Part shown: in pieces, positions 1-64,000 of the stretch
How the letters are laid out: every line of letters begins with the position of its first letter
Numbering within the stretch: the first letter of the stretch is position 1
Source: an uncultured virus (IMG/VR IMGVR_UViG_2660237931_000002)
Taxonomy: Duplodnaviria; Heunggongvirae; Uroviricota; Caudoviricetes
IMG/VR virus record: IMGVR_UViG_2660237931_000002
Span: 1-64,000 of that record
DNA: 64,000 nucleotides
Reading direction: 5' to 3' (one strand)
Made by a program: the position numbers and the translations under genes
The notes under the pieces: generated by a model
Seen by the model: the letters and a program-made list of their open reading frames with translations, nothing else
The model's database searches: none
What the model was told of the DNA's origin: nothing

Positions 1-81
1 CAGCCGGAACAGCCGGAACAGCCGGAACAGCCGGAACAGCCGGAACAGCCGGAACAGCCGGAACAGCCGGAACAGCCGGAA
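1..81 (+). repeat. Perfect 9-bp tandem repeat (CAGCCGGAA)x9, runs off window start
   Basis: Nine exact copies 1-81; frame 1 reads (QPE)n. Confidence 0.97.
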
Positions 82-111
82 ACCGTGCCAGAGAAGAAGG
101 CTAAAAAATAA
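1..111 (+). CDS. 3' end of small head-region protein with (QPE)n tail
   Basis: Frame 1: (QPE)9-TVPEKKAKK-TAA, stop overlaps ATG at 111 (translational coupling). Confidence 0.75.
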   Translation, partial: QPEQPEQPEQPEQPEQPEQPEQPEQPETVPEKKAKK

Positions 112-437
112 TGTTAAAACTTGAAGTGGTTAAAGAGCACTGTCGCATTGAGCCTGATTTTACCGATGACGACTCAATATTGACCCTCTACATCGGAGCT
201 GCTTCTCGTTACGTCGAAACATGGACTCGTCGCAAAATGTATGAGTCCGAAACCAGCGAGGGGTATGCAGATGATCCTGATTCAATTCTCCCTGGCGATG
301 ATGTGAAAGCAGCGATGCTTCTGCTTATCGGTCACTGGTACGAAAACCGTGAAACGGTCTCTGTCGGTCAGGCTGCTACAGATATTCCGTTTACTGTCGA
401 GGCACTTCTCCAGCCTTACAAAATTTATGGTATTTAA
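111..437 (+). CDS. Head-tail connector (HK97 gp6-like)
   Basis: LEVVKEHCRI..DD..L, A.LLLIGHWYENRE motifs; position. Confidence 0.92.
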   Translation: MLKLEVVKEHCRIEPDFTDDDSILTLYIGAASRYVETWTRRKMYESETSEGYADDPDSILPGDDVKAAMLLLIGHWYENRETVSVGQAATDIPFTVEALLQPYKIYGI

Positions 438-448
438 GCGGGGGAATT

Positions 449-787
449 ATGCAGGCAGGACGATTACGGCACCGGGTCACCATCCAAAATTTCACCACCA
501 CCAGAACGCCTTCAGGCCAGCCAGTTGAAAATTGGGAAGATGGGAAAACCATCTGGGCCGAGGTTAAGGGGATAAGCGGTCGGGAGCTGTTAGCCGCTGG
601 CGCAGAGCATGCCGATGCGACAATCCGAGTCTGGGTGCGTTTTCGCAGGGATATTTCAGCCTCATCCCGATTGAAGGTCCGTACTGGTCCGTTTAAAGGC
701 GCAGTTCTTAACGTTACCGGGCCTCCGGTTCCGGATATAAAAGGTACCCGGCTGGAAATTCTCTGCAAACAGGGGACCGAAAAATGA
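449..787 (+). CDS. Head closure / head-tail adaptor (SPP1 gp16-like)
   Basis: MQAGRLRHRVTIQ, WAEV..ISGRE motifs. Confidence 0.92.
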   Translation: MQAGRLRHRVTIQNFTTTRTPSGQPVENWEDGKTIWAEVKGISGRELLAAGAEHADATIRVWVRFRRDISASSRLKVRTGPFKGAVLNVTGPPVPDIKGTRLEILCKQGTEK

Positions 788-1233
788 TTGATGTGAATCT
801 GGATTTTTCCGGGTTGCAGGATATTGCCCGCGATCTGCAAACGCTCAGCAAGGCCGAAAATAATAAAGTTCTCCGGGAGTCGACCCGTGCTGGTGCCGAA
901 TTGCTCCGCGAGGAGGTGATTGATCGCGCTCCTGAGAAATCCGGAAAACTGAAGAAAAACGTTGTTGTCGTCACCCAGAAAAGTCGCCGTCGCGGTGAAA
1001 TTTCATCTGGGGTGCATATTCGTGGCGTTAACCCGCGAACGGGGAACAGCGACAATACAATGAAGGCCAGCAACAAGCGGAATGCGTTTTACTGGCGCTT
1101 CGTGGAGTTGGGAACATCTACAGCGCCTGCACATCCGTTTGTTCGCCCAGCTTTTGATACCCGCATGGAAGAAGCTACGCAGGTGGCGATGCAGCGGATG
1201 AATCAGGCTATCGATGAGGTGTTATCAAAATGA
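784..1233 (+). CDS. HK97 gp10-family tail/neck protein
   Basis: AFYWRFVELGTS..PAHPFVRPAFD motif. Confidence 0.92.
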   Translation: MIDVNLDFSGLQDIARDLQTLSKAENNKVLRESTRAGAELLREEVIDRAPEKSGKLKKNVVVVTQKSRRRGEISSGVHIRGVNPRTGNSDNTMKASNKRNAFYWRFVELGTSTAPAHPFVRPAFDTRMEEATQVAMQRMNQAIDEVLSK

Positions 1234-1577
1234 CAGAGGATGATCTCTATGACCTGCTGTCAACGCTGGCAGACGGGCGGGTTTATCCGTATGTGGTGCC
1301 GCTAGGCAGCGACGGACTTCCTGCAGTTTCCACTCCCTATGTCATTTTCTCGATACCGACTGATGTTGCCGGGGATGTTTTCTGCGGCCAGGCAGAGTCG
1401 ACACTGCGCATTCAGGTTGATGTATGGGCTGAAACGAATGACGAAGCCAGAGCGTTACGCCTGGACGCCCTGGCTCGCCTGCAGGTTCTTTCACCTGTCG
1501 AGGTGACAAAAATTCCTGGCTACGACACGACAACCCATCTTCATCGGGCAACCCTCGAAATAACGGTCATTGCCTGA
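1230..1577 (+). CDS. Tail terminator (DUF3168-like)
   Basis: RVYP..P, QVDVWA motifs; position before tail tube. Confidence 0.85.
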   Translation: MTEDDLYDLLSTLADGRVYPYVVPLGSDGLPAVSTPYVIFSIPTDVAGDVFCGQAESTLRIQVDVWAETNDEARALRLDALARLQVLSPVEVTKIPGYDTTTHLHRATLEITVIA

Positions 1578-1596
1578 CAAAAACCAATCCAATCCG

Positions 1597-1616
1597 ACCG
1601 CCGCTGGCGGTTTTTT
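1597..1616 (+). terminator. Rho-independent terminator-like hairpin
   Basis: ACCGCC-gct-GGCGGT followed by T run. Confidence 0.7.
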
Positions 1617-1633
1617 CATTTATGGAGGCTGCG

Positions 1634-2338
1634 ATGTCAGCACTATTTGAACGTGTCCAAAAAACGGTAGTAATGATTACCTCTGTGCCGGTCACCTCGG
1701 CAGAGCTGGATACCGCAACCTGGTTAAACCTGAGTTGCACTATCAAACAGGCAAGCTTTACCGCTGGTCAGAAAAACGATATTGACGTGACAACGCTCTG
1801 TTCGGATGAAACGGAAAATATCAACGGCCTTCCTGCTCCGTCTGAAATGTCACTTTCCGGTAACTTCTACCGCAACCCGGCGCAGGATGCACTTCGTGAA
1901 GCATATGATAACGACGGGGTTTATGGGTTTAAGGTTATTTTCCCGTCTGGTAATGGATTCCTGATGCGCGCTGAGGTACGTCAGCACACCTGGGATTCTC
2001 AAACCAATGGTGTAGTTGCTGCAACGTTCTCGCTGCGTCTGAAAGGTAAACCCACCAATATTAACGCCCCAGGAGTTCTGTCGTTTGCTACTGACCTTCC
2101 GGCGTCCCAAACGGTCGCGGCAGGAAGCGCCCTGACCATGGGCGTGGTCGTCCAGGGCGGTACGGCACCTTATACCTACGCCTGGAAAAAGGGCACATCG
2201 ACGGTCAGCGGCCAGACCAGCGCAACGTTTACGAAAGCCAGCGCTGTATCCGGTGATGCCGGGGTTTATTCCTGCGTGGTTACTGATGCCGATGGCACTG
2301 TGATCACTTCTTCTGATTGCACCGTCACCATCAATTAA
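1634..2338 (+). CDS. Major tail tube protein with C-terminal Ig-like domain
   Basis: IDVTTLCS..E..GL motif; C-terminal GGTAPYTYAWKK..DAGVYSCVVTD Ig-like repeat; GGAGG RBS before ATG 1634. Confidence 0.9.
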   Translation: MSALFERVQKTVVMITSVPVTSAELDTATWLNLSCTIKQASFTAGQKNDIDVTTLCSDETENINGLPAPSEMSLSGNFYRNPAQDALREAYDNDGVYGFKVIFPSGNGFLMRAEVRQHTWDSQTNGVVAATFSLRLKGKPTNINAPGVLSFATDLPASQTVAAGSALTMGVVVQGGTAPYTYAWKKGTSTVSGQTSATFTKASAVSGDAGVYSCVVTDADGTVITSSDCTVTIN

Positions 2339-2368
2339 CGGAGCGCCGGGAGACCGGCGATAAAATTA

Positions 2369-2773
2369 ATGTCAAAACCGAGTCTTAAAGCACTGGCACT
2401 GGCACCGATGGCGGGCTTTCGTAAAAAAGAAGTCTCCGTTCCGGAGTGGGATAACGCCAAAGTCATCATTCGTGAGCCATCAGCAGAAGCCTGGATTCGC
2501 TGGCAGGGCATTGCCAGCCCGGAACCACCCAAACTACCGGAAGGGCAGGAGCCCCAGGAGGCACCAGAACTGACCCCTTCAGAACGAGCCTTCCGCACGA
2601 TGCGGGCCGACGTCACGCTTTTCATCGATATTTTGCTGGATACCGACCTGCAGCCCGTCTTTACTGTCGATGACACCGAACAGGTTGAAGCGATCTATGG
2701 CCCTGTGCATTCCCGGCTGTTGAAGCAGGCACTTGATCTCATTCGTGACGCGGATGATGCTAAAGCAAAGTAA
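2369..2773 (+). CDS. Tail assembly chaperone (G-like)
   Basis: V.VPEW..AKV.IREPS motif; between tube and tape measure. Confidence 0.88.
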   Translation: MSKPSLKALALAPMAGFRKKEVSVPEWDNAKVIIREPSAEAWIRWQGIASPEPPKLPEGQEPQEAPELTPSERAFRTMRADVTLFIDILLDTDLQPVFTVDDTEQVEAIYGPVHSRLLKQALDLIRDADDAKAK

Positions 2774-2775
2774 AA

Positions 2776-3081
2776 ATGCCTGGCATGCAGTTCCTGATGG
2801 CGCTGGCGCTCCGGATGGGCCGCACGCTGGGCGAACTGCGACAAACCATGACGGTCGGCGAATTCAGGATGTGGGCTGAATACGATCGTATCAGCCCGAT
2901 CGGTGATATCCGTGGCGATATTCTCAATGCTCAGCTGGTATCAGCGGTTTACGGGGCGCAGGGCGGTAAAGTCACCATTGAAGAGGCTCAGCTTCAGTGG
3001 AGTACAGAAGAAGATGAGGCAAGCGACAGCGGCGATCCATTTGCCGGGTTAGAAGCCGCTTTGCTCGCCGCTTCGGAATAA
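2776..3081 (+). CDS. Tail assembly chaperone T-like (probable GT frameshift extension)
   Basis: FLMALALRMGRTL.EL..M...EF..W; in -1 frame relative to G. Confidence 0.85.
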   Translation: MPGMQFLMALALRMGRTLGELRQTMTVGEFRMWAEYDRISPIGDIRGDILNAQLVSAVYGAQGGKVTIEEAQLQWSTEEDEASDSGDPFAGLEAALLAASE

Positions 3082-3273
3082 AATCGAATTATCTCCAGCC
3101 TCGCTTCACCGTGGGGCTTTTCTATATCTGCAATTTAAAGCGCATTCGCGTGCGCATCTTCCAGCAAGAGCTTTCCGTAGTGTGAGTCTGAGACAGGGCG
3201 GTGGTTATCATCGTTCCGCTCTTGGCTGCCCATGTCTACGCGAACAGGCTCGCACCACAGAAAGGTAAATACG

Positions 3274-3804
3274 ATGAAATATCCAACCGTATCAGTAAAC
3301 GGCGTTTCAGTTCGTGTTGATGACTATGGACGTTACAGTCTGAATGACCTGCACGCCTCCGCTGTAGGCAGTGGTCAGGCCAAAGAAAATCAGGGACCAA
3401 GTCAGTTCCTCCGCTCCAAAAAGGTTAAAGATTTCGTTCAAACATTAGCCAGAATGCAAAAATGCACTCTGGAAGAAAATCAACCAGTTAAGGTTATTAA
3501 CGGCGGCGTAAACCAAGGTGTATGGGCCCTGGAAATTGTTGCAATACGCTATGCCGCATGGCTCAGTGCTGAGTTTGAGATCCGGGTTTACCAAACCTTT
3601 CAGTCTCTTGTTCGACAGGGCTTTGATGCTATGGCCCGCTTAAATAAAATTGACCATGTGATAAACACCGAAACCAAGGAAGTGAGCCAGTGTGCAAGCC
3701 GTATGGGCAAATGGGGGGCGGGAGGACGGAAACGCCTACTCTTGGCAGCTCGCACCCGTGTGGTTGATGAGGTTCAAATGTATCTGCCTGGATTTGAGGC
3801 GTGA
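3274..3804 (+). CDS. KilA-N domain protein (moron)
   Basis: GRYSLNDLH, PSQFLR, GG..QGVW...IAIRYAAWLSAEFEIRVY motifs. Confidence 0.88.
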   Translation: MKYPTVSVNGVSVRVDDYGRYSLNDLHASAVGSGQAKENQGPSQFLRSKKVKDFVQTLARMQKCTLEENQPVKVINGGVNQGVWALEIVAIRYAAWLSAEFEIRVYQTFQSLVRQGFDAMARLNKIDHVINTETKEVSQCASRMGKWGAGGRKRLLLAARTRVVDEVQMYLPGFEA

Positions 3805-4000
3805 CACCCTCAAATCCGTGGTTTTTGAGATAGCTCACTCAGGTGGGCTTTCATCGATACACGGGGACTAACAACAGTGATCCTTTTTAAGGCTTAGAAG
3901 CCGCTTTGCTCGCAGCATCAGCTTGAACAAACAATGATAGCTGAAGTTTTACATAACCAATGGTAGGATTTACCCATATCCTTACCAATAGGGGCGCTGT

Positions 4001-4384
4001 GTGAAAAAATTAATAGTTTTGGCATTATCCATTTTATTTCTGGCAGGATGTAAACCCAGCGACGAAAAAGCAATAGATATTGCCAAAAAGGAAGTTGCTG
4101 CTGACATGAAAGATCCAGATAGTGCAAAGTTTCGCTATCTAAGGTTTGTAAAAGCAGGTGAAAAAGATGGACTGGTTGCCGGATTTGTTTGTGGTGAAAT
4201 AAATTCAAAAAATAGTTTCGGAGCCTATGCTGGTTATTCAAAGTTTCAGCTGGCATTAACAATGAAATCGAAAGGTTTTTTCTCTAAAGGCGTAAACTAT
4301 ACCATTGATGATAAGAAGATATACAAGGCCCTCATTGGGTCTGATTTGGATTTGTATTATAAGGTATGCGGTCAGGATGAATGA
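4001..4384 (+). CDS. AT-rich lipoprotein moron
   Basis: Lipobox LAGC; KDPDSAKFR and VCGEINSKNSFGAYAG motifs; terminator at ~4412-4440. Confidence 0.85.
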   Translation: MKKLIVLALSILFLAGCKPSDEKAIDIAKKEVAADMKDPDSAKFRYLRFVKAGEKDGLVAGFVCGEINSKNSFGAYAGYSKFQLALTMKSKGFFSKGVNYTIDDKKIYKALIGSDLDLYYKVCGQDE

Positions 4385-4451
4385 TTGATTAAACTAACAA
4401 ATTAGATTAAGAGCCTCGCGTAAGCGGGGCTTTTTTTTTAGAGGAATAGCA

Positions 4452-7400
4452 ATGGCAACCCTTCGCGAATTAATTATAAAAGTTTCAGCTAATTCTCAGT
4501 CCTTTCAGACCGAGATCGCTCGCGCATCTCGCATGGGGGCCGATTATTATAAGACAATGCAACGGGGTGGGCGGCAGGCGGCTGTTTCCGCACGCGAGAC
4601 AAGACAGGCGCTAGCCGAAGTATCTGCACAATTATCAGAAACTAAAAGTGCAGCTATGGGTATGGCTGGTGCGTTTGCCGGAGTTTTTGCGACCGGGCAC
4701 CTTATCGCTCTTGCTGATGAGTGGAGTTCTGTGAATGCACGTCTAAAACAGGCGTCAACATCAACCGATGATTTCTCCAATTCCCAACGATTACTTATGG
4801 ATATCAGCCAGAAAACAGGGACAGCGTTCAGTGATAACGCAGGTTTATTTTCTCGTTCGGCAGCATCCATGCGTGAGTTTGGCTATTCCTCTGGCGATGT
4901 ACTGAAAGTCACCGAGGCTATCAGCACGGGCCTTAAATTATCCGGGGCCAGCACGTCAGAGGCCAGTTCAGTTATCACACAATTCAGCCAGGCGCTGGCG
5001 CAGGGGGTATTGCGCGGGGAGGAGTTCAACTCTGTTAACGAAAACGGTGATCGGATCATCCGTGCCTTAGCGGCAGGTATGGGCGTTGCCCGCAAAGACC
5101 TCAAGGCGATGGCTGATAACGGACTGTTGACAATAGATAAAGTGGTTCCGGCTATTACCGCTCAGTTACGGGTGATGCAGGCTGAATTTGATGCAATGCC
5201 AAAAACAGTATCAGCCTCGACTCAAAAGGTTGAAAACGCCTTTATGGCCTGGGTGGGCGGTACAAATGATGCATACGGTGCCTCCGCTGTGCTTGCTGGT
5301 GGTCTTGATTCATTGGCTGAGAACATTGATACCGTAGCAATGGCTGCAGGAGCGTTAACGGCTGTGGGCGTGACCCGGTTTCTGGGAAACTGGACGCTTC
5401 AACTGAAATCACACACCGAAGAGCTAATTAGGGCCAGAGGGGCGGAAATTTTCAGCACTGCGGCTAAAATCGAAGGAGCAAACGCCTCACTTGTTCAGAT
5501 TGAAACGGAAAAATCGTTACTTCTGTCTAATCAGCGCTCACTAGTGGCTCAACTTGAACTGGCGCAGACGGAAAAACAACGCGCATCCATCAGGACACTG
5601 CTTGCAAGAAACTCAATGGAGATGGTCAAAGCGAATAAAGCGGAAACCGCCACGGTCAATGAGCTGTCAATAGCAAATCAGCGGCTTAATGCGCTCACCT
5701 CTGTAACGAGAACCGCATGGGCTGGCGTATCATCCCTCTTTGGTGGCATTCCTGGGATTTTGATGCTGGGTGCAGGTGCCTGGTATACATGGTATCAGAA
5801 CCAGGAACAGGCGCGTCAGTCTGCGATACAGTATGCCTCCACCCTTGATGAGGTGGTGGAAAAGGCGAAAGCCATGAGCGAAATTCAAATCAGAGGCTCT
5901 ATTGCTGATTCTGGTGACTCCATTGACGCGCTCAAAGATAAGCTGGAAGACTTGAGGGATGCTCAAGCCGAGGCCGCTGCTGAAGTTCAGAAATATACGT
6001 CTCTCGCTCGACAGATGGGTGTTCAGAATGATCAAAATAATGGTTACGTACAGAACGCTGCTAAATATCAGCGGGAATATAATAAAATATCCCGAGATAT
6101 TGCTGATACTACATCTCAATTAAACAATGCTGTAGATGCGCAAAATAAGTTACAAACTGAGTTAGCCTCAAAAGTTCAGGCATCGGCAGTCGCTTTTGAC
6201 AAAATAAAAAGTTCGATAATTGGTGCGCTGAATGTTAATGAAGCAATGGCAACATCGCTGTCAGTTACCATTCAATTCATGGACGAATTAAAAAAGCGTT
6301 CTGGGAACGGCCAGCCCCCAGCACCCCAAACCAATACAGCTTACGATAATTTTATAAAGCAACAGAAGGAGAGCATAGCCCTCTCTCAGAAAGAAGGTGT
6401 AGAGCGGGCCAAGCTTAAAGCTCTTCAAGATGCCATCAAACAGGGAGCGGTTAGAACTGATAATAAAGGTAATATTTTACCTGGGCAGGATGAGCAGATC
6501 GCAGCTATTCAAGGTAATGCTGCTACAGACTTTAAACTTAACGAATCGCAAAAAAAACCTCGCGGAAAGTCAGAGGTAGAAAAAAATGAAGATGCATATA
6601 CCCGTATTGTTAAACAACAAGAAGAACAGATTGCACTCGCCGGACAAAGCAATGAACTGGCAAAAATAAAATATCAGATAGTTCAGGGGGAGTTAGCCTC
6701 ACTCGATCGAGCTAAAAAAGAAACTATTCTGCATAATGCTGCGCTTATCGATCAGAAAAATATCGCTGAACAGTTAAAAACATTCCGCGAAGGTCTGGCC
6801 GACAGTAATGCTGCCGCCCGGGAAAGGGGGAATATCGATTTCCTCGGCGCGGGACAGGGGGATAAAGCCCGTGACCGAATGAAGGAAATGGCGGATATTC
6901 GTGCTGATTTTCTCAGGCAGCAGCGTGACTTACAGCGTGATTTCAGTCGTGGGCAGATTTCCGAAGACCTGTATAAAAAGCAAACGGAAGCGCTTAAAAC
7001 AGCGCTTGCCGAACGCCTGGATATTCAGGAGGAGTATTACAAAAAAACCGATGAACAGCAGTCAGACTGGCGCGCGGGGATCAGCGATTCCCTGATGAAC
7101 TATGCCGATCAGGCTTCTGATCTGAGTTCAATGGCTGCCACTGCAACCAGCGAGATTCTGGATGCCACCACTAACTCTATCTCCAACAACCTGACAAACG
7201 TCCTGACAGGCGCTGCTTCGTTTAAAGATGGGATGTCGAATATTTTTTCTTCCCTGGGCGAAACGGTGATTAAGACGCTGATCCAGATGGCAACACAGGC
7301 GTTGATCACTAAAGCGATTATGGCGTCATTTGGCGGCGGAGCGGGTGGGTTGTTCGGTAGTCTTTTTGGCGGTGCCAGCGGTGCGGCAAGTAGTGGTACC

Positions 7401-7862
7401 GCTATTCAAAGCGCGGGAGCTAATTTTTCATTTAACGCTCTCGGAGGCGTTTACGATTCTCCGTCACTTTCTGCCTACAGCAATGGTGTTTACAGCACTC
7501 CCCAATATTTTGCGTTTGCGAAAGGTGCGGGTGTATTCGGCGAGGCCGGGCCGGAAGCCATCATGCCGCTTACCCGTGGTGCTGATGGTTCGCTGGGGGT
7601 CAAAGCTGTTGGGCGGGAATCGCCGGCGGTACAGAACGCTGCGAGGCAGCAGCAGGAAAGACAACTTCTTTCAACTGGTGACATCAACGTCAATTACCAC
7701 CTCATTGGTAAACCGGATGATGTGATGATGCAGACATTGGATGTCCACGGCCGCCGCCTGGCTAAACAGATAAAATCTGAACTGACGAGCGACGTAAACA
7801 ATCCTCAAAATGCCTTCGGTAGAGCTCTTTACTCCAACCTTCAGCCCAAAAAACCACGATAA
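4452..7862 (+). CDS. Tail tape measure protein
   Basis: 1136 aa, Ala-rich helical; QFSQAL..GVLRGEEFNSV and GEAGPEAIMPL motifs. Confidence 0.95.
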   Translation: MATLRELIIKVSANSQSFQTEIARASRMGADYYKTMQRGGRQAAVSARETRQALAEVSAQLSETKSAAMGMAGAFAGVFATGHLIALADEWSSVNARLKQASTSTDDFSNSQRLLMDISQKTGTAFSDNAGLFSRSAASMREFGYSSGDVLKVTEAISTGLKLSGASTSEASSVITQFSQALAQGVLRGEEFNSVNENGDRIIRALAAGMGVARKDLKAMADNGLLTIDKVVPAITAQLRVMQAEFDAMPKTVSASTQKVENAFMAWVGGTNDAYGASAVLAGGLDSLAENIDTVAMAAGALTAVGVTRFLGNWTLQLKSHTEELIRARGAEIFSTAAKIEGANASLVQIETEKSLLLSNQRSLVAQLELAQTEKQRASIRTLLARNSMEMVKANKAETATVNELSIANQRLNALTSVTRTAWAGVSSLFGGIPGILMLGAGAWYTWYQNQEQARQSAIQYASTLDEVVEKAKAMSEIQIRGSIADSGDSIDALKDKLEDLRDAQAEAAAEVQKYTSLARQMGVQNDQNNGYVQNAAKYQREYNKISRDIADTTSQLNNAVDAQNKLQTELASKVQASAVAFDKIKSSIIGALNVNEAMATSLSVTIQFMDELKKRSGNGQPPAPQTNTAYDNFIKQQKESIALSQKEGVERAKLKALQDAIKQGAVRTDNKGNILPGQDEQIAAIQGNAATDFKLNESQKKPRGKSEVEKNEDAYTRIVKQQEEQIALAGQSNELAKIKYQIVQGELASLDRAKKETILHNAALIDQKNIAEQLKTFREGLADSNAAARERGNIDFLGAGQGDKARDRMKEMADIRADFLRQQRDLQRDFSRGQISEDLYKKQTEALKTALAERLDIQEEYYKKTDEQQSDWRAGISDSLMNYADQASDLSSMAATATSEILDATTNSISNNLTNVLTGAASFKDGMSNIFSSLGETVIKTLIQMATQALITKAIMASFGGGAGGLFGSLFGGASGAASSGTAIQSAGANFSFNALGGVYDSPSLSAYSNGVYSTPQYFAFAKGAGVFGEAGPEAIMPLTRGADGSLGVKAVGRESPAVQNAARQQQERQLLSTGDINVNYHLIGKPDDVMMQTLDVHGRRLAKQIKSELTSDVNNPQNAFGRALYSNLQPKKPR

Positions 7863-7882
7863 CCTGCCCGGAGGGAATATTC

Positions 7883-8356
7883 ATGGCAGATATTTTCTAC
7901 CCGGACGAATACGTGCCCATGCCGCTTATGGACGGGTACGGGTTTAAGCCCATATCACCTTTACTGCGAACGGAGATGACGTCCGGTCGCGCTCAACAAC
8001 GAAGGCGATATACCTCAACACCCACCCAGGCATCAGTTAAATGGATTTTTAAAACTGATGCTCTGGCGCAGGTGTTTGAGGCGTTTTTCAGGGATGCGCT
8101 TAAAGATGGCCAGTCCTGGTTCTATCTGAAACTCCAGACTCCCATCGGGGTAAAGCCCTATAAAGCCAGGTTCGTGGATATTTACGAAGGGCCGACGCTG
8201 GTCGCGCCAAAATACTGGCAGTACAGCGCAACGCTGGAATTATGGGAACGCCCGTTACCGCCTTCTGGCTGGGGGAATTACCCGGAATGGCTGGCTGGCC
8301 AGTCGTTACTGGATATTGCGCTAAATAGAGAGTGGCCGAAGCATGACAATTCTTGA
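7883..8356 (+). CDS. Distal tail-like protein
   Basis: RTEMTSGRA.QRRRY motif; follows tape measure. Confidence 0.8.
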   Translation: MADIFYPDEYVPMPLMDGYGFKPISPLLRTEMTSGRAQQRRRYTSTPTQASVKWIFKTDALAQVFEAFFRDALKDGQSWFYLKLQTPIGVKPYKARFVDIYEGPTLVAPKYWQYSATLELWERPLPPSGWGNYPEWLAGQSLLDIALNREWPKHDNS

Positions 8357-8819
8357 GCGGCTATATGCCAGCAGCGGATCGGAGGTTATTCACGATACGC
8401 TGCAGATATCGGCAGGAGATGATAACTACTGGCTAACCAGTGGCTGGGATGACGTTTCAGTGACGCTGGAAAATGGTCAGCCGGTGACGTTTGAGGCCAG
8501 CGCGATAGATATCGCCTTACCAGCCAGGAACGCCGACGGGACACAGGATTTAAAGTTTGCTATCAGCAATATTGACGGACGGGTTTCAGAGGCGATCGAT
8601 AAAATTCTGGATGAAATGAAATCAGCTACGCTGACATTCCGGCGGTACATTTCATCCGATCTGTCTGCTCCGGCATCATCACCGTATACGCTCGATATCA
8701 AATCCGGCTCCTGGACCCCGACAGCAGTTCAGGTCACGGCAGGCTATATGAATGTCCTCAAAACAGCCTGGCCCCGTAAACGTTACAACCTCGCCGAGCA
8801 TCCGGGCTTACGTTACTAA
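8343..8819 (+). CDS. Minor tail protein (DUF1833-like)
   Basis: LERLYASSG..., FEASAIDIALP, tail-tip position. Confidence 0.8.
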   Translation: MTILERLYASSGSEVIHDTLQISAGDDNYWLTSGWDDVSVTLENGQPVTFEASAIDIALPARNADGTQDLKFAISNIDGRVSEAIDKILDEMKSATLTFRRYISSDLSAPASSPYTLDIKSGSWTPTAVQVTAGYMNVLKTAWPRKRYNLAEHPGLRY

Positions 8820-8831
8820 CCTGAGGCAAAT

Positions 8832-9212
8832 ATGTTTACTCCTGATAAATACCGTTCAGTCACCTGGCTGAAGGGCGGGCGCGTATTTCCGCAGCTCGAC
8901 TGCTTCGGCATTGTAAATGAGATACGTCGCGACCTTGGGCTACCTGAATGGCCGGATTTTGCAGGTGTGACCAAAGACGGCGGGGGCCTCGACCGGGAAG
9001 CGAGAAAGCTGATGCTTTCGCTGAAATCTTGTGAACCCTGTGAAGGTGCCGGAGTGGCTTGCTATTCGGGCTCAACAGTTTCCCATGTCGGGATCGTTGT
9101 GATGCTCGATAACCAGCTGCAGGTCGCGGAATGTAATCCAGGCTCTGGGGTTACGTTTCTGCCACTGGCGCGATTTATCCGCCGCTTTAACCGCGTGGAG
9201 TTCTGGCAATGA
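8832..9212 (+). CDS. NlpC/P60-like tail tip assembly protein
   Basis: GGR....LDCFG and HVGIV catalytic Cys/His motifs. Confidence 0.85.
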   Translation: MFTPDKYRSVTWLKGGRVFPQLDCFGIVNEIRRDLGLPEWPDFAGVTKDGGGLDREARKLMLSLKSCEPCEGAGVACYSGSTVSHVGIVVMLDNQLQVAECNPGSGVTFLPLARFIRRFNRVEFWQ

Positions 9213-12200
9213 CGATAAAGTTTTACCCGTCCCGGCTACCGGGTGAACCCCTTGAAACGCACGAGCATGGTGTGCTGACGCTGCATGAGTGGATGAGCAG
9301 AAATGTCCCGAGCTATTCACAGGACAAAACTCATCCTGTCGTGATCGAGCTGAACGGCCAGGCAGTCCCCCCGGCGGAATGGCCGTTATGTTTGTTGCGG
9401 CCAGACAGTGACGTGCGGATATATCCCATTCCTTATGGCACGGGTCTTGAAATTGCCGCGTGGGTTTCGGTAGCCGTATCCATTGCGTCTACGGCCTATG
9501 CATTATTCTTTGCCCCAAAACCAGAGCTGGGCGGTTTTTCATCCAGTAACGCTTCATCGCTGGATCTGAACCCGGCGCGGGCAAACACCGCAAAACTCGG
9601 TGATCCCGTTAGGGAGGCTTTTGGGCGAAACCGGATTTACCCGGATTACCTGGTGCAGCCGGTAACGCGATTCGACCCCGCTGATCCCACCAGAATGACG
9701 GTAGAAATGTTTGTCTGCCTTGGATATGGGCGTTTCTCCTATACCGGTGGAGATTTTCGGGTAGGAGAAACTCCGGCGTTGACCTTAGGCGATGGCTTTT
9801 CATATACCAGCTATGGGCCCGGCGATAATGTGGCGGGGGATCGTCGCAGCGAGATATGGTTCAACTCAACGGAAGTTGGGGGAACGTCGAGCGGCAGCGG
9901 CCTCGATATGGCTCAGACTGCCCCTGAAGCCAGTGATATCGTTGCTGATGCCATGACCGTCAGCGGTGCCTCTGTATCGTTTTCTGGCCTCGATGTCGAT
10001 GATGATAATGATGAAGACGAGGATGAGAATAAACTTCCTCCAGGCTGGATCGCCGGTGCAATTGTCACCCTGAAAGCGCCAGTGAATTATCAGGTATCCA
10101 TCGAGGGCGGTTTTAACGTGCTGACAGGCGACGTCGTGTCAGAGATTGCGCCATTCAGCGGAATGCCTGTCACCCTAACGTTTAACGGTACTGACTATGA
10201 CCTGCAGATCGCCACGTATACCCCTCACCAGGACGCCGTTCCGGGAACAGGGGGAGCGACTGCGGTATTACGCGCCAGTGCCTCGCCGTCAACGTATGAC
10301 TTTACGACAACCAGCCAGACCTTTGCTCTGACCTGGCAGGGTATCACCTATACCATATCTCTGGTCGCCAACTACGGCACAATGTCTGGCTTGCTCGCAG
10401 CGATTAACGGCGGGTTGAATGGTTCGGGGCTCATTGCTCAGGATGATGGCAGCGTGATACGTATCGTGGAGATCTCCAGCCCCTGGCGTGGCGGTTCCAT
10501 TACGTCATCATTCCTGCCTGCGTCAGTATTTGGCGACAGCCCGGTATTTACAGCTGGTACAGCATCCAGCGGCGGAAGCCCTGCGGTAACAGCCAGCGTG
10601 ACGCTGGCATACGATTCTGGCACTGCCTTTTCCGGATTGCCGGAAGGCACTCAGCGGATTTCCCTGGCGCACCGTGGCAACGAATACCAGATAGCGTCTA
10701 CTGATGGCCCCTCTGCGACCGTACAGCGTGTGGTTAACGGTGTCGTTGACAGCACCTGGTCAGGCTTTATGACCCGTACCGTCGTGGATTTTGCCGCGTC
10801 TGGTATTAACGATAATGAAACCTGGCTAGGCCCCTTTCTGGCCTGCCCGCAGAATGAAGTTGTGGACGCCTTCGAGGTCAACTTTGCTTTCCCAAACGGA
10901 ATTTGTGGGTTCCAGAACAACGGGAATAAGCGGGTCCGCCATGTCGAGTATGAAATCCAGTATCGCGTTTATGGTTCCGGATCCGGGTGGACGAGTAAGC
11001 CAGGGGTTTACGCGCTTAAAAACATTAATGGCCTCGGTTTTACAGAGCGTTTTGATCTGTCCTCTCCTGGGCTGGTGGAGGTTCGATGCCGCCGCCGTAA
11101 CGAGCAGGGAAGCAACAACGCGAGAGACAGCATGTTCTGGCAGGCGCTCAGAGGTCGTTTGCTTTCCCGTCCGACCTCCTACGCAGGGATATCAACAATA
11201 GGGATCACGGTTGAAACCGGCGGCCAGCTGGCGGCGCAGTCAGACAAGCGTGTGAGTGTTGTCGCCACGCGAAATTATGATGGCGGTGGTGACAGGACAA
11301 TCAGCGGTGCGTTCCTGCATCTTGCCCGCAGTCTGGGATATCGAGACGACCAGATCGACATTGCGGCACTCACTACACTGGAGGAGACCTACTGGACGCC
11401 AAGGGGAGAATATTTTGATCACCAGGCAAGCAGTGACAGCACGTCAGCAAAGGATATTTTCGACAAAATTGCAGAGGCTGGCATGGGGTATTTTCTGCTG
11501 TCTGACGGGTTGCTTTCTGTCGGGAGAGAGGGCGTCAAAAGCTGGACCGGTATCATTACTCCCCAGGATACCGTCGAGGAAATGCAGACGTCATTCAGGG
11601 TCCCGTCGGAGGATGATTTTGATGGCGTGGATGTGAAATATATCAACCCTGTGACCTGGGCGGAGGAAACCGTACAGTGCCGGACGCCGGAAAATCCTTT
11701 TCCGCGCAAAACGGAGGCATACACCATTGATGTTGCCATGACTGCAGATCGCGCCTGGCGTATCGGGATGCGTCGGTTAATGAAATATCTCCACCAACGC
11801 CGAACGTATACGGCTACGACTTCGATGCTGGGATGGTGTCATGACTTCGGTGATCACATCATTTTGTCCGACGACATTCCAACCGGGAAAACCCAAAGTT
11901 GCCTGATTGACGCGATGATTTACGACTTCCAGGAAATTACGCTGCACGTCACGGAGCCACTGGACTGGAGCTACGCGAATCCTCGCTGCTGGATACAGTT
12001 TCAGGACGGTCGACCATCATCGCGAATGCTCACGCCGCAACGGGTAGATGATTTCACGCTGACGGTGCCGTACAACGACGATCTGCATCCCGGCGACTGG
12101 ATTATGGACGACCCAGATATTGATCTGCCGAAGTTATTGTTCTGCGACAGTGAAAAGGGGGCGCGGCATGGGATAGTCCAGGAGGTTGCCCCATCAGGTG

Positions 12201-12286
12201 ACAGCAACTGTCATATTACTGCACCTGAATATAAAGAAATTTTCTACCAGTACGACGACGCCACATACCCCGGCGACGTCGCCTAA
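9209..12286 (+). CDS. Tail tip / host specificity hub protein (TipJ-like)
   Basis: N.AKLGDPVREAFGR.RIYPD motif, 1025 aa, position. Confidence 0.85.
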   Translation: MTIKFYPSRLPGEPLETHEHGVLTLHEWMSRNVPSYSQDKTHPVVIELNGQAVPPAEWPLCLLRPDSDVRIYPIPYGTGLEIAAWVSVAVSIASTAYALFFAPKPELGGFSSSNASSLDLNPARANTAKLGDPVREAFGRNRIYPDYLVQPVTRFDPADPTRMTVEMFVCLGYGRFSYTGGDFRVGETPALTLGDGFSYTSYGPGDNVAGDRRSEIWFNSTEVGGTSSGSGLDMAQTAPEASDIVADAMTVSGASVSFSGLDVDDDNDEDEDENKLPPGWIAGAIVTLKAPVNYQVSIEGGFNVLTGDVVSEIAPFSGMPVTLTFNGTDYDLQIATYTPHQDAVPGTGGATAVLRASASPSTYDFTTTSQTFALTWQGITYTISLVANYGTMSGLLAAINGGLNGSGLIAQDDGSVIRIVEISSPWRGGSITSSFLPASVFGDSPVFTAGTASSGGSPAVTASVTLAYDSGTAFSGLPEGTQRISLAHRGNEYQIASTDGPSATVQRVVNGVVDSTWSGFMTRTVVDFAASGINDNETWLGPFLACPQNEVVDAFEVNFAFPNGICGFQNNGNKRVRHVEYEIQYRVYGSGSGWTSKPGVYALKNINGLGFTERFDLSSPGLVEVRCRRRNEQGSNNARDSMFWQALRGRLLSRPTSYAGISTIGITVETGGQLAAQSDKRVSVVATRNYDGGGDRTISGAFLHLARSLGYRDDQIDIAALTTLEETYWTPRGEYFDHQASSDSTSAKDIFDKIAEAGMGYFLLSDGLLSVGREGVKSWTGIITPQDTVEEMQTSFRVPSEDDFDGVDVKYINPVTWAEETVQCRTPENPFPRKTEAYTIDVAMTADRAWRIGMRRLMKYLHQRRTYTATTSMLGWCHDFGDHIILSDDIPTGKTQSCLIDAMIYDFQEITLHVTEPLDWSYANPRCWIQFQDGRPSSRMLTPQRVDDFTLTVPYNDDLHPGDWIMDDPDIDLPKLLFCDSEKGARHGIVQEVAPSGDSNCHITAPEYKEIFYQYDDATYPGDVA

Positions 12287-12361
12287 AACCACAAATTCCC
12301 CTAATTAACTCTTTTCGCTCAAACCCTCGTTTGGGCGAACGCCTTTTTTGGAGCAAAAAAC

Positions 12362-14305
12362 ATGGCCTTTAACCCGGAGCTGGGGAGCACGTCTCCCGCT
12401 GTGCTGCTTGATAACGCTGAGCGTCTGGATAAGCTGGTCAATGGAGATGTGGCCACCGTTCCCGACCGCGCAGGTGATCCGCTGTACTCATGGCGTGGAA
12501 TCCATCAAAATCTGATCCCGCTGAGTCGCCAGTACATGACACTGGCGGCGGCGCAGGCGGACATCGCGAATATTCCGGTGGGGTCGACGACGTATTACCG
12601 CAGCCCGGACGACAGCGCCCTCGCGATTGAGGTCATGAACGTTGGCGGGACGCTGACCGCAACAGGGCGGGAAATGCCAGCGCTGGCATCTGTATTAGCC
12701 ACTATTGACAATTTAACCAACTTATTGACTGCAATTCAGGGTAGCACTGTAGCCATTAGCGATATTCAGGATTCGGTTAACTCAGCAATTACCGAAATAA
12801 TCGATAATTCGTTTATTTCGGTTGAAGATACAAATCGGATACTTATTAATCTTCTGACCGGTTTACAGGGAGCGGAAACGGCAGTTGCAGAGCTGGAACA
12901 AGATAAAATTTCAGAATCAAGATTTAATGATCACGAGTTGTTCGTATTGTTCTGGCTACAGACGTTTGGTACTCAGTTCGCAGAGCTGGAAGGGCTCAGT
13001 ACGGACACTATAGCTACGAAACAAGAACTGGCAGAAATTGAGTCGAAAATTACTGGCGTCGCTCTTGAGCCTGTAGTTGATGGGATTTACGTTGTTGGTA
13101 AGCCGCGCGGTATTGTGAGAATCGACCTTTCTTCGTCTCAGACTATTCCGTCTGCGAAATCAGACGGCGACGTTCCCGGCTACATCTCACTGAAAATAGA
13201 CGGGCAGTCATTCGGGGCGCACTGCAATTTCAGTGTTCAGGGCGCGTCGTCATCTGTGTATGCAAAAAAGAATCTGAGTTTTGATCTGTTCTCCGATGAC
13301 ACCCGGGAGGAAGAAGTTAAACTTGCTATTGGCGACGTTCTGCCTCATGAGACCTGGGTCTATAAGGCTAACTGGATTGACACCACGCACGTTCGAAATA
13401 CGATGAGCTACTCCCTATGGGAGCAAGTCGTGCAGTCGAGAAAGACATGGCCAAAGCGGGAGGTGGAATCGGTTTTTGTTGGTAAATTCGGGGAAGATGG
13501 AACTTTTAATGGTGCTAACGGGCACCCGATCGGCTATCCGTGCGTTATGTATTTCAATGGAGAGTTTTACGGCATTGGCGATCTTATGACAGGTAAAAAA
13601 CGATCTAATTATAATCTCGCAAAAAACAAACCACTAGAAATACAACTGGATATCGGCGGCTGGTTAACGTTCGGCGCTTTTTCTGAGCATATAACTGACG
13701 TGAATTATGTTGAATTTAAAGCGCCGAAATCTCCGACAAGTGCAACCTATTCGGCGATAACCGATTGGGACACGTTCTGCAATTTACCACAGGCCGACTT
13801 TATATCCCAGCTGGGCACCCGCCTGGATAAAACCAATATTATCGATTATTTTCTATTCACCACTTTCGGCAATTTCACTGACTGCGGCGCAGTGAATACC
13901 ATTAAAAACACACAACTTATTAGTTATAACGGCATTAAATGGTATTTCATGCCATACGACCTTGATACTTGCTACGGCCTACAGTGGGATGGCAAATCAA
14001 TCAACTATCCTGCAAACAACCCGATTCGACTGAACGGAGATTTCTGGATTAAAGTCCGTGCCGCGTATAATTCTGACATCAATGCACGCTGGGCAGAATT
14101 ACGGAATAACGGAATTTTCACTGTCAGCAACATCTACACACTGATTATGGATTTGCAGAGTAAATATTCACGCGACTTGTTTAGCGCAGAATTCGAAAAA
14201 TGGCCAGAAGTTCCGTCGCTCAGCATTACCGGGGTCGATCAAATCCTGACATGGGTTAATGACCGACTGGCTTTTCTCGACACTCAATTTTCTTATCAGG
14301 CTTAA
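12362..14305 (+). CDS. Tail-spike anchor fused to CotH-type kinase domain
   Basis: N-term MAFNPELGSTSPAVLLDNAERLDKLVN..TLAAAQADIANIPVG anchor; C-term QGASS..YAKKN, KANWID..H.RN, YFNGEFYG, WYFMPYDLD.. motifs of CotH kinases. Confidence 0.8.
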   Translation: MAFNPELGSTSPAVLLDNAERLDKLVNGDVATVPDRAGDPLYSWRGIHQNLIPLSRQYMTLAAAQADIANIPVGSTTYYRSPDDSALAIEVMNVGGTLTATGREMPALASVLATIDNLTNLLTAIQGSTVAISDIQDSVNSAITEIIDNSFISVEDTNRILINLLTGLQGAETAVAELEQDKISESRFNDHELFVLFWLQTFGTQFAELEGLSTDTIATKQELAEIESKITGVALEPVVDGIYVVGKPRGIVRIDLSSSQTIPSAKSDGDVPGYISLKIDGQSFGAHCNFSVQGASSSVYAKKNLSFDLFSDDTREEEVKLAIGDVLPHETWVYKANWIDTTHVRNTMSYSLWEQVVQSRKTWPKREVESVFVGKFGEDGTFNGANGHPIGYPCVMYFNGEFYGIGDLMTGKKRSNYNLAKNKPLEIQLDIGGWLTFGAFSEHITDVNYVEFKAPKSPTSATYSAITDWDTFCNLPQADFISQLGTRLDKTNIIDYFLFTTFGNFTDCGAVNTIKNTQLISYNGIKWYFMPYDLDTCYGLQWDGKSINYPANNPIRLNGDFWIKVRAAYNSDINARWAELRNNGIFTVSNIYTLIMDLQSKYSRDLFSAEFEKWPEVPSLSITGVDQILTWVNDRLAFLDTQFSYQA

Positions 14306-14318
14306 AAAGGCGAAAAAC

Positions 14319-15458
14319 ATGACAACAATTTCAGTAAAAGACTCTCTCCGCGCAGCAACAGAAGCCGCTTCCGGTGGCCGTCAGACCATTATTTACACAG
14401 ATAAGGGTCAGCCGTGCTTCATGAATATTATTGAAAAATTTGCAATTGAAGACAGACTACCATCGCTCGGAATTACAGGAACGCACCCGGCATTCATCAT
14501 TAATGGCGTTGAAGTCAGTGAGATCCTGGTTGGAACCTACGGCGCGGTGTTAAAAGACGGTGAGTTCGTTTCTCAGCCCAATCTGGCCCCCAGCGCATTC
14601 AATATCGGCCCGGCGTTCCAGACGATATTCAGTCAGGGTGAGGGGTTTCATCCGCTGACGAATATAGAATTTTGTGCAATTCAAATACTGAACCTTGCTG
14701 AATCAATATCTCCTTTCGGGAACACAGATTACGGGCGCTCACGCCTTAATACTGACTATCGTGGTCGGGTAGTTTCTGGCGGCATACCGGGCGATAGCAC
14801 TAAATCGTCACTCATTTACACCGGTTCGGGTCCTGTGCAGTTCAGACACAACCTGAAGTATAACGGGATTAGTGATCTGGTCGGCAACCAATCAGAAACT
14901 GTCGGTGGCCTTCGTCTTATGAAGGGTGAATTGCAGGTTTACACCAATAACAATTACGCAGCCCTGACAGCGAGCGAGGTTTCATGGGGAACTCTGGGGG
15001 ACACAAACTGGAAAGCGATTGATGCGGCAACAGGAGAATTGATTACGCCTACTTATACTGGTACGTCAGGAATAGATTACACCCCGACAACGCCTCGATC
15101 AGTTCGTGTAATGGGCGGGGTGTCATCAGGCTCAGCAGACTACACGATCTATCTCAACAACTGGGCGAATCTGATAAGCGTAACAAAAACCGCGAGTACA
15201 ACGGCACCAGTCTCTGATGCCGCAATTGCTACTCTGAAAATGATGGGAATATATCCGCTGGGAGTAGACCTGAACACCACACCTGGCAACGCTACGTTCG
15301 GAGGTAGTACCTGGGATAACGAACGTTGGTTCACGCGAGGCGGTAGCTACGCATGGCCAGCAAACAACTCGGGGGCAACGCTGAACTCATTTTCTCCAAT
15401 CTGGCCAAACTCATCACAACCGGTCTACGGAACACGTGTTTGCTGGTATAGTAATTAA
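14319..15458 (+). CDS. Mtd-like / FGE-CLec fold tail fibre (putative receptor-binding protein)
   Basis: HPAFI.NG.E..E..VG.Y, GNT.YG, TGSGP...RHN...GI.DL.GN, C-terminal RGGSY...GTR. Confidence 0.75.
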   Translation: MTTISVKDSLRAATEAASGGRQTIIYTDKGQPCFMNIIEKFAIEDRLPSLGITGTHPAFIINGVEVSEILVGTYGAVLKDGEFVSQPNLAPSAFNIGPAFQTIFSQGEGFHPLTNIEFCAIQILNLAESISPFGNTDYGRSRLNTDYRGRVVSGGIPGDSTKSSLIYTGSGPVQFRHNLKYNGISDLVGNQSETVGGLRLMKGELQVYTNNNYAALTASEVSWGTLGDTNWKAIDAATGELITPTYTGTSGIDYTPTTPRSVRVMGGVSSGSADYTIYLNNWANLISVTKTASTTAPVSDAAIATLKMMGIYPLGVDLNTTPGNATFGGSTWDNERWFTRGGSYAWPANNSGATLNSFSPIWPNSSQPVYGTRVCWYSN

Positions 15459-15829
15459 TATCAACGTGCGGCTGCCAGTTTTCATGGCAGCCGAACTTCC
15501 CGGTGGCGGGATGATAGTCCTTTTTGACGGCGAGCGCGTGGGCGCAGTACCGGGCGAATAACATCTGATAGTATTGCCCATCAAACCGCCTGTACTTCTC
15601 CGGCCCTCAGACAGGAGGGTCGCTACGTATATAGCTACGGACCTCTCTGGCTCAACGGAGAGGCTCCCGTTTGCTAAAGATTGGCGGACGGCTCGAGGCA
15701 CTAAATACTCCGTTCTGCCGCTCCCGTCATCTTGGGGGCGCCATAATCACATATAGCTCGGAGACGCTTGGTATCCGAGCTTCTCAATCAATCCTCAAGT
15801 TCTGGTTCAACTCCGGTTATCTCCTCCCA

Positions 15830-16261
15830 ATGCTTCGACAGTCAGACATCGCCGCGGCGTTCCGCGAGTCAGTTTTGCGAAACTCCAAAGGATACCAGTA
15901 CCTGCATACAAAGGATTTTGTGTCAGCGCTTCGCCGGCGCGGCATTCACTTTACTGAGGTGGAGGCTAACGCCTGGATCGCACGCGAGCAAACGTATTTC
16001 GTCGACAAAACGGCAGAGCACAGCGAAAACCGCCTGTGGATAATGGCAGAGATGGAACGAGAGCTGATTGTCGAGCGAACCAGAGCGGGTTTAGCCGCAG
16101 CGAGGGAGCAGGGGAGAGTCGGTGGCCGTCGCCGGGTAATGACTGAAGATGTGGTGGAGCAGTGCCGCAGAATGCTGGAGAACGGCGCTACCCGGCAGCA
16201 GGTGGCTGATGTGACAGGCGTGGACGTGAAAACAATCTACAAGTACCTCCCGGCGACTTGA
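15830..16261 (+). pseudogene. Chimeric ORF: small phage SOS-region protein fused to C-terminal half of Pin/Hin-type serine invertase
   Basis: First ~70 aa resemble 17421-17660; after ~16040 AEMERELIVERTRAGLAAAR..GRVGGRR..HTH; catalytic N-terminal invertase domain absent. Confidence 0.8.
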
Positions 16262-16338
16262 AGACAAAGATTTCACTACTTTTCCTGATATGTTACGTTT
16301 GGCTTAATCAATTCATTCAGCTTTGAAAACAGTTTGGT

Positions 16339-16761
16339 TTGTTCGTGAACGGTAAGAAAACAATAAGTTTTGAGCAATTTTTAACTATTAACAGCAATCT
16401 TGTTTCCATCTCAGATACATGGGCTGACTTGTGGGCGTTAATTTTTCACACGGGTTTAAGCGCTGGAAGGCTGCTGAGTATTCGATATGATGATATTGAT
16501 GATGGCTTGATACTGATACGAAAACAGGGTCACCTGAAGGAGCTACGTGTTGAATCAACCCCTCCAGTGGAGGGGATCATTGCTCGTAGAAGAGAACGCT
16601 ATCCAGAAGATGTTTTTTTATTTCAGAGCCATTCTAACCGTGTGAAGTACCAACGCCGGCCGGTCACTATAATTGCTTTCAACGCCGCTTTACGTCGCGC
16701 CGCTAGATCATTACCAGACGTTAACGTAAGCAGTAGTAGCGCGAGAAACATACCGGACTAA
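16339..16761 (+). CDS. Short tyrosine-recombinase-like fragment
   Basis: LIFHTGL...LLSIRYDDI box-I-like segment lacking the conserved Arg; FLFQS; box II degenerate. Confidence 0.55.
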   Translation: MFVNGKKTISFEQFLTINSNLVSISDTWADLWALIFHTGLSAGRLLSIRYDDIDDGLILIRKQGHLKELRVESTPPVEGIIARRRERYPEDVFLFQSHSNRVKYQRRPVTIIAFNAALRRAARSLPDVNVSSSSARNIPD

Positions 16762-16852
16762 CCGCCTGTCCAGTCGCGTGTGGCCGATGTGACAGGCGTG
16801 GGGGTGAAGACTATTTACAAATATTTGCCAGTACAATACGGCGATAAAAAAT

Positions 16853-16877
16853 CCCCTTGAGCAGGCACACTCAAGGG
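16853..16877. terminator. Bidirectional terminator-like hairpin
   Basis: CCCCTTGAG-caggcaca-CTCAAGGGG with A runs on both sides. Confidence 0.65.
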
Positions 16878-17384
16878 GAAAATACTACATAACATCATTG
16901 CTGTGTGCGTCTTTGCGCTCGTCTATCTTCCAAGAATATGCCTAAAGCTTCCAGATATTTCTGGTCTGAGCTGTTACATCATGGAGTAGGTGCCGATGTG
17001 ATAGGTTAAGAGCGAAGATGATCTGTAAGTACCTTCCGACGTCGAGGGGCAAGGACCATGAATTTGGGTCTATACCATCCCAATTCATATATTCTTTGTA
17101 ACTCTATGAAATATCGAGCAAAGTATTCTGTTCGAAATGAACCATATGGAATAGCCAAAGGCTAAAATGCCCAGAGTAAAAACAACAATCAGCAAGTCCG
17201 TCTGTGACATCTTATATCCATTTTGCAGTAGCAGGTTTTGAGAAAAGATAGTTCATAGTTGGCACATAGACAACATAATCACTAAGTGAAACCAATATCA
17301 GAGGCTAAAAGGTGACTGGTTTCCTCCTCAGTGTTCCTGATTGATAGCTGGAACCTGTATTGATCAGATCTCTTAATGAATCTA

Positions 17385-17400
17385 CTGTATATAAAAACAG
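17385..17400. promoter_or_regulatory. LexA (SOS) box
   Basis: taCTGTATATAAAAACAGta matches CTG-N10-CAG. Confidence 0.9.
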
Positions 17401-17420
17401 TATTTTCGGGAGGTGAAGTT

Positions 17421-17660
17421 ATGCCGCGAAACTCAGATATCGAAATAGCCTGGCGTCAGGCAATTGTCATTGAGCCTAATGGCCGTCGCACCGTGACAAC
17501 GTCCGGTTTTATCCGGGAACTCGCAAAAGTTAACTGGATATGGTCACCGCGCCAGGCTAACCAGTGGATAGAGCACTATGTGACGACATTCCGGGATGTC
17601 TCAACGCAGGAAGGCGATGAGCGCACGTTCCAGTTATACAACCCAAACGGAGGGCTATAA
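17421..17660 (+). CDS. SOS-controlled small phage protein upstream of umuD-like gene
   Basis: GGAGG RBS, ATG 17421, downstream of SOS box. Confidence 0.8.
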   Translation: MPRNSDIEIAWRQAIVIEPNGRRTVTTSGFIRELAKVNWIWSPRQANQWIEHYVTTFRDVSTQEGDERTFQLYNPNGGL

Positions 17661-17661
17661 C

Positions 17662-17988
17662 GTGGGATTTCCGTCGCCAGCTGCTGACTATGTTGAACGG
17701 CGTCTGACCGTTGATTCACTCTGCGGTACCGGCCCCAATACTCGGATAGTACAAACAGAAACCGGCTATGCCGTAGTGGATTGCTCCGTAAAACCAAAGC
17801 AAGGAGATACCGTTTTAATTCAATACGGCGGCGGCACTGATTTTGCAAAAATTATGGGCCGGGCATTTATTACACGAGACGGTGAAGCGCTGGAAGGTGA
17901 GGCCCTGGATGATGTTACAGTTGTCGGGGTAGTGACATTCGTTATCAATCGGACAGGGAAGGATGATGATGATTGTCCAGTGTTGTGA
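17662..17988 (+). CDS. UmuD'/HumD-like protein
   Basis: GFPSPAADYVE start, VVDCS..PK.GD.V, VVGVVTFVI end. Confidence 0.8.
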   Translation: MGFPSPAADYVERRLTVDSLCGTGPNTRIVQTETGYAVVDCSVKPKQGDTVLIQYGGGTDFAKIMGRAFITRDGEALEGEALDDVTVVGVVTFVINRTGKDDDDCPVL

Positions 17989-18155
17989 GACAAAGAGCCG
18001 TGAGCATGAATATTGATAGATATACATTCCCCAAAATGAAGAATTACATAAGATAAATCAATGGGTTGAAAATGGATACTTGAGGTAAAAAATTTACTTT
18101 AAACTGATATAATAAATAATAAAAACAATATCTTATCTGTTTTTGTGGTAGGTAT

Positions 18156-18165
18156 TGCTGCGCCA
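18156..18165 (+). other. att core in icd (phage 21-type), attP-like configuration
   Basis: TGCTGCGCCA where icd similarity begins; phage DNA on both sides. Confidence 0.8.
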
Positions 18166-18319
18166 CATGCAGTGGTTCGAAGCTGCAGACCTGATCGTCA
18201 AAGGCATGGAAGGCGCTATCGCTGCCAAGACCGTGACCTATGACTTCGAACGTCTGATGGAAGGCGCTAAACTGCTGAAATGTAGCGAGTTTGGTGACGC
18301 GATTATCGCGAACATGTAA
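18158..18319 (+). pseudogene. icd: icd 3' end (last 53 codons of isocitrate dehydrogenase), phage-carried duplication
   Basis: [53 protein letters not shown]; no 5' part. Confidence 0.95.
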
Positions 18320-18341
18320 TCTGGCCCCCAGATTATGTCAG

Positions 18342-18369
18342 AACGGGAACCTGTTGGTTCCCGTTTTTA
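18342..18369 (+). terminator. Terminator after icd 3' end
   Basis: AACGGGAACC-tgtt-GGTTCCCGTT + T run. Confidence 0.8.
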
Positions 18370-18387
18370 TTATTAGTTTTCGAACGG

Positions 18388-18420
18388 TTATCAAAATTTT
18401 ATCAAAACAAGTTATCAAAA
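18388..18420 (+). promoter_or_regulatory. Putative integrase arm-type sites
   Basis: TTATCAAAA x3 at 18388, 18399, 18412 next to int 3' end. Confidence 0.6.
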
Positions 18421-18436
18421 CCCCTCCCGAAAAAAC

Positions 18437-19564
18437 TCATAAGGCCACAGTTGTCCACCCCTTCCCTCGATCATCATGGTACCTATCCGTTTGTTGTTGA
18501 GTTTTATGTCCAAGTAAATCTTTCGTGTTTATACCCTGGGCTTTATATAACCGCTCGGAAAGCGATCTTTGTTCATGGAAAGTTGCCGGTGTACCTTGTC
18601 CCCAGTCAATATCTGCACTGTCTCTTGCCTTGCTGAAATTCATGGTCAGTGTTCTGGGTTTCACCTGTGCTCCTCGCTCAGCCTGTGAGGTGGTTCTAAA
18701 GAAATGAACCAAATAAGGGCTTACTGCATAATCCCGGCAACGACTGATTACATCTCGGAGGCTCCAGTTGATTGCGTTGCAACGCAGAGCTAATGGTATA
18801 GCGATTTTGCTTCCGGTTTTCTCTTGCTCAACGTGTAGATGATCGTCCCAGATGTCTGAGAATTTCATACGGGATATATCACCTAGTCGCTGTCCTGTTA
18901 CTATGGCTAAAAGCATGGCGTTCCCCATGTATTTGTGATTTTCATCGGCTATATCAAAAATCTTTTGCCATTCCTCAAGAGTGAGGCGCTGGCGAGTGAT
19001 CTTTCTACGAGGTTGTTTAGTTGCTAGTGCAGGGTTATAACCAGGAGGTACTTCTCCCGCATGCTGAGCTTCTTTAAAAACATCTATTAGGACAGAGCGG
19101 ATGACCTGAGCCATTCTGGGTTGTCCCTCCGCTAAATATTCATCAAGAATTTGCGCAACATCTCGAACATTGACAGCGGATATTAATTTCATTCCTACCC
19201 GCTCCTTAAGCAGAGATACTGGTTTTGCTTTTTGTTTGATAGTGTTTTCTTTAATATCTCCGGACTTTAATCTTTCCTGCTGAATCTTCCAGTAACGTTC
19301 AAGCCAAGTGTTAGTTGATATTGATTTTCCTGAGCTGGCGGAAATTCTGTCAGTGATTGCCATTATCTGGCGGGTTTGTTGTTCCGCCAGTCTTTTATTT
19401 GCTTCAATAGCTATTGCCGTGGCCTCTGCTTCATCTGTTCCTAGACTATGAAACTTACCAGTTATCGGGTGCTTATAGCGCCAGTATACTTTATTAACCT
19501 TTCTACTGAAGAGCGGGTATAAATTTGGAATAGATATATTATTTTTACGTGGTCTGGCAGCCAT
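18437..19564 (-). CDS. int: Lambda/phage 21-type tyrosine integrase
   Basis: Arm-binding N-term, TGQRLGDI, FHEQRSL, LLGH, Tyr in TDRYHD. Confidence 0.95.
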   Translation of the reverse strand: MAARPRKNNISIPNLYPLFSRKVNKVYWRYKHPITGKFHSLGTDEAEATAIAIEANKRLAEQQTRQIMAITDRISASSGKSISTNTWLERYWKIQQERLKSGDIKENTIKQKAKPVSLLKERVGMKLISAVNVRDVAQILDEYLAEGQPRMAQVIRSVLIDVFKEAQHAGEVPPGYNPALATKQPRRKITRQRLTLEEWQKIFDIADENHKYMGNAMLLAIVTGQRLGDISRMKFSDIWDDHLHVEQEKTGSKIAIPLALRCNAINWSLRDVISRCRDYAVSPYLVHFFRTTSQAERGAQVKPRTLTMNFSKARDSADIDWGQGTPATFHEQRSLSERLYKAQGINTKDLLGHKTQQQTDRYHDDRGKGWTTVAL

Positions 19565-19790
19565 CGTTCAAAATCCTCTGCAAAAGAACAGGGTCGCTTT
19601 TCTTTACTACAGGAGTGGTCAATGTACCGACCAACTCAGCATCCTCCCTGACGCGCCAGAATCGACCTTCTTTTTTGGCTGGGGGAGAAAACATATTCTG
19701 TTTAGCATAATTCCTGAGAGTGGAAACACTTGGAGGATTGCTTCTGTATTTCTCGTTTGCCCACTCTTCAAGGGTTAACATCTGGAGCAT
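19545..19790 (-). CDS. xis: Excisionase
   Basis: LTLEEWA...PS..TLR..PP..K.GR.WRV; overlaps int start. Confidence 0.88.
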   Translation of the reverse strand: MLQMLTLEEWANEKYRSNPPSVSTLRNYAKQNMFSPPAKKEGRFWRVREDAELVGTLTTPVVKKSDPVLLQRILNDGCQTT

Positions 19791-19842
19791 ATGTTTTACC
19801 TCATTATGGCCCATTGCTGGGCCAGTATCTGAAAATAAAAAA

Positions 19843-20206
19843 TCAGTCTTGCATCAATTTTTGCAGCACCTGATTGCCGGTAATTATTCGCTGCCAGATC
19901 GCTGATACATAGCGGGCCTGATGAATAGCATCAGCGAGGGCATTGTGACGAGACCCTTCAAACGGGATCGTTGTTTTGGGGTCGAAGCTAATGACCTGGC
20001 CGAGCTCTAACATTGTTCGTACGTCCCGATCGTTCCAGTATTCCCACGGATAATCTTCAGCAATGCAATCGTAAGAAGAACGCAGAATAGAGTTATCGAA
20101 TTTTGCGCTCGGCGCGAGAATCGGATTTAGCAGAGAACCAGCAGAAGAGACTTTTCGCTTCGTTTGCTTTTGCCTTAGCTTTAATGAGATACGGGTAGTT
20201 GTTCAT
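19843..20206 (-). pseudogene. Internally deleted RecE/exonuclease VIII-like gene
   Basis: N-term MNNYPYLIKAKAK..FCWFSAKS joined out of frame near 20100 to 3'-5' exonuclease end FDNSILR..RDVRT..RHNALADAIHQA. Confidence 0.75.
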
Positions 20207-20347
20207 TGCGTTTGGGCTCCTTTGGATTGTAAGATACCCGGCAGCTGATGGCAGCCGCCCTGGTGGTGGTCATTGGTCAAAACTCGATTCCGGAAAGCTT
20301 TGGTCGGCTGACCGGGTACTTAACCCGCCTTGTGCGGGTTTTGTGCT

Positions 20348-20692
20348 TTATGGGGCTGGCGAATCGCCCCGCAGCAGCTGCGATACGCGAACGTCGTCAA
20401 GCGCTCGCAGGATAGGCTCAAAAGTTTTATGGGCTGGCAGTTTAGATACCGCAGTGATCACTTCTGTAACGGTGATGTCATCACCGCGGGGGCTATAACC
20501 ACCACCTGGGCCACGCTGTGAAATTACCAGGTTACCCGCCCGCAGCTTTTTGAAGATCTGCTCAAGGTATGAAGTAGACAGCTTTGACTCTTTACTGATG
20601 GCCGTCAGTGAAACAGGCGAGCCGTCATAGAGCTTATTCAAAGTGGCGGCGGCCTGGACAGATGCCAGAACGCGTTTCATTCCAAATTCCAT
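20348..20692 (-). CDS. Rrf2-family transcription regulator
   Basis: LSTSYLEQIFKKLRAGNLVISQRGPGGGY. Confidence 0.9.
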   Translation of the reverse strand: MEFGMKRVLASVQAAATLNKLYDGSPVSLTAISKESKLSTSYLEQIFKKLRAGNLVISQRGPGGGYSPRGDDITVTEVITAVSKLPAHKTFEPILRALDDVRVSQLLRGDSPAP

Positions 20693-20734
20693 AATCACTT
20701 CTCCGGCCGTAATGGCCATTGGTCAAAACTCGAT

Positions 20735-20929
20735 TCAAAAACTCACTGCAGGCTGTTGGTCGTCAGCCATTTTTTGTGCATTTCGGTAGGGGAGGCACTG
20801 GCCCTGTACTTTTTGTTCATCGGCGTTGCTGTTGCAACTGGCCTCTGATGGATAAACACCGATCAGAACATCAGAGCATTCACCAGTGAGAGCACATACG
20901 CTGATGACAAGGGCAAACAGGGTATTCAT
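20735..20929 (-). CDS. DUF1482 (YebW/YdfD-like) protein
   Basis: LFALVISVC...C....GVY.SE..C pattern. Confidence 0.75.
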   Translation of the reverse strand: MNTLFALVISVCALTGECSDVLIGVYPSEASCNSNADEQKVQGQCLPYRNAQKMADDQQPAVSF

Positions 20930-21048
20930 GCCTCAGCCTCAGGGTTTCCTTTCTGCGCCAGCAAGTAACACAGCTGGCGTAGTCTCACCTCGAACCAGTT
21001 CAGGTGGGTCGCCTGGTTGCCGGTAGGTACTCGGGCAAAATCCTTCAT
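20926..21048 (-). CDS. Small pL-operon protein (40 aa)
   Basis: MKDFARVPTGNQATHLNWFEVRLRQLCYLLAQKGNPEAEA; GGAG RBS; ATGA overlap with next gene. Confidence 0.6.
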   Translation of the reverse strand: MKDFARVPTGNQATHLNWFEVRLRQLCYLLAQKGNPEAEA

Positions 21049-21318
21049 AGTTATCTCCAGTTAACTCAGTATTAGCATGTGGTTTTGCAATGCGGCGCCG
21101 GGTGCCTCCCGGTGACGGCAGCCAGTTAACAACTACCGCCGACAACTTTTTCCCCACAACATGTGAATAACCGCCATGTTTATTTTTTAACTGTGCCGCG
21201 TGCGCATAGCCGCATTCACCGCATTGCAAAACCTACTAGTCGTGATGCCTGTCTTTTCACCACTTCAGGCTCGGTGGTATTCTTGGCGCTCTCACACAGC
21301 CAAATAAAAGAGAGCAAA

Positions 21319-21633
21319 ATGTCTCGTAGCCCTATACCTGTCTTCTGGTACGAAAATCCCGCTCACTATGAAGGATTCCAAAAAATCCTTTCAGATGCTT
21401 ACGTCCTTCCCTTTGACTACCACGACTGGCGTATCCGCACCGATAGCATGGTGGAGCGCTACGAAAACAGCGGTATCCAGGCTGTGAAGGTGGTAGCCAG
21501 CACTTACGATTTCATCACCTGGTGCCAGGCCCATGGACGTGATATCAGTACCAAAAGCTGCAATGATTACGCGGTCTCCGAATCGGGCCTCCAAATCCTG
21601 CGCGACAGAGAGTTTGATTGGGGAGACGAGTAA
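21319..21633 (+). CDS. Hypothetical protein antisense to pL operon
   Basis: 104-aa ORF with RBS-like AGAG; protein-like composition. Confidence 0.6.
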   Translation: MSRSPIPVFWYENPAHYEGFQKILSDAYVLPFDYHDWRIRTDSMVERYENSGIQAVKVVASTYDFITWCQAHGRDISTKSCNDYAVSESGLQILRDREFDWGDE

Positions 21634-21832
21634 AAAGTAAATTTTCCCTATCTTGGATATATCTATTCTCATAGTGATGTCCTATCTCATGCCTGTAACG
21701 CCGGCCGGCGGAACGTTTAAACCTGCTGCGAATTCTTCTTGTCGTCATCTCATCCGGTGTTTCGTATGCCGCCGGCAGCTACTTCGTGGGCTTCCTGCCT
21801 CGATGACCCATACTGCTTTGTGTGTTTTGAAG

Positions 21833-21872
21833 TTTCACATGTCGTGAAATTGTTGTCAATACAAAATGTGAA
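21833..21872 (-). promoter_or_regulatory. OL/pL operator-promoter
   Basis: TTTCAC-ATGTC-GTGAAA palindrome plus minus-strand TTGACA; near mirror image of OR. Confidence 0.7.
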
Positions 21873-21962
21873 ATCAAAATTACTCATTTTGTGTAATTTA
21901 TTGGTAAGTGTACAAAAAAACCGGCTCAAGGCCGGTTATGCAATGCTTATTTTTTGATTGAG

Positions 21963-22346
21963 TTAGGTGGGGTTGTATCTTCCGCGTAGGTATTTTTCTA
22001 CATACTCATCAATTTCTTTAAGTCTAAGCTCAAAGGTATCGATCATGCGTTCCTGTTCAGCTTCAGGCAATTGATTGAATAGGGAAAGAACCCTTTTTTG
22101 TTTGTCTGTTAACCAGTTCGATGGATCACTTTGTTCGCCAAATAAAATCATAACGGGCGTGGTGCCTAATGCTTTCGCTAAGGACAATGCATCATCTACA
22201 CCAACGTTTCGATTGCCATATTCATAATTGGCGACACGCGACGCCCCAGACCAGCCACATAATTTCGCAAGCTGCCCTTGGCTCATTCCTTTCTCAGTTC
22301 TTAGCGCCTTGATGCGCTCACCGATTTCTTCAGCAAGTGTCTTCAT
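21963..22346 (-). CDS. CI-like HTH repressor (no peptidase domain)
   Basis: IGERIKALR...MSQ.QLA..GW..SRVANYE.G.R; divergent from cro. Confidence 0.9.
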   Translation of the reverse strand: MKTLAEEIGERIKALRTEKGMSQGQLAKLCGWSGASRVANYEYGNRNVGVDDALSLAKALGTTPVMILFGEQSDPSNWLTDKQKRVLSLFNQLPEAEQERMIDTFELRLKEIDEYVEKYLRGRYNPT

Positions 22347-22358
22347 ACCCTCACTTTA

Positions 22359-22420
22359 TCACGAAGAGTGAATATTGGGGATTCACGTTTTGTATTGACA
22401 GATATTTCACGATGTGTGAA
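22359..22420 (+). promoter_or_regulatory. OR/pR operator-promoter
   Basis: TCAC-N5-GTGA at 22359 and 22407, half site at 22383, TTGACA at 22395. Confidence 0.75.
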
Positions 22421-22447
22421 CATTGTTTTACACAACAGGAGAACTGT

Positions 22448-22672
22448 ATGAACTACATTTCGCATTTACGGAAAAAAGCCAACATTTCGCAGCAAGCCTT
22501 GGCTAAAGCGGCTGGTTGGAACCAACCTCGGTTAGCCAACTATGAAAAATCCTTACGCGTTCCAAGCCTAGCTGATTCTCGTCATATCGTGGCCGCACTT
22601 AATACGTTAGGGGTTAGTTGTTCGCTTGATGATGTATTTCCTCCAGAACCCTCAAATCCTAGGGAGAAATAA
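22448..22672 (+). CDS. Cro-like HTH
   Basis: ISQQALAKAAGWNQPRLANYE..R.P. Confidence 0.88.
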   Translation: MNYISHLRKKANISQQALAKAAGWNQPRLANYEKSLRVPSLADSRHIVAALNTLGVSCSLDDVFPPEPSNPREK

Positions 22673-22674
22673 AA

Positions 22675-23229
22675 ATGCAAACCATCTCTTTTGAAAATTA
22701 TACCCAAGACATGGCGGTGCAACTGAAAACCAAAAATCACTATTCGCTGATGCGCCGCGATCGCCAGAAGTGTAGGGCTATTTTTGCCGCTGTTCAGGAA
22801 TGGGAATCTTCATTACCTGGTCGCGCGCAGGAGCTCGTCGCAAAGCTGGTGGCCGAACAGTGGGAGAAACAAAACGGTCGCGGCATCAGCGTTAATAAAC
22901 AAAATCTGTACCGCTACCTGAAAAACGAATCTGGATCAGAGAAGTACGCCAGTTACGTCATGCAGCTTTCAGGAGCGATCGCTGATGCAATGCCTATTGA
23001 GATTGCGCGCAAACACGGATTGAAACGTGGGTTGACTGAAAGCGAGCTGGTGGCTCAAGCAATTAAAGAGTGTAGCGAAGCGCACCAGGCAAAATTGCTT
23101 GGCGCTCCGTTACAAAAGTTAGAGCGTGAAATTCGGGAGGCAGCAATTGCACTTTTTAACATGCTACCTGCAGATGCGGCGGGACCACTACTGGCGAGCA
23201 TAAGCGCCGTAGCGCCACAGTTTTTTTAA
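22675..23229 (+). CDS. CII-position protein (YdaT/YmfL-like)
   Basis: AAVQEWE..LPG.AQE.VA..V, AIKECSEAHQAKLL. Confidence 0.75.
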   Translation: MQTISFENYTQDMAVQLKTKNHYSLMRRDRQKCRAIFAAVQEWESSLPGRAQELVAKLVAEQWEKQNGRGISVNKQNLYRYLKNESGSEKYASYVMQLSGAIADAMPIEIARKHGLKRGLTESELVAQAIKECSEAHQAKLLGAPLQKLEREIREAAIALFNMLPADAAGPLLASISAVAPQFF

Positions 23230-23273
23230 TCGAGTTTTGACAATGAGTACCGTACAGAAAATAGGGGGGCTTC

Positions 23274-24293
23274 ATGAGCATTGATGCAATGCGATGGGCC
23301 AAAAAAGTCAAGACAGGGAAGTCCTCTGCAAAAGCTGTTCTGACCTGGATGGCCGACATGTGCGGAGCTGATCTCTGTGCTTTTCCATCCATTCCTGCGC
23401 TGGCTGAAGCAACTGAGCTGGATAAGAAAACGGTCCAGTCGAGCCTGCAGTATCTGGTTTCGATCGGGCTTATTGAAGATACAGGTGAACGGCGTGGAAA
23501 GACTAAACAAATCCCGGTTTACAGGCTTCTTGGTGTGGAAGAAAGCGTTGCCGAAATTGAACACACCCAAAAACGGGAACATTACCAAAAACGGGATCGT
23601 TTAAACACACCCGAAAACGGGGTTGTTACAGCAGAAAAGGCACCCGAAAAAGGGACTGTTTCCTGTACACAAAAAAAACAAACGATCCCGTTTTTTCCGT
23701 CAAACGATCCCAAAAACGGGATCCGGAATCTACCAGAGGAACCAAAAGATATAACCCCCACACATAGGGTTTTGGTCGGACCAGTTGTGCCTGACTATCC
23801 GAATCAACCGGGAATAGTTCCTGGTGAAACACAAGCATTCGGAAAATTTGCGATGTATTTCGGATGGAAACCTTCCGAGGATTTTCCCCGACTGGCAACG
23901 ATTTGGGGAATGCCATTAAGACCGGGGATAAATCTTGCGGCCGAGTTGAGCAGTTTCATCGCGTACTGGCAGGCTGAAGGCAGGGCGTTTCACCAGGTCC
24001 AGTGGGAGCAAAAACTAGCAAGACATCTTAACCGTGCGGAAGTCCGCCAGAAAAAACCAGTGAATGGGGTTAACGATCATGTGGGAGTACGAGCAGAGCC
24101 AGCAGCATCCAGAGCTGTTCAACAGATTCGAGCCGCCCGAGAGCAACGGTTGCGAGTTGCAGGCACAGACGGCCGTAGAAACGGCGTGGCGCTTATGGGA
24201 AGTGATGGGCGAAATCTTTTCGAACCGATGGATCCTGAAGAACGGAGAGGAACCATCAGAACTCTGGATCGCTCAGATTGGGTCGATGAGTGA
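23274..24293 (+). CDS. Replication initiator (O-like; N-terminal wHTH, DnaT-like domain)
   Basis: AKAVL..MAD..FPSI..LA..TEL; EL..FIAYW..QWEQKLA. Confidence 0.88.
23566..23720. repeat. Phage ori iterons inside O
   Basis: Several CC(A/G)AAAA(C/A)GGG-type copies, one inverted. Confidence 0.7.
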
Positions 24294-24750
24294 AGCCCAG
24301 ATTACGCTGGTTTGCCGGCAGTGCATGGAGCGTTGCGCCGCAGGCAGCACATGGCCGCCGGATCTTGCTGAGTTCGTTGCGCTGGTGTCTGCCAGCGGTG
24401 CTAATCCATTCAATCTGACATCCGATGCAGTGATGGCGGAGTACAAACGCTGGAGAAACGAGTCTTACCGATATTCGGGAAGCGACAAATACCCATGGAA
24501 ACAGGATGTTCTGTATCACATTTGCATTGAGATGCGCAGAACTGGAGTTGAGAGGAACCTGACGGAGGGAGAGCTGAAAAAACTGGCAGAAAACTTACTC
24601 ACGAAATGGACCAAACACCTGGCTAACGGGTTTTCGATTCCCCCGATTCGTCGGCAGTTGGCAGCACCGAGGCATCCAGCAGGGCCGACGCCAGCGCAGG
24701 TTCTGATGGAAGAGTACAAACGCCGCAAGGCGGCAGGTTTAACCAAGTAA
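24205..24750 (+). CDS. Replication protein P-like
   Basis: WPPDLAEF motif, RW..KNG..PS..W; start uncertain, overlaps O. Confidence 0.75.
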
Positions 24751-24763
24751 ACGAGTTTTGACC

Positions 24764-25213
24764 ATGACCAAACAATCAAAAACCAAAGTAACCAAAGCGC
24801 AGATGGTGCTTGCCATCGTTAGCCGGACGCCAGAATGCGTCCTGCAGGATGTCTGCGATGCACTCGACTTGCAAGCCAGTACAGCAGGTAACACGCTGCG
24901 GCAGCTACATGCCGCGGGAAAACTCCATCGTACTCATAACGGCTGCCAGTATGTCTATCGAGTGGTTTCAGGCATTGAGGTTCCAGATGTTGCCCTGCTG
25001 CAGGCTGCAACACAATTATCTGAAGAGGATGTAAAAAAAGTCCAGGGCGCGTTGTCTCTGGCTAAGGCGCTGGAAGACAAAAAGCTGTGGCGCCGGGGTT
25101 CGACTGTTTACACATCGATGCTTGGTATGACTACAACAGCAAACGAACTATGGTTGCTTGCCAAAATGCATAACCGCTGCCTGCGCATGCGGCGAGGTGC
25201 TGATTATGCCTAA
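24764..25213 (+). CDS. wHTH + PerC-like protein
   Basis: N-terminal HTH; A.ALEDK.LWRR PerC-like segment. Confidence 0.65.
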   Translation: MTKQSKTKVTKAQMVLAIVSRTPECVLQDVCDALDLQASTAGNTLRQLHAAGKLHRTHNGCQYVYRVVSGIEVPDVALLQAATQLSEEDVKKVQGALSLAKALEDKKLWRRGSTVYTSMLGMTTTANELWLLAKMHNRCLRMRRGADYA

Positions 25214-25515
25214 AATGGAATCATCAGCAGCTGGTACGGGATGTCAAAGCTAAGTTTAATTATTCCGGGGTGAGGCAAAGCTGAGATGTCAGCTGAGTGC
25301 CAAAAGCGGAAGTAACTAACAGCAGTCTGTGTGAAAATACGGGGAGCAGGTTAGTACTCCTTAATTACGCCCAACTGGTCGATGTTGGTGATGTGGAAAA
25401 CCACGAGAAGAGGTGTCAGAAATCGACTTTAATACATCCGGTCTCAAAATGGTCGATTAAGACTCTATATTTCAGACTATTAGTCTCTAAAAGTGGTTTT
25501 CCACACGGTTGACCT

Positions 25516-28500
25516 TCAAACAACATTAAGTATTGATTCAATCCTTTTTTTTGCCTGACTGGTCAGGCGCTTAATTCCAAGCGAGCGGGTCATTTCCTGT
25601 ATCTTATTGTCACCTTTAATACTCAGCGCCAGTGCGCGTAATTCCTCACTAGGGATCGCGTCAACCTGGCGAATGTCGTTATCCGTGGCAGGCAAACGAA
25701 ACGCATTCCAGTCAGCACGTTGCTCAGCGGACAGCCAGACGAAGTTTTCACCTGAGTGATCGGCTGCAAGGTGATAGTGTTGATCCACAATTTCCATTAC
25801 GCGTTCACGTATCAGTCTGCCAGCGCGAGTGAAGCCGTGTATACGTGCGATGCGGTGCACAAGCGTTGTATCCAGAACGGGTGATTCACTTGTTACCACC
25901 GCTTCAATGAGGGTTTTAAGTGTCTCATCATATTCAGCGATATAGAATTGTTCTGCATCTGTCCTGTCGTGCCATTCCTGAAGATCGTTAACGACATACT
26001 TACCGGCATGCGCTGGCTTGTTGTTATTCTGAGAAGCTGTAGATGCATACTTCAACTCAGTGCCACCATCATCTTCGCTTACTTCGGCGGGAGGCGTGAT
26101 GATAGGGTTTACTGACGTGGATATTTCTTCATCATTAGCGACAGGTGTAATTTCAGATACCAGTATGTCTTCACTGGCATCATTGGTTACGTGACCGATG
26201 ACTGGCGTAATCTGCTTTTGTTTTTCTGCTTCAGCAATCAGTGCGGCTTCCGCTGCTCTGGATTCCTCCAGCAGGCGATTTATTGCTGTATCCAGCCTGT
26301 CGAGTGCACCTTCTTTATCAATCCACCATTCAGTTGACCAGAGGCGCAGTAATTTCCAGCCCAGGCCCTGTAGGATAGCGCTGCGGACTTTATCGCGATC
26401 GCGTGCTGTTGCTGCGCTATGGTAAGTGGCACCGTCACATTCAACACCGACAAGATAGTCGCCAGGCTTATCCGGATGAACGATCCCCAAATCAATACGG
26501 AAACGGGATACGCCAATTTGCGGGACAACATGCCAGCCTTTTCTCCTCAGACCATTTGCTACTGCCTCTTCAAACGGTGAGTCATAACCGCCTACAGACC
26601 CACGTACTGCCTGAGAAAGAGCTTCAGGGCCGCGCTGGGCAAACTCAATAAAGTGTTTGAGGTCAGCAACCGCGCGGGCGCTGGTCCGATTAAGGTCGAT
26701 GAAGGAAGGATCGAACGAGCTGAAGACCATCATTTCCTGTCGCGCACGTGTGACGGCAACATTCAGCCGGCGCCAGCCTCCCTCGCGATTAAGCGGGCCA
26801 AAATTCATCGACATTGTATTTGCGCCCGGCTCAGTCGGGCCGTACCCGATGCTAATTATGATCAAATCGCGTTCATCCCCCTGAACCGTTTCGAGGTTTT
26901 TAACCACAACAGGTTCTTCCAGTTCAGACTGGAAGAAGGGTTCAATTTCAGGGTGATGCTGTCTGGCACGGTCCAGCAGATCGCTGACTAGCTTTTGCTG
27001 TTCAGTATTCAGCGTGATAATGCCTATCGATCTGCCTGATGCAACGAACTCTTTATCAGTCAGTCGCTTCACCGTTTCAGCGACGATCGCTTCTGCCTCG
27101 ACCTGATTATGACGTCCTTTCCCTTTAGAGTAGACGCCTGTAACCTTGCACCACTGGACAGCACTTTGCTTTGTTTCGGAAGCGGGGAACGTAATCAGGT
27201 TGCTGTCATAGTAGCGATGGTTGGAGAAGGTAATCAGGCTTTCATGACGGCTCCGGTAATGCCAGCTCAGGCTGTGGTTATACAGGCCGGCAGCAAGACA
27301 CTCATCCAGAATGCTTTCCATATCTTCTTCAGTATCATCGTCCGTGTCATTAGCTGCACGATTAAAGAAGCTGGTTGGCGGCATCTGGCGGGGATCACCG
27401 GCGATTACCACCTGTTTGCCACGCGCCATGGTGCCGATAGCATCCCACGGGGCAATCTGCGATGCCTCATCGAAAATCACCAGATCAAACAAGGCTTGGT
27501 CGGAGGGCAGGAACTGGGCGACTGAAAGCGGACTCATCAGCATGCAGGGGGCAAGTTTGGCCATGGCATCGCCCATTTCGGCTGCCATCTGGCGTACCGG
27601 TTTATGACGACGGGATTTCTGTAGTTCATGTTTAAGCAGTGCAAAACCACTCTGCTTGCTGACCTCATTTTTTGCAGGAATGACGCCACATAAACGAGCA
27701 CGGATATAGCGTACTGTCAGTTTGGCCAGACGATCGGTTTGAGCACGGTAAGCCTCAATATCACTCATGTGCTCAGCCGGCACAAAATTGTGCAGCAGCG
27801 GCTCTGAATCGATCATCCACGATGCAAACCAGCGGCAATAGGCAGTTTCAAAAATCTCTGCAGCGCTTATTTCTCCTGAGTTAACATGGATCAGCGCGTT
27901 GATCACTGGCTGCAGGCCATGTGAAATCGCTTCCTCACGTACACGGCTCCAGTCACTCCAGGCTTTAAGAGCAGACTGATGTTGCAGGATATTGAGTGCG
28001 CAGTCACGCAGTGCCGGGAGCGATGGTTTGTCCTCAGCTGGTTTTATCAGATTGCAGAAGCTAACCTGTGCATCATTGAAATTGGCGATTGCTGTGCGCA
28101 GTTTCCGAGTCAGGGCGGAGATAACACCCTGCGAACCGAGAAGGTCATTGGCATCAATAATCAGATTTTTTACAGCAGTGCGGATCTCGACCAACTGCTG
28201 TGGCGAAGAAGCAAAACCACCAAGCGAATTGCGGATAGATTCTGCAAGTTCCAGGGTGGTCTGCAACTGTGCAACGTTGGTATCCAGCCCAGCCCATCCC
28301 GGCAGGGATAAAGTGACAGAGTTAAGCTCGGTCAGACGTTGCAGCAATGTCTGCAGAGTTTCAGCAATGGGGAGATCAACGGATAAGTCGGGAGCTGACG
28401 TTAGCGAGTATTGTCGGATAACTTCACCAATGACTTTCTTGCGGGCACTGGTCGCAAAGAACCAGAATTTTTTGTCAGCGACGTCAAGTGCGTTTCTGAT

Positions 28501-31407
28501 CTGCGGAGCATTAACGTACTGCCAGCTGTTACCAGGGTAGGTAACTGACAGATTAGCCTTTGTCACTTCAATCTCTTTCAGGAGGTGAACGGCTTTATTC
28601 GCTGACTCTATACGGCTTGTGGCATCCGGTGCGAACATGAAATTCAGATCAATGCCGTAAGCTTCCGTCAATAATTCACAGAATGAAGTTAGTTGCGACA
28701 GTCTCTCGGGCTCAGTAGAGTCCAGAGTAACTCCCGTCGCCTTCAGTAATTCCTCGGTGGCGTTTTCAAGGTGATCGATGATTGCAGGCAATGAATTTGC
28801 TGCAGCAATGAGAGAAGACTGCCACCCATTGGTCCAGTCAGCCTGCGTAATGAGGTCAAAATGATCGCCGTGCTGTTTCCAGGTATCACGGTTCAGCTCC
28901 AGACGTTTTACTATCTCTCTGAACTGAGTCATCTCTGAAGAAGAATGCAAAGTCGATGCAGGCCAGCTAAAGTGCGGCGTGGCGCTACTTGCATCCCTGA
29001 TAACCGTGCCCATTGCCTGATGGAGCGTTAAGCCATTTGGCCAGCGCAGATGGAGCAAACGGACAACCTCATTGAGTTTGTCTCGCAGGTGCTGCACCTT
29101 GGCCGCTTCTTCCTTCCACTCCGAGGTGGTCAGTAGATCACGCGCATCCCATGCCCGCTCTAGCTGTTTCAGAAAATCCATCTTGGACGTTTTGCTCGAG
29201 TGCAGTTCCAGACAAAATTCACCGAGTCCCTGAGCCTCAAGCCTGCGATAGACCACATCCAGTGCCGCTTTCTTCTCAGCAACAAAAAGTACGCGCCTTC
29301 CCAGCGCAAGGTTATGCGCGATCATATTGGCTATGGTTTGCGACTTACCGGTACCGGGGGGGCCATCCAGAACAAAATCCCTCCCTTTTGCAGAGGCTAC
29401 AACGGCGGCGATTTGCGAGGAATCTGCAGGCAGCGGTAGGAAAAGATCCTGCGTATTGACGTTGTCATCGAGTTCCTCAACGTTGATGACTTCTCCGCTC
29501 TTATCCAGAACGGCATTGTCCTGGCCGCGTTCGATGAGATACTTTACCAGCGCACTTTGCATCAACTGAGGTGCCCGATCGATTAGATCTTTCCACATCA
29601 GATATTTGGCAAAAGAGAATGTGCCAATCACGACATCACGGGTGACTTCGAAACCGGGTATGTCGCGCACAGCACGCCGTACCATATTCCAGATGCCATC
29701 CACATCAACACCACTTTCATCGGTGGGCAGATCGCCATCGAGGCCGTTAATTGTCAGAGCAAAGTCATTATGTAGCAGTTCAAGCAGAGTAAGGTTGAAG
29801 CGGGGCTCTTCTTCCAGCAAACGCATGGTCACGCCCGAAAGTACACTTTTACGGTCAAGCTGAATCGGCAGTAGTATCAGTGGAGCTGAGTAACTTTTGG
29901 GATCATCAGCGGATTTTTTCCATTTAAGGAAGCCCACAGCGAGGAAAAGAGTGTTGGCACCACCTTCCTCCAAATCACTTTTCGATTTTCGATAGAGGTC
30001 GATTAGGGATGACTCGAGGCGGTATTTTTCCATTGCGGAGACGACTTCACCGCGTTCCAGCGCAATCTGGGCGTATTCTTCCCGCAGGTTCTCGTTTGTG
30101 AGCTGCTGATAAAGTTCGGCATCGCGGCCTCCACTCTCTAGATCAGGGAGCGGGACAATGCGAATGCGTTTGCCTTCAGCTAGCTTATCTTCAAGATGGC
30201 CCGGATTCGCACAGATCAAACGAATGCCTTTAGCGCTTTCAGGCAGGTGTAACAGGCGGTTACGGGTGGTTAAGTCCAGAAGTTTTCGTTGCCATTGTAC
30301 AAGCCGGCCCCCAGCTTCTTTTTCGCCAGCTGTTTCAATATCAATGTCAACATCAGGGAGAGAGGGTGCGTCCTCAAACCCATGAGAAATAACCTCCTCA
30401 GCATCAGGCTGTTCTTCAAGGCGAGTGACACCCAGAGCCAGTGGCCGAATTTTCTGCATCCGCGCGCGACGCGAATCAATGGCTGCGTGAAAAACATCCT
30501 CGTTAAGATACTTTAACGCTTCATCAGATGCCTGAGTAAATGAAGGCGGGTGAGCTCTGGTCGCGAGAGTTGTCTCAAATACGACCATTTCTTTTAGGTC
30601 GACACGTTTGCGCACCGCAGAGACGTCTTCTGTCACTAGCTGCGAAAATTCCTGTGGTTGTAACCAGACGCCAGCAAACGCATGACCTTCACTGAGCATT
30701 AGCAGTGAATTCAAACCAATCTGTTCCAGTGCTGAAGCAAATAATAAGGTTGTATCCAGACAGGTCGCGACTTTTCCTTCCAGAATGATGCCTGGTGTGC
30801 GAATTTTCTGGCCATTCCGTTCAAAGCTGGCTGGGGGAAGGGCATAACTGATATTGAGGTTGCAGACAGCAGTCCAGAGAGCTGAGGTAATTTCCCAGAC
30901 ACGAGTTCTCGACTTGCTTTCATAACCATCAAGAGCGTCATTCTTGCCTGCACGGCGAAGGACATCAGAGGCTGCCTTGAGTACACGATCTACCGCCGGA
31001 TCATTAGGAATGATAAATGAAGGGAGCAATTCAATCATTGCGCTGCCGCCCCATTCATTTTTCGCAAGTGCCTCAAGCGAATAATGAGTAATGAAGATTT
31101 CTTCCTCACCCTGGCACAAACTTATGGTGACTTCGCAGAGTACGCTTTCGGTCAGTTCGGCGAGCCATTTGGCATTAAGTTTGACATCCCGATCCCTGAT
31201 ATCCAGTGAAGTACCGGGAAGCAGGCGGTCGATATTCCATTTTTTATCTTCGAGCACGGCTGGCGCGGTCCGCAGATGCAGCGTCAGATCCTGAAATGTC
31301 TCTTCGGACTCATTATGCAAGATGAGCTCACGTAACAGCGGAACTGCATTCTGGTGTGATGTGAACCCCAGCTTGTGCGCGATACTCACCTGCGCTTTTA
31401 TACCCAT
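25516..31407 (-). CDS. DUF4011-SF1 helicase-Vsr/REase-DUF3320 protein (Hhe-like anti-phage defence)
   Basis: WQRKLLDLT.RN.LL, GPPGTGKSQTI, FDEASQ, GDP.QMPP, HYRS, VQGDERD, RLNVAVTRAR, SPFEE..RID..ECDG..YH; AGGAG RBS before ATG 31407. Confidence 0.9.
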   Translation of the reverse strand: MGIKAQVSIAHKLGFTSHQNAVPLLRELILHNESEETFQDLTLHLRTAPAVLEDKKWNIDRLLPGTSLDIRDRDVKLNAKWLAELTESVLCEVTISLCQGEEEIFITHYSLEALAKNEWGGSAMIELLPSFIIPNDPAVDRVLKAASDVLRRAGKNDALDGYESKSRTRVWEITSALWTAVCNLNISYALPPASFERNGQKIRTPGIILEGKVATCLDTTLLFASALEQIGLNSLLMLSEGHAFAGVWLQPQEFSQLVTEDVSAVRKRVDLKEMVVFETTLATRAHPPSFTQASDEALKYLNEDVFHAAIDSRRARMQKIRPLALGVTRLEEQPDAEEVISHGFEDAPSLPDVDIDIETAGEKEAGGRLVQWQRKLLDLTTRNRLLHLPESAKGIRLICANPGHLEDKLAEGKRIRIVPLPDLESGGRDAELYQQLTNENLREEYAQIALERGEVVSAMEKYRLESSLIDLYRKSKSDLEEGGANTLFLAVGFLKWKKSADDPKSYSAPLILLPIQLDRKSVLSGVTMRLLEEEPRFNLTLLELLHNDFALTINGLDGDLPTDESGVDVDGIWNMVRRAVRDIPGFEVTRDVVIGTFSFAKYLMWKDLIDRAPQLMQSALVKYLIERGQDNAVLDKSGEVINVEELDDNVNTQDLFLPLPADSSQIAAVVASAKGRDFVLDGPPGTGKSQTIANMIAHNLALGRRVLFVAEKKAALDVVYRRLEAQGLGEFCLELHSSKTSKMDFLKQLERAWDARDLLTTSEWKEEAAKVQHLRDKLNEVVRLLHLRWPNGLTLHQAMGTVIRDASSATPHFSWPASTLHSSSEMTQFREIVKRLELNRDTWKQHGDHFDLITQADWTNGWQSSLIAAANSLPAIIDHLENATEELLKATGVTLDSTEPERLSQLTSFCELLTEAYGIDLNFMFAPDATSRIESANKAVHLLKEIEVTKANLSVTYPGNSWQYVNAPQIRNALDVADKKFWFFATSARKKVIGEVIRQYSLTSAPDLSVDLPIAETLQTLLQRLTELNSVTLSLPGWAGLDTNVAQLQTTLELAESIRNSLGGFASSPQQLVEIRTAVKNLIIDANDLLGSQGVISALTRKLRTAIANFNDAQVSFCNLIKPAEDKPSLPALRDCALNILQHQSALKAWSDWSRVREEAISHGLQPVINALIHVNSGEISAAEIFETAYCRWFASWMIDSEPLLHNFVPAEHMSDIEAYRAQTDRLAKLTVRYIRARLCGVIPAKNEVSKQSGFALLKHELQKSRRHKPVRQMAAEMGDAMAKLAPCMLMSPLSVAQFLPSDQALFDLVIFDEASQIAPWDAIGTMARGKQVVIAGDPRQMPPTSFFNRAANDTDDDTEEDMESILDECLAAGLYNHSLSWHYRSRHESLITFSNHRYYDSNLITFPASETKQSAVQWCKVTGVYSKGKGRHNQVEAEAIVAETVKRLTDKEFVASGRSIGIITLNTEQQKLVSDLLDRARQHHPEIEPFFQSELEEPVVVKNLETVQGDERDLIIISIGYGPTEPGANTMSMNFGPLNREGGWRRLNVAVTRARQEMMVFSSFDPSFIDLNRTSARAVADLKHFIEFAQRGPEALSQAVRGSVGGYDSPFEEAVANGLRRKGWHVVPQIGVSRFRIDLGIVHPDKPGDYLVGVECDGATYHSAATARDRDKVRSAILQGLGWKLLRLWSTEWWIDKEGALDRLDTAINRLLEESRAAEAALIAEAEKQKQITPVIGHVTNDASEDILVSEITPVANDEEISTSVNPIITPPAEVSEDDGGTELKYASTASQNNNKPAHAGKYVVNDLQEWHDRTDAEQFYIAEYDETLKTLIEAVVTSESPVLDTTLVHRIARIHGFTRAGRLIRERVMEIVDQHYHLAADHSGENFVWLSAEQRADWNAFRLPATDNDIRQVDAIPSEELRALALSIKGDNKIQEMTRSLGIKRLTSQAKKRIESILNVV

Positions 31408-32274
31408 GAAACTAGTTCTCCTTAAGAGGAAATCACTCAAATATGCACAGTAGTGCTGACGACAGGAGACGCATTGAACAGGCAGAAAGCATCAGCAATT
31501 TGATTGCTCTGGCGGCGAGTATCAGAACAGGCGCGCAAGTACAGAAAGCATCATTCGCGGATTAGGTTGGGGGCGAAAGGTAGTGATTGTAAAAATCAAT
31601 GCACGCTTCCTCTACCGTCAAGAGGTCGTCCCTAAGAATCATCTTAGTATTTTGCTAACATTAAAGTATAACGCGAACTTGATCTATAGATTAGGTCAGC
31701 CCAGTAATCTGAGGTGGGATAGCAATTTCAGAAAGATTTATGTTTTTGATAAATATATTTTTTTTCTTTCATCCCACGATTCACTTGTAATGATGAACAA
31801 CAAAAAAAAACAAGAAAAGATGATGTTCGATATAATATTTTGAAAAATTCCTGGATAACAATTGAATATATCTCTTGACCTGTTCCCTGTTGTTGAACAA
31901 GGCACTATTTTAATCATACCTTTGTCAAACTGTGAACTTCCGCTATTCGCTCTAAGCGGTCTTAGAGACTGTCATGGCATATTACCAGGCGCGGAAACCC
32001 TGCGAAGGTAGGGTTATCTCGCCTTTGCTGTTGAGAAAGGTAGTTTAATTTGCACCCGACATCACTCTCATTGATTAAAGCACGGAGTGGAGATTACTGC
32101 GGTCCACAGTTCTGACAAACAGTGAAAGAGAAGGCCTGCGTAAAGAAAAAAGGTGTCGCGATGCGTGATGCAATTACCTTATGACAGACCTTGCGGTGAT
32201 TTACGGCACAGGGCAGATTCCGGACGCTGTGAGCCCACTCATTCCTGCGAAGCCTGATTCTGCTGTACCTCAGG

Positions 32275-32472
32275 CTATATGATGGCCTGCGCAACAATCA
32301 CATCCTGCCCATTAAACGTCGCGGCGGGGGAACCATACAGTTGATAACCAAGCGCCAGTGCTTCTGAAACCCGATGACAAAATTTAGCGTCATCCTTACC
32401 TGTCAGGAGACGATAACGAGGAAGACCATCCGGAGGTTCATGGCCCTTATTTTTTATTTCTGGGTTGCTCAT
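32275..32472 (-). CDS. DUF1737-like small protein
   Basis: YRLLTG.DD..FCHRVSEAL..G..LYGSP. Confidence 0.7.
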   Translation of the reverse strand: MSNPEIKNKGHEPPDGLPRYRLLTGKDDAKFCHRVSEALALGYQLYGSPAATFNGQDVIVAQAII

Positions 32473-32886
32473 GGTAGTGCTCCTCTTCAATTTTAGCCTT
32501 TTTGGCTCTGTCGTTATTTTTATCTTCACAAAACCATAAAAAATCATAATGGTCAATCTGGGCCATGCGTGCAGGGGAGTACCCCCGGGCCCTGGACGTC
32601 CCCTGTGTGCCAAGAGCGGAATCTGGAGCGCCAGAGGCCCTTTAAAAATTGATGATTCGTTTTGCAGGGATACTTACATTGCCACGTGTGTACTGACCAT
32701 CTTAATAAATTCGGGGGTACGCCAGAGGTAGCAACGTTTCTTATCAATGGTGTTGATCACTACAAAAATGACTGTATCCCTGTGATAGCGGATTTCGTCC
32801 TTAGTGGAGAAAAGATCAATCTAAACATGAGCATGGGTTAGCGAAAAGTGGCATTAAACGCTTGAACATTTCACCTAACAAGTATA

Positions 32887-32902
32887 CTGTTTATTTATAC
32901 AG
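32887..32902. promoter_or_regulatory. LexA (SOS) box
   Basis: taCTGTTTATTTATACAGta upstream of dinI-like gene. Confidence 0.9.
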
Positions 32903-32923
32903 TACTTGCGTGAGGAGCTAGTT

Positions 32924-33157
32924 ATGAAAGTGGAAATCACAATTGATCGCCAAAAAAAATTGCCGGATGGCGCTGTGCCTGCTCTGGAGAAGGAGCTACT
33001 GCGGCGATTGGATCAAAACTTTAATAACTGCAGTCTTGTGATTCGTCGGGCCAGCTCCGATGGGTTGACCGTGCTTGGTGGAATGGACGGAGATAAAAAA
33101 CGTGTAGAGGAAATCCTGCAAGACACCTGGGAAAGCGCTGATGACTGGTTCTATTAA
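32924..33157 (+). CDS. dinI: DinI-family protein
   Basis: MKVEITI..LP.GA..ALE.EL.RRL..ILQDTWESADDWF. Confidence 0.9.
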   Translation: MKVEITIDRQKKLPDGAVPALEKELLRRLDQNFNNCSLVIRRASSDGLTVLGGMDGDKKRVEEILQDTWESADDWFY

Positions 33158-33201
33158 GTTGAGGTCCAGTAGCTTGCCTGGTTTATTTTGAGGATTTTGC
33201 T

Positions 33202-33459
33202 GTGAGTAAAAAACAAGAAATGCCGAACACCGGCTATGCAATTATCAGATGCGACGATGGGGTGATCGTTGCTCGTCTTACATCCTTTCCTGTGTGTGAG
33301 CGCGCTTTAATGTACCGGCGCGGCGACACTGTTTCGTTTATGCCTTTGCAGCCGGATGAGATAGTGGGGACTCTCTCTCTTTTTTCACAGATGATTGAAA
33401 AGGCTAGGTCTGGAGTTGGTTACCAGGTTCCCCCTGGTTCTGTTACAATCCCGTCATAG
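33202..33459 (+). CDS. Hypothetical phage protein
   Basis: GAGG RBS, GTG start, in operon. Confidence 0.65.
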   Translation: MSKKQEMPNTGYAIIRCDDGVIVARLTSFPVCERALMYRRGDTVSFMPLQPDEIVGTLSLFSQMIEKARSGVGYQVPPGSVTIPS

Positions 33460-33499
33460 GCCTGAACAACCTATACCTGCTGCGTCACGGAGAGAAGCC

Positions 33500-33892
33500 A
33501 TGACGCAAACAACCGAAGTATCAAAATCCCCTCTGACTGGTGCTCCTTCAACGAGCGCCGGTTTACTCTCGTCTTCGAAACTCACTTTTCGACAGCAGGA
33601 AGTTTTCGATCTGCTGGTGGCCTACATCAATCAGCATGGCTACCCACCTACGCTATCTGAGCTGGCCGATATGCTCGGCGTTAGCTCGTCTAATGCTGTC
33701 CTGTTGCATCTGCGTGCGTTAGAGAGAAAAAATTTCATAAAACTCTCTCGCCGTGTCTCCAGAGGAATTTCCATCGTCGGGCGAAAGGAGCCTATGCTCG
33801 CCGTGCAGCTGCTGCAGGAAATGATCGCTGAAGAACCCGGCGCGCGTGAAAGAGCGATTGAGTTTTTGCGACTGTTCGGTGATCAGCCATGA
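33500..33892 (+). CDS. LexA DNA-binding-domain-only protein
   Basis: LTFRQQEVFDLL..YI...GYPPT..ELA..LG..S.NA...HLRALERK..I......SRGI; no peptidase domain. Confidence 0.85.
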   Translation: MTQTTEVSKSPLTGAPSTSAGLLSSSKLTFRQQEVFDLLVAYINQHGYPPTLSELADMLGVSSSNAVLLHLRALERKNFIKLSRRVSRGISIVGRKEPMLAVQLLQEMIAEEPGARERAIEFLRLFGDQP

Positions 33893-34092
33893 AGAAAAGT
33901 TGGTTTTTACACGAGCAGCTTTCAGAGGCTGAGGCTACAGAGCTGGTGGATCGATACCGTAAAAATAACTGTGTGGTTGAGAAGAGCTTATCCAGAGACT
34001 TTGCATCGTGGGAGATCCGCGTGTTGTTGCCGGAATCGAAGAAGCCGCCACGGATTGACAGGACCTACATACAGAAGATGTGGAGGGACTGA
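33889..34092 (+). CDS. Hypothetical nin-region protein
   Basis: ATGA overlaps at both ends. Confidence 0.7.
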   Translation: MKKSWFLHEQLSEAEATELVDRYRKNNCVVEKSLSRDFASWEIRVLLPESKKPPRIDRTYIQKMWRD

Positions 34093-35123
34093 TGCGAGCT
34101 TTGCTTAACGTGGATATTGCACGTCATCTTGGAATTGTGCTGCTTAAGCCGGGTAGTGAATTAATGCCGTTATTCGGTGCCGGCCGAGTTCTTGTTGAAA
34201 TACCGCCGGCAAGCATGAAAAAGATACCCAGTGGACGTCTTCCTGATGCCCGGCAGCCATTGCGGGATGATATAGGGATCAGACCTTTTTTCATGAAGAA
34301 GGCGGTTATCACTGCAGCTGGTGGGGTTAGTGCCCTCGAGTCATGGTTGCGTAGGCAGGTTAAAAACTGTCAGTGGACACATTCCGATTACCATCACCAT
34401 GAGCTCGTCCCGTTTCGCCATTCGACGGGTGTAATAATCGCATGCTGGCACTGTGATAATGAGCTGAAAAACCAAACGGAACACACCCTCGATCAACTGG
34501 TAGGTGTTAATAACGCTGACTGGGTAATCGACACTGCCCGCATCGCGCTTGGGCTGGACGCTCAGCGATCATTGTCACTGGCGGAGCTATGCTGGTGGGC
34601 GGTAGGCGCCGGGATTGGCGATGAAATTACAGAAGAAATGGCGCGCCGATCCCTGCGTATTAAAGACGATGGCATTAAATCTGTTTACAGGGAGAGTGAG
34701 ATCGTTCCGTCGGTACCGGCCACCAGCATTCTTTCTCCCCGTATCGAAAAAGCAATCAGGCCAACGGCAAAAACAACGCCGGGCAAACCTCTGGTTCCTG
34801 TGAACGTCGATCCTGTTGCACCGGCGACACTATTCGCGAGACCTAAGCGGAGCCGATGGTTATCAGCTGACTTTATCTCATGGGTTAAAAAACAGCCGTG
34901 TATGTGCTGTGGGCAGCCTGCAGATGATGCCCATCATCTTATTGGCTGGGGGCAGGGCGGCGTAGGCACCAAGGCCCACGATATTTTTACGATCCCATTA
35001 TGCCGCAAGCACCACCGTGCTTTGCACCATGACCCTGCCGCTTTTGAGCGTGAATACGGCACCCAGCCGGTATTGATTATTAAATTGCTGGACCGGGCAT
35101 ACGCGCTCGGCGTTCTGGCGTAG
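34092..35123 (+). CDS. DUF968 (YdfU-like) protein with HNH-like C-terminus
   Basis: PCMCCG..ADDAHH..G.GG.GTKAHD.F..PLCRKHH. Confidence 0.88.
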   Translation: MRALLNVDIARHLGIVLLKPGSELMPLFGAGRVLVEIPPASMKKIPSGRLPDARQPLRDDIGIRPFFMKKAVITAAGGVSALESWLRRQVKNCQWTHSDYHHHELVPFRHSTGVIIACWHCDNELKNQTEHTLDQLVGVNNADWVIDTARIALGLDAQRSLSLAELCWWAVGAGIGDEITEEMARRSLRIKDDGIKSVYRESEIVPSVPATSILSPRIEKAIRPTAKTTPGKPLVPVNVDPVAPATLFARPKRSRWLSADFISWVKKQPCMCCGQPADDAHHLIGWGQGGVGTKAHDIFTIPLCRKHHRALHHDPAAFEREYGTQPVLIIKLLDRAYALGVLA

Positions 35124-35139
35124 TAAGGAGAAGAACAGA

Positions 35140-35742
35140 ATGACACCACGTCAACGCCGTCTACACCGTGCAGGATTAGAAACAGTGGCCGCCGCCCCGC
35201 GCAAAAGCTGGCTGGGCCGATTCACTCCCCTTAATGGCATTCAGTCCGCCTGGATAAAATCTCTGCTTACTGTATGGGGAGAAGGTATGAGAGGAGGTGC
35301 GGCCCCTCGCAAACCATCAGGACATTCATGCTGGCGAGGTATGAAGGGTGATCACTGGTCAGATAGAGCATTAGAGCGCTTTACGGCAGCAATTGAGCAG
35401 GCAAGGAGTGAAGGCTATCGCGGGCGGCAGGCACTAAGCAGGGCGCATGCCATTTTGTGGCCAAAACCTGCAACTGTGGCCATTGACGCTGCGATCACTG
35501 AGGATGATGTTGAATTTGTTGAACGATGTGTACTGGCGATATTTGAAACGGGTGATCCTGTTTATCTCGTTGGCGTTAACTATTACACCACCCGCAAAAA
35601 AATCTCAGACATAACACGGGAAATACAGCTGGTGGCGCCATGGTTAACAGACAGTGAGGCCCGGAAAAGAGTGCGCTGGTGTCTTGAAATATTCAGAGCA
35701 AAAGCTTTCCTTTCTGTTCATAAGGCGATTCATGCGGATTAG
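35140..35742 (+). CDS. Late antiterminator Q-like protein
   Basis: Last gene before late control region and lysis; QSAWIKSLLTVWG; R.RVRWCL C-term. Confidence 0.7.
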   Translation: MTPRQRRLHRAGLETVAAAPRKSWLGRFTPLNGIQSAWIKSLLTVWGEGMRGGAAPRKPSGHSCWRGMKGDHWSDRALERFTAAIEQARSEGYRGRQALSRAHAILWPKPATVAIDAAITEDDVEFVERCVLAIFETGDPVYLVGVNYYTTRKKISDITREIQLVAPWLTDSEARKRVRWCLEIFRAKAFLSVHKAIHAD

Positions 35743-35985
35743 CAAAAAGTGCTATGTTGACTTTTTGGTATTGAAAATGGGCCAGAAAGTTAGATAATCC
35801 CTTCATGCTTGGCAGAGCTGCGCCACTCGGCAGCGACAAAAAGCGACAATCTGAATATAACGAAGACCCCGCCCGTGCGGGGTTTTTGCTTTCCGGCGAT
35901 ACGACAGGGGTATTCGCGAGATGCGCTGCATCAATACCCCTGTCATATCGTCGTATTGCATACGCAATCTCACATGCTTCAGCAT

Positions 35986-36189
35986 TCACCGAGGATTTTT
36001 AATGATTTTTTTGAAGATCTCTAGGGCTTCGGTTGTTAACTGATCATGTTCGATAAAGTAACTGTCACATGCTGCCTACTTTTGAGCAGGGGATAGATTA
36101 GGGTTGCTTGTTAATTCAGCGGTTTTAGCTGCTATTTCTGCCAAACGTTCAAAAATCTCTGAAATTCTTTGGTTATCAGTAGATAGCAT
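35986..36189 (-). pseudogene. Small moron with internal TAG
   Basis: MLSTDNQRISEIFERLAEI..SPAQK*AACDSYF..KNPR*; GAGG RBS. Confidence 0.55.
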
Positions 36190-36371
36190 TTTACTTACCT
36201 CGTATTTACCTGATATCAGTGGGTGACTGCATTGAGTCAGGGCTTTGCAATAGCTTCAAGTATCAGAATGCATACAATTTAAGTGGGCTGTTGCTGGCTT
36301 ATATTATGGCAGAGGCGCTGGCGGTATGGTCAGATATTGACACTTTGAATGTTTGCATCCTAAATTATTGA

Positions 36372-36482
36372 TGTGGTGAATCCCCCTATGCGGAGGGGCG
36401 ACCAGTCAGTTACAGAAACCTGTAAATGCAGCGCGGGCCATGCCGACTGGGGCATGCTCACCGTGAGGCACCCGGCACCACA
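36372..36482 (+). ncRNA. Structured element copy 1 (~111 nt)
   Basis: GTGGTG/CACCAC closing stem, CCCCT..AGGGG hairpin, 3' GAGGCACCCGG element; repeated at 36863. Confidence 0.5.
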
Positions 36483-36862
36483 CTGTCACTAAGCATATTG
36501 AATATTTCATAGTGGGTTTACTTTTGCGGTTGCTCTGCTATGTTTATAGAACGTAAAGGCAAAAGTGAATGCTTCCTGGTAAATCGGTAGCTCGGACTAT
36601 TAGGTGCACCTTCCTTTCGTTACAGCCTTGGTTGCCAATTTTCTTCCCGCTTCTCTGGCGGGTTTTTTTTGCTCGTAATCTGCCCAAATAAATCATCAAA
36701 ACAAGGAAGGCGATGGATTCATTTGCAGGAACTCCTTTCCCCTTCAACGGAGTGAGGCTCAAAGCAATAAGAAGCGGAACAGAAGGATGCTTTACGCCGA
36801 AAAATTAGGTCATAGCGACGTTTGGCATTGAAGAGACGTTATTGAGATGTTAAGTTTTATGG

Positions 36863-36973
36863 GTGGTGAATCCCCCTGAGCGGAGGGGCGTAAACAGTAT
36901 TGTTTTATTGCTAAACCGAATGCGCGAGTCATGGTGGCTGACCAAAGGCTTACCGGGAGGCACCCGGCACCAC
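36863..36973 (+). ncRNA. Structured element copy 2 (~111 nt)
   Basis: Same ends and hairpins as 36372-36482, different middle. Confidence 0.5.
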
Positions 36974-37165
36974 AACTTCACCTCAAGCCCACGTTAACGC
37001 GTAGGCTGTTCTTTTCCAGCGGATCTATTCAAAGGCTGCGCATTTGCGTGGCCTTTTTCATTTCAGGCTCACGGGAATCATCATCGATACGGCTCGTTGT
37101 TAAATCAGCCCGATGGGCCTGACCCCCTACACGCACAAAGCACCCCGTTAATCCGGAGGTGGAGT

Positions 37166-37381
37166 ATGTATCGAATGGACAAGCTAACAACAGGTATTGC
37201 CTACGGAACGTCCGCAGGTAACGCGGGGTTCTGGATGTTGCAATTGCTCGACAAAGTATCCCCATCCCAGTGGGCCGCTATTGGTGTTCTGGGAAGTCTG
37301 GTATTTGGCTTGCTGACATACCTGACGAATCTGTATTTCAAAATTAAAGAAGACCGGCGAAAAGCTGTGCGAGGTGAATAA
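37166..37381 (+). CDS. Phage 21 S-type pinholin with dual start
   Basis: [40 protein letters not shown]. Confidence 0.92.
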
Positions 37382-37878
37382 TGTCTCCGACACTACGTAA
37401 AAGCGTTCTTGCTGCAGTCGGCGGTGGAGCCTTTGCGATTGCCTCTGCACTCATTACTGGCCCGACGGGTAATGATGGGCTTGAGGGAGTGCGATACGAC
37501 CCTTATCAGGATGTGGTAGGTGTCTGGACGGTTTGCTACGGCCACACAGGTAAAGACATCATGCTCGGCAAAACCTATACCGAGGCAGAGTGTCGGGCGC
37601 TACTAAATAAAGACCTGAATACCGTCGCCAGGCAGATCAACCCTTACATCAAAAAACCGATCCCAGAAACTATGCGTGGGGCTTTGTACTCGTTCGCCTA
37701 TAACGTCGGAACTGGTAACTTCCAGACCTCCACACTGCTTCGCAAAATCAACCAGGGTGACCCTAAAGGAGCGTGCGATCAACTGCTCCGCTGGACCTAT
37801 GCCAAAGGTAAGCAGTGGAAAGGACTTATTACCCGGAGGGAAGTTGAGCGTGAAGTTTGTTTATGGGAGCAAAGATGA
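37381..37878 (+). CDS. SAR endolysin (R21-like lysozyme)
   Basis: Weakly hydrophobic N-term; EG....[13 protein letters not shown] catalytic E-D-T. Confidence 0.93.
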
Positions 37879-38225
37879 GTCGCTTAACCGCCGTTATCAT
37901 CGCTATAACAATCCTGCTGGCCTCTAACGTGATTTCGTGGCGCTCAGGCTGGAGTTCTCACGCTGATCACATCAATGCTCAAGCTTCAAAGAAGAGAGAG
38001 AAGGCCGAGAGTACCATTAAGCCTGTAGAGGAAAAGGCCGCTACTGCTAACGAAGCGGGTAAGGTCATCTACAAAACAATAACCCGTGACGTGGTGAAAT
38101 ATGTTCAGTCTCCGAATCGTATTGTATGCAGGTTTGATGATGATGCTGTGCAGCTGCGTCAGCGCGCCATCGATGCTGCCAACTCCATCCCCGGATTTGA
38201 TGAGCCCGCCGTGCAAAGCAAGTGA
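37875..38225 (+). CDS. i-spanin (Rz-like)
   Basis: N-terminal TM helix, follows endolysin. Confidence 0.75.
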
Positions 38226-38343
38226 CGCCGCGAAGGACAGCGACGAAGATCTGCAGGCTGATATTGAAAGCACTCAGTGCTTGCGGCAACTGAGATTGGA
38301 TAAGTACCGCTGGCAGGCTTATTATAAAGCGATAGCCCGATAG
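38101..38343 (+). CDS. o-spanin (Rz1-like) lipoprotein
   Basis: Lipobox LCSC, Pro-rich segment, overlaps Rz in another frame. Confidence 0.7.
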   Translation: MFSLRIVLYAGLMMMLCSCVSAPSMLPTPSPDLMSPPCKASDAAKDSDEDLQADIESTQCLRQLRLDKYRWQAYYKAIAR

Positions 38344-39304
38344 GTTATTTTCTTGTTGAATTCAGTCCCTGCCTTGCTTATACCCTACCCAAAAATGAGT
38401 AGGTTGGTTGTGATTAGAAAATGTTATGCAAGAATGTCTGATCCAGCTTCAGGTGACAAACTGTCATTGGAAGTACTTGTATCAGATGGTGGACTTAAGA
38501 TTTTATCTATTATTTTAATAAAGGAGTGGGACTCTCTCTCATGGTATAAAAGATAAGCAAGGTAAGTATATTTTACGAGGTGAACAGAATGCTGGGAATA
38601 TCAATCTTGTCAGAGATGACACGATTGATTACACTCTTTGGGTGGTTAATAATTACACCGATGGAAATGGTGATTACGATGAATCCTCCCCTATGCTTTG
38701 CGCATTGTGCGAGGGGCAGATACTCATTATCTAATGCAAAAATACTTTTATAAGAAAACCATTAAGGCTTGATGAGCTCAGGTTTGAATATAACTAATCA
38801 TCATACGCGCCTTATATGTTCGAAGGACATAACAACTCTTAGGTATCCTGTTTATGGATATCCTGGAAATGTGCTGCTGGTGGGCTTAGTTCTTGGAGTC
38901 TTTTGTCCAGCAGTTTCAGGTTATAAAAAACCCCGTGGAGTAAATCCGACAGATTGACGGGGTGCTGCAGGGGCAGCCAATGTAGGAGTATAGTCAGATT
39001 GCGGGATGTTTTTCTACTGGTTTTGAGAAAAAATGGAAGGCCAGATACTACAGGAAGTGGCTCATCCCTAAGCTCACAGGTAGAACGACGGACTTTGTCG
39101 TGGCAGAGCAAAGTCATTAGATAGTTTAGACAACACTCCGGATATAACAAGCGTAGCGGGTGTAAATCAGTTAACGGAGCTCAGCGGCTAAGGCATCAAG
39201 CATTCACTAAGTGGCTTTGATAATGCTATAGTTCGCCAGAAAGAACAGATTGCATGGTGTCATGCGATACAGCTCATATTTAGAACGTCAGGGTTAAGTT
39301 AGCG

Positions 39305-39493
39305 GTGAATATAACTATTAATAGTGGGTTTTTTGGTTATTTGCTTTTTTTATTGACTATGTGGCCAGTTTTTATAACGATGTGTCTAGCAATGTCTATA
39401 GCATTTTACGGAGTGCTAATGAAGAAGACTGCACTTGCCTGGCTGCTTTCTGCTTTATTTTTTGGCATATTTGGGGGGCTGTATGGGTATTAA
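39305..39493 (+). CDS. Small membrane protein moron
   Basis: 62 aa, two hydrophobic stretches. Confidence 0.5.
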   Translation: MNITINSGFFGYLLFLLTMWPVFITMCLAMSIAFYGVLMKKTALAWLLSALFFGIFGGLYGY

Positions 39494-39596
39494 CTTACTG
39501 ATATTGAGGTTTTTTTGAAGCCTGCAAGAATTCATTGCAGTCGTCATCCATCGAATTCATGTATGCTGATAAGGATTTTTAAAGGAAAAGGAATGG

Positions 39597-39821
39597 ATGA
39601 TGAATACCCAGAAGCTTCTGGATACATACATGTTAGTTGGTGCCGGTCTTTCTCGCGTCAAATATGAGATTTTCACGGGAGATGAAGGGTCATATGCATT
39701 TATTACGATTTATGCATATGAGCCTCATTTCCATATTAAGGGCTATGATTCCTTAAAGTTAGACGAAACTGTTGATGTCAGATCTCAGATCGAAGGGCAT
39801 TTCGCATATACCTACCAGTAG
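39597..39821 (+). CDS. Hypothetical moron
   Basis: AAGGA RBS; terminator AGCCCCGC-ttat-GCGGGGCT-T5 at ~39846. Confidence 0.65.
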   Translation: MMNTQKLLDTYMLVGAGLSRVKYEIFTGDEGSYAFITIYAYEPHFHIKGYDSLKLDETVDVRSQIEGHFAYTYQ

Positions 39822-39974
39822 CCAAAACCATATTTCTGAATCTACAGCCCCGCTTATGCGGGGCTTTTTATTGGGGTGAATATGGCATCAAGTTCACCCA
39901 AGTTCACCCTGGCATCATCCCTGTAACACAAAACGGTGTTAACGACTGCGTTATCACTAACTTCGGAAAAAGTT

Positions 39975-40337
39975 ATGCCTCCACGCGCTAAACGACCTTG
40001 CCGGCACAAAGGATGCACGGCAGTAACGAATGATGTCAGTGGGTTCTGTGAGATCCATCGGCAGCAACACGCCGGTGATGGCTGGCGTAACTATCAGCCC
40101 GGAAAAACTCGGCATGAACGTGGTTATGGTCGTCCGTGGGAAATTAAACGGGCCCGTATCATGAAGAGGGATAAATACCTTTGTCAGAACTGCAGGCGAG
40201 ACGGTATTGCCACGAAAGCTTCAAGTGTCGACCACATCATTCCTAAAGCTCATGGTGGTACCGATGATGACTTTAATCTGGAGTCATTGTGCTGGACCTG
40301 CCACAGCAAGAAAACAGCAACAGAGAGAACCCGATGA
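39975..40337 (+). CDS. Packaging-associated HNH endonuclease
   Basis: RGYG..W, RD..LCQ.C, VDHIIPK..GG.D...NL.SLC..CH..KT. Confidence 0.92.
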   Translation: MPPRAKRPCRHKGCTAVTNDVSGFCEIHRQQHAGDGWRNYQPGKTRHERGYGRPWEIKRARIMKRDKYLCQNCRRDGIATKASSVDHIIPKAHGGTDDDFNLESLCWTCHSKKTATERTR

Positions 40338-40606
40338 AGAGTTTCAAAATTGAATACGTTGATGGCGTTTTGACCGTTCTGGAGACTGATGGTCAGTCAC
40401 GAATGAATGAAGCCGTGCATGGCATCCATTTTGAGCATGTCCAGGGCGGCCGCCCACTGCTGAAACTGACGATTGCGCATGATATTGCACCGGCACCGGC
40501 TGCTGAGTCGGCCCAGGAACCTTTAGTGGGTGAGCTGGTACAGGATCAACAATCTCCGTTTCCCGGCGGTCGTCGTTCCCGCCATCGTAGGGGAGGTAAG
40601 CAATGA
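40334..40606 (+). CDS. Hypothetical phage protein
   Basis: ATGA overlap with HNH. Confidence 0.65.
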   Translation: MKSFKIEYVDGVLTVLETDGQSRMNEAVHGIHFEHVQGGRPLLKLTIAHDIAPAPAAESAQEPLVGELVQDQQSPFPGGRRSRHRRGGKQ

Positions 40607-40950
40607 TGTATAAACGCACGGATCTGACGCTCTCCATGTTCTATGCATCCAGCGCTGATGCAGACGGGAACAAAGTGGCTACGTTGACGATGCAGGTAAT
40701 TGCAGCAGAGGTTGGAGCCGTCCAGACCAGCCAGCTGCGATGTATAACCGATAGCGCGAAGAAAAAAACGTATAGCGTAGGTGAACAATCTGTCAGTAAT
40801 GGTTCCGATCCGTTGCTGGTCGCGATTGAGAATTACTGGCGTCAGAGCACGGATGTCGGTAAGCGTACAGCGTGAACCGTCTGGTCATAATCTGAAGCAT
40901 ACGACAAAGTGGTGTCCACCAAATAAGTAGTGGGAACCAAAGTGTCAGAT

Positions 40951-41328
40951 ATGCAGAAAAATATGACTCCCGGCAGGCGTAAAGGCTGCCCTAATTATTC
41001 TCCTGAGTTTAAACAGCAACTCGTTGCTGCCTCCTGCGAACCCGGGATATCCATCTCAAAACTGGCGTTTGAAAATGGCATTAATGCCAATCTGCTCTTT
41101 AAATGGCGCCAGCAGTGGCGCGAGGGAAAGCTGCTATTACCTTCCTCTGAGAGGCCTCAGTTACTTCCTGTGACTCTCGATGCCACCGCCGTACAACCAG
41201 AACCGCCCGCTGAGGACTCAGAGCTCAGCATCAGCTGTGAGGTAACGTTCCGGCACGGGACACTCCGCCTCAACGGCACTGTCAGCGAAAAGCTTCTGAC
41301 TCTGCTGATACAGGAACTGAAGCGATGA
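40951..41328 (+). CDS. tnpA: IS66 TnpA
   Basis: YSPEFKQQLV..GINANLLFKWR HTH. Confidence 0.9.
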   Translation: MQKNMTPGRRKGCPNYSPEFKQQLVAASCEPGISISKLAFENGINANLLFKWRQQWREGKLLLPSSERPQLLPVTLDATAVQPEPPAEDSELSISCEVTFRHGTLRLNGTVSEKLLTLLIQELKR

Positions 41329-41672
41329 TCCCGCTACCAACAGGCACCAAAATCTGGCTGGTTGCCGGTATTACCGATATGAGAAACGGCTTCAACGGGC
41401 TGGCTGCAAAAGTGCAGACGGCGCTGAAAGACGAACCGATGTCCGGCCATGTCTTCATCTTCCGGGGCCGCAGCGGCAGTCAGGTTAAACTTCTGTGGTC
41501 CACCGGCGACGGGCTGTGCCTGCTGACCAAACGGCTGGAGCGCGGGCGCTTCGCCTGGCCGTCAGCTCGCGATGGCAAAGTGTTCCTGACCCCGGCGCAG
41601 CTGGCAATGCTGCTGGAAGGCATCGACTGGCGACAGCCGAAGCGGTTGCTGACCTCCCTGACCATGCTGTAG
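41325..41672 (+). CDS. tnpB: IS66 TnpB accessory protein
   Basis: TDMRNGFNGL..KRLERGRFAWP. Confidence 0.93.
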   Translation: MIPLPTGTKIWLVAGITDMRNGFNGLAAKVQTALKDEPMSGHVFIFRGRSGSQVKLLWSTGDGLCLLTKRLERGRFAWPSARDGKVFLTPAQLAMLLEGIDWRQPKRLLTSLTML

Positions 41673-41721
41673 GCTTCTTTATCCTGGTTGTCGCAGAATA
41701 AGCCTGGTAAAATGCTGGCTT

Positions 41722-43260
41722 ATGAATGACATCTCTTCTGACGACATCCTTCTGCTGAAACAGCGCCTTGCCGAACAGGAAGCGCTGAACCGTGCCCTGC
41801 TGGAAAAGCTGGCAGACCGGGAGCGCGAAATAGACCATCTGCAGGCGCAGCTGGATAAACTTCGCCGGATGAACTTCGGCAGCCGTTCTGAAAAAGTCTC
41901 CCGCCGTATCGCACAAATGGAAGCCGATCTGAACCGGCTTCAGAAAGAGAGCGATACGCTGACCGGTCGGGTGGATGACCCGGCAGTACAGCGCACTCTG
42001 CGTCAGACCCGCACCCGCAAACCGTTCCCCGAATCACTCCCCCGCGATGAAAAACGCCTGCGGCCAGCGGGTTCCTGCTGCCCGGAGTGTGGTGGTGCGC
42101 TGAGTTACCTGGGTGAGGATGCCGCTGAACAGCTGGAGCTGATGCGCAGCGCCTTCCGGGTGATCCGGACTGTACGGGAAAAACATGCCTGCACAAAATG
42201 TGATGCCATCGTGCAGGCCCCCGCGCCTTCGCGCCCCATTGAGCGGGGTATCGCCGGACCGGGGCTGATGGCCCGCGTGCTGACCTCAAAGTATGCAGAG
42301 CACACACCGCTGTATCGTCAGTCTGAAATATACGGTCGCCAGGGCGTGGAACTGAGCCGTTCACTGCTGTCGGGCTGGGTGGATGCATGCTGCCGGCTGC
42401 TGTCCCCGCTGGAGGAGGCGCTTCAGGACTATGTCCTGACTGACGGTAAACTCCATGCCGATGATACCCCGGTCCAGGTGCTGTTGCCGGGCAATAAGAA
42501 GACGAAGACCGGGCGGTTGTGGACGTATGTTCGTGATGACCGCAACGCCGGGTCAGCGCTGGCACCGGCGGTGTGGTTCGCCTACAGCCCCGACAGAAAA
42601 GGCATCCATCCGCAGACCCATCTTGCGGGGTTCAGCGGTGTGCTACAGGCGGATGCGTACGCCGGGTTCAACGAGCTGTACCGCGATGGCCGGATAACGG
42701 AAGCCGCCTGCTGGGCTCACGCCCGCCGTAAAATCCACGATGTGCACGTTCGCACGCCGTCAGCCCTGACGGAGGAAGCCCTGAAGTGTATCGGCGAACT
42801 GTATGCCGTGGAGGCGGAAATAAGAGGAATGCTGGCGGAACAACGGCTTGCTGAACGTCAGCGGAAAACGAAACCGCTGCTTAGTACCCTGGAAAGCTGG
42901 TTGCGTGAAAAAATGAAAACTCTGTCGCGACACTCGGAGCTGGCAAAGGCGTTCACGTACACCCTGAACCAGTGGCCGGCCCTGACGTACTATGCAGAAA
43001 ACGGCTGGGCCGAAGCCGATAATAACATCGCTGAAAATGCGCTGCGGATGGTCAGTCTGGGTCGTAAAAACTGGTTGTTCTTCGGCTCAGACCACGGTGG
43101 TGAGCGGGGAGCGTTGCTGTACAGTCTGATCGGGACGTGCAAACTGAACGGCGTGGATCCAGAAAGCTACCTTCGCCATGTCCTTGACGTCATAGCTGAC
43201 TGGCCGGTCAACCGGGTCAGCGAGCTGCTACCCTGGCGCATCACACTGCCAACTGAATAA
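41722..43260 (+). CDS. tnpC: IS66 transposase TnpC
   Basis: FGSRSEK, HADDTP, LQADAY, CWAHARRK, DNNIAEN. Confidence 0.95.
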   Translation: MNDISSDDILLLKQRLAEQEALNRALLEKLADREREIDHLQAQLDKLRRMNFGSRSEKVSRRIAQMEADLNRLQKESDTLTGRVDDPAVQRTLRQTRTRKPFPESLPRDEKRLRPAGSCCPECGGALSYLGEDAAEQLELMRSAFRVIRTVREKHACTKCDAIVQAPAPSRPIERGIAGPGLMARVLTSKYAEHTPLYRQSEIYGRQGVELSRSLLSGWVDACCRLLSPLEEALQDYVLTDGKLHADDTPVQVLLPGNKKTKTGRLWTYVRDDRNAGSALAPAVWFAYSPDRKGIHPQTHLAGFSGVLQADAYAGFNELYRDGRITEAACWAHARRKIHDVHVRTPSALTEEALKCIGELYAVEAEIRGMLAEQRLAERQRKTKPLLSTLESWLREKMKTLSRHSELAKAFTYTLNQWPALTYYAENGWAEADNNIAENALRMVSLGRKNWLFFGSDHGGERGALLYSLIGTCKLNGVDPESYLRHVLDVIADWPVNRVSELLPWRITLPTE

Positions 43261-43604
43261 CACATCCCCGTCAATACGGTTCTCGCTGTACGCTTACGGA
43301 TGTCGTCGTTAAAGGATTGATCGCCGAGGTGACCGACTTCATCGCAGGGAACATCAACTCAGTTAGCACCTGGATTGGTCAGTTTGGGATGAAGGTTTTC
43401 GAGAACCAGCCATTAGATGAACGGCTTCCAGAAAGCGTACTGCAGGCCGATGGAGGATCTGCTACAGCGACAGGATCCTGACCGCCGGTATAACAACTGG
43501 TGTTCATTGAACGTCTGATATATGCCGGCCCACGCAGTGCGAACCATATTCGCTGCCGGCGCAGCCGGAATGACGACCTCCACCTCGACTGAGACAGCAG
43601 CAGC

Positions 43605-43700
43605 CAGGGGGGAGGGGGGAGCAAATCCCTGACCCCTTTCGCGCTTCGGGACTGCCCGTTGAAGTCTATTTTTACACGCCAGAAATAAGAAACTTTTTTC
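43605..43700 (+). other. Probable helper-phage cos region
   Basis: G-rich run GGGGGGGAGGGGGAG followed by T-rich tracts just before terS. Confidence 0.55.
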
Positions 43701-43730
43701 CGGAAGGTTTCATCTATCAAAGGAACGTTT

Positions 43731-44165
43731 ATGGCCGGAGGAATTCGATCGTCCGGTGGTGGCCGAAAACCCACTTTACCCACCGGGCAAAAAAGCAAAT
43801 TAACACGTATTGCGCCTCCTGCTGAGTTAATGGGGGAGGCGGCAATAAGAATGTGGAAGACGCAAAGCAAAATACTCATCGACCGAGGGGTGTTTGAGCT
43901 GGAGGACGCACCTTTGTTGCTGGCTTACTGCAATGCTTTTCATCTGATGCTCGAAGCCGAAAAAATGCTGGCCAGCGGACTGACCTCAGAAAGTGAAATG
44001 GGGGGGCTGAAAAAACACCCTGCAGTTAATGTCCGGAATGACTCGGTTTCCCAGCTTGCCCGCCTGGGCTCTCTGTTGGGGTTAGATCCGCTCAGTCGTC
44101 TTCGCATGACCAGCGGACAAAAGGATCCGGACGATGACGGGAATGAATTCGATGAGTTTGACTGA
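43731..44165 (+). CDS. terS: Terminase small subunit (P27 family)
   Basis: PP..L...A...W, L..YC, KKHPA, LGLDP.SR. Confidence 0.92.
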
Positions 44166-44812
44166 TGGCAACCTATCCGAACGTCAATGCAGCGAACCAG
44201 TATGCGCGGGATATCGTTGGCGGGAAGATTCTGGCGTGTCAGTTAACGATACTTGCCTGTCAGCGACATCTGGACGACCTCGAACGAGCAAAGGATCCCC
44301 ACTGGCCCTACCGCTTCGATAAAAACAAAGCAGAACGATTTCTTCGTTTTGCCCAGAAAATGCCTCATACCTCAGGGGAATGGGCCCGGCGTAAACTCCG
44401 GATTGAATTTGAAGCCTGGCAGAAGTTCGCTCTTGGCGTACCGTTTGGATGGGTACACAAGAAGACAGGCCTGCGTCGTTTCTCTGAAATCTATATCGAG
44501 GTGCCCAGAAAGAACGGGAAATCCGCTATTGCCGCTGCTGTAGGAAATTATATGTTTTGTGCAGATGGCGAGCATGGTGCAGAAGTCTATTGCGGCGCCA
44601 CGACTGAAAAACAGGCATGGAAGGTATTTTCTCCGGCGCTGCAAATGGTGAAAAAGCTGCCGGCATTGCGGCAAAAATTCTCGATAAAACCCTGGGCAAA
44701 AAAAATGACGCGCCCTGACGGTTCGGTTTTTGCGCCTGTGATCGGTGACCCGGGGGATGGTGATTCGCCATCATGCGCCATCATTGATGAATATCACGAG
44801 CATACAACATAG
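44165..44812 (+). pseudogene. terL: Terminase large subunit, 5' part, cut at Walker B by satellite
   Basis: VPRKNGKS Walker [12 protein letters not shown] then TAG supplied by the satellite. Confidence 0.95.
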
Positions 44813-44926
44813 ACATTTCAGGGAGTCAGTAGTGTTCGCCATTGTACGTTAACATGATGAATAAAAAGATTTTTTATTGTTTTCATGTTCGGATGTGATC
44901 ACATGCGTTTTCCTTGTTACGGTTCA

Positions 44927-44949
44927 CTGTGTATTGCAGTGTGTATTGC
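44927..44949 (+). promoter_or_regulatory. Putative satellite integrase arm sites (left)
   Basis: CTGTGTATTGCAGTGTGTATTGC; near-identical copy at 61538. Confidence 0.75.
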
Positions 44950-44974
44950 TTTTGTGTTTGCAGAGAGTGAATAA

Positions 44975-46210
44975 ATGGCTGCGGAAAACAAACTTAGTGA
45001 CAGGCAACTAAAGGCGCTACAGGGTAAATCGCAGGATAAGCAGCGTCTGTTCTCCGATGGTCGGGGAATGTCGGTCAGGGTGAGTAAGAATGGTGCTGTG
45101 AGCTTTGTTATGTTCTACCGATTGGGCGGCAGGGAAACATCTCCGGTTTGGTTGACGTTGGGAAAGTACCCTGACATGTCATTGAAATTGGCTCGGGAAA
45201 AACGTGATGAATGCAGAACGTGGTTAGCGGAAGGGATTGACCCGCGTCACCGTATCGGCTTAATCACAGAAGAATCACAAAGACCGGTCACCGTAAAAGA
45301 TGCACTTAAGTATTGGCTGGAGTATTACGCCAAACCTAAGCGCAGAACTTGGGAGGTCTGCGAACAACGTTTTGCCCGTTATATTTATGGTCGCCTGGGT
45401 GACGTGCCCCTAACTCTTTGTAATGCAGCAATGTGGGTAAAGTGTTTTGATGAGGTGAGAAAAACCGCTCCAGTAGCTGCCGGGCATACATTTCGAGATG
45501 TGAAGCAGGCACTCAAGTTTTGCCGGGTACGCCGTTATGCTACTTCCAACGAACTGGAGGATTTCACCGTTATGGATATGGGTGAAAGGGCGAAAAAAAG
45601 GGATCGTGTACTTACTGCTGATGAAGTGCGGGACGTTTGGTATTGGGCAAATACTGAGGAAAATAATTCAAAATTATCTCCTGTTAACCGGGTGACGCTT
45701 GTCATTTTAATGGTATTTGGATGTCGCGGACGTGAATTGCGAGAGTCACTCTGGAATGAATGGGATTTTAAAGAGTGGATTTGGACAGTGCCCAAAGAAC
45801 ACAGTAAGAATGGGCGCGAAATTATCCGCCCAATCCCCCCGCAAATCCGTCAATGGCTGGTAAATCTTCGTGCAATTGCAGAGGAGGAGGGCACAGAGCG
45901 CCTACTTAATGGTGAATTTGCAAAACAGACAGTTATGAGCACCGTAGGTAGCCGTTTTTGGCGTAAGTTCCGGCATGAAAAATCATGGTGTCTGCATGAC
46001 CTTCGCCGGGTTCTTGCCACCAATCTAAATGACATGGGGGTTGATCCTCATGTTGTCGAACAGCTCTTGGGGCATACGCTACCGGGGGTTATGGGAATTT
46101 ATAATCGTAGCCAATATCTGGCGGCAAAACTTGATGCTTTGACGAGATGGGTAGACTACCTGAATTCGTTGATCCGTTCTGATGCTAAAGAGGGAAGTCC
46201 CAATGTATAA
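44975..46210 (+). CDS. int: Satellite tyrosine integrase (P4-like arm-binding domain)
   Basis: DGRGM..RV, LTLGKYPD.SL..AR, FGCRG.E, HDLRR, LLGH, Tyr in GIYNRS. Confidence 0.95.
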   Translation: MAAENKLSDRQLKALQGKSQDKQRLFSDGRGMSVRVSKNGAVSFVMFYRLGGRETSPVWLTLGKYPDMSLKLAREKRDECRTWLAEGIDPRHRIGLITEESQRPVTVKDALKYWLEYYAKPKRRTWEVCEQRFARYIYGRLGDVPLTLCNAAMWVKCFDEVRKTAPVAAGHTFRDVKQALKFCRVRRYATSNELEDFTVMDMGERAKKRDRVLTADEVRDVWYWANTEENNSKLSPVNRVTLVILMVFGCRGRELRESLWNEWDFKEWIWTVPKEHSKNGREIIRPIPPQIRQWLVNLRAIAEEEGTERLLNGEFAKQTVMSTVGSRFWRKFRHEKSWCLHDLRRVLATNLNDMGVDPHVVEQLLGHTLPGVMGIYNRSQYLAAKLDALTRWVDYLNSLIRSDAKEGSPNV

Positions 46211-46421
46211 ATTCATGAGTAAAGCAGAACTTGAACTGATACCAGATCTGGAACGCGTTATCCGAGAACCGGAATGTTTTTGGATGACTGGTCTGCCAAA
46301 ATCTACTCGTGCTTTTATGGAGAAAAAAGGACAGTTTCCAAAGCATCTGGTGCTGGGCCCTAAAATCTGTGCCTGGCGGCTTTCTGAAGTGCAAGAATGG
46401 ATAAAGACCAGAGCACAATAA
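46203..46421 (+). CDS. alpA: AlpA-family regulator/RDF 1
   Basis: RVIREPEC..TGL..ST....K.GQFPK...LG....AWRLSEV.EW. Confidence 0.88.
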   Translation: MYKFMSKAELELIPDLERVIREPECFWMTGLPKSTRAFMEKKGQFPKHLVLGPKICAWRLSEVQEWIKTRAQ

Positions 46422-46482
46422 ACTGACACTTTTCAAACCAGACCCGCTTATTCAGGCGGGTTTTTTTATAGGATTTTTGCTA

Positions 46483-46722
46483 ATGAAAAAATTTATTGAA
46501 CCAACCCCTGAGCAACGCCGGCAGTTACTGAACGAGTATGGTGTTCCATACGACCGTATTGTTCGTGAGAAAGAACGTCGTGATATCACCTCTCTATGTA
46601 GATCGTCAGCGTGGGAGATGGAGCAGAATGAGGCGTACCCGCAGCGACGTAAAATTGGTAAAGCGGGGGCAGGTTGGCTTCTCAGTGATCTGCTCCACTG
46701 GCTGAGAAACCTTGATAGGTAA
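46483..46722 (+). CDS. alpA: AlpA-family regulator/RDF 2
   Basis: DRIVREKE...ITSL.RS..W.ME....P.R..IG....GWLLSD. Confidence 0.85.
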   Translation: MKKFIEPTPEQRRQLLNEYGVPYDRIVREKERRDITSLCRSSAWEMEQNEAYPQRRKIGKAGAGWLLSDLLHWLRNLDR

Positions 46723-46787
46723 ACTTCAGGCATTACAACTTCACGCTACTTTAAGGGAAAGAGGCAATCCTCAAAACAAGATTAGCC

Positions 46788-47019
46788 ATGATCAAAAATT
46801 GTAGTTGTTGATAAAAATGGTCTCGAGTACATTCCTAACATTGACCGTATAATCCGTGAGAAAGAGTGTAGGGAACTCACTACTCTTGCGAACAGTACGC
46901 ACTGGAAGCTGGGGAGGGGAGGGAAGTTCCCTAAACGGATCAAGATCGGGGCTGCAGCAGGAGCTTATCGCCTCTCTGAAGTGCAGGCCTGGATTAGAGC
47001 AGATAACTGGATAAGTTGA
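46788..47019 (+). pseudogene. AlpA-family copy 3, frameshifted right after ATG
   Basis: ATG-A-TCA.. then SKIVVVDKNGLEYIPNIDRIIREKECRELTTL..FPKRIKIG..YRLSEVQAWI. Confidence 0.75.
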
Positions 47020-47033
47020 ATAAGGAGAATTTT

Positions 47034-47864
47034 ATGACGATGTGTGTTTTTTGGAAAGATAAAGATAATAATATTCATATAGCAACTGATTCTCGGCTAA
47101 ATAATGACTCATCGGCTCTCGATCATTGTTTGAAAATATCTAGACTTAATTGTGAAATACACGAGTGCAATGATATAAGTGGTGGTGATAAGGTTTTTAT
47201 AAAAAATATTAAGCTTGCCATTTCTTTCTGTGGCGGGTTTGTTAGTGCTTACACGATTAAAGAGAGTTTAACTGAAATACTAAATAAAATGGTCCTTGTT
47301 CCTGACTCGTCTAATATTTCAATGGATTTGATAACTGATGTGGCCTTGACGGTTTATGAGAAAGTAATAAGAGATGCAGTTCAATATTTTATCGGTAAAG
47401 TAGGAGCTTGTAATTTTTACATAGCTGGATTTTGTCCTATTTCTAATGAAGTAGAAATGTATAAGTTGGGTGTTAGAGAACATGATTCTCAGACAGGGTT
47501 TGATTGCTTCAAAGAAAAATGCTTCCAAGATACTGATTATATTATAGATGGCAGCGGTGCGGGTTTTTTAGAACAGACTGACTCATTAGATAATCATTAT
47601 CTTAAAGCGTATCGTATTAACAATCAAAAACCATTGCTAGATTTATTACTTTCTGTAATTGAAGATGAAGGTTGTGCTTCTGTTGGTGGGGCTATACAAT
47701 ACGCAAAATGTGAACATGATAATATCATTATACATGCAATGTATGATCATAAAAATGGCGCCGTGAGATATATGCGTGGTGGTGTTGATATTAATGAGTT
47801 AATTGGTGATTATGCTGCGCGTGGAGTGGTATTTGAAACAAATATGATTGGGAAATTAAGATAA
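47034..47864 (+). CDS. Proteasome beta-subunit/HslV-like Ntn threonine protease
   Basis: AAGGAG RBS, M-T start, DSR, Lys33 (mature numbering), GSG, SVGG. Confidence 0.75.
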   Translation: MTMCVFWKDKDNNIHIATDSRLNNDSSALDHCLKISRLNCEIHECNDISGGDKVFIKNIKLAISFCGGFVSAYTIKESLTEILNKMVLVPDSSNISMDLITDVALTVYEKVIRDAVQYFIGKVGACNFYIAGFCPISNEVEMYKLGVREHDSQTGFDCFKEKCFQDTDYIIDGSGAGFLEQTDSLDNHYLKAYRINNQKPLLDLLLSVIEDEGCASVGGAIQYAKCEHDNIIIHAMYDHKNGAVRYMRGGVDINELIGDYAARGVVFETNMIGKLR

Positions 47865-47865
47865 A

Positions 47866-48405
47866 ATGAAAGATATAGATGGTGTTCATAAACTTTTGGA
47901 GGTGATGAAACCTCACATGAGCAGTATTGAGAAACGTTTTGCAGAAATGAATGATATGTTTCTTGGTCTTATGAATCAACCTCACGATAATATTGGAAGG
48001 GTTTTGAAATGCCATCTTATAATTGAGCACTTTTTGACTGGTTTTCTGCATAATTATTATAAAATTGAAAGGCTTGATAATCTCAAGTTGCGTTTTGCTC
48101 AGAAAGTGGAAATTATCCCTAGAGCCGGTGAAAGTGCTTCTTTTGTTAGGCCGGGGATCATCCAATTAAATAAAATTAGAAACAAATTTAGCCATGACTT
48201 AAGTTCTAGCATCCAAAAACATGATATTTCTGCAATTTATGAAGTGCTAACTATAGCAAGAAGAAAAAGCACATTCGATGATCCGATAGAAGCAATAGAA
48301 GCATTCACACCAATTGCATGCGCTTTTCTTTCTTTACCGCCACCAGAGTTGCAAAAAGTTTTCATAGAGGCATTCACATCAATCTCAACCTACGATCCTG
48401 AATAA
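47866..48405 (+). CDS. HEPN-like (MtlR-type) protein
   Basis: HLIIE..L, F.QK, LNKIRNKFSH (R-x4-H). Confidence 0.7.
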   Translation: MKDIDGVHKLLEVMKPHMSSIEKRFAEMNDMFLGLMNQPHDNIGRVLKCHLIIEHFLTGFLHNYYKIERLDNLKLRFAQKVEIIPRAGESASFVRPGIIQLNKIRNKFSHDLSSSIQKHDISAIYEVLTIARRKSTFDDPIEAIEAFTPIACAFLSLPPPELQKVFIEAFTSISTYDPE

Positions 48406-48571
48406 TTCCTAAAATAGATAATTATCTATCTTTGTGCTCCCGGCAGTGTTACCAGCACTAGCCGGGTTTCTGATCAAACCGTTACTTGAGATAACAATTA
48501 CTGCTACTCAACAGTCTATCCACACTCACCCTCAATCATGCTGGTGGTTCATTAACATACGAACACTTGGA

Positions 48572-48877
48572 TTACTTTCTCTGGTGACGCTGCAATTGTT
48601 CTTTCGCTAGGGTGGTCATGGTCTGGGCATTACTGACTACTTGCTCTCCGATATCGCCAATGAGGGCCAGTGTTTCAAGTGCTTTGTTAAGAGTGAGTTG
48701 CACATTCTCGGGGCCGCTTGAAGCAGTCTGCCGTCTGGCTATTTCGCCACGTAAGGCAGAAACGATAAACCCGGCATTGCTTTCGCCATCCCGCTTAACT
48801 AACTCCATGCTTTCCATCACATCGTGTGGAATGCGCACTGTGGTCATTTGTGATTTTGCATTTTTATATACGGACAT
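48572..48877 (-). CDS. YlcI/YnfO-like ribbon-helix-helix regulator
   Basis: NAKSQ..TVRIPHDV......K.DGES..GFIV.A.RGEIARRQ. Confidence 0.78.
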   Translation of the reverse strand: MSVYKNAKSQMTTVRIPHDVMESMELVKRDGESNAGFIVSALRGEIARRQTASSGPENVQLTLNKALETLALIGDIGEQVVSNAQTMTTLAKEQLQRHQRK

Positions 48878-48899
48878 AGTGAATTACCTGATTGAATCG

Positions 48900-48996
48900 T
48901 GTATCTCACTATACATATAAATGAGATACAAAAAAACTTGAATTGTATCTCATGCAATATTATGGTGTATCTCACCAGGTGGTGTCCTGTATCTCA
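48900..48996. promoter_or_regulatory. Array of five TGTATCTCA boxes at exact 22-bp period
   Basis: Starts 48900, 48922 (inverted), 48944, 48966, 48988. Confidence 0.85.
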
Positions 48997-49087
48997 GTTT
49001 TTAGGCCACTTAGTAAAAACAGCGAAGCCCGGAAGTGCGCGAACACTAACCGGGCTTCTGACCAAACCGTTAGTTGAGGTAACAGAT

Positions 49088-49366
49088 ATGGCTGGTAAAC
49101 AGCATACCCAAACTCACCCCAAATTTACATGGCTATTCTTGGCTACCCGAGAAGCGTTTTCTGAATGTTCACCTGTAGTCCTCAGATGTGATGCAGATTC
49201 GGAGGAGGATGCTCGAGCAATCTTCCCTGAGTGGCATCTAACCTTTGCAGCAAAAATCCGTACTGAAAGTCCCTATTCGTATACTTGGACTGACAAAAAT
49301 CGAGCAACTCTCTGGTCAATTATGGGAGGCGAAATCAACCTTCCTCTGGAGGCTCGAAATGTCTAA
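49088..49366 (+). CDS. Icd-like host cell division inhibitor (P4/PICI ash region)
   Basis: QHTQTHPKFTWLF..A.SE..AR......L.FAAKIR. Confidence 0.75.
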   Translation: MAGKQHTQTHPKFTWLFLATREAFSECSPVVLRCDADSEEDARAIFPEWHLTFAAKIRTESPYSYTWTDKNRATLWSIMGGEINLPLEARNV

Positions 49367-49613
49367 GCCACAACTGCGCTATATCGCTGAACTAAAAAAT
49401 CTTGAAGAGCATGAGCAGGAATTGCGTACTGCCGCGCTTAGTGCTGCCCAAGCAAAAATCGTGGCGACTATGCTGGTGTGTTATCCCAATGCAATGGAGG
49501 ACGGTGAAATTACCGCGATTGGCCAGTTATTTGAGTCCCTGGCCACTAACCTCGATAGTTTCTTGAAAGCAGAATGCGAGCGTTTTGAAAGTTGTTCGGA
49601 GGTTCAGTCATGA
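49359..49613 (+). CDS. Hypothetical satellite protein
   Basis: GGAGG RBS, overlapping operon. Confidence 0.65.
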   Translation: MSKPQLRYIAELKNLEEHEQELRTAALSAAQAKIVATMLVCYPNAMEDGEITAIGQLFESLATNLDSFLKAECERFESCSEVQS

Positions 49614-49978
49614 TTAGCAACGTCAAATTCAATGAACTGGAAAAACGCTTTGATCTGCTGGTGGAGAAAGTCAACGTTCTTGAAGAAAAAGTAAGAGCGC
49701 TGACTGATAGTCAGGGCGGTGAAATCCCACCCGGTATGACTCCTGTCGCTACGCTGGCGGCTGAGTATGGCATTTCTACCAAAAAAGCGGAGGAACTGGC
49801 GAAAAATACGGGCGTTATGTTGGTTAAGCTGAAATCAGGAGGCTTTATTGTGCCTGATGAGAAATTCAGGGAAGCGGCCCGACTTGTTCTCCGTAGCGCA
49901 AAACGAAAATACGGTTCGGCCTACTGGTTTCATCCGCTGATGGGCAAATTCCAAATGAGCGGAGGGATCCCGAAGTGA
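49610..49978 (+). CDS. Hypothetical satellite protein upstream of primase
   Basis: GGAGG RBS, ATGA overlap, coiled-coil N-term. Confidence 0.7.
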   Translation: MISNVKFNELEKRFDLLVEKVNVLEEKVRALTDSQGGEIPPGMTPVATLAAEYGISTKKAEELAKNTGVMLVKLKSGGFIVPDEKFREAARLVLRSAKRKYGSAYWFHPLMGKFQMSGGIPK

Positions 49979-51777
49979 AAAATGCACCTAACGTAAAGGC
50001 GCTGCCGAAAGACAAGTTTACAGAAGCGATTATTTTCGCGGGTGCCGACGCGTGGAGTCATGCCAAAGGCTGGGAAGAGGGGTTAGGAAAGCAGATCGCG
50101 GAAGATACCACGCCTCCTGTTTATCTTGGCCCGCGGCAACTGGAGGAACTGGATAACCTGCGCATTATCGATGATGGCCGCCGAGCTGCACGGGTGTACC
50201 TAGCTGGCGATATCGAGACGTCGATGATTAGTGCCATTGGTGCCAAGCTGGCACAGGCTGGGGTACAGGAGGCAAAACTTTATAAGGGTATTCCCGATAC
50301 TCATCCGGAGGACTGGCGAGATCACCTTAATCGGATTAGGGAAGGGAAAAGCACAGTAGTAAATCTGCCAGTGACGAAAAGAGAACCAGCGCATGATGAA
50401 GTTAGCCCGGCTCTTAATCAGATGGGGGCCAGCCAGCGCGGGCAAGTGCTGCTGGCCCATTACGATGGAGACCTGGCTATTCATGCTGATTCGGACATGG
50501 TTCACCACTATAACGGTGTGATCTGGAATCCACTCCCGGATAAAGAGCTGCAACGGGCAATGGCGCAGATTTACATTGATGCTGAGGTAGCCTATTCGCA
50601 GAACGCCATCAAATCGGCGGTGGAAACCATGAAGCTGAGTCTGCCGGTGATGGGCGTAACAGCCCGCAACCTCATTGGCTTCAGCAACGGCGTATTTGAT
50701 ACCCGGACGGGGCAGTTCAGGGAGCACAGCAAAACCGACTGGTTGTTGATTGCCAGTGAACTGCCATTCAGTCCACCAGCTGAGGGGGAGACACTGGCCA
50801 GCCATGCGCCGAACTTCTGGAAGTGGTTACGCCGTTCCGTGGCCTACAACGACCGCAAAACAGACCGTGTGCTGGCGGCGCTATTTATGGTGCTGGCGAA
50901 CCGGTACGACTGGCAGCTGTTCCTTGAGGTTACGGGCCCCGGCGGTAGCGGTAAAAGCGTGATGTCTGAAATATGCACCATGCTGGCAGGCAGAGCCAAT
51001 ACTGTGGCCGCCAGTATGAAAAATCTGGAGGACGCGAGGGACAGGGCGCTGGTGGTCGGCTACTCACTGATCATCATGCCGGATATGACCCGTTACGCTG
51101 GTGATGGCGCCGGGATTAAGGCCATTACCGGCGGCGATAAGGTGTCAATCGACCCGAAACATAAAGCACCATATTCAACCCGTATTCCTGCTGTGGTACT
51201 GGCCGTAAACAACAACGCCATGACCTTCAGCGACCGCAGTGGGGGTATATCGCGCCGGCGAGTTATATTCAACTTTACGGAAGTTGTTCCGGAAAACGAG
51301 CGCGATACGATGCTGGCTGAAAAGATAGAAGGTGAGCTGGCCGTCATCATTCGCCACCTGCTGATCCGCTTTTCCAGTCAGGACGAAGCCAAACAGCTGC
51401 TGCATGAACAGCAGAAGTCAGAAGAGGCACTGGCTATCAAGCGTGAAGGTGATTCGCTGGTGGATTTCTGCGGTTATCTGATGGCGTCGGTAGTGTGTGA
51501 TGGGATGTTTATCGGCAATGCGGAGATTGTGCCATTCAGCCCGCGCAAATATCTGTATCACGCCTATCTGGCATACATGCGGGCCAATGGCCTGAGTAAG
51601 CCAGTCTCTCTGATGCGGTTTGGTACCGATATGCCAGGCGCAATGGCCGAGTACGGGAAGAAGTACGAAAAGCGGAAAACCAAGCACGGTATCAGGTCAA
51701 ACGTTACGCTACACGACGACTCAGACGACTGGATGCCGTCATGTAACAATAATTCTGAAAGTGCTGGGCTAGAGTAA
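49975..51777 (+). CDS. P4/D5-type primase-helicase (SF3)
   Basis: GFSNGVFD, GPGGSGKS, IKAITGGD, GISRRRVIF. Confidence 0.92.
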   Translation: MKNAPNVKALPKDKFTEAIIFAGADAWSHAKGWEEGLGKQIAEDTTPPVYLGPRQLEELDNLRIIDDGRRAARVYLAGDIETSMISAIGAKLAQAGVQEAKLYKGIPDTHPEDWRDHLNRIREGKSTVVNLPVTKREPAHDEVSPALNQMGASQRGQVLLAHYDGDLAIHADSDMVHHYNGVIWNPLPDKELQRAMAQIYIDAEVAYSQNAIKSAVETMKLSLPVMGVTARNLIGFSNGVFDTRTGQFREHSKTDWLLIASELPFSPPAEGETLASHAPNFWKWLRRSVAYNDRKTDRVLAALFMVLANRYDWQLFLEVTGPGGSGKSVMSEICTMLAGRANTVAASMKNLEDARDRALVVGYSLIIMPDMTRYAGDGAGIKAITGGDKVSIDPKHKAPYSTRIPAVVLAVNNNAMTFSDRSGGISRRRVIFNFTEVVPENERDTMLAEKIEGELAVIIRHLLIRFSSQDEAKQLLHEQQKSEEALAIKREGDSLVDFCGYLMASVVCDGMFIGNAEIVPFSPRKYLYHAYLAYMRANGLSKPVSLMRFGTDMPGAMAEYGKKYEKRKTKHGIRSNVTLHDDSDDWMPSCNNNSESAGLE

Positions 51778-51789
51778 AGTTATAGGTAA

Positions 51790-52020
51790 AGTGTTCACCA
51801 GTATTCACCATGTTAAAAAGTCTATTTATTACATGATGTTAAGGGGTGAGCACTTATTTATGAAGTATTCACCAAGTATTCACCTGTTCACCTTTTGATT
51901 GTTTTTTAGCCTAAAGGGTGAAGGAGATGGTGAACACTTGTGAACACTTAAAAGTGATGTGTTCACCACTTAATAAATTGAATTTATTGATAAAAAGTGT
52001 AAGAGTGAACAGGTGAACCC
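51790..52020. repeat. Satellite origin with P4-like TGTTCACC iterons
   Basis: About a dozen (T/G)TTCACC / GTGAAC-type copies in both orientations, AT-rich, directly after primase. Confidence 0.8.
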
Positions 52021-52061
52021 TTAAACATATATTTTAAATTTTAAAGCTTAGGAGTTGTGAC

Positions 52062-52340
52062 ATGCCAATCACATACGAAGAACGTAGGGAGCACATGGAG
52101 ATGTATGGTTTAACCAGTCTTGAAACGATGCACATTGCTGAATATCGGAAAGCACTTGAGGAGGAGGCATTCTTCTGGGATGATCCACACGGGTTTGTTA
52201 TGCATACTCTTTCTGGCGAAAGGCTCGTTACAAATGTAGAACAACTGGATGCTTTGCTAATGCATCTTGAAAGTTATAGGGCTAATTTGCCTGAGTCGTC
52301 GAGATATATGTTTAAACAGAATCAAATACGTAGTATTTAA
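52062..52340 (+). CDS. Hypothetical protein
   Basis: AGGAG RBS, 92 aa. Confidence 0.65.
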   Translation: MPITYEERREHMEMYGLTSLETMHIAEYRKALEEEAFFWDDPHGFVMHTLSGERLVTNVEQLDALLMHLESYRANLPESSRYMFKQNQIRSI

Positions 52341-52466
52341 GTGAGAAAAGATTATAATAAAAAAAATTTTAAGGCAGGATGGCGTGGTTAATTATTTTTA
52401 AGATTAAATGTTTATTTAATATTTGACCGCGGTGGTGGATTGTTGTAAATAAAACTGAGGTGATTA

Positions 52467-53369
52467 ATGGACTGGAGTAAGATTCCTGATGAATTAAAAG
52501 GGAGATATGATTCTATTTCTGGGATTGATTATGGGTGCTTAAAAATTTCACTCCTTGAGCAAATGAATGTAAATCCTATGCCTACATCGCCTGAAGGGCA
52601 TAGTTTATCATATGAAATATTCTCAAGTGAATTTAATACGATAATGGTGGTGGCACATTTCTATGAAAATTTGTTATCTTTTGAAGACAGGCGGCAGGAG
52701 TTGCAGGGGTATAATGATTTTCAAATTAAAATTCCCGAGCTTTATTTCCAACATCCGTCATTAAACGTCATGTCATCTATTCCGCATAAAGAAAATGTAA
52801 TTATTTCTGAAGTGGTAAGGAAAACTAAGCAAAAGTTAAATTACTCGAAAGATGAATCTTTTGTTTTGAGTCAATTGCATAAACTTGAATTTATCTCGGT
52901 TTTTTCTCATTTAGAAGCATACATAGAAAGTTTGCTAGTGGAATTCATTGGGCTTGAGCGAAAAAAAGCTGCAGCAAAAGTTAGAAAGGCATCGTTGCCA
53001 GATTTAATTGCTGAGGTTTTGAGTACAATTAACCCATTGATAATTGATGTTATTAACTATTTGGATAAGGATGCGCTGCGTTATATTAGGTTCTGCTATA
53101 AATTAAGGAATTTGCATACGCACAATCTTGGGATTGTTAATGAGTACTTCTACAACGAGTGTATTAAAAATAATTACTTTGTGCATGATGTTTCTCTTGA
53201 AACAGGTGAGCCCGAACTTGAATATGCAAGAATGAATTTTGAATATTTTGATTATGTTTTTCATGTCGGGAAGGTTGTAAATTTATCTTCTATGTTGCGA
53301 CCTTTTAGACTTTTCGCTAGAGAGATTGTTTTCATCACAGAGGCATTTTGCAAAGTCGAGGGGAAGTGA
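52467..53369 (+). CDS. HEPN-domain protein, AT-rich cargo
   Basis: FISVFSHLEAYIE helix and LRNLHTHNLG (R-x4-H) motif. Confidence 0.72.
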   Translation: MDWSKIPDELKGRYDSISGIDYGCLKISLLEQMNVNPMPTSPEGHSLSYEIFSSEFNTIMVVAHFYENLLSFEDRRQELQGYNDFQIKIPELYFQHPSLNVMSSIPHKENVIISEVVRKTKQKLNYSKDESFVLSQLHKLEFISVFSHLEAYIESLLVEFIGLERKKAAAKVRKASLPDLIAEVLSTINPLIIDVINYLDKDALRYIRFCYKLRNLHTHNLGIVNEYFYNECIKNNYFVHDVSLETGEPELEYARMNFEYFDYVFHVGKVVNLSSMLRPFRLFAREIVFITEAFCKVEGK

Positions 53370-53859
53370 GGTTGAGTTTTCTGGAGTGACTGATGCGCTT
53401 AATTTTTGTTTGATGGTGCATCAGTTAAGTGACTTTGTTTTAATAATGTTGTTGGGAAGGTTGCCTTCTGAAATAAATGTACGTTTTTTGCTGTTTGATT
53501 CAAGAGAAAAATTGCGGTGATGTATGAATTTATACTGTGATTTTTCAATATATTATTGAGATTTTTTCTTACCCCACTATCCTTATCGTTGATTTCGGGG
53601 TTTATAAAAGTCAATGATAGACTTCATTAATTGTAAATTATTTGTTCATTATCTTTCATTGCTGTTCATCATCAAATACGGTTATTTACTTCATTGTTTC
53701 AATGTTTATCTTAGGGAGTGGCACTCAGACGTGAGCCGCCGCTGGCCGTTTAACCAAACTGTGCGAGATAGCCGGAGAGAGTCCTAAATAGGTTAAATGG
53801 CCATTTTCTTTTCTGCGCTGGTTTCACGTCTCAACGTTAATTGTTACGGAAACCACTCC

Positions 53860-55026
53860 ATGAAGAAATTACTCGAATTACGCCAGCAAAAAGCTGCCCT
53901 CAAAACGCAGATGCGATCCATGCTGGAGAAAGCCGACAATGAAAAGCGCAGCCTGAATGATGAAGAGGGGAAACAGTTTGACGAACTTCGCGCCCGTGCT
54001 GATACGCTTGAAGTGGAAATTACCCGCCTTGAAGCCGTTGCCAACGATGAGCGCAATCTGCCTGGTACTTCCGTAGAAGGTGAGCCAGTAAACAACGACG
54101 AACTGCGGCACTACATCATGACCGGTGATACCCGTTCTCTCTCCACGCTGGTGCAGGCTGATGGCGGCTATACCGTTATCCCTGAACTGGATAAAGAGAT
54201 CATGCGGCAGTTGCAGGATGATAGCGTGATGCGATCTATCGCGACAGTGAAGACAACCAAAACCAACGAATACCAGAAGCTGGTATCTGTGGGCGGTGCT
54301 GCCGTTAAGCATGGGGCAGAAGGTGAAGCGCGTGCAGAAACTACCACACCGAGAATGGAACGTGTCGATATCAAACTCAGCCCGATCTATGCATACCCGA
54401 AAACCACTCAGGAGATCCTCGATTTTTCCGAGGTGGATATTCTGGGTTGGTTATCTTCTGAAATCTCCGACACCTTCAGCGCTACTGAAGAAAATGATTT
54501 TGTTAACGGCGATGGTGTGAAGAAGGCTAAAGGCTTTCTGGCTTATGACCGTGTGTCCACCAGCGATAAAACCCGCCCGTTCGGTACGCTGGAGAAAATG
54601 GAAACTGCTGCTGTTAACTCAGATGGTTTGATCGACCTGCTATACAAGCTGAAAGCAAAATACCGCAAGAACGCCGTATGGGTGATGAACTCGAATACTG
54701 CGGCCACGCTTCAGAAGCTGAAAAACGATAACGGGGACTATATCTGGCGCGATCGTCTGGTCGCTGACTCTCCTGATACGCTGCTGGGCCGTCCGGTTCA
54801 GTATCTGGAAACTATGCCCGATGCGGCTCCGGGAGAAGCATTTCTGGCGGTAGGCGATTTTAAGCGTGGTTACTTCATTGTCGATCACACCACAGGCGTG
54901 CGCACCCGTCCTGACAATATCACCGAACCGGGTTTCTACAAGGTGCATACCGATAAATACCTGGGCGGCGGCGTGGTGGACTCCTGCGCCATCAAGGTGC
55001 TTGAGCTTTCCGGCTCCGGTTCCTGA
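53860..55026 (+). CDS. Satellite major capsid protein (HK97 fold with delta domain)
   Basis: Coiled-coil N-term, DGGYTV.PE, GDG..K.KG, LLGRPV, GDFKRGY. Confidence 0.95.
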   Translation: MKKLLELRQQKAALKTQMRSMLEKADNEKRSLNDEEGKQFDELRARADTLEVEITRLEAVANDERNLPGTSVEGEPVNNDELRHYIMTGDTRSLSTLVQADGGYTVIPELDKEIMRQLQDDSVMRSIATVKTTKTNEYQKLVSVGGAAVKHGAEGEARAETTTPRMERVDIKLSPIYAYPKTTQEILDFSEVDILGWLSSEISDTFSATEENDFVNGDGVKKAKGFLAYDRVSTSDKTRPFGTLEKMETAAVNSDGLIDLLYKLKAKYRKNAVWVMNSNTAATLQKLKNDNGDYIWRDRLVADSPDTLLGRPVQYLETMPDAAPGEAFLAVGDFKRGYFIVDHTTGVRTRPDNITEPGFYKVHTDKYLGGGVVDSCAIKVLELSGSGS

Positions 55027-55076
55027 TCTGACGTTTAAGGGGCTTCGGCTCCTTTTGCCCTCTGTGGAGTCCAGTA

Positions 55077-55637
55077 ATGAAAACAATCGATTTTGAAATC
55101 CGAACCTCTGAGCTGAGCGCCAGCAACAAAAAGCTGGTGGGCTATGCCGTGCGCTGGAACAGCCTGTCAGAAGTTATCTGGGATGAGTTCCGCGAGCAGT
55201 TTGTACCGGGGGCGTTTAAAGACAGCCTGGCATCCGGTAGCGATGTGCGCGCACTGTACGAGCATAACTATACCCAACTGCTGGGGCGCACTAAATCCGG
55301 CACGCTGGTGCTGTCCGAGGACGATACCGGGCTGCGCTTTGAGCTTACCCCACCGAATACCCAGCTTGGGAATGATGTGCTGGAGCTGGTGGAACGTGGG
55401 GATATTTCCGGCATGAGTTTTGGTTTCCGTGCGCTGAAAGAGGCATGGGATATCGGCCAGTCTCCGTACCTCCGTACTGTAATAGCTGCCGACCTGCGGG
55501 AAATCACAGTTACGTCTATGCCTGCTTATCCTGAATCTGGTGTGGAAATCGCGCACCGTTCGCTTTTCTCCCAACATCCTGAACTGCGTCGCGCTGGCGA
55601 TAACCGTCGCCGCTGGGCTGAATTAGCGGGGCTTTGA
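55077..55637 (+). CDS. Prohead protease (HK97 family)
   Basis: GYA, F.E.F.PGAF, LYEHN, GMSFGF, EIT.T..PAYP. Confidence 0.93.
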   Translation: MKTIDFEIRTSELSASNKKLVGYAVRWNSLSEVIWDEFREQFVPGAFKDSLASGSDVRALYEHNYTQLLGRTKSGTLVLSEDDTGLRFELTPPNTQLGNDVLELVERGDISGMSFGFRALKEAWDIGQSPYLRTVIAADLREITVTSMPAYPESGVEIAHRSLFSQHPELRRAGDNRRRWAELAGL

Positions 55638-55638
55638 T

Positions 55639-56874
55639 ATGTGGAATATCTGGCCGTTTGGCCGTAAGTCTGAACCCTCCGAGCAGCGCAGCATGACCAT
55701 TGATGAGTTTCTGGCGATGGCAGGGATTCCAAATACCGTATCAGGCGAGTACGTGTCTGCGGGTACTGCGGAATCTCTGCCGGCGGTGATGAATGCTGTT
55801 TCCGTTATCAGTGAAGCTGTGGCGACAATGCCCTGTTACCTCTATCGGGTACGAAATGATAAAGGACGAGAGGCGCGGGAGTGGCTGAGCAATCACCCGG
55901 TGGATTTTCTCCTGAACGAACAGCCTAACGACTGCCAGACGCCTTACCAGTTTAAACGCACGATGATGCGCCACTGCCTGCTGAATGGTAACGCCTATGC
56001 GGTGATCCAGTGGGGCCGTGACGGCCAGCCGCAATCCCTGCATCCGTATGCGCCGGGGGCGGTTGTTCCCGAACGTATTGGCCAGCATAAGTACAAATAC
56101 ACCGTTACTGAACCGTTTACGGGGGCTGTGCACACCTACTTGCAGGAAGAGATGCTGCACCTGCGTTACTCCACCGACGATGGCTTTCTGGGGCGTTCGC
56201 CGATCACCGTCTGCCGTGAGGCGTTGGGGCTGGGCCTCGCTCAGCAGCGCCACGGTGCCAGCATTATGAAAGATGGCATGATGGCGGCTGGCGTGGTCAC
56301 TACTGCTGAATGGCTCGACAGCTTAAAGGGCAAACAAGCTCTGGACGCACTGGAACGCTACAAAGGTGCCAGAAACGCCGGGAAAACGCCGATCCTTGAA
56401 GGTGGCATGGACTATAAGCAGCTTGGCATGAGCAATCAGGATGCTGAGTGGCTGGCCTCCCGTCGCTTCACCATTGAAGATATTGCCCGCATGTTTAACG
56501 TTTCTCCTATCTTTCTGCAGGAATACAGCAACAGCACCTACAGCAATTTTAGTGAGGCGAGCCGCGCCTTTCTTACCATGACAATGCGCCCGTGGCTGGC
56601 GAACTTTGAGCAGCAGATTAAATCCGCGTTGCTGGTGGCATCGCCTGTACCCGGAATCCGTTATCAGGTGGAGTTCGACTCTGCCGATCTTCTTCGAGCC
56701 ACTCCAACCGAACGTTACGCAACTTATGAGCGCGGTATCAAGAACGGGATCATGAACCCGAACGAAGCCCGCGAACGGGAAGGGATGCCACCGCGTGAAG
56801 GTGGCGACGAATACAGTCAGGCATGGAAGCAGGAAGTGAAGGTCAGTAAGGACAACAAGGACGGTGACGAATGA
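55639..56874 (+). CDS. Portal protein (HK97 family)
   Basis: LL..QPN..QT...F, LNGNAY, G.SP, IARMFNV, NPNEARERE. Confidence 0.95.
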   Translation: MWNIWPFGRKSEPSEQRSMTIDEFLAMAGIPNTVSGEYVSAGTAESLPAVMNAVSVISEAVATMPCYLYRVRNDKGREAREWLSNHPVDFLLNEQPNDCQTPYQFKRTMMRHCLLNGNAYAVIQWGRDGQPQSLHPYAPGAVVPERIGQHKYKYTVTEPFTGAVHTYLQEEMLHLRYSTDDGFLGRSPITVCREALGLGLAQQRHGASIMKDGMMAAGVVTTAEWLDSLKGKQALDALERYKGARNAGKTPILEGGMDYKQLGMSNQDAEWLASRRFTIEDIARMFNVSPIFLQEYSNSTYSNFSEASRAFLTMTMRPWLANFEQQIKSALLVASPVPGIRYQVEFDSADLLRATPTERYATYERGIKNGIMNPNEAREREGMPPREGGDEYSQAWKQEVKVSKDNKDGDE

Positions 56875-57209
56875 GAGCCGGAAAGATGAAACGCCGCGTC
56901 ACTTTTCAGAAGTCAGAATCTCACCGTGATCAGATGGGGCAGGTTATCTCTGTGTGGTCTGACCTTGCCACCGTCTGGGCTGAAATCCGCGCTATAAGTG
57001 GGCGTGAGCGTATGTCTTCAGGGGGGCTCTACTCCGAAGCCACTGTACGAATCTGGACGCGCTACCGCGACGATATCACCACCGCAAACCGCATTTTGTA
57101 CCGCTCGCCAAATGTCCGGGGGCAGGTTTACGGCATTGTGGCCGTCATTCCTGATGTGGATCACACCCGGCTTGAGCTGCTGTGCAAGGGAGGCATTTTC
57201 AATGAATGA
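56871..57209 (+). CDS. Head closure / tail adaptor
   Basis: MRAGKM.RRVTFQ, VWAEIRAISGRE. Confidence 0.9.
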   Translation: MRAGKMKRRVTFQKSESHRDQMGQVISVWSDLATVWAEIRAISGRERMSSGGLYSEATVRIWTRYRDDITTANRILYRSPNVRGQVYGIVAVIPDVDHTRLELLCKGGIFNE

Positions 57210-57495
57210 GTTAATTGGTCTGGAAGAAGCAAAGCTGCATTGCCGTATTGATGATGATTATGAAGACACGCTGATACAGGCGTACATCGATGCGGCGCTG
57301 GAGGTTTGCCAGAAGCATATCGGCAAGCGGTTTGATAACGGGCTGGAGTTTACGCCAGCTATCAAGATTGGCTGTCTGATGTACGTATCTCAGTTGTACG
57401 AGTACCGCACGATGATTGGTGATACTGACGCCAAAGAGATACCGATGGCTGTCTCTGCGTTGTGGTCTGTCTATCGTGATGTGGGGGTGTACTGA
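57202..57495 (+). CDS. Head-tail connector
   Basis: LEEAKLHCRID...ED.LI..YI.AA, LYEYR. Confidence 0.9.
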   Translation: MNELIGLEEAKLHCRIDDDYEDTLIQAYIDAALEVCQKHIGKRFDNGLEFTPAIKIGCLMYVSQLYEYRTMIGDTDAKEIPMAVSALWSVYRDVGVY

Positions 57496-57938
57496 TGCCG
57501 TGGCAACCACTACACCGATGCACTGAGCCGGGATGTAATAAAAGGGTGAAGTCTGGCAAGTGTGACGAGCATAAGCGGGATGCCCGCCGACAAAGCGACA
57601 GCCGAAGAGGTACGCGAACAGAGCGTGGTTACTCCAACCGCTGGGGCGAATACCGTCGTCATTTTCTGAAAGCTAATCCGCTGTGTGTCCATTGTCTTAA
57701 GGCTGACGTCTATACATCGGCAACTATCGTCGATCACATCATCCCTATCGAGGGTGAAGCCGATGTGCTGTTCTGGCCTGCCAGTAATCACCAGTCGTTA
57801 TGTGCTGCCTGTCATGGACGGAAGACAACCACAACAGACCCGGTGACGAAGCAGCAGCGTAAAGCCGGTAAGTTCCGTGAGCAGGAAGAAGCAGCATGTC
57901 ATCGCACCGACTGGATCTATGAGGCAAACAATGACTGA
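57495..57938 (+). CDS. HNH endonuclease (packaging)
   Basis: RGYS.RW, PLCVHC, VDHIIP, NHQSLC..CH..KT. Confidence 0.92.
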   Translation: MPWQPLHRCTEPGCNKRVKSGKCDEHKRDARRQSDSRRGTRTERGYSNRWGEYRRHFLKANPLCVHCLKADVYTSATIVDHIIPIEGEADVLFWPASNHQSLCAACHGRKTTTTDPVTKQQRKAGKFREQEEAACHRTDWIYEANND

Positions 57939-58083
57939 GCAGGAACAGCAGCGGCTGATTAGTGGGCTGATAAAGCAGCGTGAGTCATGGCAACCAGCCA
58001 GACAGAGGGCGTTTAAGAAGCCCGCAGCAAAGCGCATGAGCCCGCGTGACCGGGAGCTTATGGAATGCTTTCGCAACCGCTGA
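57931..58083 (+). CDS. Small hypothetical protein
   Basis: GAGG RBS, 50 aa between HNH and cos. Confidence 0.55.
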   Translation: MTEQEQQRLISGLIKQRESWQPARQRAFKKPAAKRMSPRDRELMECFRNR

Positions 58084-58094
58084 CAGGCCGAATG

Positions 58095-58180
58095 GACGGG
58101 GTGGGGGAGGTTTTCAGGACAAGCCCCTCTCAGCGAGGAACCACCTGCCCCCTCAAATTTTTGCGCTCGGTAATTTTTTT
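58095..58180 (+). other. Probable satellite cos region
   Basis: GGGGTGGGGGAGG run followed by T-rich tracts just before terS; differs from helper cos. Confidence 0.55.
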
Positions 58181-58213
58181 GAAAATAAATCGCGATGGAA
58201 ACGAGAAATTTTT

Positions 58214-58570
58214 ATGGCAAGACCACCAAAACCGCCAGCTTACCTTGATGAGCTAGCCGCGCAGCAGTGGAAAGCAAAGGCGAAGCAACTGGCGGAGCGC
58301 GGGGATCTGACTCCCGCCGACTGGAATAACCTTGAGCTTTTTTGCGTCAACTATTCGTTGTACCGCAAAGCCGTGGAAGACCTTGCCAGCCGTGGGTTCA
58401 GCATTATTAACAGCCAGGGCGGCGAGAGCCGGAATCCGGCGCTGAGTGCAAAGGCCGATGCTGAAAAAATCATGATTAAAATGTCGTCGCTGCTGGGCTT
58501 TGATCCGGTAAGCCGCCGTCGTAACCCTGTAGAAATGGAAGAGGAAGACGAGCTTGACCGTCTGGGATGA
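58214..58570 (+). CDS. terS: Satellite terminase small subunit (P27 family)
   Basis: PKPPAYL...A..QW, NPAL, LGFDPVSR. Confidence 0.92.
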   Translation: MARPPKPPAYLDELAAQQWKAKAKQLAERGDLTPADWNNLELFCVNYSLYRKAVEDLASRGFSIINSQGGESRNPALSAKADAEKIMIKMSSLLGFDPVSRRRNPVEMEEEDELDRLG

Positions 58571-60215
58571 GTACGCAAACGCGATAAAAACGGGCGAAAT
58601 TCCGGCCTGTAAGCGCGTAAAACAGGCCGTGGAAAGGTACTTTTCAGACCTGAGTGACCCCCGTTATGAGTTCGATACGGCGACCGTAGAGCGGTTTATT
58701 GCGTTCTCCCGGCTCTGTCCTCACGTCAAAGGACCGCTGCGCGGCCAGCCTATTGAACTGGAGCCGTGGCAACAATTTGCCTTTGCTAACCTGCTGGGAT
58801 TTAAAGTCAGGGAATCAGGCCGCCGGAAGTACAGCAGCGCCTTTATTGAAGTGCCGCGCAAGAATGCCAAATCTACCGTAGCCGCCATGCTGGCTAACTG
58901 GTTTCTGGTAATGGAGAAGGGCCAGCAGGATATCTATACGGCGGCGGTAAGCCGGGATCAGGCCCGTATTGTGTTCGACGATGCCCGTCAGATGTGCCTG
59001 CTGTCAAAACCGCTGAAAAAGCGCGTCAGTATTCAGGCGCACAAGGTCATTTACCCAAAGAGCAACAGCCTGTTAAAGCCGCTGGCGGCAAAAGCGGCCA
59101 CCATTGAAGGGACTAACCCCAGCCTGGCGATTGTCGATGAGTACCACCTTCACCCGGATAACGGCGTTTATTCCGCGCTTGAGCTGGGTATGGGCGCACG
59201 ACCGGAGGCGATTTTGTTCGCTATTACGACCGCCGGAAGTAATGTTGTCTCAGCCTGCAAACAGCATTATGACTACTGCTGCCAGATTCTGGCCGGGGAT
59301 GAGAGTAACGATTCGCTGTTTGTACTGATCTACGAGCTGGACGACGAAAGCGAGGTTGAGCAGCCTGAAATGTGGATCAAGGCTAACCCTAACCTTGATG
59401 TGTCCGTTGACGCGGCGAAACTGGAGTCCACCATCCAGAAAGCGCGGGGCATACCGTCGCAGTGGGTGGAAATGCTGACCAAACGTTTCAATATCTGGTG
59501 TCAGGGCTCCACTCCGTGGATGGGTGCCGGTGCATGGGACGCCTGTGCGCTCGACTATACCGAAGAAGATCTTGCAGGGATGGAGTGCTACGCAGGATTT
59601 GACCTGTCCTCAACCAGCGATATCACCAGCGTGAGCTACGCTTTCCCGTTCGACAGGGAGATCTGCCTGCTGACCCGCCATTATCTGCCGGAAGCGCAGT
59701 TGCTTAACGTCGCCAACAAAAACCGCGCTATCTACCGCCAGTGGGTGAAAGCGGGCTGGATACGCACCACACCCGGCGACTGTATCGACTATGACCGCAT
59801 TCGTGACGATATCCTGTGCGATGCTGAAATCTTCAATATCAGGCTGGTGGGCTTCGATACCTGGAACGCCACGCATCTGCGTACTCAGCTTCAGGGAGCA
59901 GGTCTCGATGTGGAGCCGTTTCCTCAAACCTATCTCAAGTTCAGCCCGGTAGCGAAATCCTTTGAGGTATTCGTCAACCGCAGGGTTGTGCGTCATCGTG
60001 GCGATCCTGTTCTCTCCTGGGCAATGGGTAATGTGGTTATGGAGTCTGACGCCAACGCCAATATCAAGCCTAACAAGAAGAAATCCGCTAACAAGATCGA
60101 CCCTGCTGTATCAGCGTTGATGGCGTTCGGTACTTTCCAGTCTGAGCACGAATATTTTGCTTTTGATATGAGTGACAGTCACAAAGAACGATTGGCGACA
60201 TTTAATGGTATTTGA
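58554..60215 (+). CDS. terL: Satellite terminase large subunit
   Basis: VPRKNAKST, AIVDEYH, ITTAG, GFDLS..SD, KIDPAV. Confidence 0.95.
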   Translation: MTVWDEYANAIKTGEIPACKRVKQAVERYFSDLSDPRYEFDTATVERFIAFSRLCPHVKGPLRGQPIELEPWQQFAFANLLGFKVRESGRRKYSSAFIEVPRKNAKSTVAAMLANWFLVMEKGQQDIYTAAVSRDQARIVFDDARQMCLLSKPLKKRVSIQAHKVIYPKSNSLLKPLAAKAATIEGTNPSLAIVDEYHLHPDNGVYSALELGMGARPEAILFAITTAGSNVVSACKQHYDYCCQILAGDESNDSLFVLIYELDDESEVEQPEMWIKANPNLDVSVDAAKLESTIQKARGIPSQWVEMLTKRFNIWCQGSTPWMGAGAWDACALDYTEEDLAGMECYAGFDLSSTSDITSVSYAFPFDREICLLTRHYLPEAQLLNVANKNRAIYRQWVKAGWIRTTPGDCIDYDRIRDDILCDAEIFNIRLVGFDTWNATHLRTQLQGAGLDVEPFPQTYLKFSPVAKSFEVFVNRRVVRHRGDPVLSWAMGNVVMESDANANIKPNKKKSANKIDPAVSALMAFGTFQSEHEYFAFDMSDSHKERLATFNGI

Positions 60216-60252
60216 GTATCGTTGCTGCTTATAAAACATAGTTCGGAAGTAA

Positions 60253-61320
60253 TTAAAAACGCTTAACTATTTGCATGTCTCTATGTATGTTTATCAATTT
60301 TGATGGGAAGGGGTAAAGAAAGTCCCTTCCAACAAATCCTATTAATGCTGTACATACTTCATTATAAATTACCTTTTTATTACTAGCTATGAATCCTTGA
60401 GCATAGATAGGGCCATAGCCTGGTGATAGCGAAGTTGTGAGTATGTTATCACCTTGCCTTTTTATTTGAGTAAAAAAACAATGTTTATCGGAAAATAAAG
60501 ATAGTTCATTATGCCCAAATGTAACCACTTGGAATTCTATGTCATATGGGTAATTTAATTCTTGGTGTATGAATAGTTGCTCCTTTAAATAAGGGATTGC
60601 TCGATATAAATGTAATAACTCTAGGCTAATGTTTGCATTGGTACCGTTTAACATATAACCGCCACCAGGCGAGATTATTGTTGTGCCATCATTTAGAGTG
60701 ATGAATGCATTTAAATGTTTTGTTCTTAAATTGTACCTTTCTTCGGGAGAGTATTTTTTACTTGCTGTAGCGTTTTTTATTATATATTTATCAAGTAGGT
60801 GTGGCCACTCGTCATATATAAGCTGAAGAAGGTTTTCATCTAAAAAAACCAAGTTTTTCTCTCCGTGTTTGTGACCAAATATTCCAAGTATATAGATATC
60901 ATTCTCATCAACTTTAGCAAATGCAATATTTTTTGTTCTTGTTATGTATCTTTTATGCTTTCCAGTGCCTTGAGGGTTTTCACCTAAGTGAAAGTGATGT
61001 AATCCAAAGTCATTTAGAAAGCCGTCATTAAAGTCTATTCTTTCCAGGTGATGGCTTTGGTAACTATTTATGTTTATGCCTGCTTGCATCTTATGAATTA
61101 ATGCAAAAAAGCCCTTAGTGTTATTTGACGGTATCTTTAATGTACTGTGCAAATGAACATTTCTTTTTTTAGGAGGTATAATTCGTATGGACATATTGAG
61201 CAGTAATTCTAAATAGTTTGATTCTCCATGCTTAGGCAGTTTGAATCCGGCATCTAAAAGAGTTTTTTTACAAATCGCATCTATTGATTGTCTAAAGTTA
61301 ATGCGTATGTTGTTTATCAT
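60253..61320 (-). CDS. AT-rich cargo protein, possibly toxin-like nuclease
   Basis: 355 aa, DGFLNDFGLHHFHLG..RT....F......IYILGIF.H motif; family call tentative. Confidence 0.7.
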   Translation of the reverse strand: MINNIRINFRQSIDAICKKTLLDAGFKLPKHGESNYLELLLNMSIRIIPPKKRNVHLHSTLKIPSNNTKGFFALIHKMQAGININSYQSHHLERIDFNDGFLNDFGLHHFHLGENPQGTGKHKRYITRTKNIAFAKVDENDIYILGIFGHKHGEKNLVFLDENLLQLIYDEWPHLLDKYIIKNATASKKYSPEERYNLRTKHLNAFITLNDGTTIISPGGGYMLNGTNANISLELLHLYRAIPYLKEQLFIHQELNYPYDIEFQVVTFGHNELSLFSDKHCFFTQIKRQGDNILTTSLSPGYGPIYAQGFIASNKKVIYNEVCTALIGFVGRDFLYPFPSKLINIHRDMQIVKRF

Positions 61321-61537
61321 GATATAGAGTCCCTCTTAATTATAACCGTTAGATAATTATTGTTGCTGCCTCTTTAACTCATTCTAAATGAGTGTATGGA
61401 AATTTTATAGCACTTAGCTCACATGATTTTACAGCTTTTTAAAGGGTATCTATTGCTACTGTCTAGCCCAATAGACACATGGCCATGAATGAGGGGTGTC
61501 TGTAATGGTGCGGTTAACAGACTAGTAAGTCTTACTT

Positions 61538-61560
61538 CTGTGTATTGCTGTGTGTATTGC
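61538..61560 (+). promoter_or_regulatory. Putative satellite integrase arm sites (right)
   Basis: CTGTGTATTGCTGTGTGTATTGC, 22/23 match to 44927-44949. Confidence 0.75.
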
Positions 61561-61666
61561 ACAAAGGACAAAACAAAGAGCTTGAATGAAATTCTTCCCT
61601 TTTTAATCAATGGATTAAAAATGCTTGCAATAAATATCACGAACATACTACTGATGCGCTTTACAC

Positions 61667-62996
61667 GGCTTTGTTGAATAAATAAGATTTCGTGCGAACG
61701 ACCCTGTAGCTGGCTGGATTTTCAGGCAATACGCACGCTTTCTGGCATCCCGGCCTTTGTCATCCTGTTCAACGCACGCACCATGGCCATAGCTTCCGAT
61801 ACCTGACCATCGTAGTCACGCAGCGTCAGTGAATCTCCCAACAACTGCTTCATTCTGTACATTGCCGTTTCCGCTATCGAGCGACGGTTATATTCCGTTG
61901 TCCATTTCCACCGTGCATTGCTTCCGCTCAGCCGCTGATTAGCAACGGCACGGTTGCGGTCTGCGTACTCACCGGGCCAGTAACCTGCTCCTTTTCGGGG
62001 AGGAATAAGCGCGCTGATTTTTTTGCGGCGCAGTTCATCGTGACAGAGCCGGGTATCGTAAGCCCCGTCTGCCGCGGCTGCCCTGATTTTTCTGTGAGTC
62101 TGCCGAATAAGGCCCGGGAAGGCTTCTGAGTCCGTGACGTTATTCAGCGACAGGTCTGCACAGACAACTTCATGTGTGTTGCTGTCAACAGCAAGATGCA
62201 ACTTTCGCCAGATACGACGGCGCTCTTTGCCGTGCTTTCTGACTTTCCATTCGCCTTCACCAAAGACCTTCAGCCCGGTGGAATCAATCACCAGGTGTGC
62301 GATTTCACCCCGGGTGGACGTTTTGAAACTGACATTAACCGACTTTGCCCGCTTACTGACACTGGTGTAATCCGGGCAGCGCAACGGAACGTTCATCAGG
62401 GCAAAAATGGAATCAATAAAACCCTGCGCAGCCCGCAGGGTCAGCCGGAATACGCGTTTAATCACCAGAACGGTGGTGATGGCGAGATCAGAATAGCGCT
62501 GGGGCCTTCCTCGTGATGAAGGCGTTGCCGACTCATACCAGGCCTGAATGGCCTCATCATCCAGCCAGAAAGTGAGGGAGCCACGGTTGATGAGAGCTTT
62601 GTTGTAGGTGGACCAGTTGGTGATTCTGAACTTTTGCTTTGCCACGGAATGGTCTGTGTTGTCGGGAGGATGCGTGATCTGATCCTTCAACTCAGCAAAA
62701 GTTCGATTTATTCAACAAAGCCAATCAGCGGCTGAGCGGAAGCAATGCACGGTGGAAATGGACAACGGAATATAACCGTCGCTCGATAGCGGAAACGGCA
62801 ATGTACAGAATGAAGCAGTTGTTGGGAGATTCACTGACGCTGCGTGACTACGATGGTCAGGTATCGGAAGCTATGGCCATGGTGCGTGCGTTGAACAGGA
62901 TGACAAAGGCTGGGATGCCAGAAAGCGTGCGTATTGCCTGAAAATCCAGCCAGCTACAGGGTCGTTCGCACGAAATCTTATTTATTCAACAAAGCC
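61667..62996. mobile_element. IS903-type (IS5 family) composite: full IS 61667-62722 plus inverted 274-bp right-end fragment
   Basis: GGCTTTGTTGAATAAAT IRs at 61667, ending 62722 and ending 62996; 9-bp duplication GCTTTACAC at 61658 and 62997. Confidence 0.95.
61722..62645 (-). CDS. IS903-type transposase (307 aa)
   Basis: KQKFRITNW..YNKALINRGSLTFW, IDSTGLK, ADGAYD, RSIAETAM. Confidence 0.95.
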   Translation of the reverse strand: MAKQKFRITNWSTYNKALINRGSLTFWLDDEAIQAWYESATPSSRGRPQRYSDLAITTVLVIKRVFRLTLRAAQGFIDSIFALMNVPLRCPDYTSVSKRAKSVNVSFKTSTRGEIAHLVIDSTGLKVFGEGEWKVRKHGKERRRIWRKLHLAVDSNTHEVVCADLSLNNVTDSEAFPGLIRQTHRKIRAAAADGAYDTRLCHDELRRKKISALIPPRKGAGYWPGEYADRNRAVANQRLSGSNARWKWTTEYNRRSIAETAMYRMKQLLGDSLTLRDYDGQVSEAMAMVRALNRMTKAGMPESVRIA

Positions 62997-62997
62997 G

Positions 62998-64000
62998 CTT
63001 TACACCACCATGACCACCGGTATGGGGGCTCGTGAACAACCGATGACACTGATCATCACCACTGCCGGCTATGACATTACATCCCCTTGCTATGAAAAGC
63101 GTACTCAGGTTGTCGAGATCCTGCGGAGAACCCGTAATGGCGAGGAAAATGAAACCATATTTGGGCTGATTTATGGCCTTGATGACGATGATGACTGGAC
63201 GACTCCTGAGGCATTAATCAAGGCAAACCCCAACTATGGCATTTCGGTAAAAGCAGATTTTCTCCGGGCGAAACAATTATTGGGTATGTCGACGCCCGGG
63301 CAGACAAACAAGATTCTGACCAAACATTTCAATCGCTGGGTAAGTGCAAAATCAGCTTATTACGACCTGAGAAAATGGATGGATGCGGCCGATAAAACCC
63401 TTAAGTTGTCAGATTTTGAAGGGGAGGAATGCTGGCTGGGTATCGATCTGGCCTCGAAAGTTGACCTCAATGCCGTGGTTCCGGTTTTTCGTCGTGAAAT
63501 AGACGGAATAACACATTTTTACTGTGTTTCTCCTCTGTTCTGGGCACCGGAAGAAACCATTTACTCGCAGGAGACCGCGCTGAAGAGTACCGCAGAACGT
63601 TATCAGTCCTTTATCCGGCAGGGGAAGTTGATCCCGACCGATGGCGGTGAAGTTGATTACAGACTGATATTTGAAACGATCCTGAAATTGCGGAATACCG
63701 TAAAAATTGCCCAATGCCCCATTGACCCTTATGGCGCGACTTCATTACGTCACATGCTCGAGGAAGAGGGGCTTGAGCCTGTCGAGATAAGACAAAATTT
63801 TACCCATATGAGTGATCCTATGAGAGAGATTGAGGCTGCGCTCATCTCGGGGAGATTCCATCATGACGGACACCCTGTCATGAACTGGTGTATTTCCAAT
63901 ATTGTCGGCCAGTATCTTCCCGGAAGTGACGATATTGTGCGTCCCGGGAAGGAAGGGCGGCAGAACAAGATAGATGGTGCGGTTGGTTTAATGATGGGGC
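62998..64000 (+). pseudogene. terL: Helper terminase large subunit, 3' part (open to window end)
   Basis: LYTTMTTGMGAREQP..IITTAG..KANPNYG..GIDLASKVDL..NKIDGAV; continues 44165-44800 in frame once both insertions are removed. Confidence 0.95.

Follow-up and report, generated by a model that had tools for sequence, protein, structure and literature searches.

A satellite in the terL gene of an icd-integrated lambdoid prophage is very probably an HE-PICI with the gene set of a cf-PICI

Satellites that interrupt the terminase gene of a prophage were catalogued in 2023 by Tommasini, Mageeney and Williams (PMC10111431), who describe HE-PICIs of 14-17 kb at a site named A:Terminase_1:132, mostly in Klebsiella prophages at icd. 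The supplement of that paper (Supp File 1) gives the group the att identity block aatatcacga, which is printed in 12 of 15 HE-PICI rows among the matches listed, the other three being Salmonella rows with a different block; all 16 published helpers among the matches listed are at icd. The HE-PICI attP is described there with a doubled tgTGTATTGCa motif on either side of its centre, at 81 ± 2 nt on the upstream and 132 ± 2 nt on the downstream side. For these elements the same paper already proposes that the late gene stays disrupted until they excise, that they are co-replicated passively, and that late transcription reads through. The founding HE-PICI, 11capE in prophage 50icd, interrupts a late gene of its host prophage at icd and has on board a homolog of that gene, in which core mismatches should prevent self-integration; it is 11 kb long, lies in the capsid gene, has no terS and is presumably packaged by the helper machinery (PMC10111431).

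A second class of satellite, the cf-PICIs represented by EcCIEDL933 and KpCIDSM30104, combines int, alpA and rep with capsid, protease, portal, connectors, HNH, TerS and TerL in about 15 kb that, as the two preprints describe it, holds no tail genes (10.1101/2022.09.08.507074, Alqurainy et al.; 10.1101/2025.02.11.637232). According to these sources the head and packaging modules are of low similarity to those of any phage, the elements sit at chromosomal attB sites, six of them in E. coli, and capsid formation and tail piracy are proven by experiment. The later preprint adds that cargo varies at spots on both sides of the packaging operon, and that inducing and tail-donating phages can be different (10.1101/2025.02.11.637232). 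Small capsids of their own proteins, packaging of their own DNA only, the use of helper tails, and induction by way of alpA, which a helper phage activates, are further marks of the class.

The window analysed here, a stretch of 64,000 nucleotides, contains a 16,843-bp element (44790-61632) that splits a prophage terL after codon 215, and this element is very probably an HE-PICI with the gene set of a cf-PICI, residing in an icd-integrated lambdoid prophage of Klebsiella type. The N part of the helper terL (44165-44812, plus strand) comprises 215 codons and ends at a TAG (44810-44812) that is borne by the satellite; its product is identical at 215 of 215 residues to residues 1-215 of the intact 573-aa TerL of Klebsiella phage ST846-OXA48phi9.1, and its residues 85-213 match positions 2-134 of the 178 in the Pfam TerL_ATPase profile. 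The C part (62997..64000 and on to G000 position 64068, plus strand; placed by alignment to intact TerL) is identical to residues 219-573 of the same protein at 354 of 355 positions, and a short piece between attR and an insertion sequence (61633..61666, plus strand) is identical to intact terL in its DNA. The N and C parts were aligned to the 573-aa TerL separately, without joining, and their alignments therefore make the helper terL collinear with an intact homolog, which the initial annotation had set as a check on its reading.

The borders of the element are exact. The attL identity block AATATCACGA (44790-44799, plus strand), which marks the crossover region, is the Att Identity printed for the Klebsiella A_Terminase_1_132 HE-PICIs, and the same 10-nt block recurs at attR (61633-61642, plus strand) at a spacing of 16,843 bp. 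The split falls at codons 212-215 of terL, codon 212 corresponding to about position 133 of the TerL_ATPase profile, and int, alpA and primase lie on the terL strand. An insertion in the Walker B codons had been claimed: the core does lie just past AIIDE, which we take to be the Walker B motif of the helper TerL, but the crossover lies 2-3 codons past its Asp-Glu. Given that attP provides no replacement sequence for terL, the helper TerL ends at 215 residues and is without the remainder of the ATPase domain and the entire nuclease domain. The satellite's own terL differs from the core AATATCACGA at 4 of 10 positions. Doubled TGTATTGC motifs lie at 44930..44949 (plus strand), 132 nt downstream of the att centre at 44798 (published, 132 ± 2), and at 61541..61560 (plus strand), 81 nt upstream of the att centre at 61641 (published, 81 ± 2). 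These two doubled copies account for the only four occurrences of TGTATTGC in 64 kb, and given the counts and the spacing at fixed distances from the att centres, the arrangement is far beyond chance.

Comparison with other genomes indicates that this position is the usual one. The integrase has eight relatives in IMG/VR, 94-100% identical, and the attL of all eight is the same down to the satellite-borne TAG, which makes this place in terL the regular target of the integrase. The TGTATTGC motif is 132 or 133 nt from the att centre at each of these attL loci, and at the five attR loci of relatives it is found exactly at 81 nt in three and, with one or two letters changed, in the same place in two. 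In all five relatives that were examined further the C part of terL is uninterrupted downstream (99, 99, 99, 76 and 54% identity), and the helpers of two relatives (L003 and L010) have almost no DNA in common with the present helper. The whole composite recurs in two runs of other studies with 13 differences, of which 11 fall in 1.1 kb of helper DNA and 2 in the 16.8 kb of the satellite. An empty site, with 44789 joined exactly to 61633, was found in a contig from a run of another strain (X17). This is an RNA-library run in which most of the satellite is without contig cover, and as the covered parts are 90-95% alike, its contigs derive from a related element in another strain and are not evidence of expression of the present one. 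A scan of genome contigs with the satellite integrase returned no relative; a single-protein scan of this kind reaches close relatives only and is silent on distribution.

Integrase and alpA come first in the element, followed by the variable zone with an Icd-like gene, then by primase and iterons, and then by the head and packaging genes; this order corresponds to the four HE-PICI zones (Integration, Bro, Replication and Late) as seen from gene order rather than from Bro-network domains. All genes are on the plus strand except the last. The tyrosine integrase (44975..46210; Pfam Arm-DNA-bind_3 and Phage_integrase, phrog_1) overlaps alpA (46182..46421; excisionase/regulator, Pfam Phage_AlpA, E 7.6e-12), 3' of which stands a terminator-like hairpin (46440-46463), the sole strong hairpin in scans around attL and attR. 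Two low-GC genes of the variable zone (47016..48405; phrog_16034 and phrog_5483, function unknown; GC 0.33-0.35) precede an Icd-like cell-division inhibitor or repressor-like gene (48899..49366; NCBIfam NF033153, E 5.3e-15, phrog_1743) and a D5-type primase-helicase (49975..51777; phrog_864, E 1e-162; Pfam D5_N, DUF5906 and Pox_D5). After the primase gene an iteron cluster (51789-52022), with four direct copies of AGTATTCACC and four of its complement GTGAACACTT, is the putative satellite origin.

The head and packaging module comprises eight genes, all of them open frames that each pass the Pfam cut-off: a major capsid protein of the HK97 fold family (53797..55026; Phage_capsid, E 1.4e-65), a prohead protease (55077..55637; Peptidase_S78, E 5.8e-47), a portal (55639..56874; Phage_portal, E 8.1e-96), a head closure or head completion protein (56871..57209; Phage_HCP, phrog_25), a gp6-like head-tail connector (56998..57495; Phage_connect_1, phrog_40), an HNH endonuclease (57495..57938; phrog_144, E 1.2e-37), a P27-family TerS (58046..58570; Terminase_4, E 6.4e-24) and an intact TerL of 553 aa (58554..60215; TerL_ATPase and TerL_nuclease). 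Since the connector match spans only residues 68-164 of its ORF, translation probably begins near 57200; the annotation of the E. coli homolog gives it 97 aa. No tail or lysis PHROG match was obtained among the ORFs of at least 50 aa in 44813-61632. A low-GC cargo gene (60253..61320, minus strand; GC about 0.34), a PD-T4-7-like defence candidate (PADLOC PDLC04066, E 3.6e-33), closes the element, where group profiles among the matches listed instead have Mrr_cat, AAA_15.2, DUF3892 and others (PMC10111431).

The initial annotation of a split terL, with an element of this length carrying int, alpA, primase, iterons and a head and packaging module but no tail genes, integrated site-specifically and co-oriented in a lambdoid prophage, is thus borne out by the att blocks, the gene strands and the profile matches. 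To the A:Terminase_1:132 group the likeness extends to the target gene and codon, the aatatcacga block, the doubled TGTATTGC at 81 and 132 nt, an orientation that follows the late operon, a length of 16-17 kb, the profile from Int to TerL_nuclease, the icd helper and the Klebsiella-type host, and nothing essential differs, the present helper terL having in addition an IS903-family unit. The element disrupts a late gene of the prophage, in which it lies in the same orientation; it is assigned to the HE-PICI clade by its att features and its genes, and the integrase comparison behind this assignment is that with the fis-PICI. With cf-PICIs it shares the int/alpA/primase core, its own head and packaging set, the lack of tail and lysis genes and, in its low-GC islands, the variable cargo spots; this comparison with EcCIEDL933 and KpCIDSM30104 is by published gene list and not by direct sequence. 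Unlike the described cf-PICIs it sits inside a prophage late gene, and capsid formation and tail piracy are predicted for it from its genes. Like 11capE it occupies a late gene of a prophage at icd and has a homolog of that gene whose core mismatches should prevent self-integration; in contrast to 11capE it brings all of its packaging genes and breaks the helper terminase. A PICI at fis in E. coli (NZ_CP067265.1, 3417445-3433228) has the same backbone: its genes run in the same order between the Icd-like gene, the primase and TerL, its cargo is likewise encoded on the other strand, its DNA is 88.5% identical over primase to terL and its TerL is 96% identical to that of the satellite; its integrase, however, is merely 49% identical and targets the end of chromosomal fis, which is left undisrupted. 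The satellite TerL is 30-36% identical to the helper TerL, and its head and packaging proteins as a whole are merely 30-36% identical to those of the helper or give no match.

The helper, prophage B, carries an icd fragment (18170..18193, plus strand) that matches the icd att identity string of published icd helpers at 23 of 24 nt (0 matches in 100 shuffles) and lies beside an outward-pointing integrase (18437..19564, minus strand; phrog_7244, E 1.5e-107). Its packaging set of HNH endonuclease (39936..40337, plus strand; phrog_144, E 1.7e-40), TerS (43731..44165, plus strand; phrog_83, E 5.8e-34) and TerL is interrupted twice beyond the satellite itself. Between HNH and terS is an IS66-family insertion (40859..43294, plus strand, ends approximate; tnpA, tnpB and tnpC; phrog_1013, phrog_623 and phrog_688), a stretch that is missing from all three alignable related helpers, whose flanks align at 92-98%. 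In terL itself, 25 nt past the att block, is an IS903-family (IS5 family) unit (61667-62996, minus strand; transposase phrog_2262, E 3.4e-149) that consists of a full copy and a 278-nt inverted partial copy, has 99% matches on Klebsiella plasmids and is flanked by a 9-bp duplication, GCTTTACAC (61658-61666 and 62997-63005). As this unit also breaks terL, excision of the satellite cannot restore packaging in this copy, and the earlier proposal that excision acts as a switch for helper packaging has to be withdrawn for it. Packaging is thus lost for good to the embedding prophage, which can at most contribute induction, replication, late transcription and lysis, and perhaps tails. In relatives free of the insertion, excision would re-form terL, so that helper packaging would be delayed and not abolished.

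The tyrosine integrase of the satellite recombined the 10-nt core, in the terL codons just past AIIDE, with the same core in attP. For what follows, the published 11capE/61icd experiments and the work on cf-PICIs suggest this course. Upon SOS induction the whole composite would leave icd and replicate, carrying the satellite passively. Q-dependent late transcription would run through terS and what is left of terL on into int and alpA, which have the same orientation, and the satellite would excise. It could then replicate from its own primase and iterons, make small HK97-type heads, fill them by its own HNH, TerS and TerL, and take tails from a co-resident or neighbouring phage. Scans for promoters and terminators around attL and attR found about as many as chance would give (5, with 3.8 and 4.0 expected) and speak neither for nor against late read-through from the helper into the satellite int, which is therefore put no higher than plausible. 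The idea of a late-gene target and of co-replication with the helper is already proposed in PMC10111431 and is not novel, the site group being in the supplement of that paper.

Given the two insertion sequences, it is possible, though on balance doubtful, that the helper is decaying, with IS903 in terL and IS66 before terS, and that the satellite is an abandoned one, mere cargo that relies on other phages such as the tandem neighbour, prophage A, or incoming phages. Both insertions are in the packaging region and are absent from the relatives in which these places could be compared. The satellite head-closure protein is 40% identical to its counterpart in prophage A, and tblastn against the embedding prophage gave no match; that the embedding prophage donates the tails, as first suggested, is unsupported as stated and unproven. 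Many HE-PICI helpers look truncated and are discussed as 'potentially abandoned HE-PICIs' (PMC10111431), and a division between inducer and tail donor would be in keeping with cf-PICI work (10.1101/2025.02.11.637232). However, the remaining helper genes, from cI/cro/cII, O/P and Q through lysis to portal and tail, were seen open and in order, every ORF of the satellite and both att sites are intact, and a satellite of cf-PICI type can do without the helper terL. Moreover, Q-modified transcription could pass insertion sequences. The present satellite-helper pair may be an evolutionary dead end, with terL staying broken after excision and IS66 in the late operon.

That the element is instead what remains of another prophage inside the first, its head module left and its tail and lysis genes deleted, is highly improbable: the eight head and packaging genes are of phage type and share PHROG families with the helper, but the front end of int, alpA, primase and iterons is a PICI signature, the tail-less set recurs with a fixed length of some 14-17 kb, both among the published elements and at the fis site of E. 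coli, the borders are exact att sites, and modules of this kind are described as little like those of any phage (cf-PICI preprint). Least credible is a one-off, off-target insertion by a normally chromosomal integrase, the outcome named beforehand as fatal to the initial annotation: 28 off-target cases are reported for HE-PICI integrases (PMC10111431) and elements with a closely related backbone occupy fis in E. coli, but the fis-site integrase is only 49% identical and this reading is already refuted by the identical terL position of all eight relatives, in different helpers with TerL C parts down to 54% identical, and by the published group with the same att block.

An HE-PICI with a cf-PICI gene set is thus the preferred reading, and it is already known in kind: the element is a well-preserved example of a satellite type whose arrangement, site and gene set were catalogued in 2023 (PMC10111431), and the present copy is a clean, fully mapped case of the published terminase-site group. 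The small additions made here, the cf-PICI label and the frozen composite, leave the picture of the field unchanged and are useful mainly for annotating such DNA correctly: the 93-kb contig comes out of provirus callers as a single virus but is made up of the tail end of a first prophage, another prophage at icd, the satellite nested in the latter, and two insertion sequences. A link between terL embedding and cf-PICI nature was not found in the HE-PICI or cf-PICI papers, as far as the literature was searched. A broader proposal, which we regard as unlikely, would have the terL-embedded HE-PICIs as a group form capsids and disable the one helper function that they replace, with truncation or later IS fixation leaving a packaging-dead tail, lysis and replication factory that serves the satellite only, a step toward a domesticated donor. 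As the gene set of the group is of cf-PICI type, the helper function that is interrupted is one that the satellite does not need. In helper-embedded satellites a phage parasite can control its helper in cis, with a late gene held hostage, and an IS that inserts later can freeze a composite of this kind.

The terL gene of the helper, the lambdoid prophage at icd (prophage B) that hosts the satellite, starts at 44165 and ends prematurely at a TAG (44810-44812), as the satellite side of attL contributes GAG CAT ACA ACA TAG. A 10-nt block, AATATCACGA, is common to both junctions (44790-44799 and 61633-61642), and the spacing of 16,843 bp agrees with the initial annotation, which had placed an element of this length between two parts of terL. 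Alignment with the uninterrupted terL of Klebsiella phage ST846-OXA48phi9.1 identified attL as phage DNA up to the block and satellite DNA beyond it, and attR as the reverse. The N and C parts of the helper TerL were aligned separately, not joined, to an intact TerL of 573 aa: residues 1-215 agree with the N part at 215/215 positions and residues 219-573 with the C part at 354/355. The short piece to the right of attR, in which helper phage DNA extends only to 61666 before an IS903-family unit begins, codes for the three residues missing between them. The helper terL is therefore collinear with its intact homolog, as had been predicted for a protein of about 570 aa. Codon 212 of the helper terL lies at approximately position 133 of the current Pfam TerL_ATPase profile and, as the sequence shows, the helper TerL is cut after the Walker A and Walker B region, with attP replacing nothing of the part that is lost.

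One alternative would be that the terL position is a one-off secondary insertion. This is ruled out by a scan of IMG/VR with the satellite integrase, which found eight loci at 94-100% identity: all eight share this attL with its satellite-borne TAG, and the phage side of attL varies among them at synonymous positions. A closer look was limited to the five proviruses with a full 10-kb flank on both sides of the integrase locus; in 5/5, an uninterrupted C part of terL is found 15-16 kb further downstream, past the satellite's own terL, with 99, 99, 99, 76 and 54% identity to that of this helper. Three of the helpers are 92-98% like prophage B and two have almost no DNA in common with it. The terL position is thus the normal site of this integrase, in helpers whose TerL C parts are as little as 54% identical. 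The satellites are mosaics: in the present one, the integrase end most resembles that of L003 and L010, and the head module that of L004-L009 (all IMG/VR relatives by integrase). The whole stretch of 43700-61666 is also present in one contig in two public runs from other studies, with 13 differences, 11 in 1.1 kb of the helper and two in the satellite. In an RNA-library run (X17), a contig from another strain has 44789 immediately next to 61633, an empty site; the uninterrupted form of terL therefore exists, which is not evidence of excision here. Contigs of X17 over 54935-59157 have head and terminase genes 90-95% like those of the satellite, in addition to the empty terL site, and in this strain a related element seems to be elsewhere or excised, with the helper-type terL uninterrupted.

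The gene content of the satellite was called by PHROG, Pfam, PADLOC and NCBIfam searches and by a repeat scan between the att blocks. A tyrosine integrase with an arm-binding domain (44975-46210) is followed by alpA with a strong hairpin after it, low-GC genes to which the families assign no function, an Icd-like gene, a D5-type primase-helicase and, directly after the latter, eight 10-nt iterons (51789-52022). Two more genes without known function precede the head and packaging genes, in the order major capsid protein, S78 protease, portal, head-closure protein, gp6-like connector, HNH, P27-type TerS and a 553-aa TerL; none of the ORFs between the att blocks matches a tail or lysis family. 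These searches bear out each component read initially from the DNA (int, alpA, primase, ori, a full head and packaging module and no tail). This gene list is the one that defines the capsid-forming PICI (cf-PICI) family in a preprint (10.1101/2022.09.08.507074). At the 3' end lies a cargo gene of 355 aa on the minus strand (60253-61320; GC about 0.34). It is similar to the defence candidate PD-T4-7 by PADLOC (E 3.6e-33) and matches nothing in Pfam, PHROG or NCBIfam; published relatives have other cargo at the same spot, for example Mrr_cat, AAA_15.2 and DUF3892 (PMC10111431). The head-closure gene of the satellite lies before the gp6-like connector gene (56871-57495), whereas in the helper and in prophage A, the left neighbour, the connector or adaptor comes first; the same reversed order is present in published profiles of helper-embedded PICIs (HE-PICIs; PMC10111431). 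Separately, the last 95 residues of the integrase align with positions 713-807 of phrog_9 (terminase large subunit; E 3.5e-07), which suggests that this profile includes terL-integrase read-through or mis-joined sequences from such composites.

The supplement of PMC10111431 lists a group, A_Terminase_1_132, in which 12 of the 15 HE-PICI rows among those listed describe 16-kb elements of Klebsiella pneumoniae whose 'Att Identity' is aatatcacga, identical to the block of the satellite; the remaining three are Salmonella elements with a different att block. All 16 helpers among the rows listed are prophages at icd. The same paper describes a doubled motif, tgTGTATTGCantgTGTATTGCa, that is confined to HE-PICIs and flanks the attP centre at 81 +/- 2 nt upstream and 132 +/- 2 nt downstream. 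Within the window, TGTATTGC occurs only four times, as two doubled copies exactly 81 and 132 nt from the att centre (61641/44798). The satellite thus has all of the defining features of A_Terminase_1_132 that were tested, these being att features and gene content. An E. coli element at the fis site has the same backbone but is chromosomal: from primase to terL its DNA is 88.5% identical, and its TerL 96%, whereas its integrase is only 49% identical to that of the satellite.

The parent record is a single provirus-type contig of 93,166 bases, of which the window is the first 64,000, and its layout was drawn from PHROG and Pfam scans. Although reported as one virus, it holds parts of two prophages, the satellite and two IS elements. 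Prophage A (1-18200) is the tail end of a different siphovirus-type prophage, running from connector to tail fibre over 1 to about 15.5 kb, with fragments of invertase, integrase and UmuD-like genes to its right. It adjoins an icd fragment (18170-18193) that matches the icd att string of published helpers at 23/24 nt (0 matches in 100 shuffles), so prophages A and B look like a tandem at icd, an arrangement recorded for one published helper (PMC10111431). Prophage B, from 18437 on, comprises an outward-pointing integrase, cI/cro/cII, O/P-type replication genes, a ProA gene on the other strand, Q, holin/endolysin/spanin, HNH, an IS66-family element, terS and terL; to the right of the window follow portal, S49 protease, capsid, connectors, tail genes and a very large J-like protein. 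The ProA gene (25516-31440, minus strand; 1974 aa), between the replication genes and Q, reaches 2223.6 bits with the NCBIfam model 'anti-phage protein ProA' (cut-off 1500), also matches PADLOC PDC-S37, and has DUF4011, SF1 helicase, MTES_1575 nuclease and DUF3320 domains.

By analogy with the 2023 induction experiments on 61icd/11capE (PMC10111431) and with work on cf-PICIs, the composite of helper and satellite would excise from icd and replicate, late transcription would run into int and alpA, and the satellite would then excise, replicate from its own origin, fill its own small heads and gain tails. The satellite's own terL differs at 4/10 core positions, as published 11capE likewise differs from its own target (PMC10111431), and its head and packaging proteins either share 30-36% identity with those of the helper or are undetectably related to them. 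The inducer and the tail donor can be different phages (10.1101/2025.02.11.637232), and either prophage B or prophage A may be the donor here. The connectors of the two belong to the same PHROG families; the head-closure protein of the satellite is 40% identical to that of prophage A and has no match to that of prophage B.

It had further been proposed that excision of the satellite acts as a switch for helper packaging. The IS903-family unit (61667-62996) starts 25 nt beyond the att block, and an IS66-family element (tnpA, tnpB, tnpC; 40859-43294) lies between the helper HNH and terS, a 2.4-kb stretch that is missing in the three helpers 92-98% similar to prophage B. Excision therefore cannot restore helper packaging here, terL remaining split by one element with the other before terS, and the switch cannot operate in this copy, in which prophage B at most serves the satellite. 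The IS903-family unit is itself unusual: after a full copy comes a 278-nt inverted partial copy of the opposite end of the element, which gives the unit the same terminus on either side. A single 9-bp duplication, GCTTTACAC, brackets all 1,330 bp, as if they had transposed together. In a source-like run the contig stops 27 nt beyond 61666, where the IS begins, and those of the other two runs extend 23 kb further, which suggests, although it does not prove, that the latter do not have the unit.

The arrangement, the site, the att architecture, the gene profile and the cis-regulatory idea are all in print, and the proposal in the initial annotation is accordingly not novel in these respects. An explicit statement that the A_Terminase_1_132 site group is capsid-forming was not found in print, and no paper among the literature matches listed uses both 'cf-PICI' and 'HE-PICI'. 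Six chromosomal attB sites are given for cf-PICIs in 10.1101/2022.09.08.507074, the text of which does not contain 'within a prophage', and 'embedded' is absent from the text of 10.1101/2025.02.11.637232; the supplement of either may list prophage sites. The capsid-forming label for the terL-site group is, in summary, a small interpretive addition and not a discovery.

Follow-up and report, generated by a model that had tools for sequence, protein, structure and literature searches.

What has cut short the large terminase gene (terL) of a Klebsiella prophage in the middle of its ATPase domain, and why does the DNA beyond the cut read, for four codons, like the terL sequence that it displaces? 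The window, by which we mean the whole stretch of DNA analysed (64 kb, from the start of a provirus record of 93,166 bases), holds this gene in separate parts. The 5′ fragment is an ORF on the + strand at 44165–44812, which matches the Pfam TerL_ATPase profile at positions 2–134 of 178 and encodes 211 native residues followed by H-T-T and a stop from satellite DNA, in keeping with the original prediction that no replacement 3′ end is supplied. It carries what we take to be the Walker A and Walker B motifs, with the insertion point directly after the codons of the latter (IIDE|YHEH), and the remainder of the ATPase domain and all of the nuclease domain are missing from it. The gene resumes on the + strand at 61643–61666 (ACATACTACTGATGCGCTTTACAC, placed from the sequence and by comparison with intact terL), up to an IS insertion, and its 3′ part, containing the nuclease domain (Pfam TerL_nuclease), occupies 63010–64000 on the same strand and continues to 64068 of the record.

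The surrounding genes belong to a prophage that extends from an integrase gene (18437–19564, − strand) to tail genes near 90 kb. Upstream of the terL fragment are a prophage HNH gene, an IS66 element, terS, lysis genes, replication genes and this integrase; downstream of the 3′ part are prophage portal, protease, capsid, and tail genes. The terS/terL DNA of the left flank is 99.7% identical to that of Klebsiella phage ST846-OXA48phi9.1. The integrase gene adjoins a 3′ fragment of icd at 18152–18319, and because tail, tail-fibre and invertase genes of another prophage lie to the left of the icd fragment, from position 1 to ~16300, two prophages seem to stand in tandem at icd. The early region of the prophage also encodes, on the − strand at 25516–31440, a 1974-aa protein with DUF4011, AAA_11/AAA_12 helicase and MTES_1575 nuclease domains; it matches the PADLOC models PDC-S37 (1181.6 bits) and Hhe and is probably the product of a prophage-borne defence gene.

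The insertion is bounded by a left arm, GAATATCACGAGCATACAACATAG, at 44789–44812 and a right arm, AAATATCACGAACATACTACTGAT, at 61632–61655, which share the 10-bp string AATATCACGA. This string is found exactly twice in the window, at 44790–44799 and 61633–61642, both on the + strand. Its mean count in shuffled versions of the window is 0.17, with 2 of 100 shuffles reaching two matches, and a 10-bp repeat alone would be weak evidence for an att pair. The pair is proven by an exact empty site in MK416021.1 together with the same junction in related records. In MK416021.1 (ST846-OXA48phi9.1), the intact terL consists of the sequence to the left of attL, one copy of the core, and the sequence to the right of attR, with no base gained or lost. 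Contigs from the RNA libraries of two other runs pass through position 44805 and continue into ...TACTGATGCGCTTTACAC, an uninterrupted terL, and a DNA run, X7, crosses the attL junction and then, from 46562, shows another satellite interior. Excision joints were absent from the contigs of four runs, which, as assembled contigs, are uninformative on excision. Positions 44790–44812 are the attL junction of a 16.8-kb satellite inside the terL gene of a Klebsiella prophage, and the quoted arms, the 10-bp core, the reading frame, the synonymous third-position changes and the TAG are all present as first described.

Between attL and attR, the int, alpA, primase and late genes of the satellite all lie on the + strand, as do both parts of terL. 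A tyrosine integrase of 411 aa (44975–46210, + strand; Pfam Arm-DNA-bind_3 and Phage_integrase) is followed by two AlpA-family genes at 46182–46421 and 46477–46722 (46182–46722, + strand; Pfam Phage_AlpA for both), a primase/helicase (49975–51777, + strand; Pfam D5_N, DUF5906 and Pox_D5), and a late zone (53797–60215, + strand) in which Pfam identifies a major capsid protein, S78 protease, portal, head completion protein, connector, HNH, TerS, and TerL. The head and packaging genes are not a spare copy of those of the helper, since their proteins are 30–36% identical to the helper counterparts. Next to attR, on the − strand at 60253–61320, is an accessory gene that resembles the anti-phage defence protein PD-T4-7 (PADLOC PDLC04066, E = 3.6e-33). 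No tail or lysis genes were found among the 21 satellite ORFs scanned, 8 of which match no Pfam family. Scans for promoters (30 found versus 26.0 expected) and terminators (21 versus 18.2) are at background, the latter including a single good + strand hairpin at 46440–46463, after the first alpA.

The order of zones (Int, two AlpA, D5-type primase, late zone) is that published for helper-embedded PICIs (HE-PICIs), whose zones run integration (Int, AlpA), Bro, replication and late; the slot of the Bro zone is taken here by ORFs at 47016–48405 without a Pfam family, whose only matches are to PHROGs of unknown function. By eye, an R-x4-H motif was spotted in each of two ORFs without a Pfam or PADLOC family, at 47866–48405 (RNKFSH) and 52467–53369 (RNLHTH), which may be of the kind known from HEPN nucleases; the first of these ORFs pairs with a 282-aa ORF at 47016–47864 (phrog_16034, unknown function).

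Both att arms of the satellite carry a doubled TGTATTGC motif, at 44930–44949 (+ strand) in the P′ arm, 131 bp past the last core base, and at 61541–61560 (+ strand) in the P arm, 82 bp ahead of that base in its own copy of the core, these being 2 matches in the window against 0.00 expected. A doubled motif, tgTGTATTGCantgTGTATTGCa, has been described 81 ± 2 bp upstream and 132 ± 2 bp downstream of the attP centre in HE-PICIs only, as far as the available text of that study goes (Tommasini, Mageeney & Williams, NAR Genom Bioinform 2023, PMC10111431; preprint 10.1101/2022.07.18.500453). Measured from the right end of the core, the distances here (82 + 131 = 213) give the same sum as the published 81 + 132; if the motif is taken in a 23-nt form, it lies 81 and 129 bp from that end, and the measuring point of the paper may differ.

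The same study, cited here from the accessible portions of the article, its supplement and the preprint, mapped 491 HE-PICIs to 14 sites in cognates of the late genes A, B, C, E, V, T, H, L, and J of lambda, and reports many PICIs at fis and hpt (PMC10111431). Its Supplementary File 1 lists a site A_Terminase_1_132 in K. pneumoniae, with the att identity 'aatatcacga', elements of 16 kb, and helpers such as Kpn1498.71.icd. This string, which is that of the identity block at attL, is counted 68 times in the supplement, and every row shown gives it as the att identity of A_Terminase_1_132. The gene profile given for Salmonella A132 elements is Int, AlpA, AlpA ... Primase ... HNH, Terminase_4, TerL_nuclease (PMC10111431). 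According to the text available, the attP of HE-PICIs brings no replacement sequence for the target gene (PMC10111431), and the splitting of the target is understood as regulated gene integrity serving the satellite (PMC10111431; preprint 10.1101/2022.07.18.500453).

The satellite is almost certainly a member of this published site group, A:Terminase_1:132. In the rows and text at hand, it agrees with the group in its 10-bp att identity and target gene, in the profile position of the break (TerL_ATPase 134 here versus Terminase_1 132 in the paper), and in host genus, approximate size, icd-prophage helper, doubled TGTATTGC motif with its spacing, and gene order. The differences are without substance: a size of 16.8 kb versus 15.6–15.8 kb for the listed Kpn rows, and a helper that is further broken by IS66 and IS903-like elements.

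The closest relatives of the integrase use the same target. Eight IMG/VR loci encode integrases 94–100% identical to that of the satellite; a TerL fragment ending DEYHEHTT* lies directly upstream in seven of them, and the eighth record starts at the core. All seven close relatives with readable flanks sit at the same terL codon, within the DEYHEH codons, on at least four terL nucleotide alleles, and this collection of att sites upholds the original prediction that terL is the dedicated target of the integrase lineage. The phage side of attL varies among the relatives (GATGAATATCAC, GACGAGTATCAC, GACGAATATCAC, GATGAATATCAT); the satellite side, GCATACAACATAG, is identical in 8/8 loci, and the sequence past the TAG splits into two diverged subgroups. 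Right junctions were recovered in four of the five records searched, with two terL right arms, ACATACTACT and GCATCCCACA. A point against the explanation favoured below comes from two occupied loci, L008 and L010, where the phage side of attL carries CAT in place of CAC; the attR of the L008 record (L013) has CAC, so that 'GA' alone is identical between the two differences. In complete genomes of E. coli, nothing resembling window positions 44300–45300 was found.

The satellite might instead have landed in terL by accident, as a secondary site, with its usual home elsewhere. Off-target insertions of HE-PICIs are on record, 28 of them in the available portion of the survey (PMC10111431; preprint 10.1101/2022.07.18.500453), whose supplement also has an entry named Kpn7159.16.A132_DUF2345 (PMC10111431). 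Such an accident is, however, very unlikely here, given the position of all seven readable relatives at one terL codon on different alleles, the 68 occurrences of aatatcacga in that supplement, and the existence of an exact empty site. We give virtually no credence to a second possibility, homologous recombination between the terL of the satellite and that of the helper in place of site-specific integration. Both genes do carry a DEYH motif, but the satellite terL lies at 58554–60215, at neither end of the element, and its motif DNA reads TACCACCT where the core has TATCACGA. Moreover, arm motifs at set distances flank the junctions, which adjoin the integrase, and the insertion is exact to the base.

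We now turn to the resemblance of the arms beyond the core. In the frame of terL, the P′ arm of the satellite reads (GA)G CAT ACA ACA TAG at 44800–44812 (+ strand). Over the ten post-core bases, attL and attR differ at 44800 (G/A), 44806 (A/T), and 44809 (A/T), which are the third positions of the E, T and T codons, and both arms read E-H-T-T, followed in the left arm by TAG; 7/10 bases are identical (binomial P = 0.0035 at a 25% background). Further right, at positions 11–20, agreement is 4/10, which is background. To the left of the core, where the satellite arm has AAT AAA and terL has GAT GAA (N-K instead of D-E), the differences are non-synonymous and at first positions, and 2/20 bases agree, again background.

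Compared in register, attL and attR (hence attP and attB) share a 22-bp similarity block at 44787–44808 (+ strand) that is identical at 19 of 22 positions, with mismatches at 44789, 44800 and 44806. Its midpoint is 44797.5, and the motif spacing in the available part of the published description puts the attP centre at the same point. The att similarity beyond the identity block is asymmetric, extending ~9 bases rightward, and places the likely crossover centre near 44798; these two points go beyond the published paper.

A length of ~22 bp is usual for the core site of tyrosine recombinases such as the lambda-type integrases, with two half-sites around an overlap. We lean toward the view that the apparent synonymous recoding represents the right half of a ~22-bp core recombination site common to attP and attB. 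The 10-bp identity block would then comprise the left half-site and the overlap region, and GCATACAACA would be the right half-site of the satellite (C′), which would have to resemble that of the phage (B′, ACATACTACT) because the same integrase has to bind both. As attB is coding DNA, mismatches would fall at wobble positions: attP would follow its terL target, and between terL alleles these positions alone would be free to drift. Indeed, attP appears to track local terL alleles, since the Salmonella A132 identity blocks visible in the published material (tccatgagcaca, tgcatgagcaca and ataccatga) can be read as those H-E-H codons with different bases at the wobble positions. In the terL that the satellite itself carries, the corresponding stretch is GATGAGTACCACCTTCAC, so this gene is not a target. 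Counting against the half-site reading, an overlap centred at 44798 would take in the G/A mismatch at 44800, and tyrosine recombinases usually disfavour a mismatch in the overlap region.

The original prediction explained the same bases by descent, with attP taken from a piece of terL and the P′ arm a coding relic recoded at synonymous sites. Consistent with this, all three differences in the ten bases right of the core fall at third positions and are synonymous, and T-T matches the commonest class of empty sites: DEYHEHTT is found at 57 of the 77 that are empty in a set of the best 80 of 273 related terL loci, and the others have Q, I, D or P at the seventh residue. The Salmonella members, as far as the published rows available go, carry other synonymous versions of the same codons, and HE-PICIs are reported to capture neighbouring late genes (preprint 10.1101/2022.07.18.500453, available portion). 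To the left of the core, however, N-K stands for D-E and only 2/20 bases agree, the similarity on the right is gone after ~10 bases, and no terL-like stretch extends beyond the length of a core site. The satellite's own terL, 36% identical in protein, is unlike attP at the homologous place. Random placement would put 3/3 differences at third positions about 1 time in 27, and the pattern is expected anyway if attP merely matches a coding target. We consider capture of a terL allele unlikely: a similarity of ~22 bp (44787–44808), with a non-synonymous left arm and background beyond, does not show that attP derives from terL. In the weak sense that attP seems to mirror terL codons, the sequences may lend the idea some support.

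On the preferred reading of a shared half-site, the TAG four codons past the junction would be incidental. We likewise gave the early TAG no weight as a sign of design, as other site groups run 9 to ~20 codons into satellite DNA before a stop and an early stop is common by chance.

As a whole, the locus is best explained, and with good probability, as the attL of an A:132 HE-PICI whose arm is a recombination half-site and which packages itself. The P4/PICI-type tyrosine integrase (44975–46210) would have recombined attP with a ~22-bp terL site formed by the Y-H-E-H-T-T codons just past the Walker B 'IIDE'. By splitting terL, the integrated satellite would block packaging of the helper while building and filling capsids of its own, and because it has its own capsid, portal, HNH, TerS and TerL, it would depend on the helper for induction, lysis and tails only. 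Its co-orientation with the late operon could let helper replication and late transcription run through the satellite, a read-through that is proposed in the accessible part of the paper. A group of self-packaging satellites at A132 would fit a strategy in which the helper loses its packaging enzyme but its tails stay available, a point that may not be in print.

Precise excision would rebuild terL. The predicted inactivation of the gene accordingly stands for as long as the satellite is integrated and not beyond, as the intact terL of MK416021.1 is what excision would restore; for 11capE, precise excision after composite replication was demonstrated by experiment (preprint 10.1101/2022.07.18.500453, available portion). 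That such elements are released on induction is hinted at by vB_KppS-Ant, which came from an induced lysate according to its source note.

The remaining TerL stub could also have a function. The fragment of 214 residues keeps the N-terminal region together with Walker A and B and lacks the C-motif and the nuclease domain. It might bind the helper's TerS or portal and act as a dominant negative on terminase made from excised copies, while the satellite packages itself and takes helper tails. We hold this to be improbable; if true, the conserved early stop and the site just past Walker B would be selected features, and the element would be a capsid-forming PICI that is helper-embedded, a link not found in the literature searched.

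In this record, excision of the satellite would not restore terL, because an IS903-like insertion 24 bp after attR makes a second break in the gene. This IS903-like (IS5-family) element (61667–62996, − strand; DDE_Tnp_1) is 1056 bp long, has 17-bp terminal inverted repeats and encodes a 322-aa DDE transposase, and it is joined to an inverted copy of ~274–278 bp of its own left end. Element and partial copy are flanked, within terL, by a 9-bp duplication, GCTTTACAC, of which intact terL has one copy. A further element, of the IS66 family (HTH_Tnp_1, TnpB_IS66 and a 512-aa DDE_Tnp_IS66 transposase), lies at 40930–43260, between the prophage HNH gene and terS. With its IS66 and IS903-like insertions, the helper looks decayed, a state noted for many helpers in the portions of the survey available (PMC10111431; preprint 10.1101/2022.07.18.500453).

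Could a helper escape by changing the site? A catalytic motif was originally predicted to be hard for the helper to mutate away, and the terL alleles make this a weak argument. In the best 80 of 273 related terL loci, 3 of them occupied and 77 empty, the peptide DEYHEH is kept in 80/80, and the core DNA varies at TAT/TAC, CAC/CAT, and GAA/GAG, the next residue being T, Q, I, D, or P. The empty sites of this sample read TATCACGA in 64 of 77 cases and TACCACGA, TATCATGA or TACCATGA in the other 13, which carry synonymous core changes. Judged by their spelling, these are candidate escape variants. The low occupancy (3/80) and the 13/77 synonymous core variants bear on how easily helpers escape, and in this they go beyond the published paper.

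In a wider search, an alignment of 16 integrases as the query fetched 42 loci from species-representative genomes and 80 from IMG/VR; a scan of the species-representative genomes with the single integrase had found no relative. The 122 loci were grouped by the gene upstream of int, and those outside the groups named here are unassigned. A TerL fragment precedes int in 21, with the break near the start of the nuclease domain in 3/3 tested with Pfam (profile positions 2–61 to 2–67). In 47 loci, int follows ...GYVKPKH/Y, the major capsid gene cut after Phage_cap_E positions 1–78 of 329 (4/4 tested). Smaller groups use a tail-tube gene (2/122; Phage_TTP_13 positions 2–52 of 137), the minor tail protein T gene after the G chaperone (2/122, with a third probable), the 3′ end of fis (14/122) and a position downstream of an EamA transporter gene (2/122). 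The doubled TGTATTGC motif stands ahead of int in loci from the terL, capsid E and tail-tube groups and in 0/14 of the fis-site loci.

A quick IQ-TREE analysis of 83 distinct integrases joins the A132 group in one branch (SH-aLRT 100), sister to a tail-tube-site integrase (96). In the same midpoint-rooted tree, which was built without the sequences of the paper, the capsid-E group falls beside the fis group, away from the other late-gene groups, and the published single HE clade, with a subclade for each site, was not reproduced. Klebsiella phage P12620-1 (106 kb) has an integrase that is 47.8% identical.

Several of these loci deserve mention in their own right. IMG genome 2836755666 has four terL-site satellites (L085–L088) and one tail-tube-site satellite (L065) in four IMG/VR records, with L065 and L087 on one record. 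They recall Arsenophonus nasoniae, named HE-PICI champion in the paper, whose four elements the available text assigns to the portal site. In Xenorhabdus and Yersinia, related integrases lie behind the EamA transporter gene (L026 and L062), and L026 may be an off-target HE-PICI, because the doubled motif is present. A Xenorhabdus group (L043–L050, L057, and L063) occupies a non-coding site.

How, then, does this locus compare with known systems? A satellite in terL is real but already known. Its site, att core and arm motif have all been published, as have the missing replacement and the reading as regulated gene integrity, so that nothing here amounts to a new kind of system. A satellite embedded in the terminase gene of its helper was nonetheless found from sequence alone, where the phenomenon took a dedicated study to describe.

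The founding HE-PICI, 11capE (E:Phage_cap_E:80) of E. coli NRG857c, resembles it, in the description available, in its integrase family, its placement, in the same orientation, within a late gene of an icd prophage, its 10-bp identity block, the absence of a replacement sequence, and a target homologue of its own that does not resemble the att site. 11capE inserts into the major capsid gene, the site also seen in 47 of the loci surveyed here, rather than terL. It also has no terS and is presumed to use the cos apparatus of its helper, whereas the present satellite has its own HNH, TerS and TerL.

In gene content, the satellite is closer to the capsid-forming PICIs (cf-PICIs; prototype EcCIEDL933; preprint 10.1101/2022.09.08.507074, available portion), which carry capsid, protease, portal, connectors, HNH, TerS, and TerL; as in these, no tail or lysis genes were found in the satellite ORFs scanned. 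The description of cf-PICIs in that text calls for chromosomal att sites never occupied by prophages, a length of 10–15 kb, and a divergent regulator pair next to int (10.1101/2022.09.08.507074). The present element measures 16.8 kb, has its two alpA genes in one orientation downstream of int, and sits in a prophage gene. Judging from its genes, the satellite would work like a cf-PICI but is not filed as one, and in the literature searched, HE-PICI and cf-PICI are not linked by name. A further relative, vB_KppS-Ant (16.5 kb, 'induced prophage'), has 83.6% DNA identity over 46% of the satellite and a different integrase. In vB_KppS-Ant (L217, LR881103.1), a 765-aa gene past terL at 2036–4333 is annotated as a tape measure protein, an odd annotation in a genome without other tail genes; its slot is that of the PD-T4-7-like gene in the present satellite.

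Integration of lambdoid or e14-type elements in icd is likewise site-specific and within a protein-coding gene, and there attP brings a replacement 3′ end, so that the gene stays functional (PMC10111431; preprint 10.1101/2022.07.18.500453, available portions). In terL, by contrast, four codons and a stop are all that is supplied, and the contrast with icd originally drawn from this window is a fair one, with the icd 3′ fragment lying beside the prophage integrase. The comparison made by the paper itself, in the text available, is with regulated gene integrity elements, which split sporulation or repair genes that precise excision rebuilds. Here it is a gene of another mobile element that is split, and the satellite, not the cell, would be served by when it is repaired.

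Follow-up and report, generated by a model that had tools for sequence, protein, structure and literature searches.

The window, a stretch of 64,000 nucleotides from an uncultured virus, contains two adjacent AT-rich genes, gene 1 and gene 2, within a capsid-forming PICI (cfPICI). Gene 1 belongs to a family of proteasome-beta/Anbu-like proteins, and gene 2 encodes a HEPN protein remotely related to the abortive-infection protein HepS. The features of the region are collected in Table 1.

Table 1. Features of the two-gene locus and of the surrounding element (positions in the window)
Feature	Position	Strand	Remarks
Tyrosine integrase of the satellite	44975..46210	+	left end of the cfPICI; Pfam Arm-DNA-bind_3 and Phage_integrase
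Three AlpA-type regulator frames	46182-46421, 46477-46722, 46792-47019	+	Pfam Phage_AlpA, E 7.6e-12, 2.9e-10, 1.1e-11
Shine-Dalgarno box AAGGAG	47022..47027	+	6 nt 5' of the gene 1 ATG; from sequence
Gene 1	47034..47864	+	276 aa; ATG start; proteasome-beta/Anbu-like Thr-Ntn hydrolase family, phrog_16034
Junction TAAAATG (gene 1 stop/gene 2 start)	47862..47868	+	1-nt spacer; translational-coupling arrangement
Gene 2	47866..48405	+	179 aa; ATG start at 47866; HEPN protein, HepS/MtlR type
Weak terminator hairpin (tentative)	48439..48472	+	3' of gene 2; CCCGGC, 16-nt loop, GCCGGG, then TTTCTG; by eye
D5-type primase-helicase	49975..51777	+	Pfam D5_N, DUF5906, Pox_D5; right border of the cargo/regulation region with genes 1 and 2
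cfPICI packaging module	53797..60215	+	major capsid, prohead protease, portal, head completion, gp6-like connector, HNH, TerS, TerL (Pfam)

The GC content is 0.334 for positions 47001-48000 and 0.401 for positions 48001-49000, with flanks at 0.46-0.55. Both genes share the low GC and no third gene lies between them. The composition and the junction agree with the first-pass annotation, which had described two AT-rich genes 1 bp apart. The open reading frame of gene 1 can be extended to the first TTG (47016..47864, + strand; TAA stop at 47862-47864), with the ATG at 47034 as the conserved start. This start is supported by homologous ORFs in three related loci (L046, L047, L049), all of which open exactly at MTMC. 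The gene indeed opens with Met-Thr behind a ribosome-binding site, as first read. Fourteen promoter-like sites were observed in the region 46400-49300 compared to 8.3 expected, none of them convincing. A terminator scan of the same region called no terminator downstream of gene 2, and Rfam and tRNA scans of the element gave no match.

The genes had been assigned to the cargo slot of a satellite. The slot is correct, and the gene order established with Pfam makes the element a capsid-forming rather than a classical PICI. Genes for int, alpA, primase-replicase, capsid, protease, portal, connector, HNH, terS and terL were found along 44975-60215. Tail, holin and lysis genes are absent, as judged by Pfam matches only. 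Genes 1 and 2 are placed between int/alpA and the replication genes. The third AlpA frame has no ATG, GTG or TTG start and ends 2 nt before the Shine-Dalgarno box of gene 1. The same order, also without tail and lysis genes, is given for cfPICIs in the available part of de Sousa et al. 2023 (PMC10085698), which defines them; the element is about 15-16.6 kb long, whereas the published median is 14 kb. It differs from the cfPICIs described there in that it lies within the terL gene of a second, phage-like element and that its AT-rich cargo falls into two regions, one with genes 1 and 2 and one with a 300-aa ORF at 52467-53369. The latter matches no PADLOC-DB v2.0.0 family at E<=1. The remark that gene 1 has no AAA+ partner nearby holds for the entire element: no AAA+ unfoldase gene was found there, the sole P-loop protein being the D5-type primase-helicase. 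Of 5,426 complete E. coli genomes, 670 share sequence with the element, at about 80% identity and confined to its primase part, and none reaches 80% coverage of the query.

In 21 close homologues of gene 1 the residues M1 T2 M3 C4 V5, D19 S20 R21, K34, F65-C-G-G68, G173-S-G175 and V217-G-G219 are invariant, and S216 is nearly invariant. In mature numbering, after removal of the initiator Met, D19 becomes D18 and K34 becomes K33. The layout of DSR, Lys33, GSG and SVGG proposed initially is therefore borne out. The predicted catalytic set consists of Thr2, Asp19 and Lys34, accompanied by Gly67, G173-S-G and S216-V-G-G. Family 1 is a 270-aa proteasome-like family comprising phrog_16034 and 339 cluster representatives; D19 and K34 are invariant and G67, the counterpart of the oxyanion glycine Gly47, is nearly invariant in 85 of its sequences. 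The N-termini are MT in 128 of 147 representatives (P0139-P0285), MS in two and VTL in two. We predict that the initiator Met is removed and that Thr2 becomes the mature N-terminus. A cysteine nucleophile arising from a start at M3 (MCV...) was ruled out because position 4 can be C, V, L, S, T, A or G in the wide family, while Thr2 hardly varies.

The model of gene 1 has the four-layer alpha-beta-beta-alpha Ntn fold, and its residue 2 superposes on Thr1. The hhalign comparison of family 1 with 22 Anbu sequences gave 85.8% (E 5.3e-6) across 199 columns and brought the Thr, Asp and Lys residues into register; D19, K34 and G67 of family 1 are aligned with D18, K33 and the AGN segment of Anbu. Together, superposition and profile alignment bear out an Ntn fold of the proteasome-beta/Anbu type, complete with Thr, Asp and Lys. 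This kinship is remote and visible only via fold and profile-profile comparison. The gene 1 profile had no match among PDB sequences at E<=10, Anbu chains included. The Pfam Proteasome model PF00227 matched 0 of 85 family-1 members at E<=0.01 and did not match gene 1 at E<=1, and the hhalign probability of family 1 against a single HslV was 6%, which is not significant. On the nucleotide side, tblastn of gene 1 produced no match in 50,697 phage records and one match in 72,556 plasmids.

The Asp and Lys of gene 1 occupy the positions of Asp17/Lys33 of the proteasome family (MEROPS T1: 20S beta, HslV, BPH, Anbu). In both gene 1 and Anbu the Thr directly follows the initiator Met (MTMCV...TDSRL in gene 1, MTYCV...SDSRT in Rahnella Anbu). 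However, gene 1 is about 30 residues longer than Anbu and only remotely similar to it in sequence. Anbu usually shares its operon with ATP-grasp, alpha-E and transglutaminase genes; no genes of these types were found in the element by Pfam. Family 1 was observed in four of 401 Enterobacterales genomes, whereas among 151 genomes from the phylum 47 have Anbu. Judged by sequence and operon context, gene 1 is not Anbu proper. Twenty-two new subfamilies of proteasome homologues were described by Fuchs, Alva and Lupas in 2021, and these authors found no genomic context that hints at a function (PMC8665760). These subfamilies, as described there, and gene 1 are alike in missing an AAA+ partner. As a guess, the family of gene 1 may correspond to the PMI type among them.

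The neighbourhoods of distant family-1 members were considered within 8 kb on either side, and the comparison rests on eight such loci and eight Anbu loci as a control. In two of the eight (L083, L084), hsdS and hsdR of a type I R-M operon flank the family-1 gene. One more adjoins a type IIG R-M enzyme (L081), and one adjoins AbiEi/AbiEii, with a CBASS cyclase and a 2TM effector nearby (L086). None of the eight control loci has an R-M, Abi or CBASS match; they contain only generic ones, namely mad3/mad8/AriA of the ABC-ATPase type, mad2, IetA and CARF_LolE_TM. Several PADLOC matches near family 1 are likewise generic ATPases or helicases that are also given by the control loci, and matches of the mad3/mad8/AriA type were dropped as evidence of defence, being the same in the control. 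Other immediate neighbours of family-1 genes include a TRADD-N-associated 2TM protein, a TIR protein of the CAP12/Pycsar type and a Phd antitoxin.

Gene 2 has the helical HEPN bundle fold. In 40 aligned relatives the residues H50, L51, E54 (in HLIIE), F77, K80, N102, R105, N106 and H110 (in LNKIRNKFSH) are invariant. The putative RNase motif R105-N-K-F-S-H110 is of the R-x4-H form, and E54 lies in helix 2. The suggestion of an MtlR-type HEPN protein, made from these motifs, is upheld by the fold and by the invariance of R105, N106 and H110 in all 40 relatives. HepS and YggD headed the Foldseek list, and in a search of 48,161 chains HEPN folds took the first places. The profile of gene 2 also detected HepS among PDB sequences (9oij, E 1.8e-6; HepS-H105A, E 1.9e-4; profile positions 46-139 in both cases), with the catalytic Arg and His aligned. 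Thus gene 2 is a remote homologue of HepS that folds like MtlR/YggD. Its relatives were found in Pseudomonadota, Acidobacteriota, Bacteroidota, Verrucomicrobiota and other phyla.

HepS (STM14_3211; PDB 9oij, 9oik) is encoded in prophage Gifsy-1 of Salmonella Typhimurium (Sargen et al., Nature 2026, PMC13043305). According to the available part of that paper, it is a solo abortive-infection protein, a self-sufficient sensor and effector that needs no partner: a siphophage tail-tip protein activates the tetramer, which cuts tRNAs in their anticodon loops, the H105A substitution abolishes defence, and overexpression is not toxic. Six NCBI accessions from among the relatives of gene 2 were looked up in 12 supplementary files of the paper, and none is listed there.

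Gene 1 and gene 2 are coupled in all seven paired locus records, the stop and start codons overlapping or being separated by 1 nt. The junction is ATGA (-4) in L046, L047 and L048 and TAATG (-1) in L049, L051 and L052. The paired loci show 58-72% identity in gene 1 and 70-78% in gene 2. For gene 1 and for gene 2 alike, all of them belong to a single enterobacterial clade, and therefore the pairing counts as one joining event. Outside it, the families were found apart. Gene-2 relatives lack gene 1 in 39 of 40 genome loci; only one locus (L001) holds a family-1 member (2,625 ORFs). In four genomes that carry gene 2 by itself, no relative of gene 1 was found at any position. Among the 401 Enterobacterales genomes, where family 1 is present in four, family 2 is present in 14 and both in one (G001); gene 1 is missing from another genome (G280), whose gene 2 is a close match (E 6.5e-68). 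A sister clade of gene 1, at about 41% identity, occupies the same slot of related satellites without gene 2 (L050, L053), and a homologue at about 41% identity resides without gene 2 on an IncF plasmid. In both families, members with and without the partner gene are alike in length and architecture. The nearest upstream ORF on the same strand was scanned in 26 of the 39 solo gene-2 loci; 12 of these ORFs match Pfam, all of them different families, and 14 have no match.

The first-pass annotation had proposed a candidate defence pair and had named co-occurrence of homologues as a check on it. That check gives a mixed answer. The folds, the motifs and the coupling in seven records of one enterobacterial clade stand; in every other context examined, each family is alone. 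Two ORFs of 146 aa and 166 aa situated 3' of gene 1 in L050 were considered as alternative partners and rejected, as they have no Pfam match and do not look like protein; one of them, moreover, overlaps conserved satellite sequence.

No PADLOC-DB v2.0.0 family was found at E<=1 for either gene, and no Pfam or NCBIfam model matches them. The literature searches likewise found no described system with this pairing, in agreement with what had been remarked at first. A proteasome-type Thr-Ntn enzyme was found neither in PADLOC nor, in the literature searched, among anti-phage proteins.

The reading that we prefer, held with about as much conviction as reserve, is that two autonomous candidate anti-phage genes are stacked in one cfPICI cargo operon. 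Each gene is taken as autonomous because each family is mostly found without the other. By analogy with HepS, gene 2 would be a solo HEPN ribonuclease, inactive as an oligomer until it is triggered by binding a protein of the infecting phage. Once activated, it might cut tRNA or other RNA via a composite R105/H110 site and so abort the infection. Gene 1 would be an active-site-complete member of an uncharacterised proteasome-beta/Anbu-like family, in which removal of the Met may expose the Thr as N-terminal nucleophile; the enzyme could then hydrolyse peptide bonds in a phage or host protein. The two genes were probably joined once, in one enterobacterial satellite lineage, and have since remained coupled, presumably being co-expressed as a double-barrelled cassette. 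As a counterpoint to autonomy, overlapping codons kept across about 40% divergence could mean mutual need, which would favour an obligate system.

Such an obligate two-component system, in which Thr protease and HEPN RNase form one machine, is possible but doubtful. The protease might recognise or cut a phage protein and thereby license the RNase, or it might trim or degrade the RNase as an on/off switch, in parallel to the protease-controlled effectors of other immune systems. Consistent with this are the tight junctions in seven of seven paired records despite the divergence of both genes, their common low GC and the absence of anything between them. The pairing may also reach gene-1 homologues at 58% and 49% identity, as can be inferred from contigs of equal size (P0007/P0031, 16360; P0009/P0305, 62263). 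However, these loci amount to one evolutionary event, the sister clade and the plasmid copy of gene 1 do without gene 2, and 39 of 40 gene-2 loci do without gene 1. Nothing is added at either end of the paired gene 2 for a protease to remove, and the paired gene 1 carries no additional domain. A search of longer proteins (484-2000 aa) with gene 1 revealed no fusion, which is weak evidence. In addition, HepS works without a partner, according to the available part of the paper (PMC13043305). The initial proposal of one obligate system, with a protease sensing the phage or processing the RNase, is thus unsupported as it was formulated.

Quite unlikely, in our view, is that the pair has no role in host defence, serving the life cycle of the satellite itself or being mere selfish cargo. 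Gene 1 might be a peptidase for a protein of the helper phage or of the satellite, and gene 2, with its MtlR-like HEPN fold, might be a regulator and not a nuclease. The position directly 3' of three alpA-type regulator frames would suit such roles, as would the missing functional context of the 22 subfamilies in the available account of Fuchs et al. (PMC8665760). However, the R-x4-H motif and the Asn following the Arg are invariant in 40 of 40 relatives across many phyla, which is unexpected for a non-catalytic regulator. Both families also occur far from satellites, in chromosomes of Rhizobium, Acidobacteria and Bacteroidota, in R-M operons and on a plasmid. Finally, the content of the slot varies among related satellites, two of which have gene 1 only.

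An addiction module of the toxin-antitoxin kind, stabilising the satellite in its host with gene 2 as RNase toxin and gene 1 restraining it, for instance by degradation, is very improbable: HEPN RNases are common toxins of such modules, HEPN-MNT structures appear in the fold list of gene 2 and translation of the putative toxin is coupled to that of the gene before it, but gene-2 relatives stand alone without a conserved neighbour in 39 of 40 loci, and therefore the protein is not constitutively toxic; gene 1 is found alone as well, and we know of no proteasome-type hydrolase acting as an antitoxin. HepS, too, is harmless when overexpressed, as stated in the available part of its description (PMC13043305).

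Family 1, a family of proteasome homologues, turned up in the cargo slots of satellites, on a plasmid, within type I R-M operons and next to AbiE/CBASS; given these contexts, the hypothesis of an anti-phage Thr protease is directly testable with a 0.8-kb gene. Interdependence of the two genes would mean a new protease-RNase immune circuit. A still bolder and rather unlikely version is that family 1 is a new class of immune enzyme, a solitary N-terminal-Thr protease acting as anti-phage sensor or effector, here wired to a HepS-like RNase as a two-step abortive-infection switch; proteasome homologues would thereby gain their first role in prokaryotic immunity, and one of the orphan proteasome-like families a first function. 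With gene 2, the newly described HepS type, a self-sensing HEPN nuclease, gains a broad branch that spans several phyla. Moreover, a cfPICI takes only tails from its helper, and a relative of a tail-tip-triggered RNase among its cargo raises the question of how the satellite avoids aborting its own transfer.

Gene 2 and HepS are both small HEPN proteins on a mobile element. R105/H110 of gene 2 are aligned with R100/H105 of HepS, the Glu of helix 2 is aligned too, and the gene-2 family is likewise mostly without a conserved neighbour. The relation is remote, with 15-18% identity in structural alignments and the profile E-value of 1.8e-6. At 179 aa, gene 2 is shorter than the deposited HepS chains (212 and 228 residues). 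In the window, as in the rest of its clade, gene 2 is also coupled in translation to the gene before it, which is not seen for HepS in the available part of the paper (PMC13043305). MtlR and YggD (PDB 3brj, 3c8g, 6kcr) have a similar fold and gave no sequence match in the profile search with gene 2. They are regulators of sugar operons, whereas R-N-x3-H is invariant in gene 2 and its relatives, and the one solved protein that the gene 2 sequence detects is a nuclease.

Proteases are known among abortive-infection and immune proteins, examples being Lit, the CHAT/caspase-like proteases and the Lon-like CRISPR-associated proteases, which belong to the metallo, Cys and Ser catalytic classes. Gene 1, as we read it, would share their concept of a protease that is silent until a phage cue and then cleaves a host or partner protein, and it would add to them a different catalytic class, that of the Thr-Ntn hydrolases.

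Gene 1, the proposed protease, and gene 2, the proposed HEPN protein, are two ORFs on one strand, in a region with GC content 0.334 (over 47001-48000) versus approximately 0.46-0.55 in the flanks. MTMC is the exact N-terminus of the ORFs homologous to gene 1 in three related loci. All motifs listed for the two proteins in the first-pass annotation are present and, in alignments of homologues, conserved. According to Pfam, the surrounding element is a capsid-forming PICI (cfPICI). Its gene set and order are those given for cfPICI in PMC10085698, and therefore the pair was correctly assigned to a satellite cargo slot, that of a cfPICI and not of a classical PICI.

Features of the gene pair, the satellite and its surroundings
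Feature	Position	Strand	Remarks
HNH (upstream)	39936-40337		packaging module 5' of satellite
IS66-family insertion	HTH_Tnp_1 40930-41328, TnpB_IS66 41325-41672, DDE_Tnp_IS66 41722-43260		GC 0.57-0.61
TerS (upstream)	43731-44165		after IS66-family insertion
Integrase	44975-46210		first in cfPICI order; Pfam
Two AlpA genes	between integrase and third AlpA-like frame		Pfam
Third AlpA-like frame	46792-47019	+	Pfam Phage_AlpA, E 1.1e-11; no ATG/GTG/TTG start
Gene 1 Shine-Dalgarno AAGGAG	47022-47027	+	5' of ATG 47034
Gene 1	47034..47864	+	276 aa from conserved ATG at 47034; ORF listing starts 47016 at TTG
Gene 1 stop TAA	47862-47864	+	
Gene 2	47866..48405	+	179 aa, ATG at 47866
Small conserved satellite genes	between gene 2 and primase-helicase		
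D5-type primase-helicase	49975-51777		Pfam
300-aa AT-rich ORF	52467-53369	+	between primase and capsid gene
Major capsid, prohead protease, portal, head completion protein, gp6-like connector, HNH, TerS, TerL	53797-60215		Pfam
355-aa AT-rich ORF	60253-61320	-	
IS transposase	61722-62690	-	

The window belongs to an IMG/VR provirus record 93,166 bases long, which does not come from E. coli, whose genomes match the primase region only, at ~80% identity. The third AlpA-like frame, ending with TGA (47017-47019) 2 nt 5' of the gene 1 Shine-Dalgarno box, is either a decayed duplicate or the user of an unusual start. The 300-aa ORF (GC ~0.35) is a second AT-rich cargo gene and has RNLHTH, an R-x4-H pattern. 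It matches nothing in Pfam, PADLOC, NCBIfam, PHROG or the PDB sequences; its nearest named Atlas cluster, a lead only, is RiboL-PSP HEPN (0.88), and the satellite may carry in it another cargo gene of HEPN type.

A 215-aa N-terminal fragment of terL (44165-44812, +), ending in DEYHEHTT before the stop, covers positions 2-134 of the 178 in the ATPase model, and an open-ended frame from 63010 (63010-63999, +) covers positions 144-174 and the nuclease domain; upstream of 63010 the same frame reads ...YTTMTTGMGAREQP. These parts, ~18 kb apart, are one split terL gene. The cfPICI, the 355-aa ORF and the IS transposase thus appear to sit within, and disrupt, a terminase gene that belongs to a different phage-like element. 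The packaging module upstream of the satellite (39936-44165) has the order HNH, IS66-family insertion, TerS. The 23-nt segment CTGTGTATTGC(A/T)GTGTGTATTGC occurs at 44927-44949, directly 5' of the integrase gene, and at 61538-61560, ~1.3 kb past the satellite terL, with 22/23 bases identical; as candidate att or integrase-binding repeats, the two copies would delimit an element of 16.6 kb. The sRNA family STnc100 (Rfam RF02076) occurs twice, ~500 nt apart, at 36340-36525 and 36834-37013 (+), scoring 70.3 and 72.8 bits versus a gathering score of 47.

Gene 1 matches no Pfam, PADLOC or NCBIfam model and belongs to phrog_16034, of unknown function (E 1.9e-68). A word-indexed search yielded 22 clusters (222-279 aa), all enterobacterial where the host is named (Klebsiella, Rahnella, Pectobacterium, Serratia, Yersinia, Enterobacter, Providencia), and the profile retrieved 339 proteins at E<=0.001 from 1.84 billion representatives, 209 of them at E<=1e-10 and 21 at E<=1e-30. 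Among 147 of the 150 family matches listed, 128 start with MT (119 with MTL), two with MS and two with VTL; the remainder are mostly fragments or N-terminally extended. A Met ahead of Thr, as in gene 1, is expected to be removed by methionine aminopeptidase. Positions M1, D19, K34 and G173 are invariant in an alignment of 85 sequences, and T2, S20, R21, D30, G67, G132, C134, V217, G218, G219 and Q222 are nearly so. Cys4 was considered as the nucleophile; it is not conserved across this alignment, and thus Thr is favoured.

Comparison of the gene 1 family with 22 Anbu sequences by hhalign gave 85.8% (E 5.3e-6, 199 columns), with the catalytic residues in register. With one HslV the result was non-significant (6%), the profile found nothing among PDB sequences at E<=10, and 0/85 family members match Pfam Proteasome. 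At the sequence level, the link to proteasome homologues is remote but consistent. In its fold and its full catalytic set gene 1 is thus of the proteasome-type Thr-Ntn hydrolase kind, as proposed initially; it is neither Anbu nor HslV, nor is it a 20S subunit. Fuchs, Alva and Lupas (PMC8665760) describe 22 new subfamilies of proteasome homologues, for which they report finding neither a genomic context nor an AAA+ partner suggestive of function.

Gene 2 has no curated family match in Pfam, PADLOC or NCBIfam, and matches phrog_5483, of unknown function (E 2.1e-13). Its search gave 116 clusters, and scanning genomes gave 40 loci, spread over Pseudomonadota, Acidobacteriota, Bacteroidota, Verrucomicrobiota, Planctomycetota, Cyanobacteria and others. 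Positions G44, L47, H50, L51, E54, L75, F77, K80, N102, R105, N106 and H110 are invariant in an alignment of 40 sequences. The sole solved family matched by the profile is HepS, a HEPN tRNA nuclease of the Gifsy-1 prophage (E 1.8e-6; 1.9e-4 for the H105A mutant chain). In this alignment to PDB sequences R105/H110 fall on HepS R100/H105. According to PMC13043305, HepS is a solo abortive-infection protein, a tetramer inactive at rest; a siphophage tail-tip protein activates it to cut anticodon loops of tRNA, defence is lost in H105A, and HepS has no co-occurring partner gene. The 12 supplementary files searched from that paper lack six NCBI accessions of gene 2 relatives, which places gene 2 on a branch further out than the homologues the paper lists. 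Judged by sequence, it is a new, distant member of the kind described in 2026.

Among the loci retrieved with the gene 1 alignment, gene 2 follows gene 1 in the window (L041) and in L042, L048, L046, L047, L049, L051 and L052, where L042 and L048 are one Rahnella element seen twice and L046 and L047 are near-identical. The stop-start junctions in seven measured paired records are +1, -4, -4, -4, -1, -1 and -1 nt, and the proteins are 58-72% (gene 1) and 70-78% (gene 2) identical to those of the window. The gene 2 homologue of L049 (1438-1949) starts at the usual TAATG overlap and changes frame after ~20 codons, which reflects either a pseudogene with a frameshift or an error of assembly. In alignments, all paired loci fall within one clade of each gene, and they thus document one joining event followed by retention.

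Elsewhere solo forms occur. Related satellites carry the next gene 1 clade (~41% identity) in this slot with no gene 2 (L050, L053), and on an IncF plasmid of Enterobacter cloacae a copy of 40.6% identity likewise stands alone. The ORFs after gene 1 in these satellites match no family and look spurious; those of L050 were rejected as partners. A wide gene 1 profile applied to 2,625 ORFs in the 40 gene 2 loci (+-6 kb) matched only in the Rahnella element (L001). The nearest same-strand upstream ORFs at 26 of the 39 solo gene 2 loci include 14 without a Pfam match and 12 matching different families (TadE, LysR, HerA, HNH (weak), SelO, Ros/MucR, Abi_alpha, HIRAN, DUF6082 (weak), Por_Secre_tail, Asp protease, DUF2513). 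No gene 1 relative was found anywhere in four genomes with solo gene 2. In a 401-genome sample of the order, family 1 occurs in 4 genomes, family 2 in 14, and both in G001 only; G280 lacks gene 1 and carries a close gene 2 (E 6.5e-68). Paired and solo forms align at equal length, neither having additional segments. A search among longer proteins gave no fused form, which is weak evidence. The pairing is a narrow, lineage-specific arrangement: co-occurrence with overlapping or adjacent codons is seen in one clade, and the single system proposed initially is partly supported.

We give about an even chance to the reading that the operon carries, as a double cargo, two candidate anti-phage genes that each act autonomously. 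If HepS-like, gene 2 would be an oligomer inactive at rest; binding of a phage protein would activate it to cleave RNA through R105/H110, resulting in abortive infection. Gene 1, as a Thr-Ntn hydrolase working by itself, would on being triggered cleave a phage or host protein. The main rival is the protease-controlled RNase suggested at first; the codon overlap retained between the genes argues for it, the solo forms argue against it, and it seems rather unlikely. A role in the satellite life cycle or its regulation is improbable, and an addiction module even more so.

The wider gene 1 family is rare (4/401, 6/401, two of them strong, and 4/401 genomes in three samples). The genes directly beside its distant members include those for a TRADD-N-associated 2TM protein, for transposases, for a CAP12/Pycsar-type TIR protein, for a Phd antitoxin and for subunits of type I R-M. 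PADLOC was applied to +-8 kb of eight distant loci (L079-L086). L083 and L084 have the gene inside type I R-M operons, between hsdS and hsdR, and these operons also carry a GmrSD-like (GmrSD/HEC-06-like) or, alternatively, a SIR2-like gene. The relatives concerned, of 337 aa (L083 8003-9016, -) and 348 aa (L084 7847-8893, -), come from two genomes in the G004-centred phylum sample. The signature MTLC...DS...K...FAG is retained in the R-M-embedded proteins. L081 contains a type IIG R-M enzyme. In L086, AbiEi/AbiEii immediately precede the gene, and downstream of it lie a CBASS cyclase and a 2TM effector. There are a PDC-S11 candidate in L080, an R-M control protein and PrimPol in L082, helicase and ABC-ATPase matches only in L079, and no PADLOC match in L085. 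Eight Anbu control loci of equal size (111 ORFs) gave only generic matches (ABC-ATPase-type mad3/mad8/AriA, mad2, IetA, CARF_LolE_TM) and no R-M, Abi or CBASS. Thus specific defence systems are present at 4/8 distant family loci versus 0/8 controls; the sample is small and points one way.

The initial statement that no described system pairs an Ntn protein with a HEPN protein was borne out by the PADLOC models, none of which matches, and by the literature searched (mostly without subscription-journal papers), where no paper was found to connect HEPN or phage defence with proteasome-type or Ntn enzymes. Among candidate defence proteins, gene 1 would represent a catalytic class that is new. Its family resembles Anbu in the aligned Thr, Asp, Lys, glycine segment and SVGG, although gene 1 itself is not Anbu, and the placement of its relatives in L083 and L084 resembles that of the anticodon nuclease PrrC inside a type I R-M locus.
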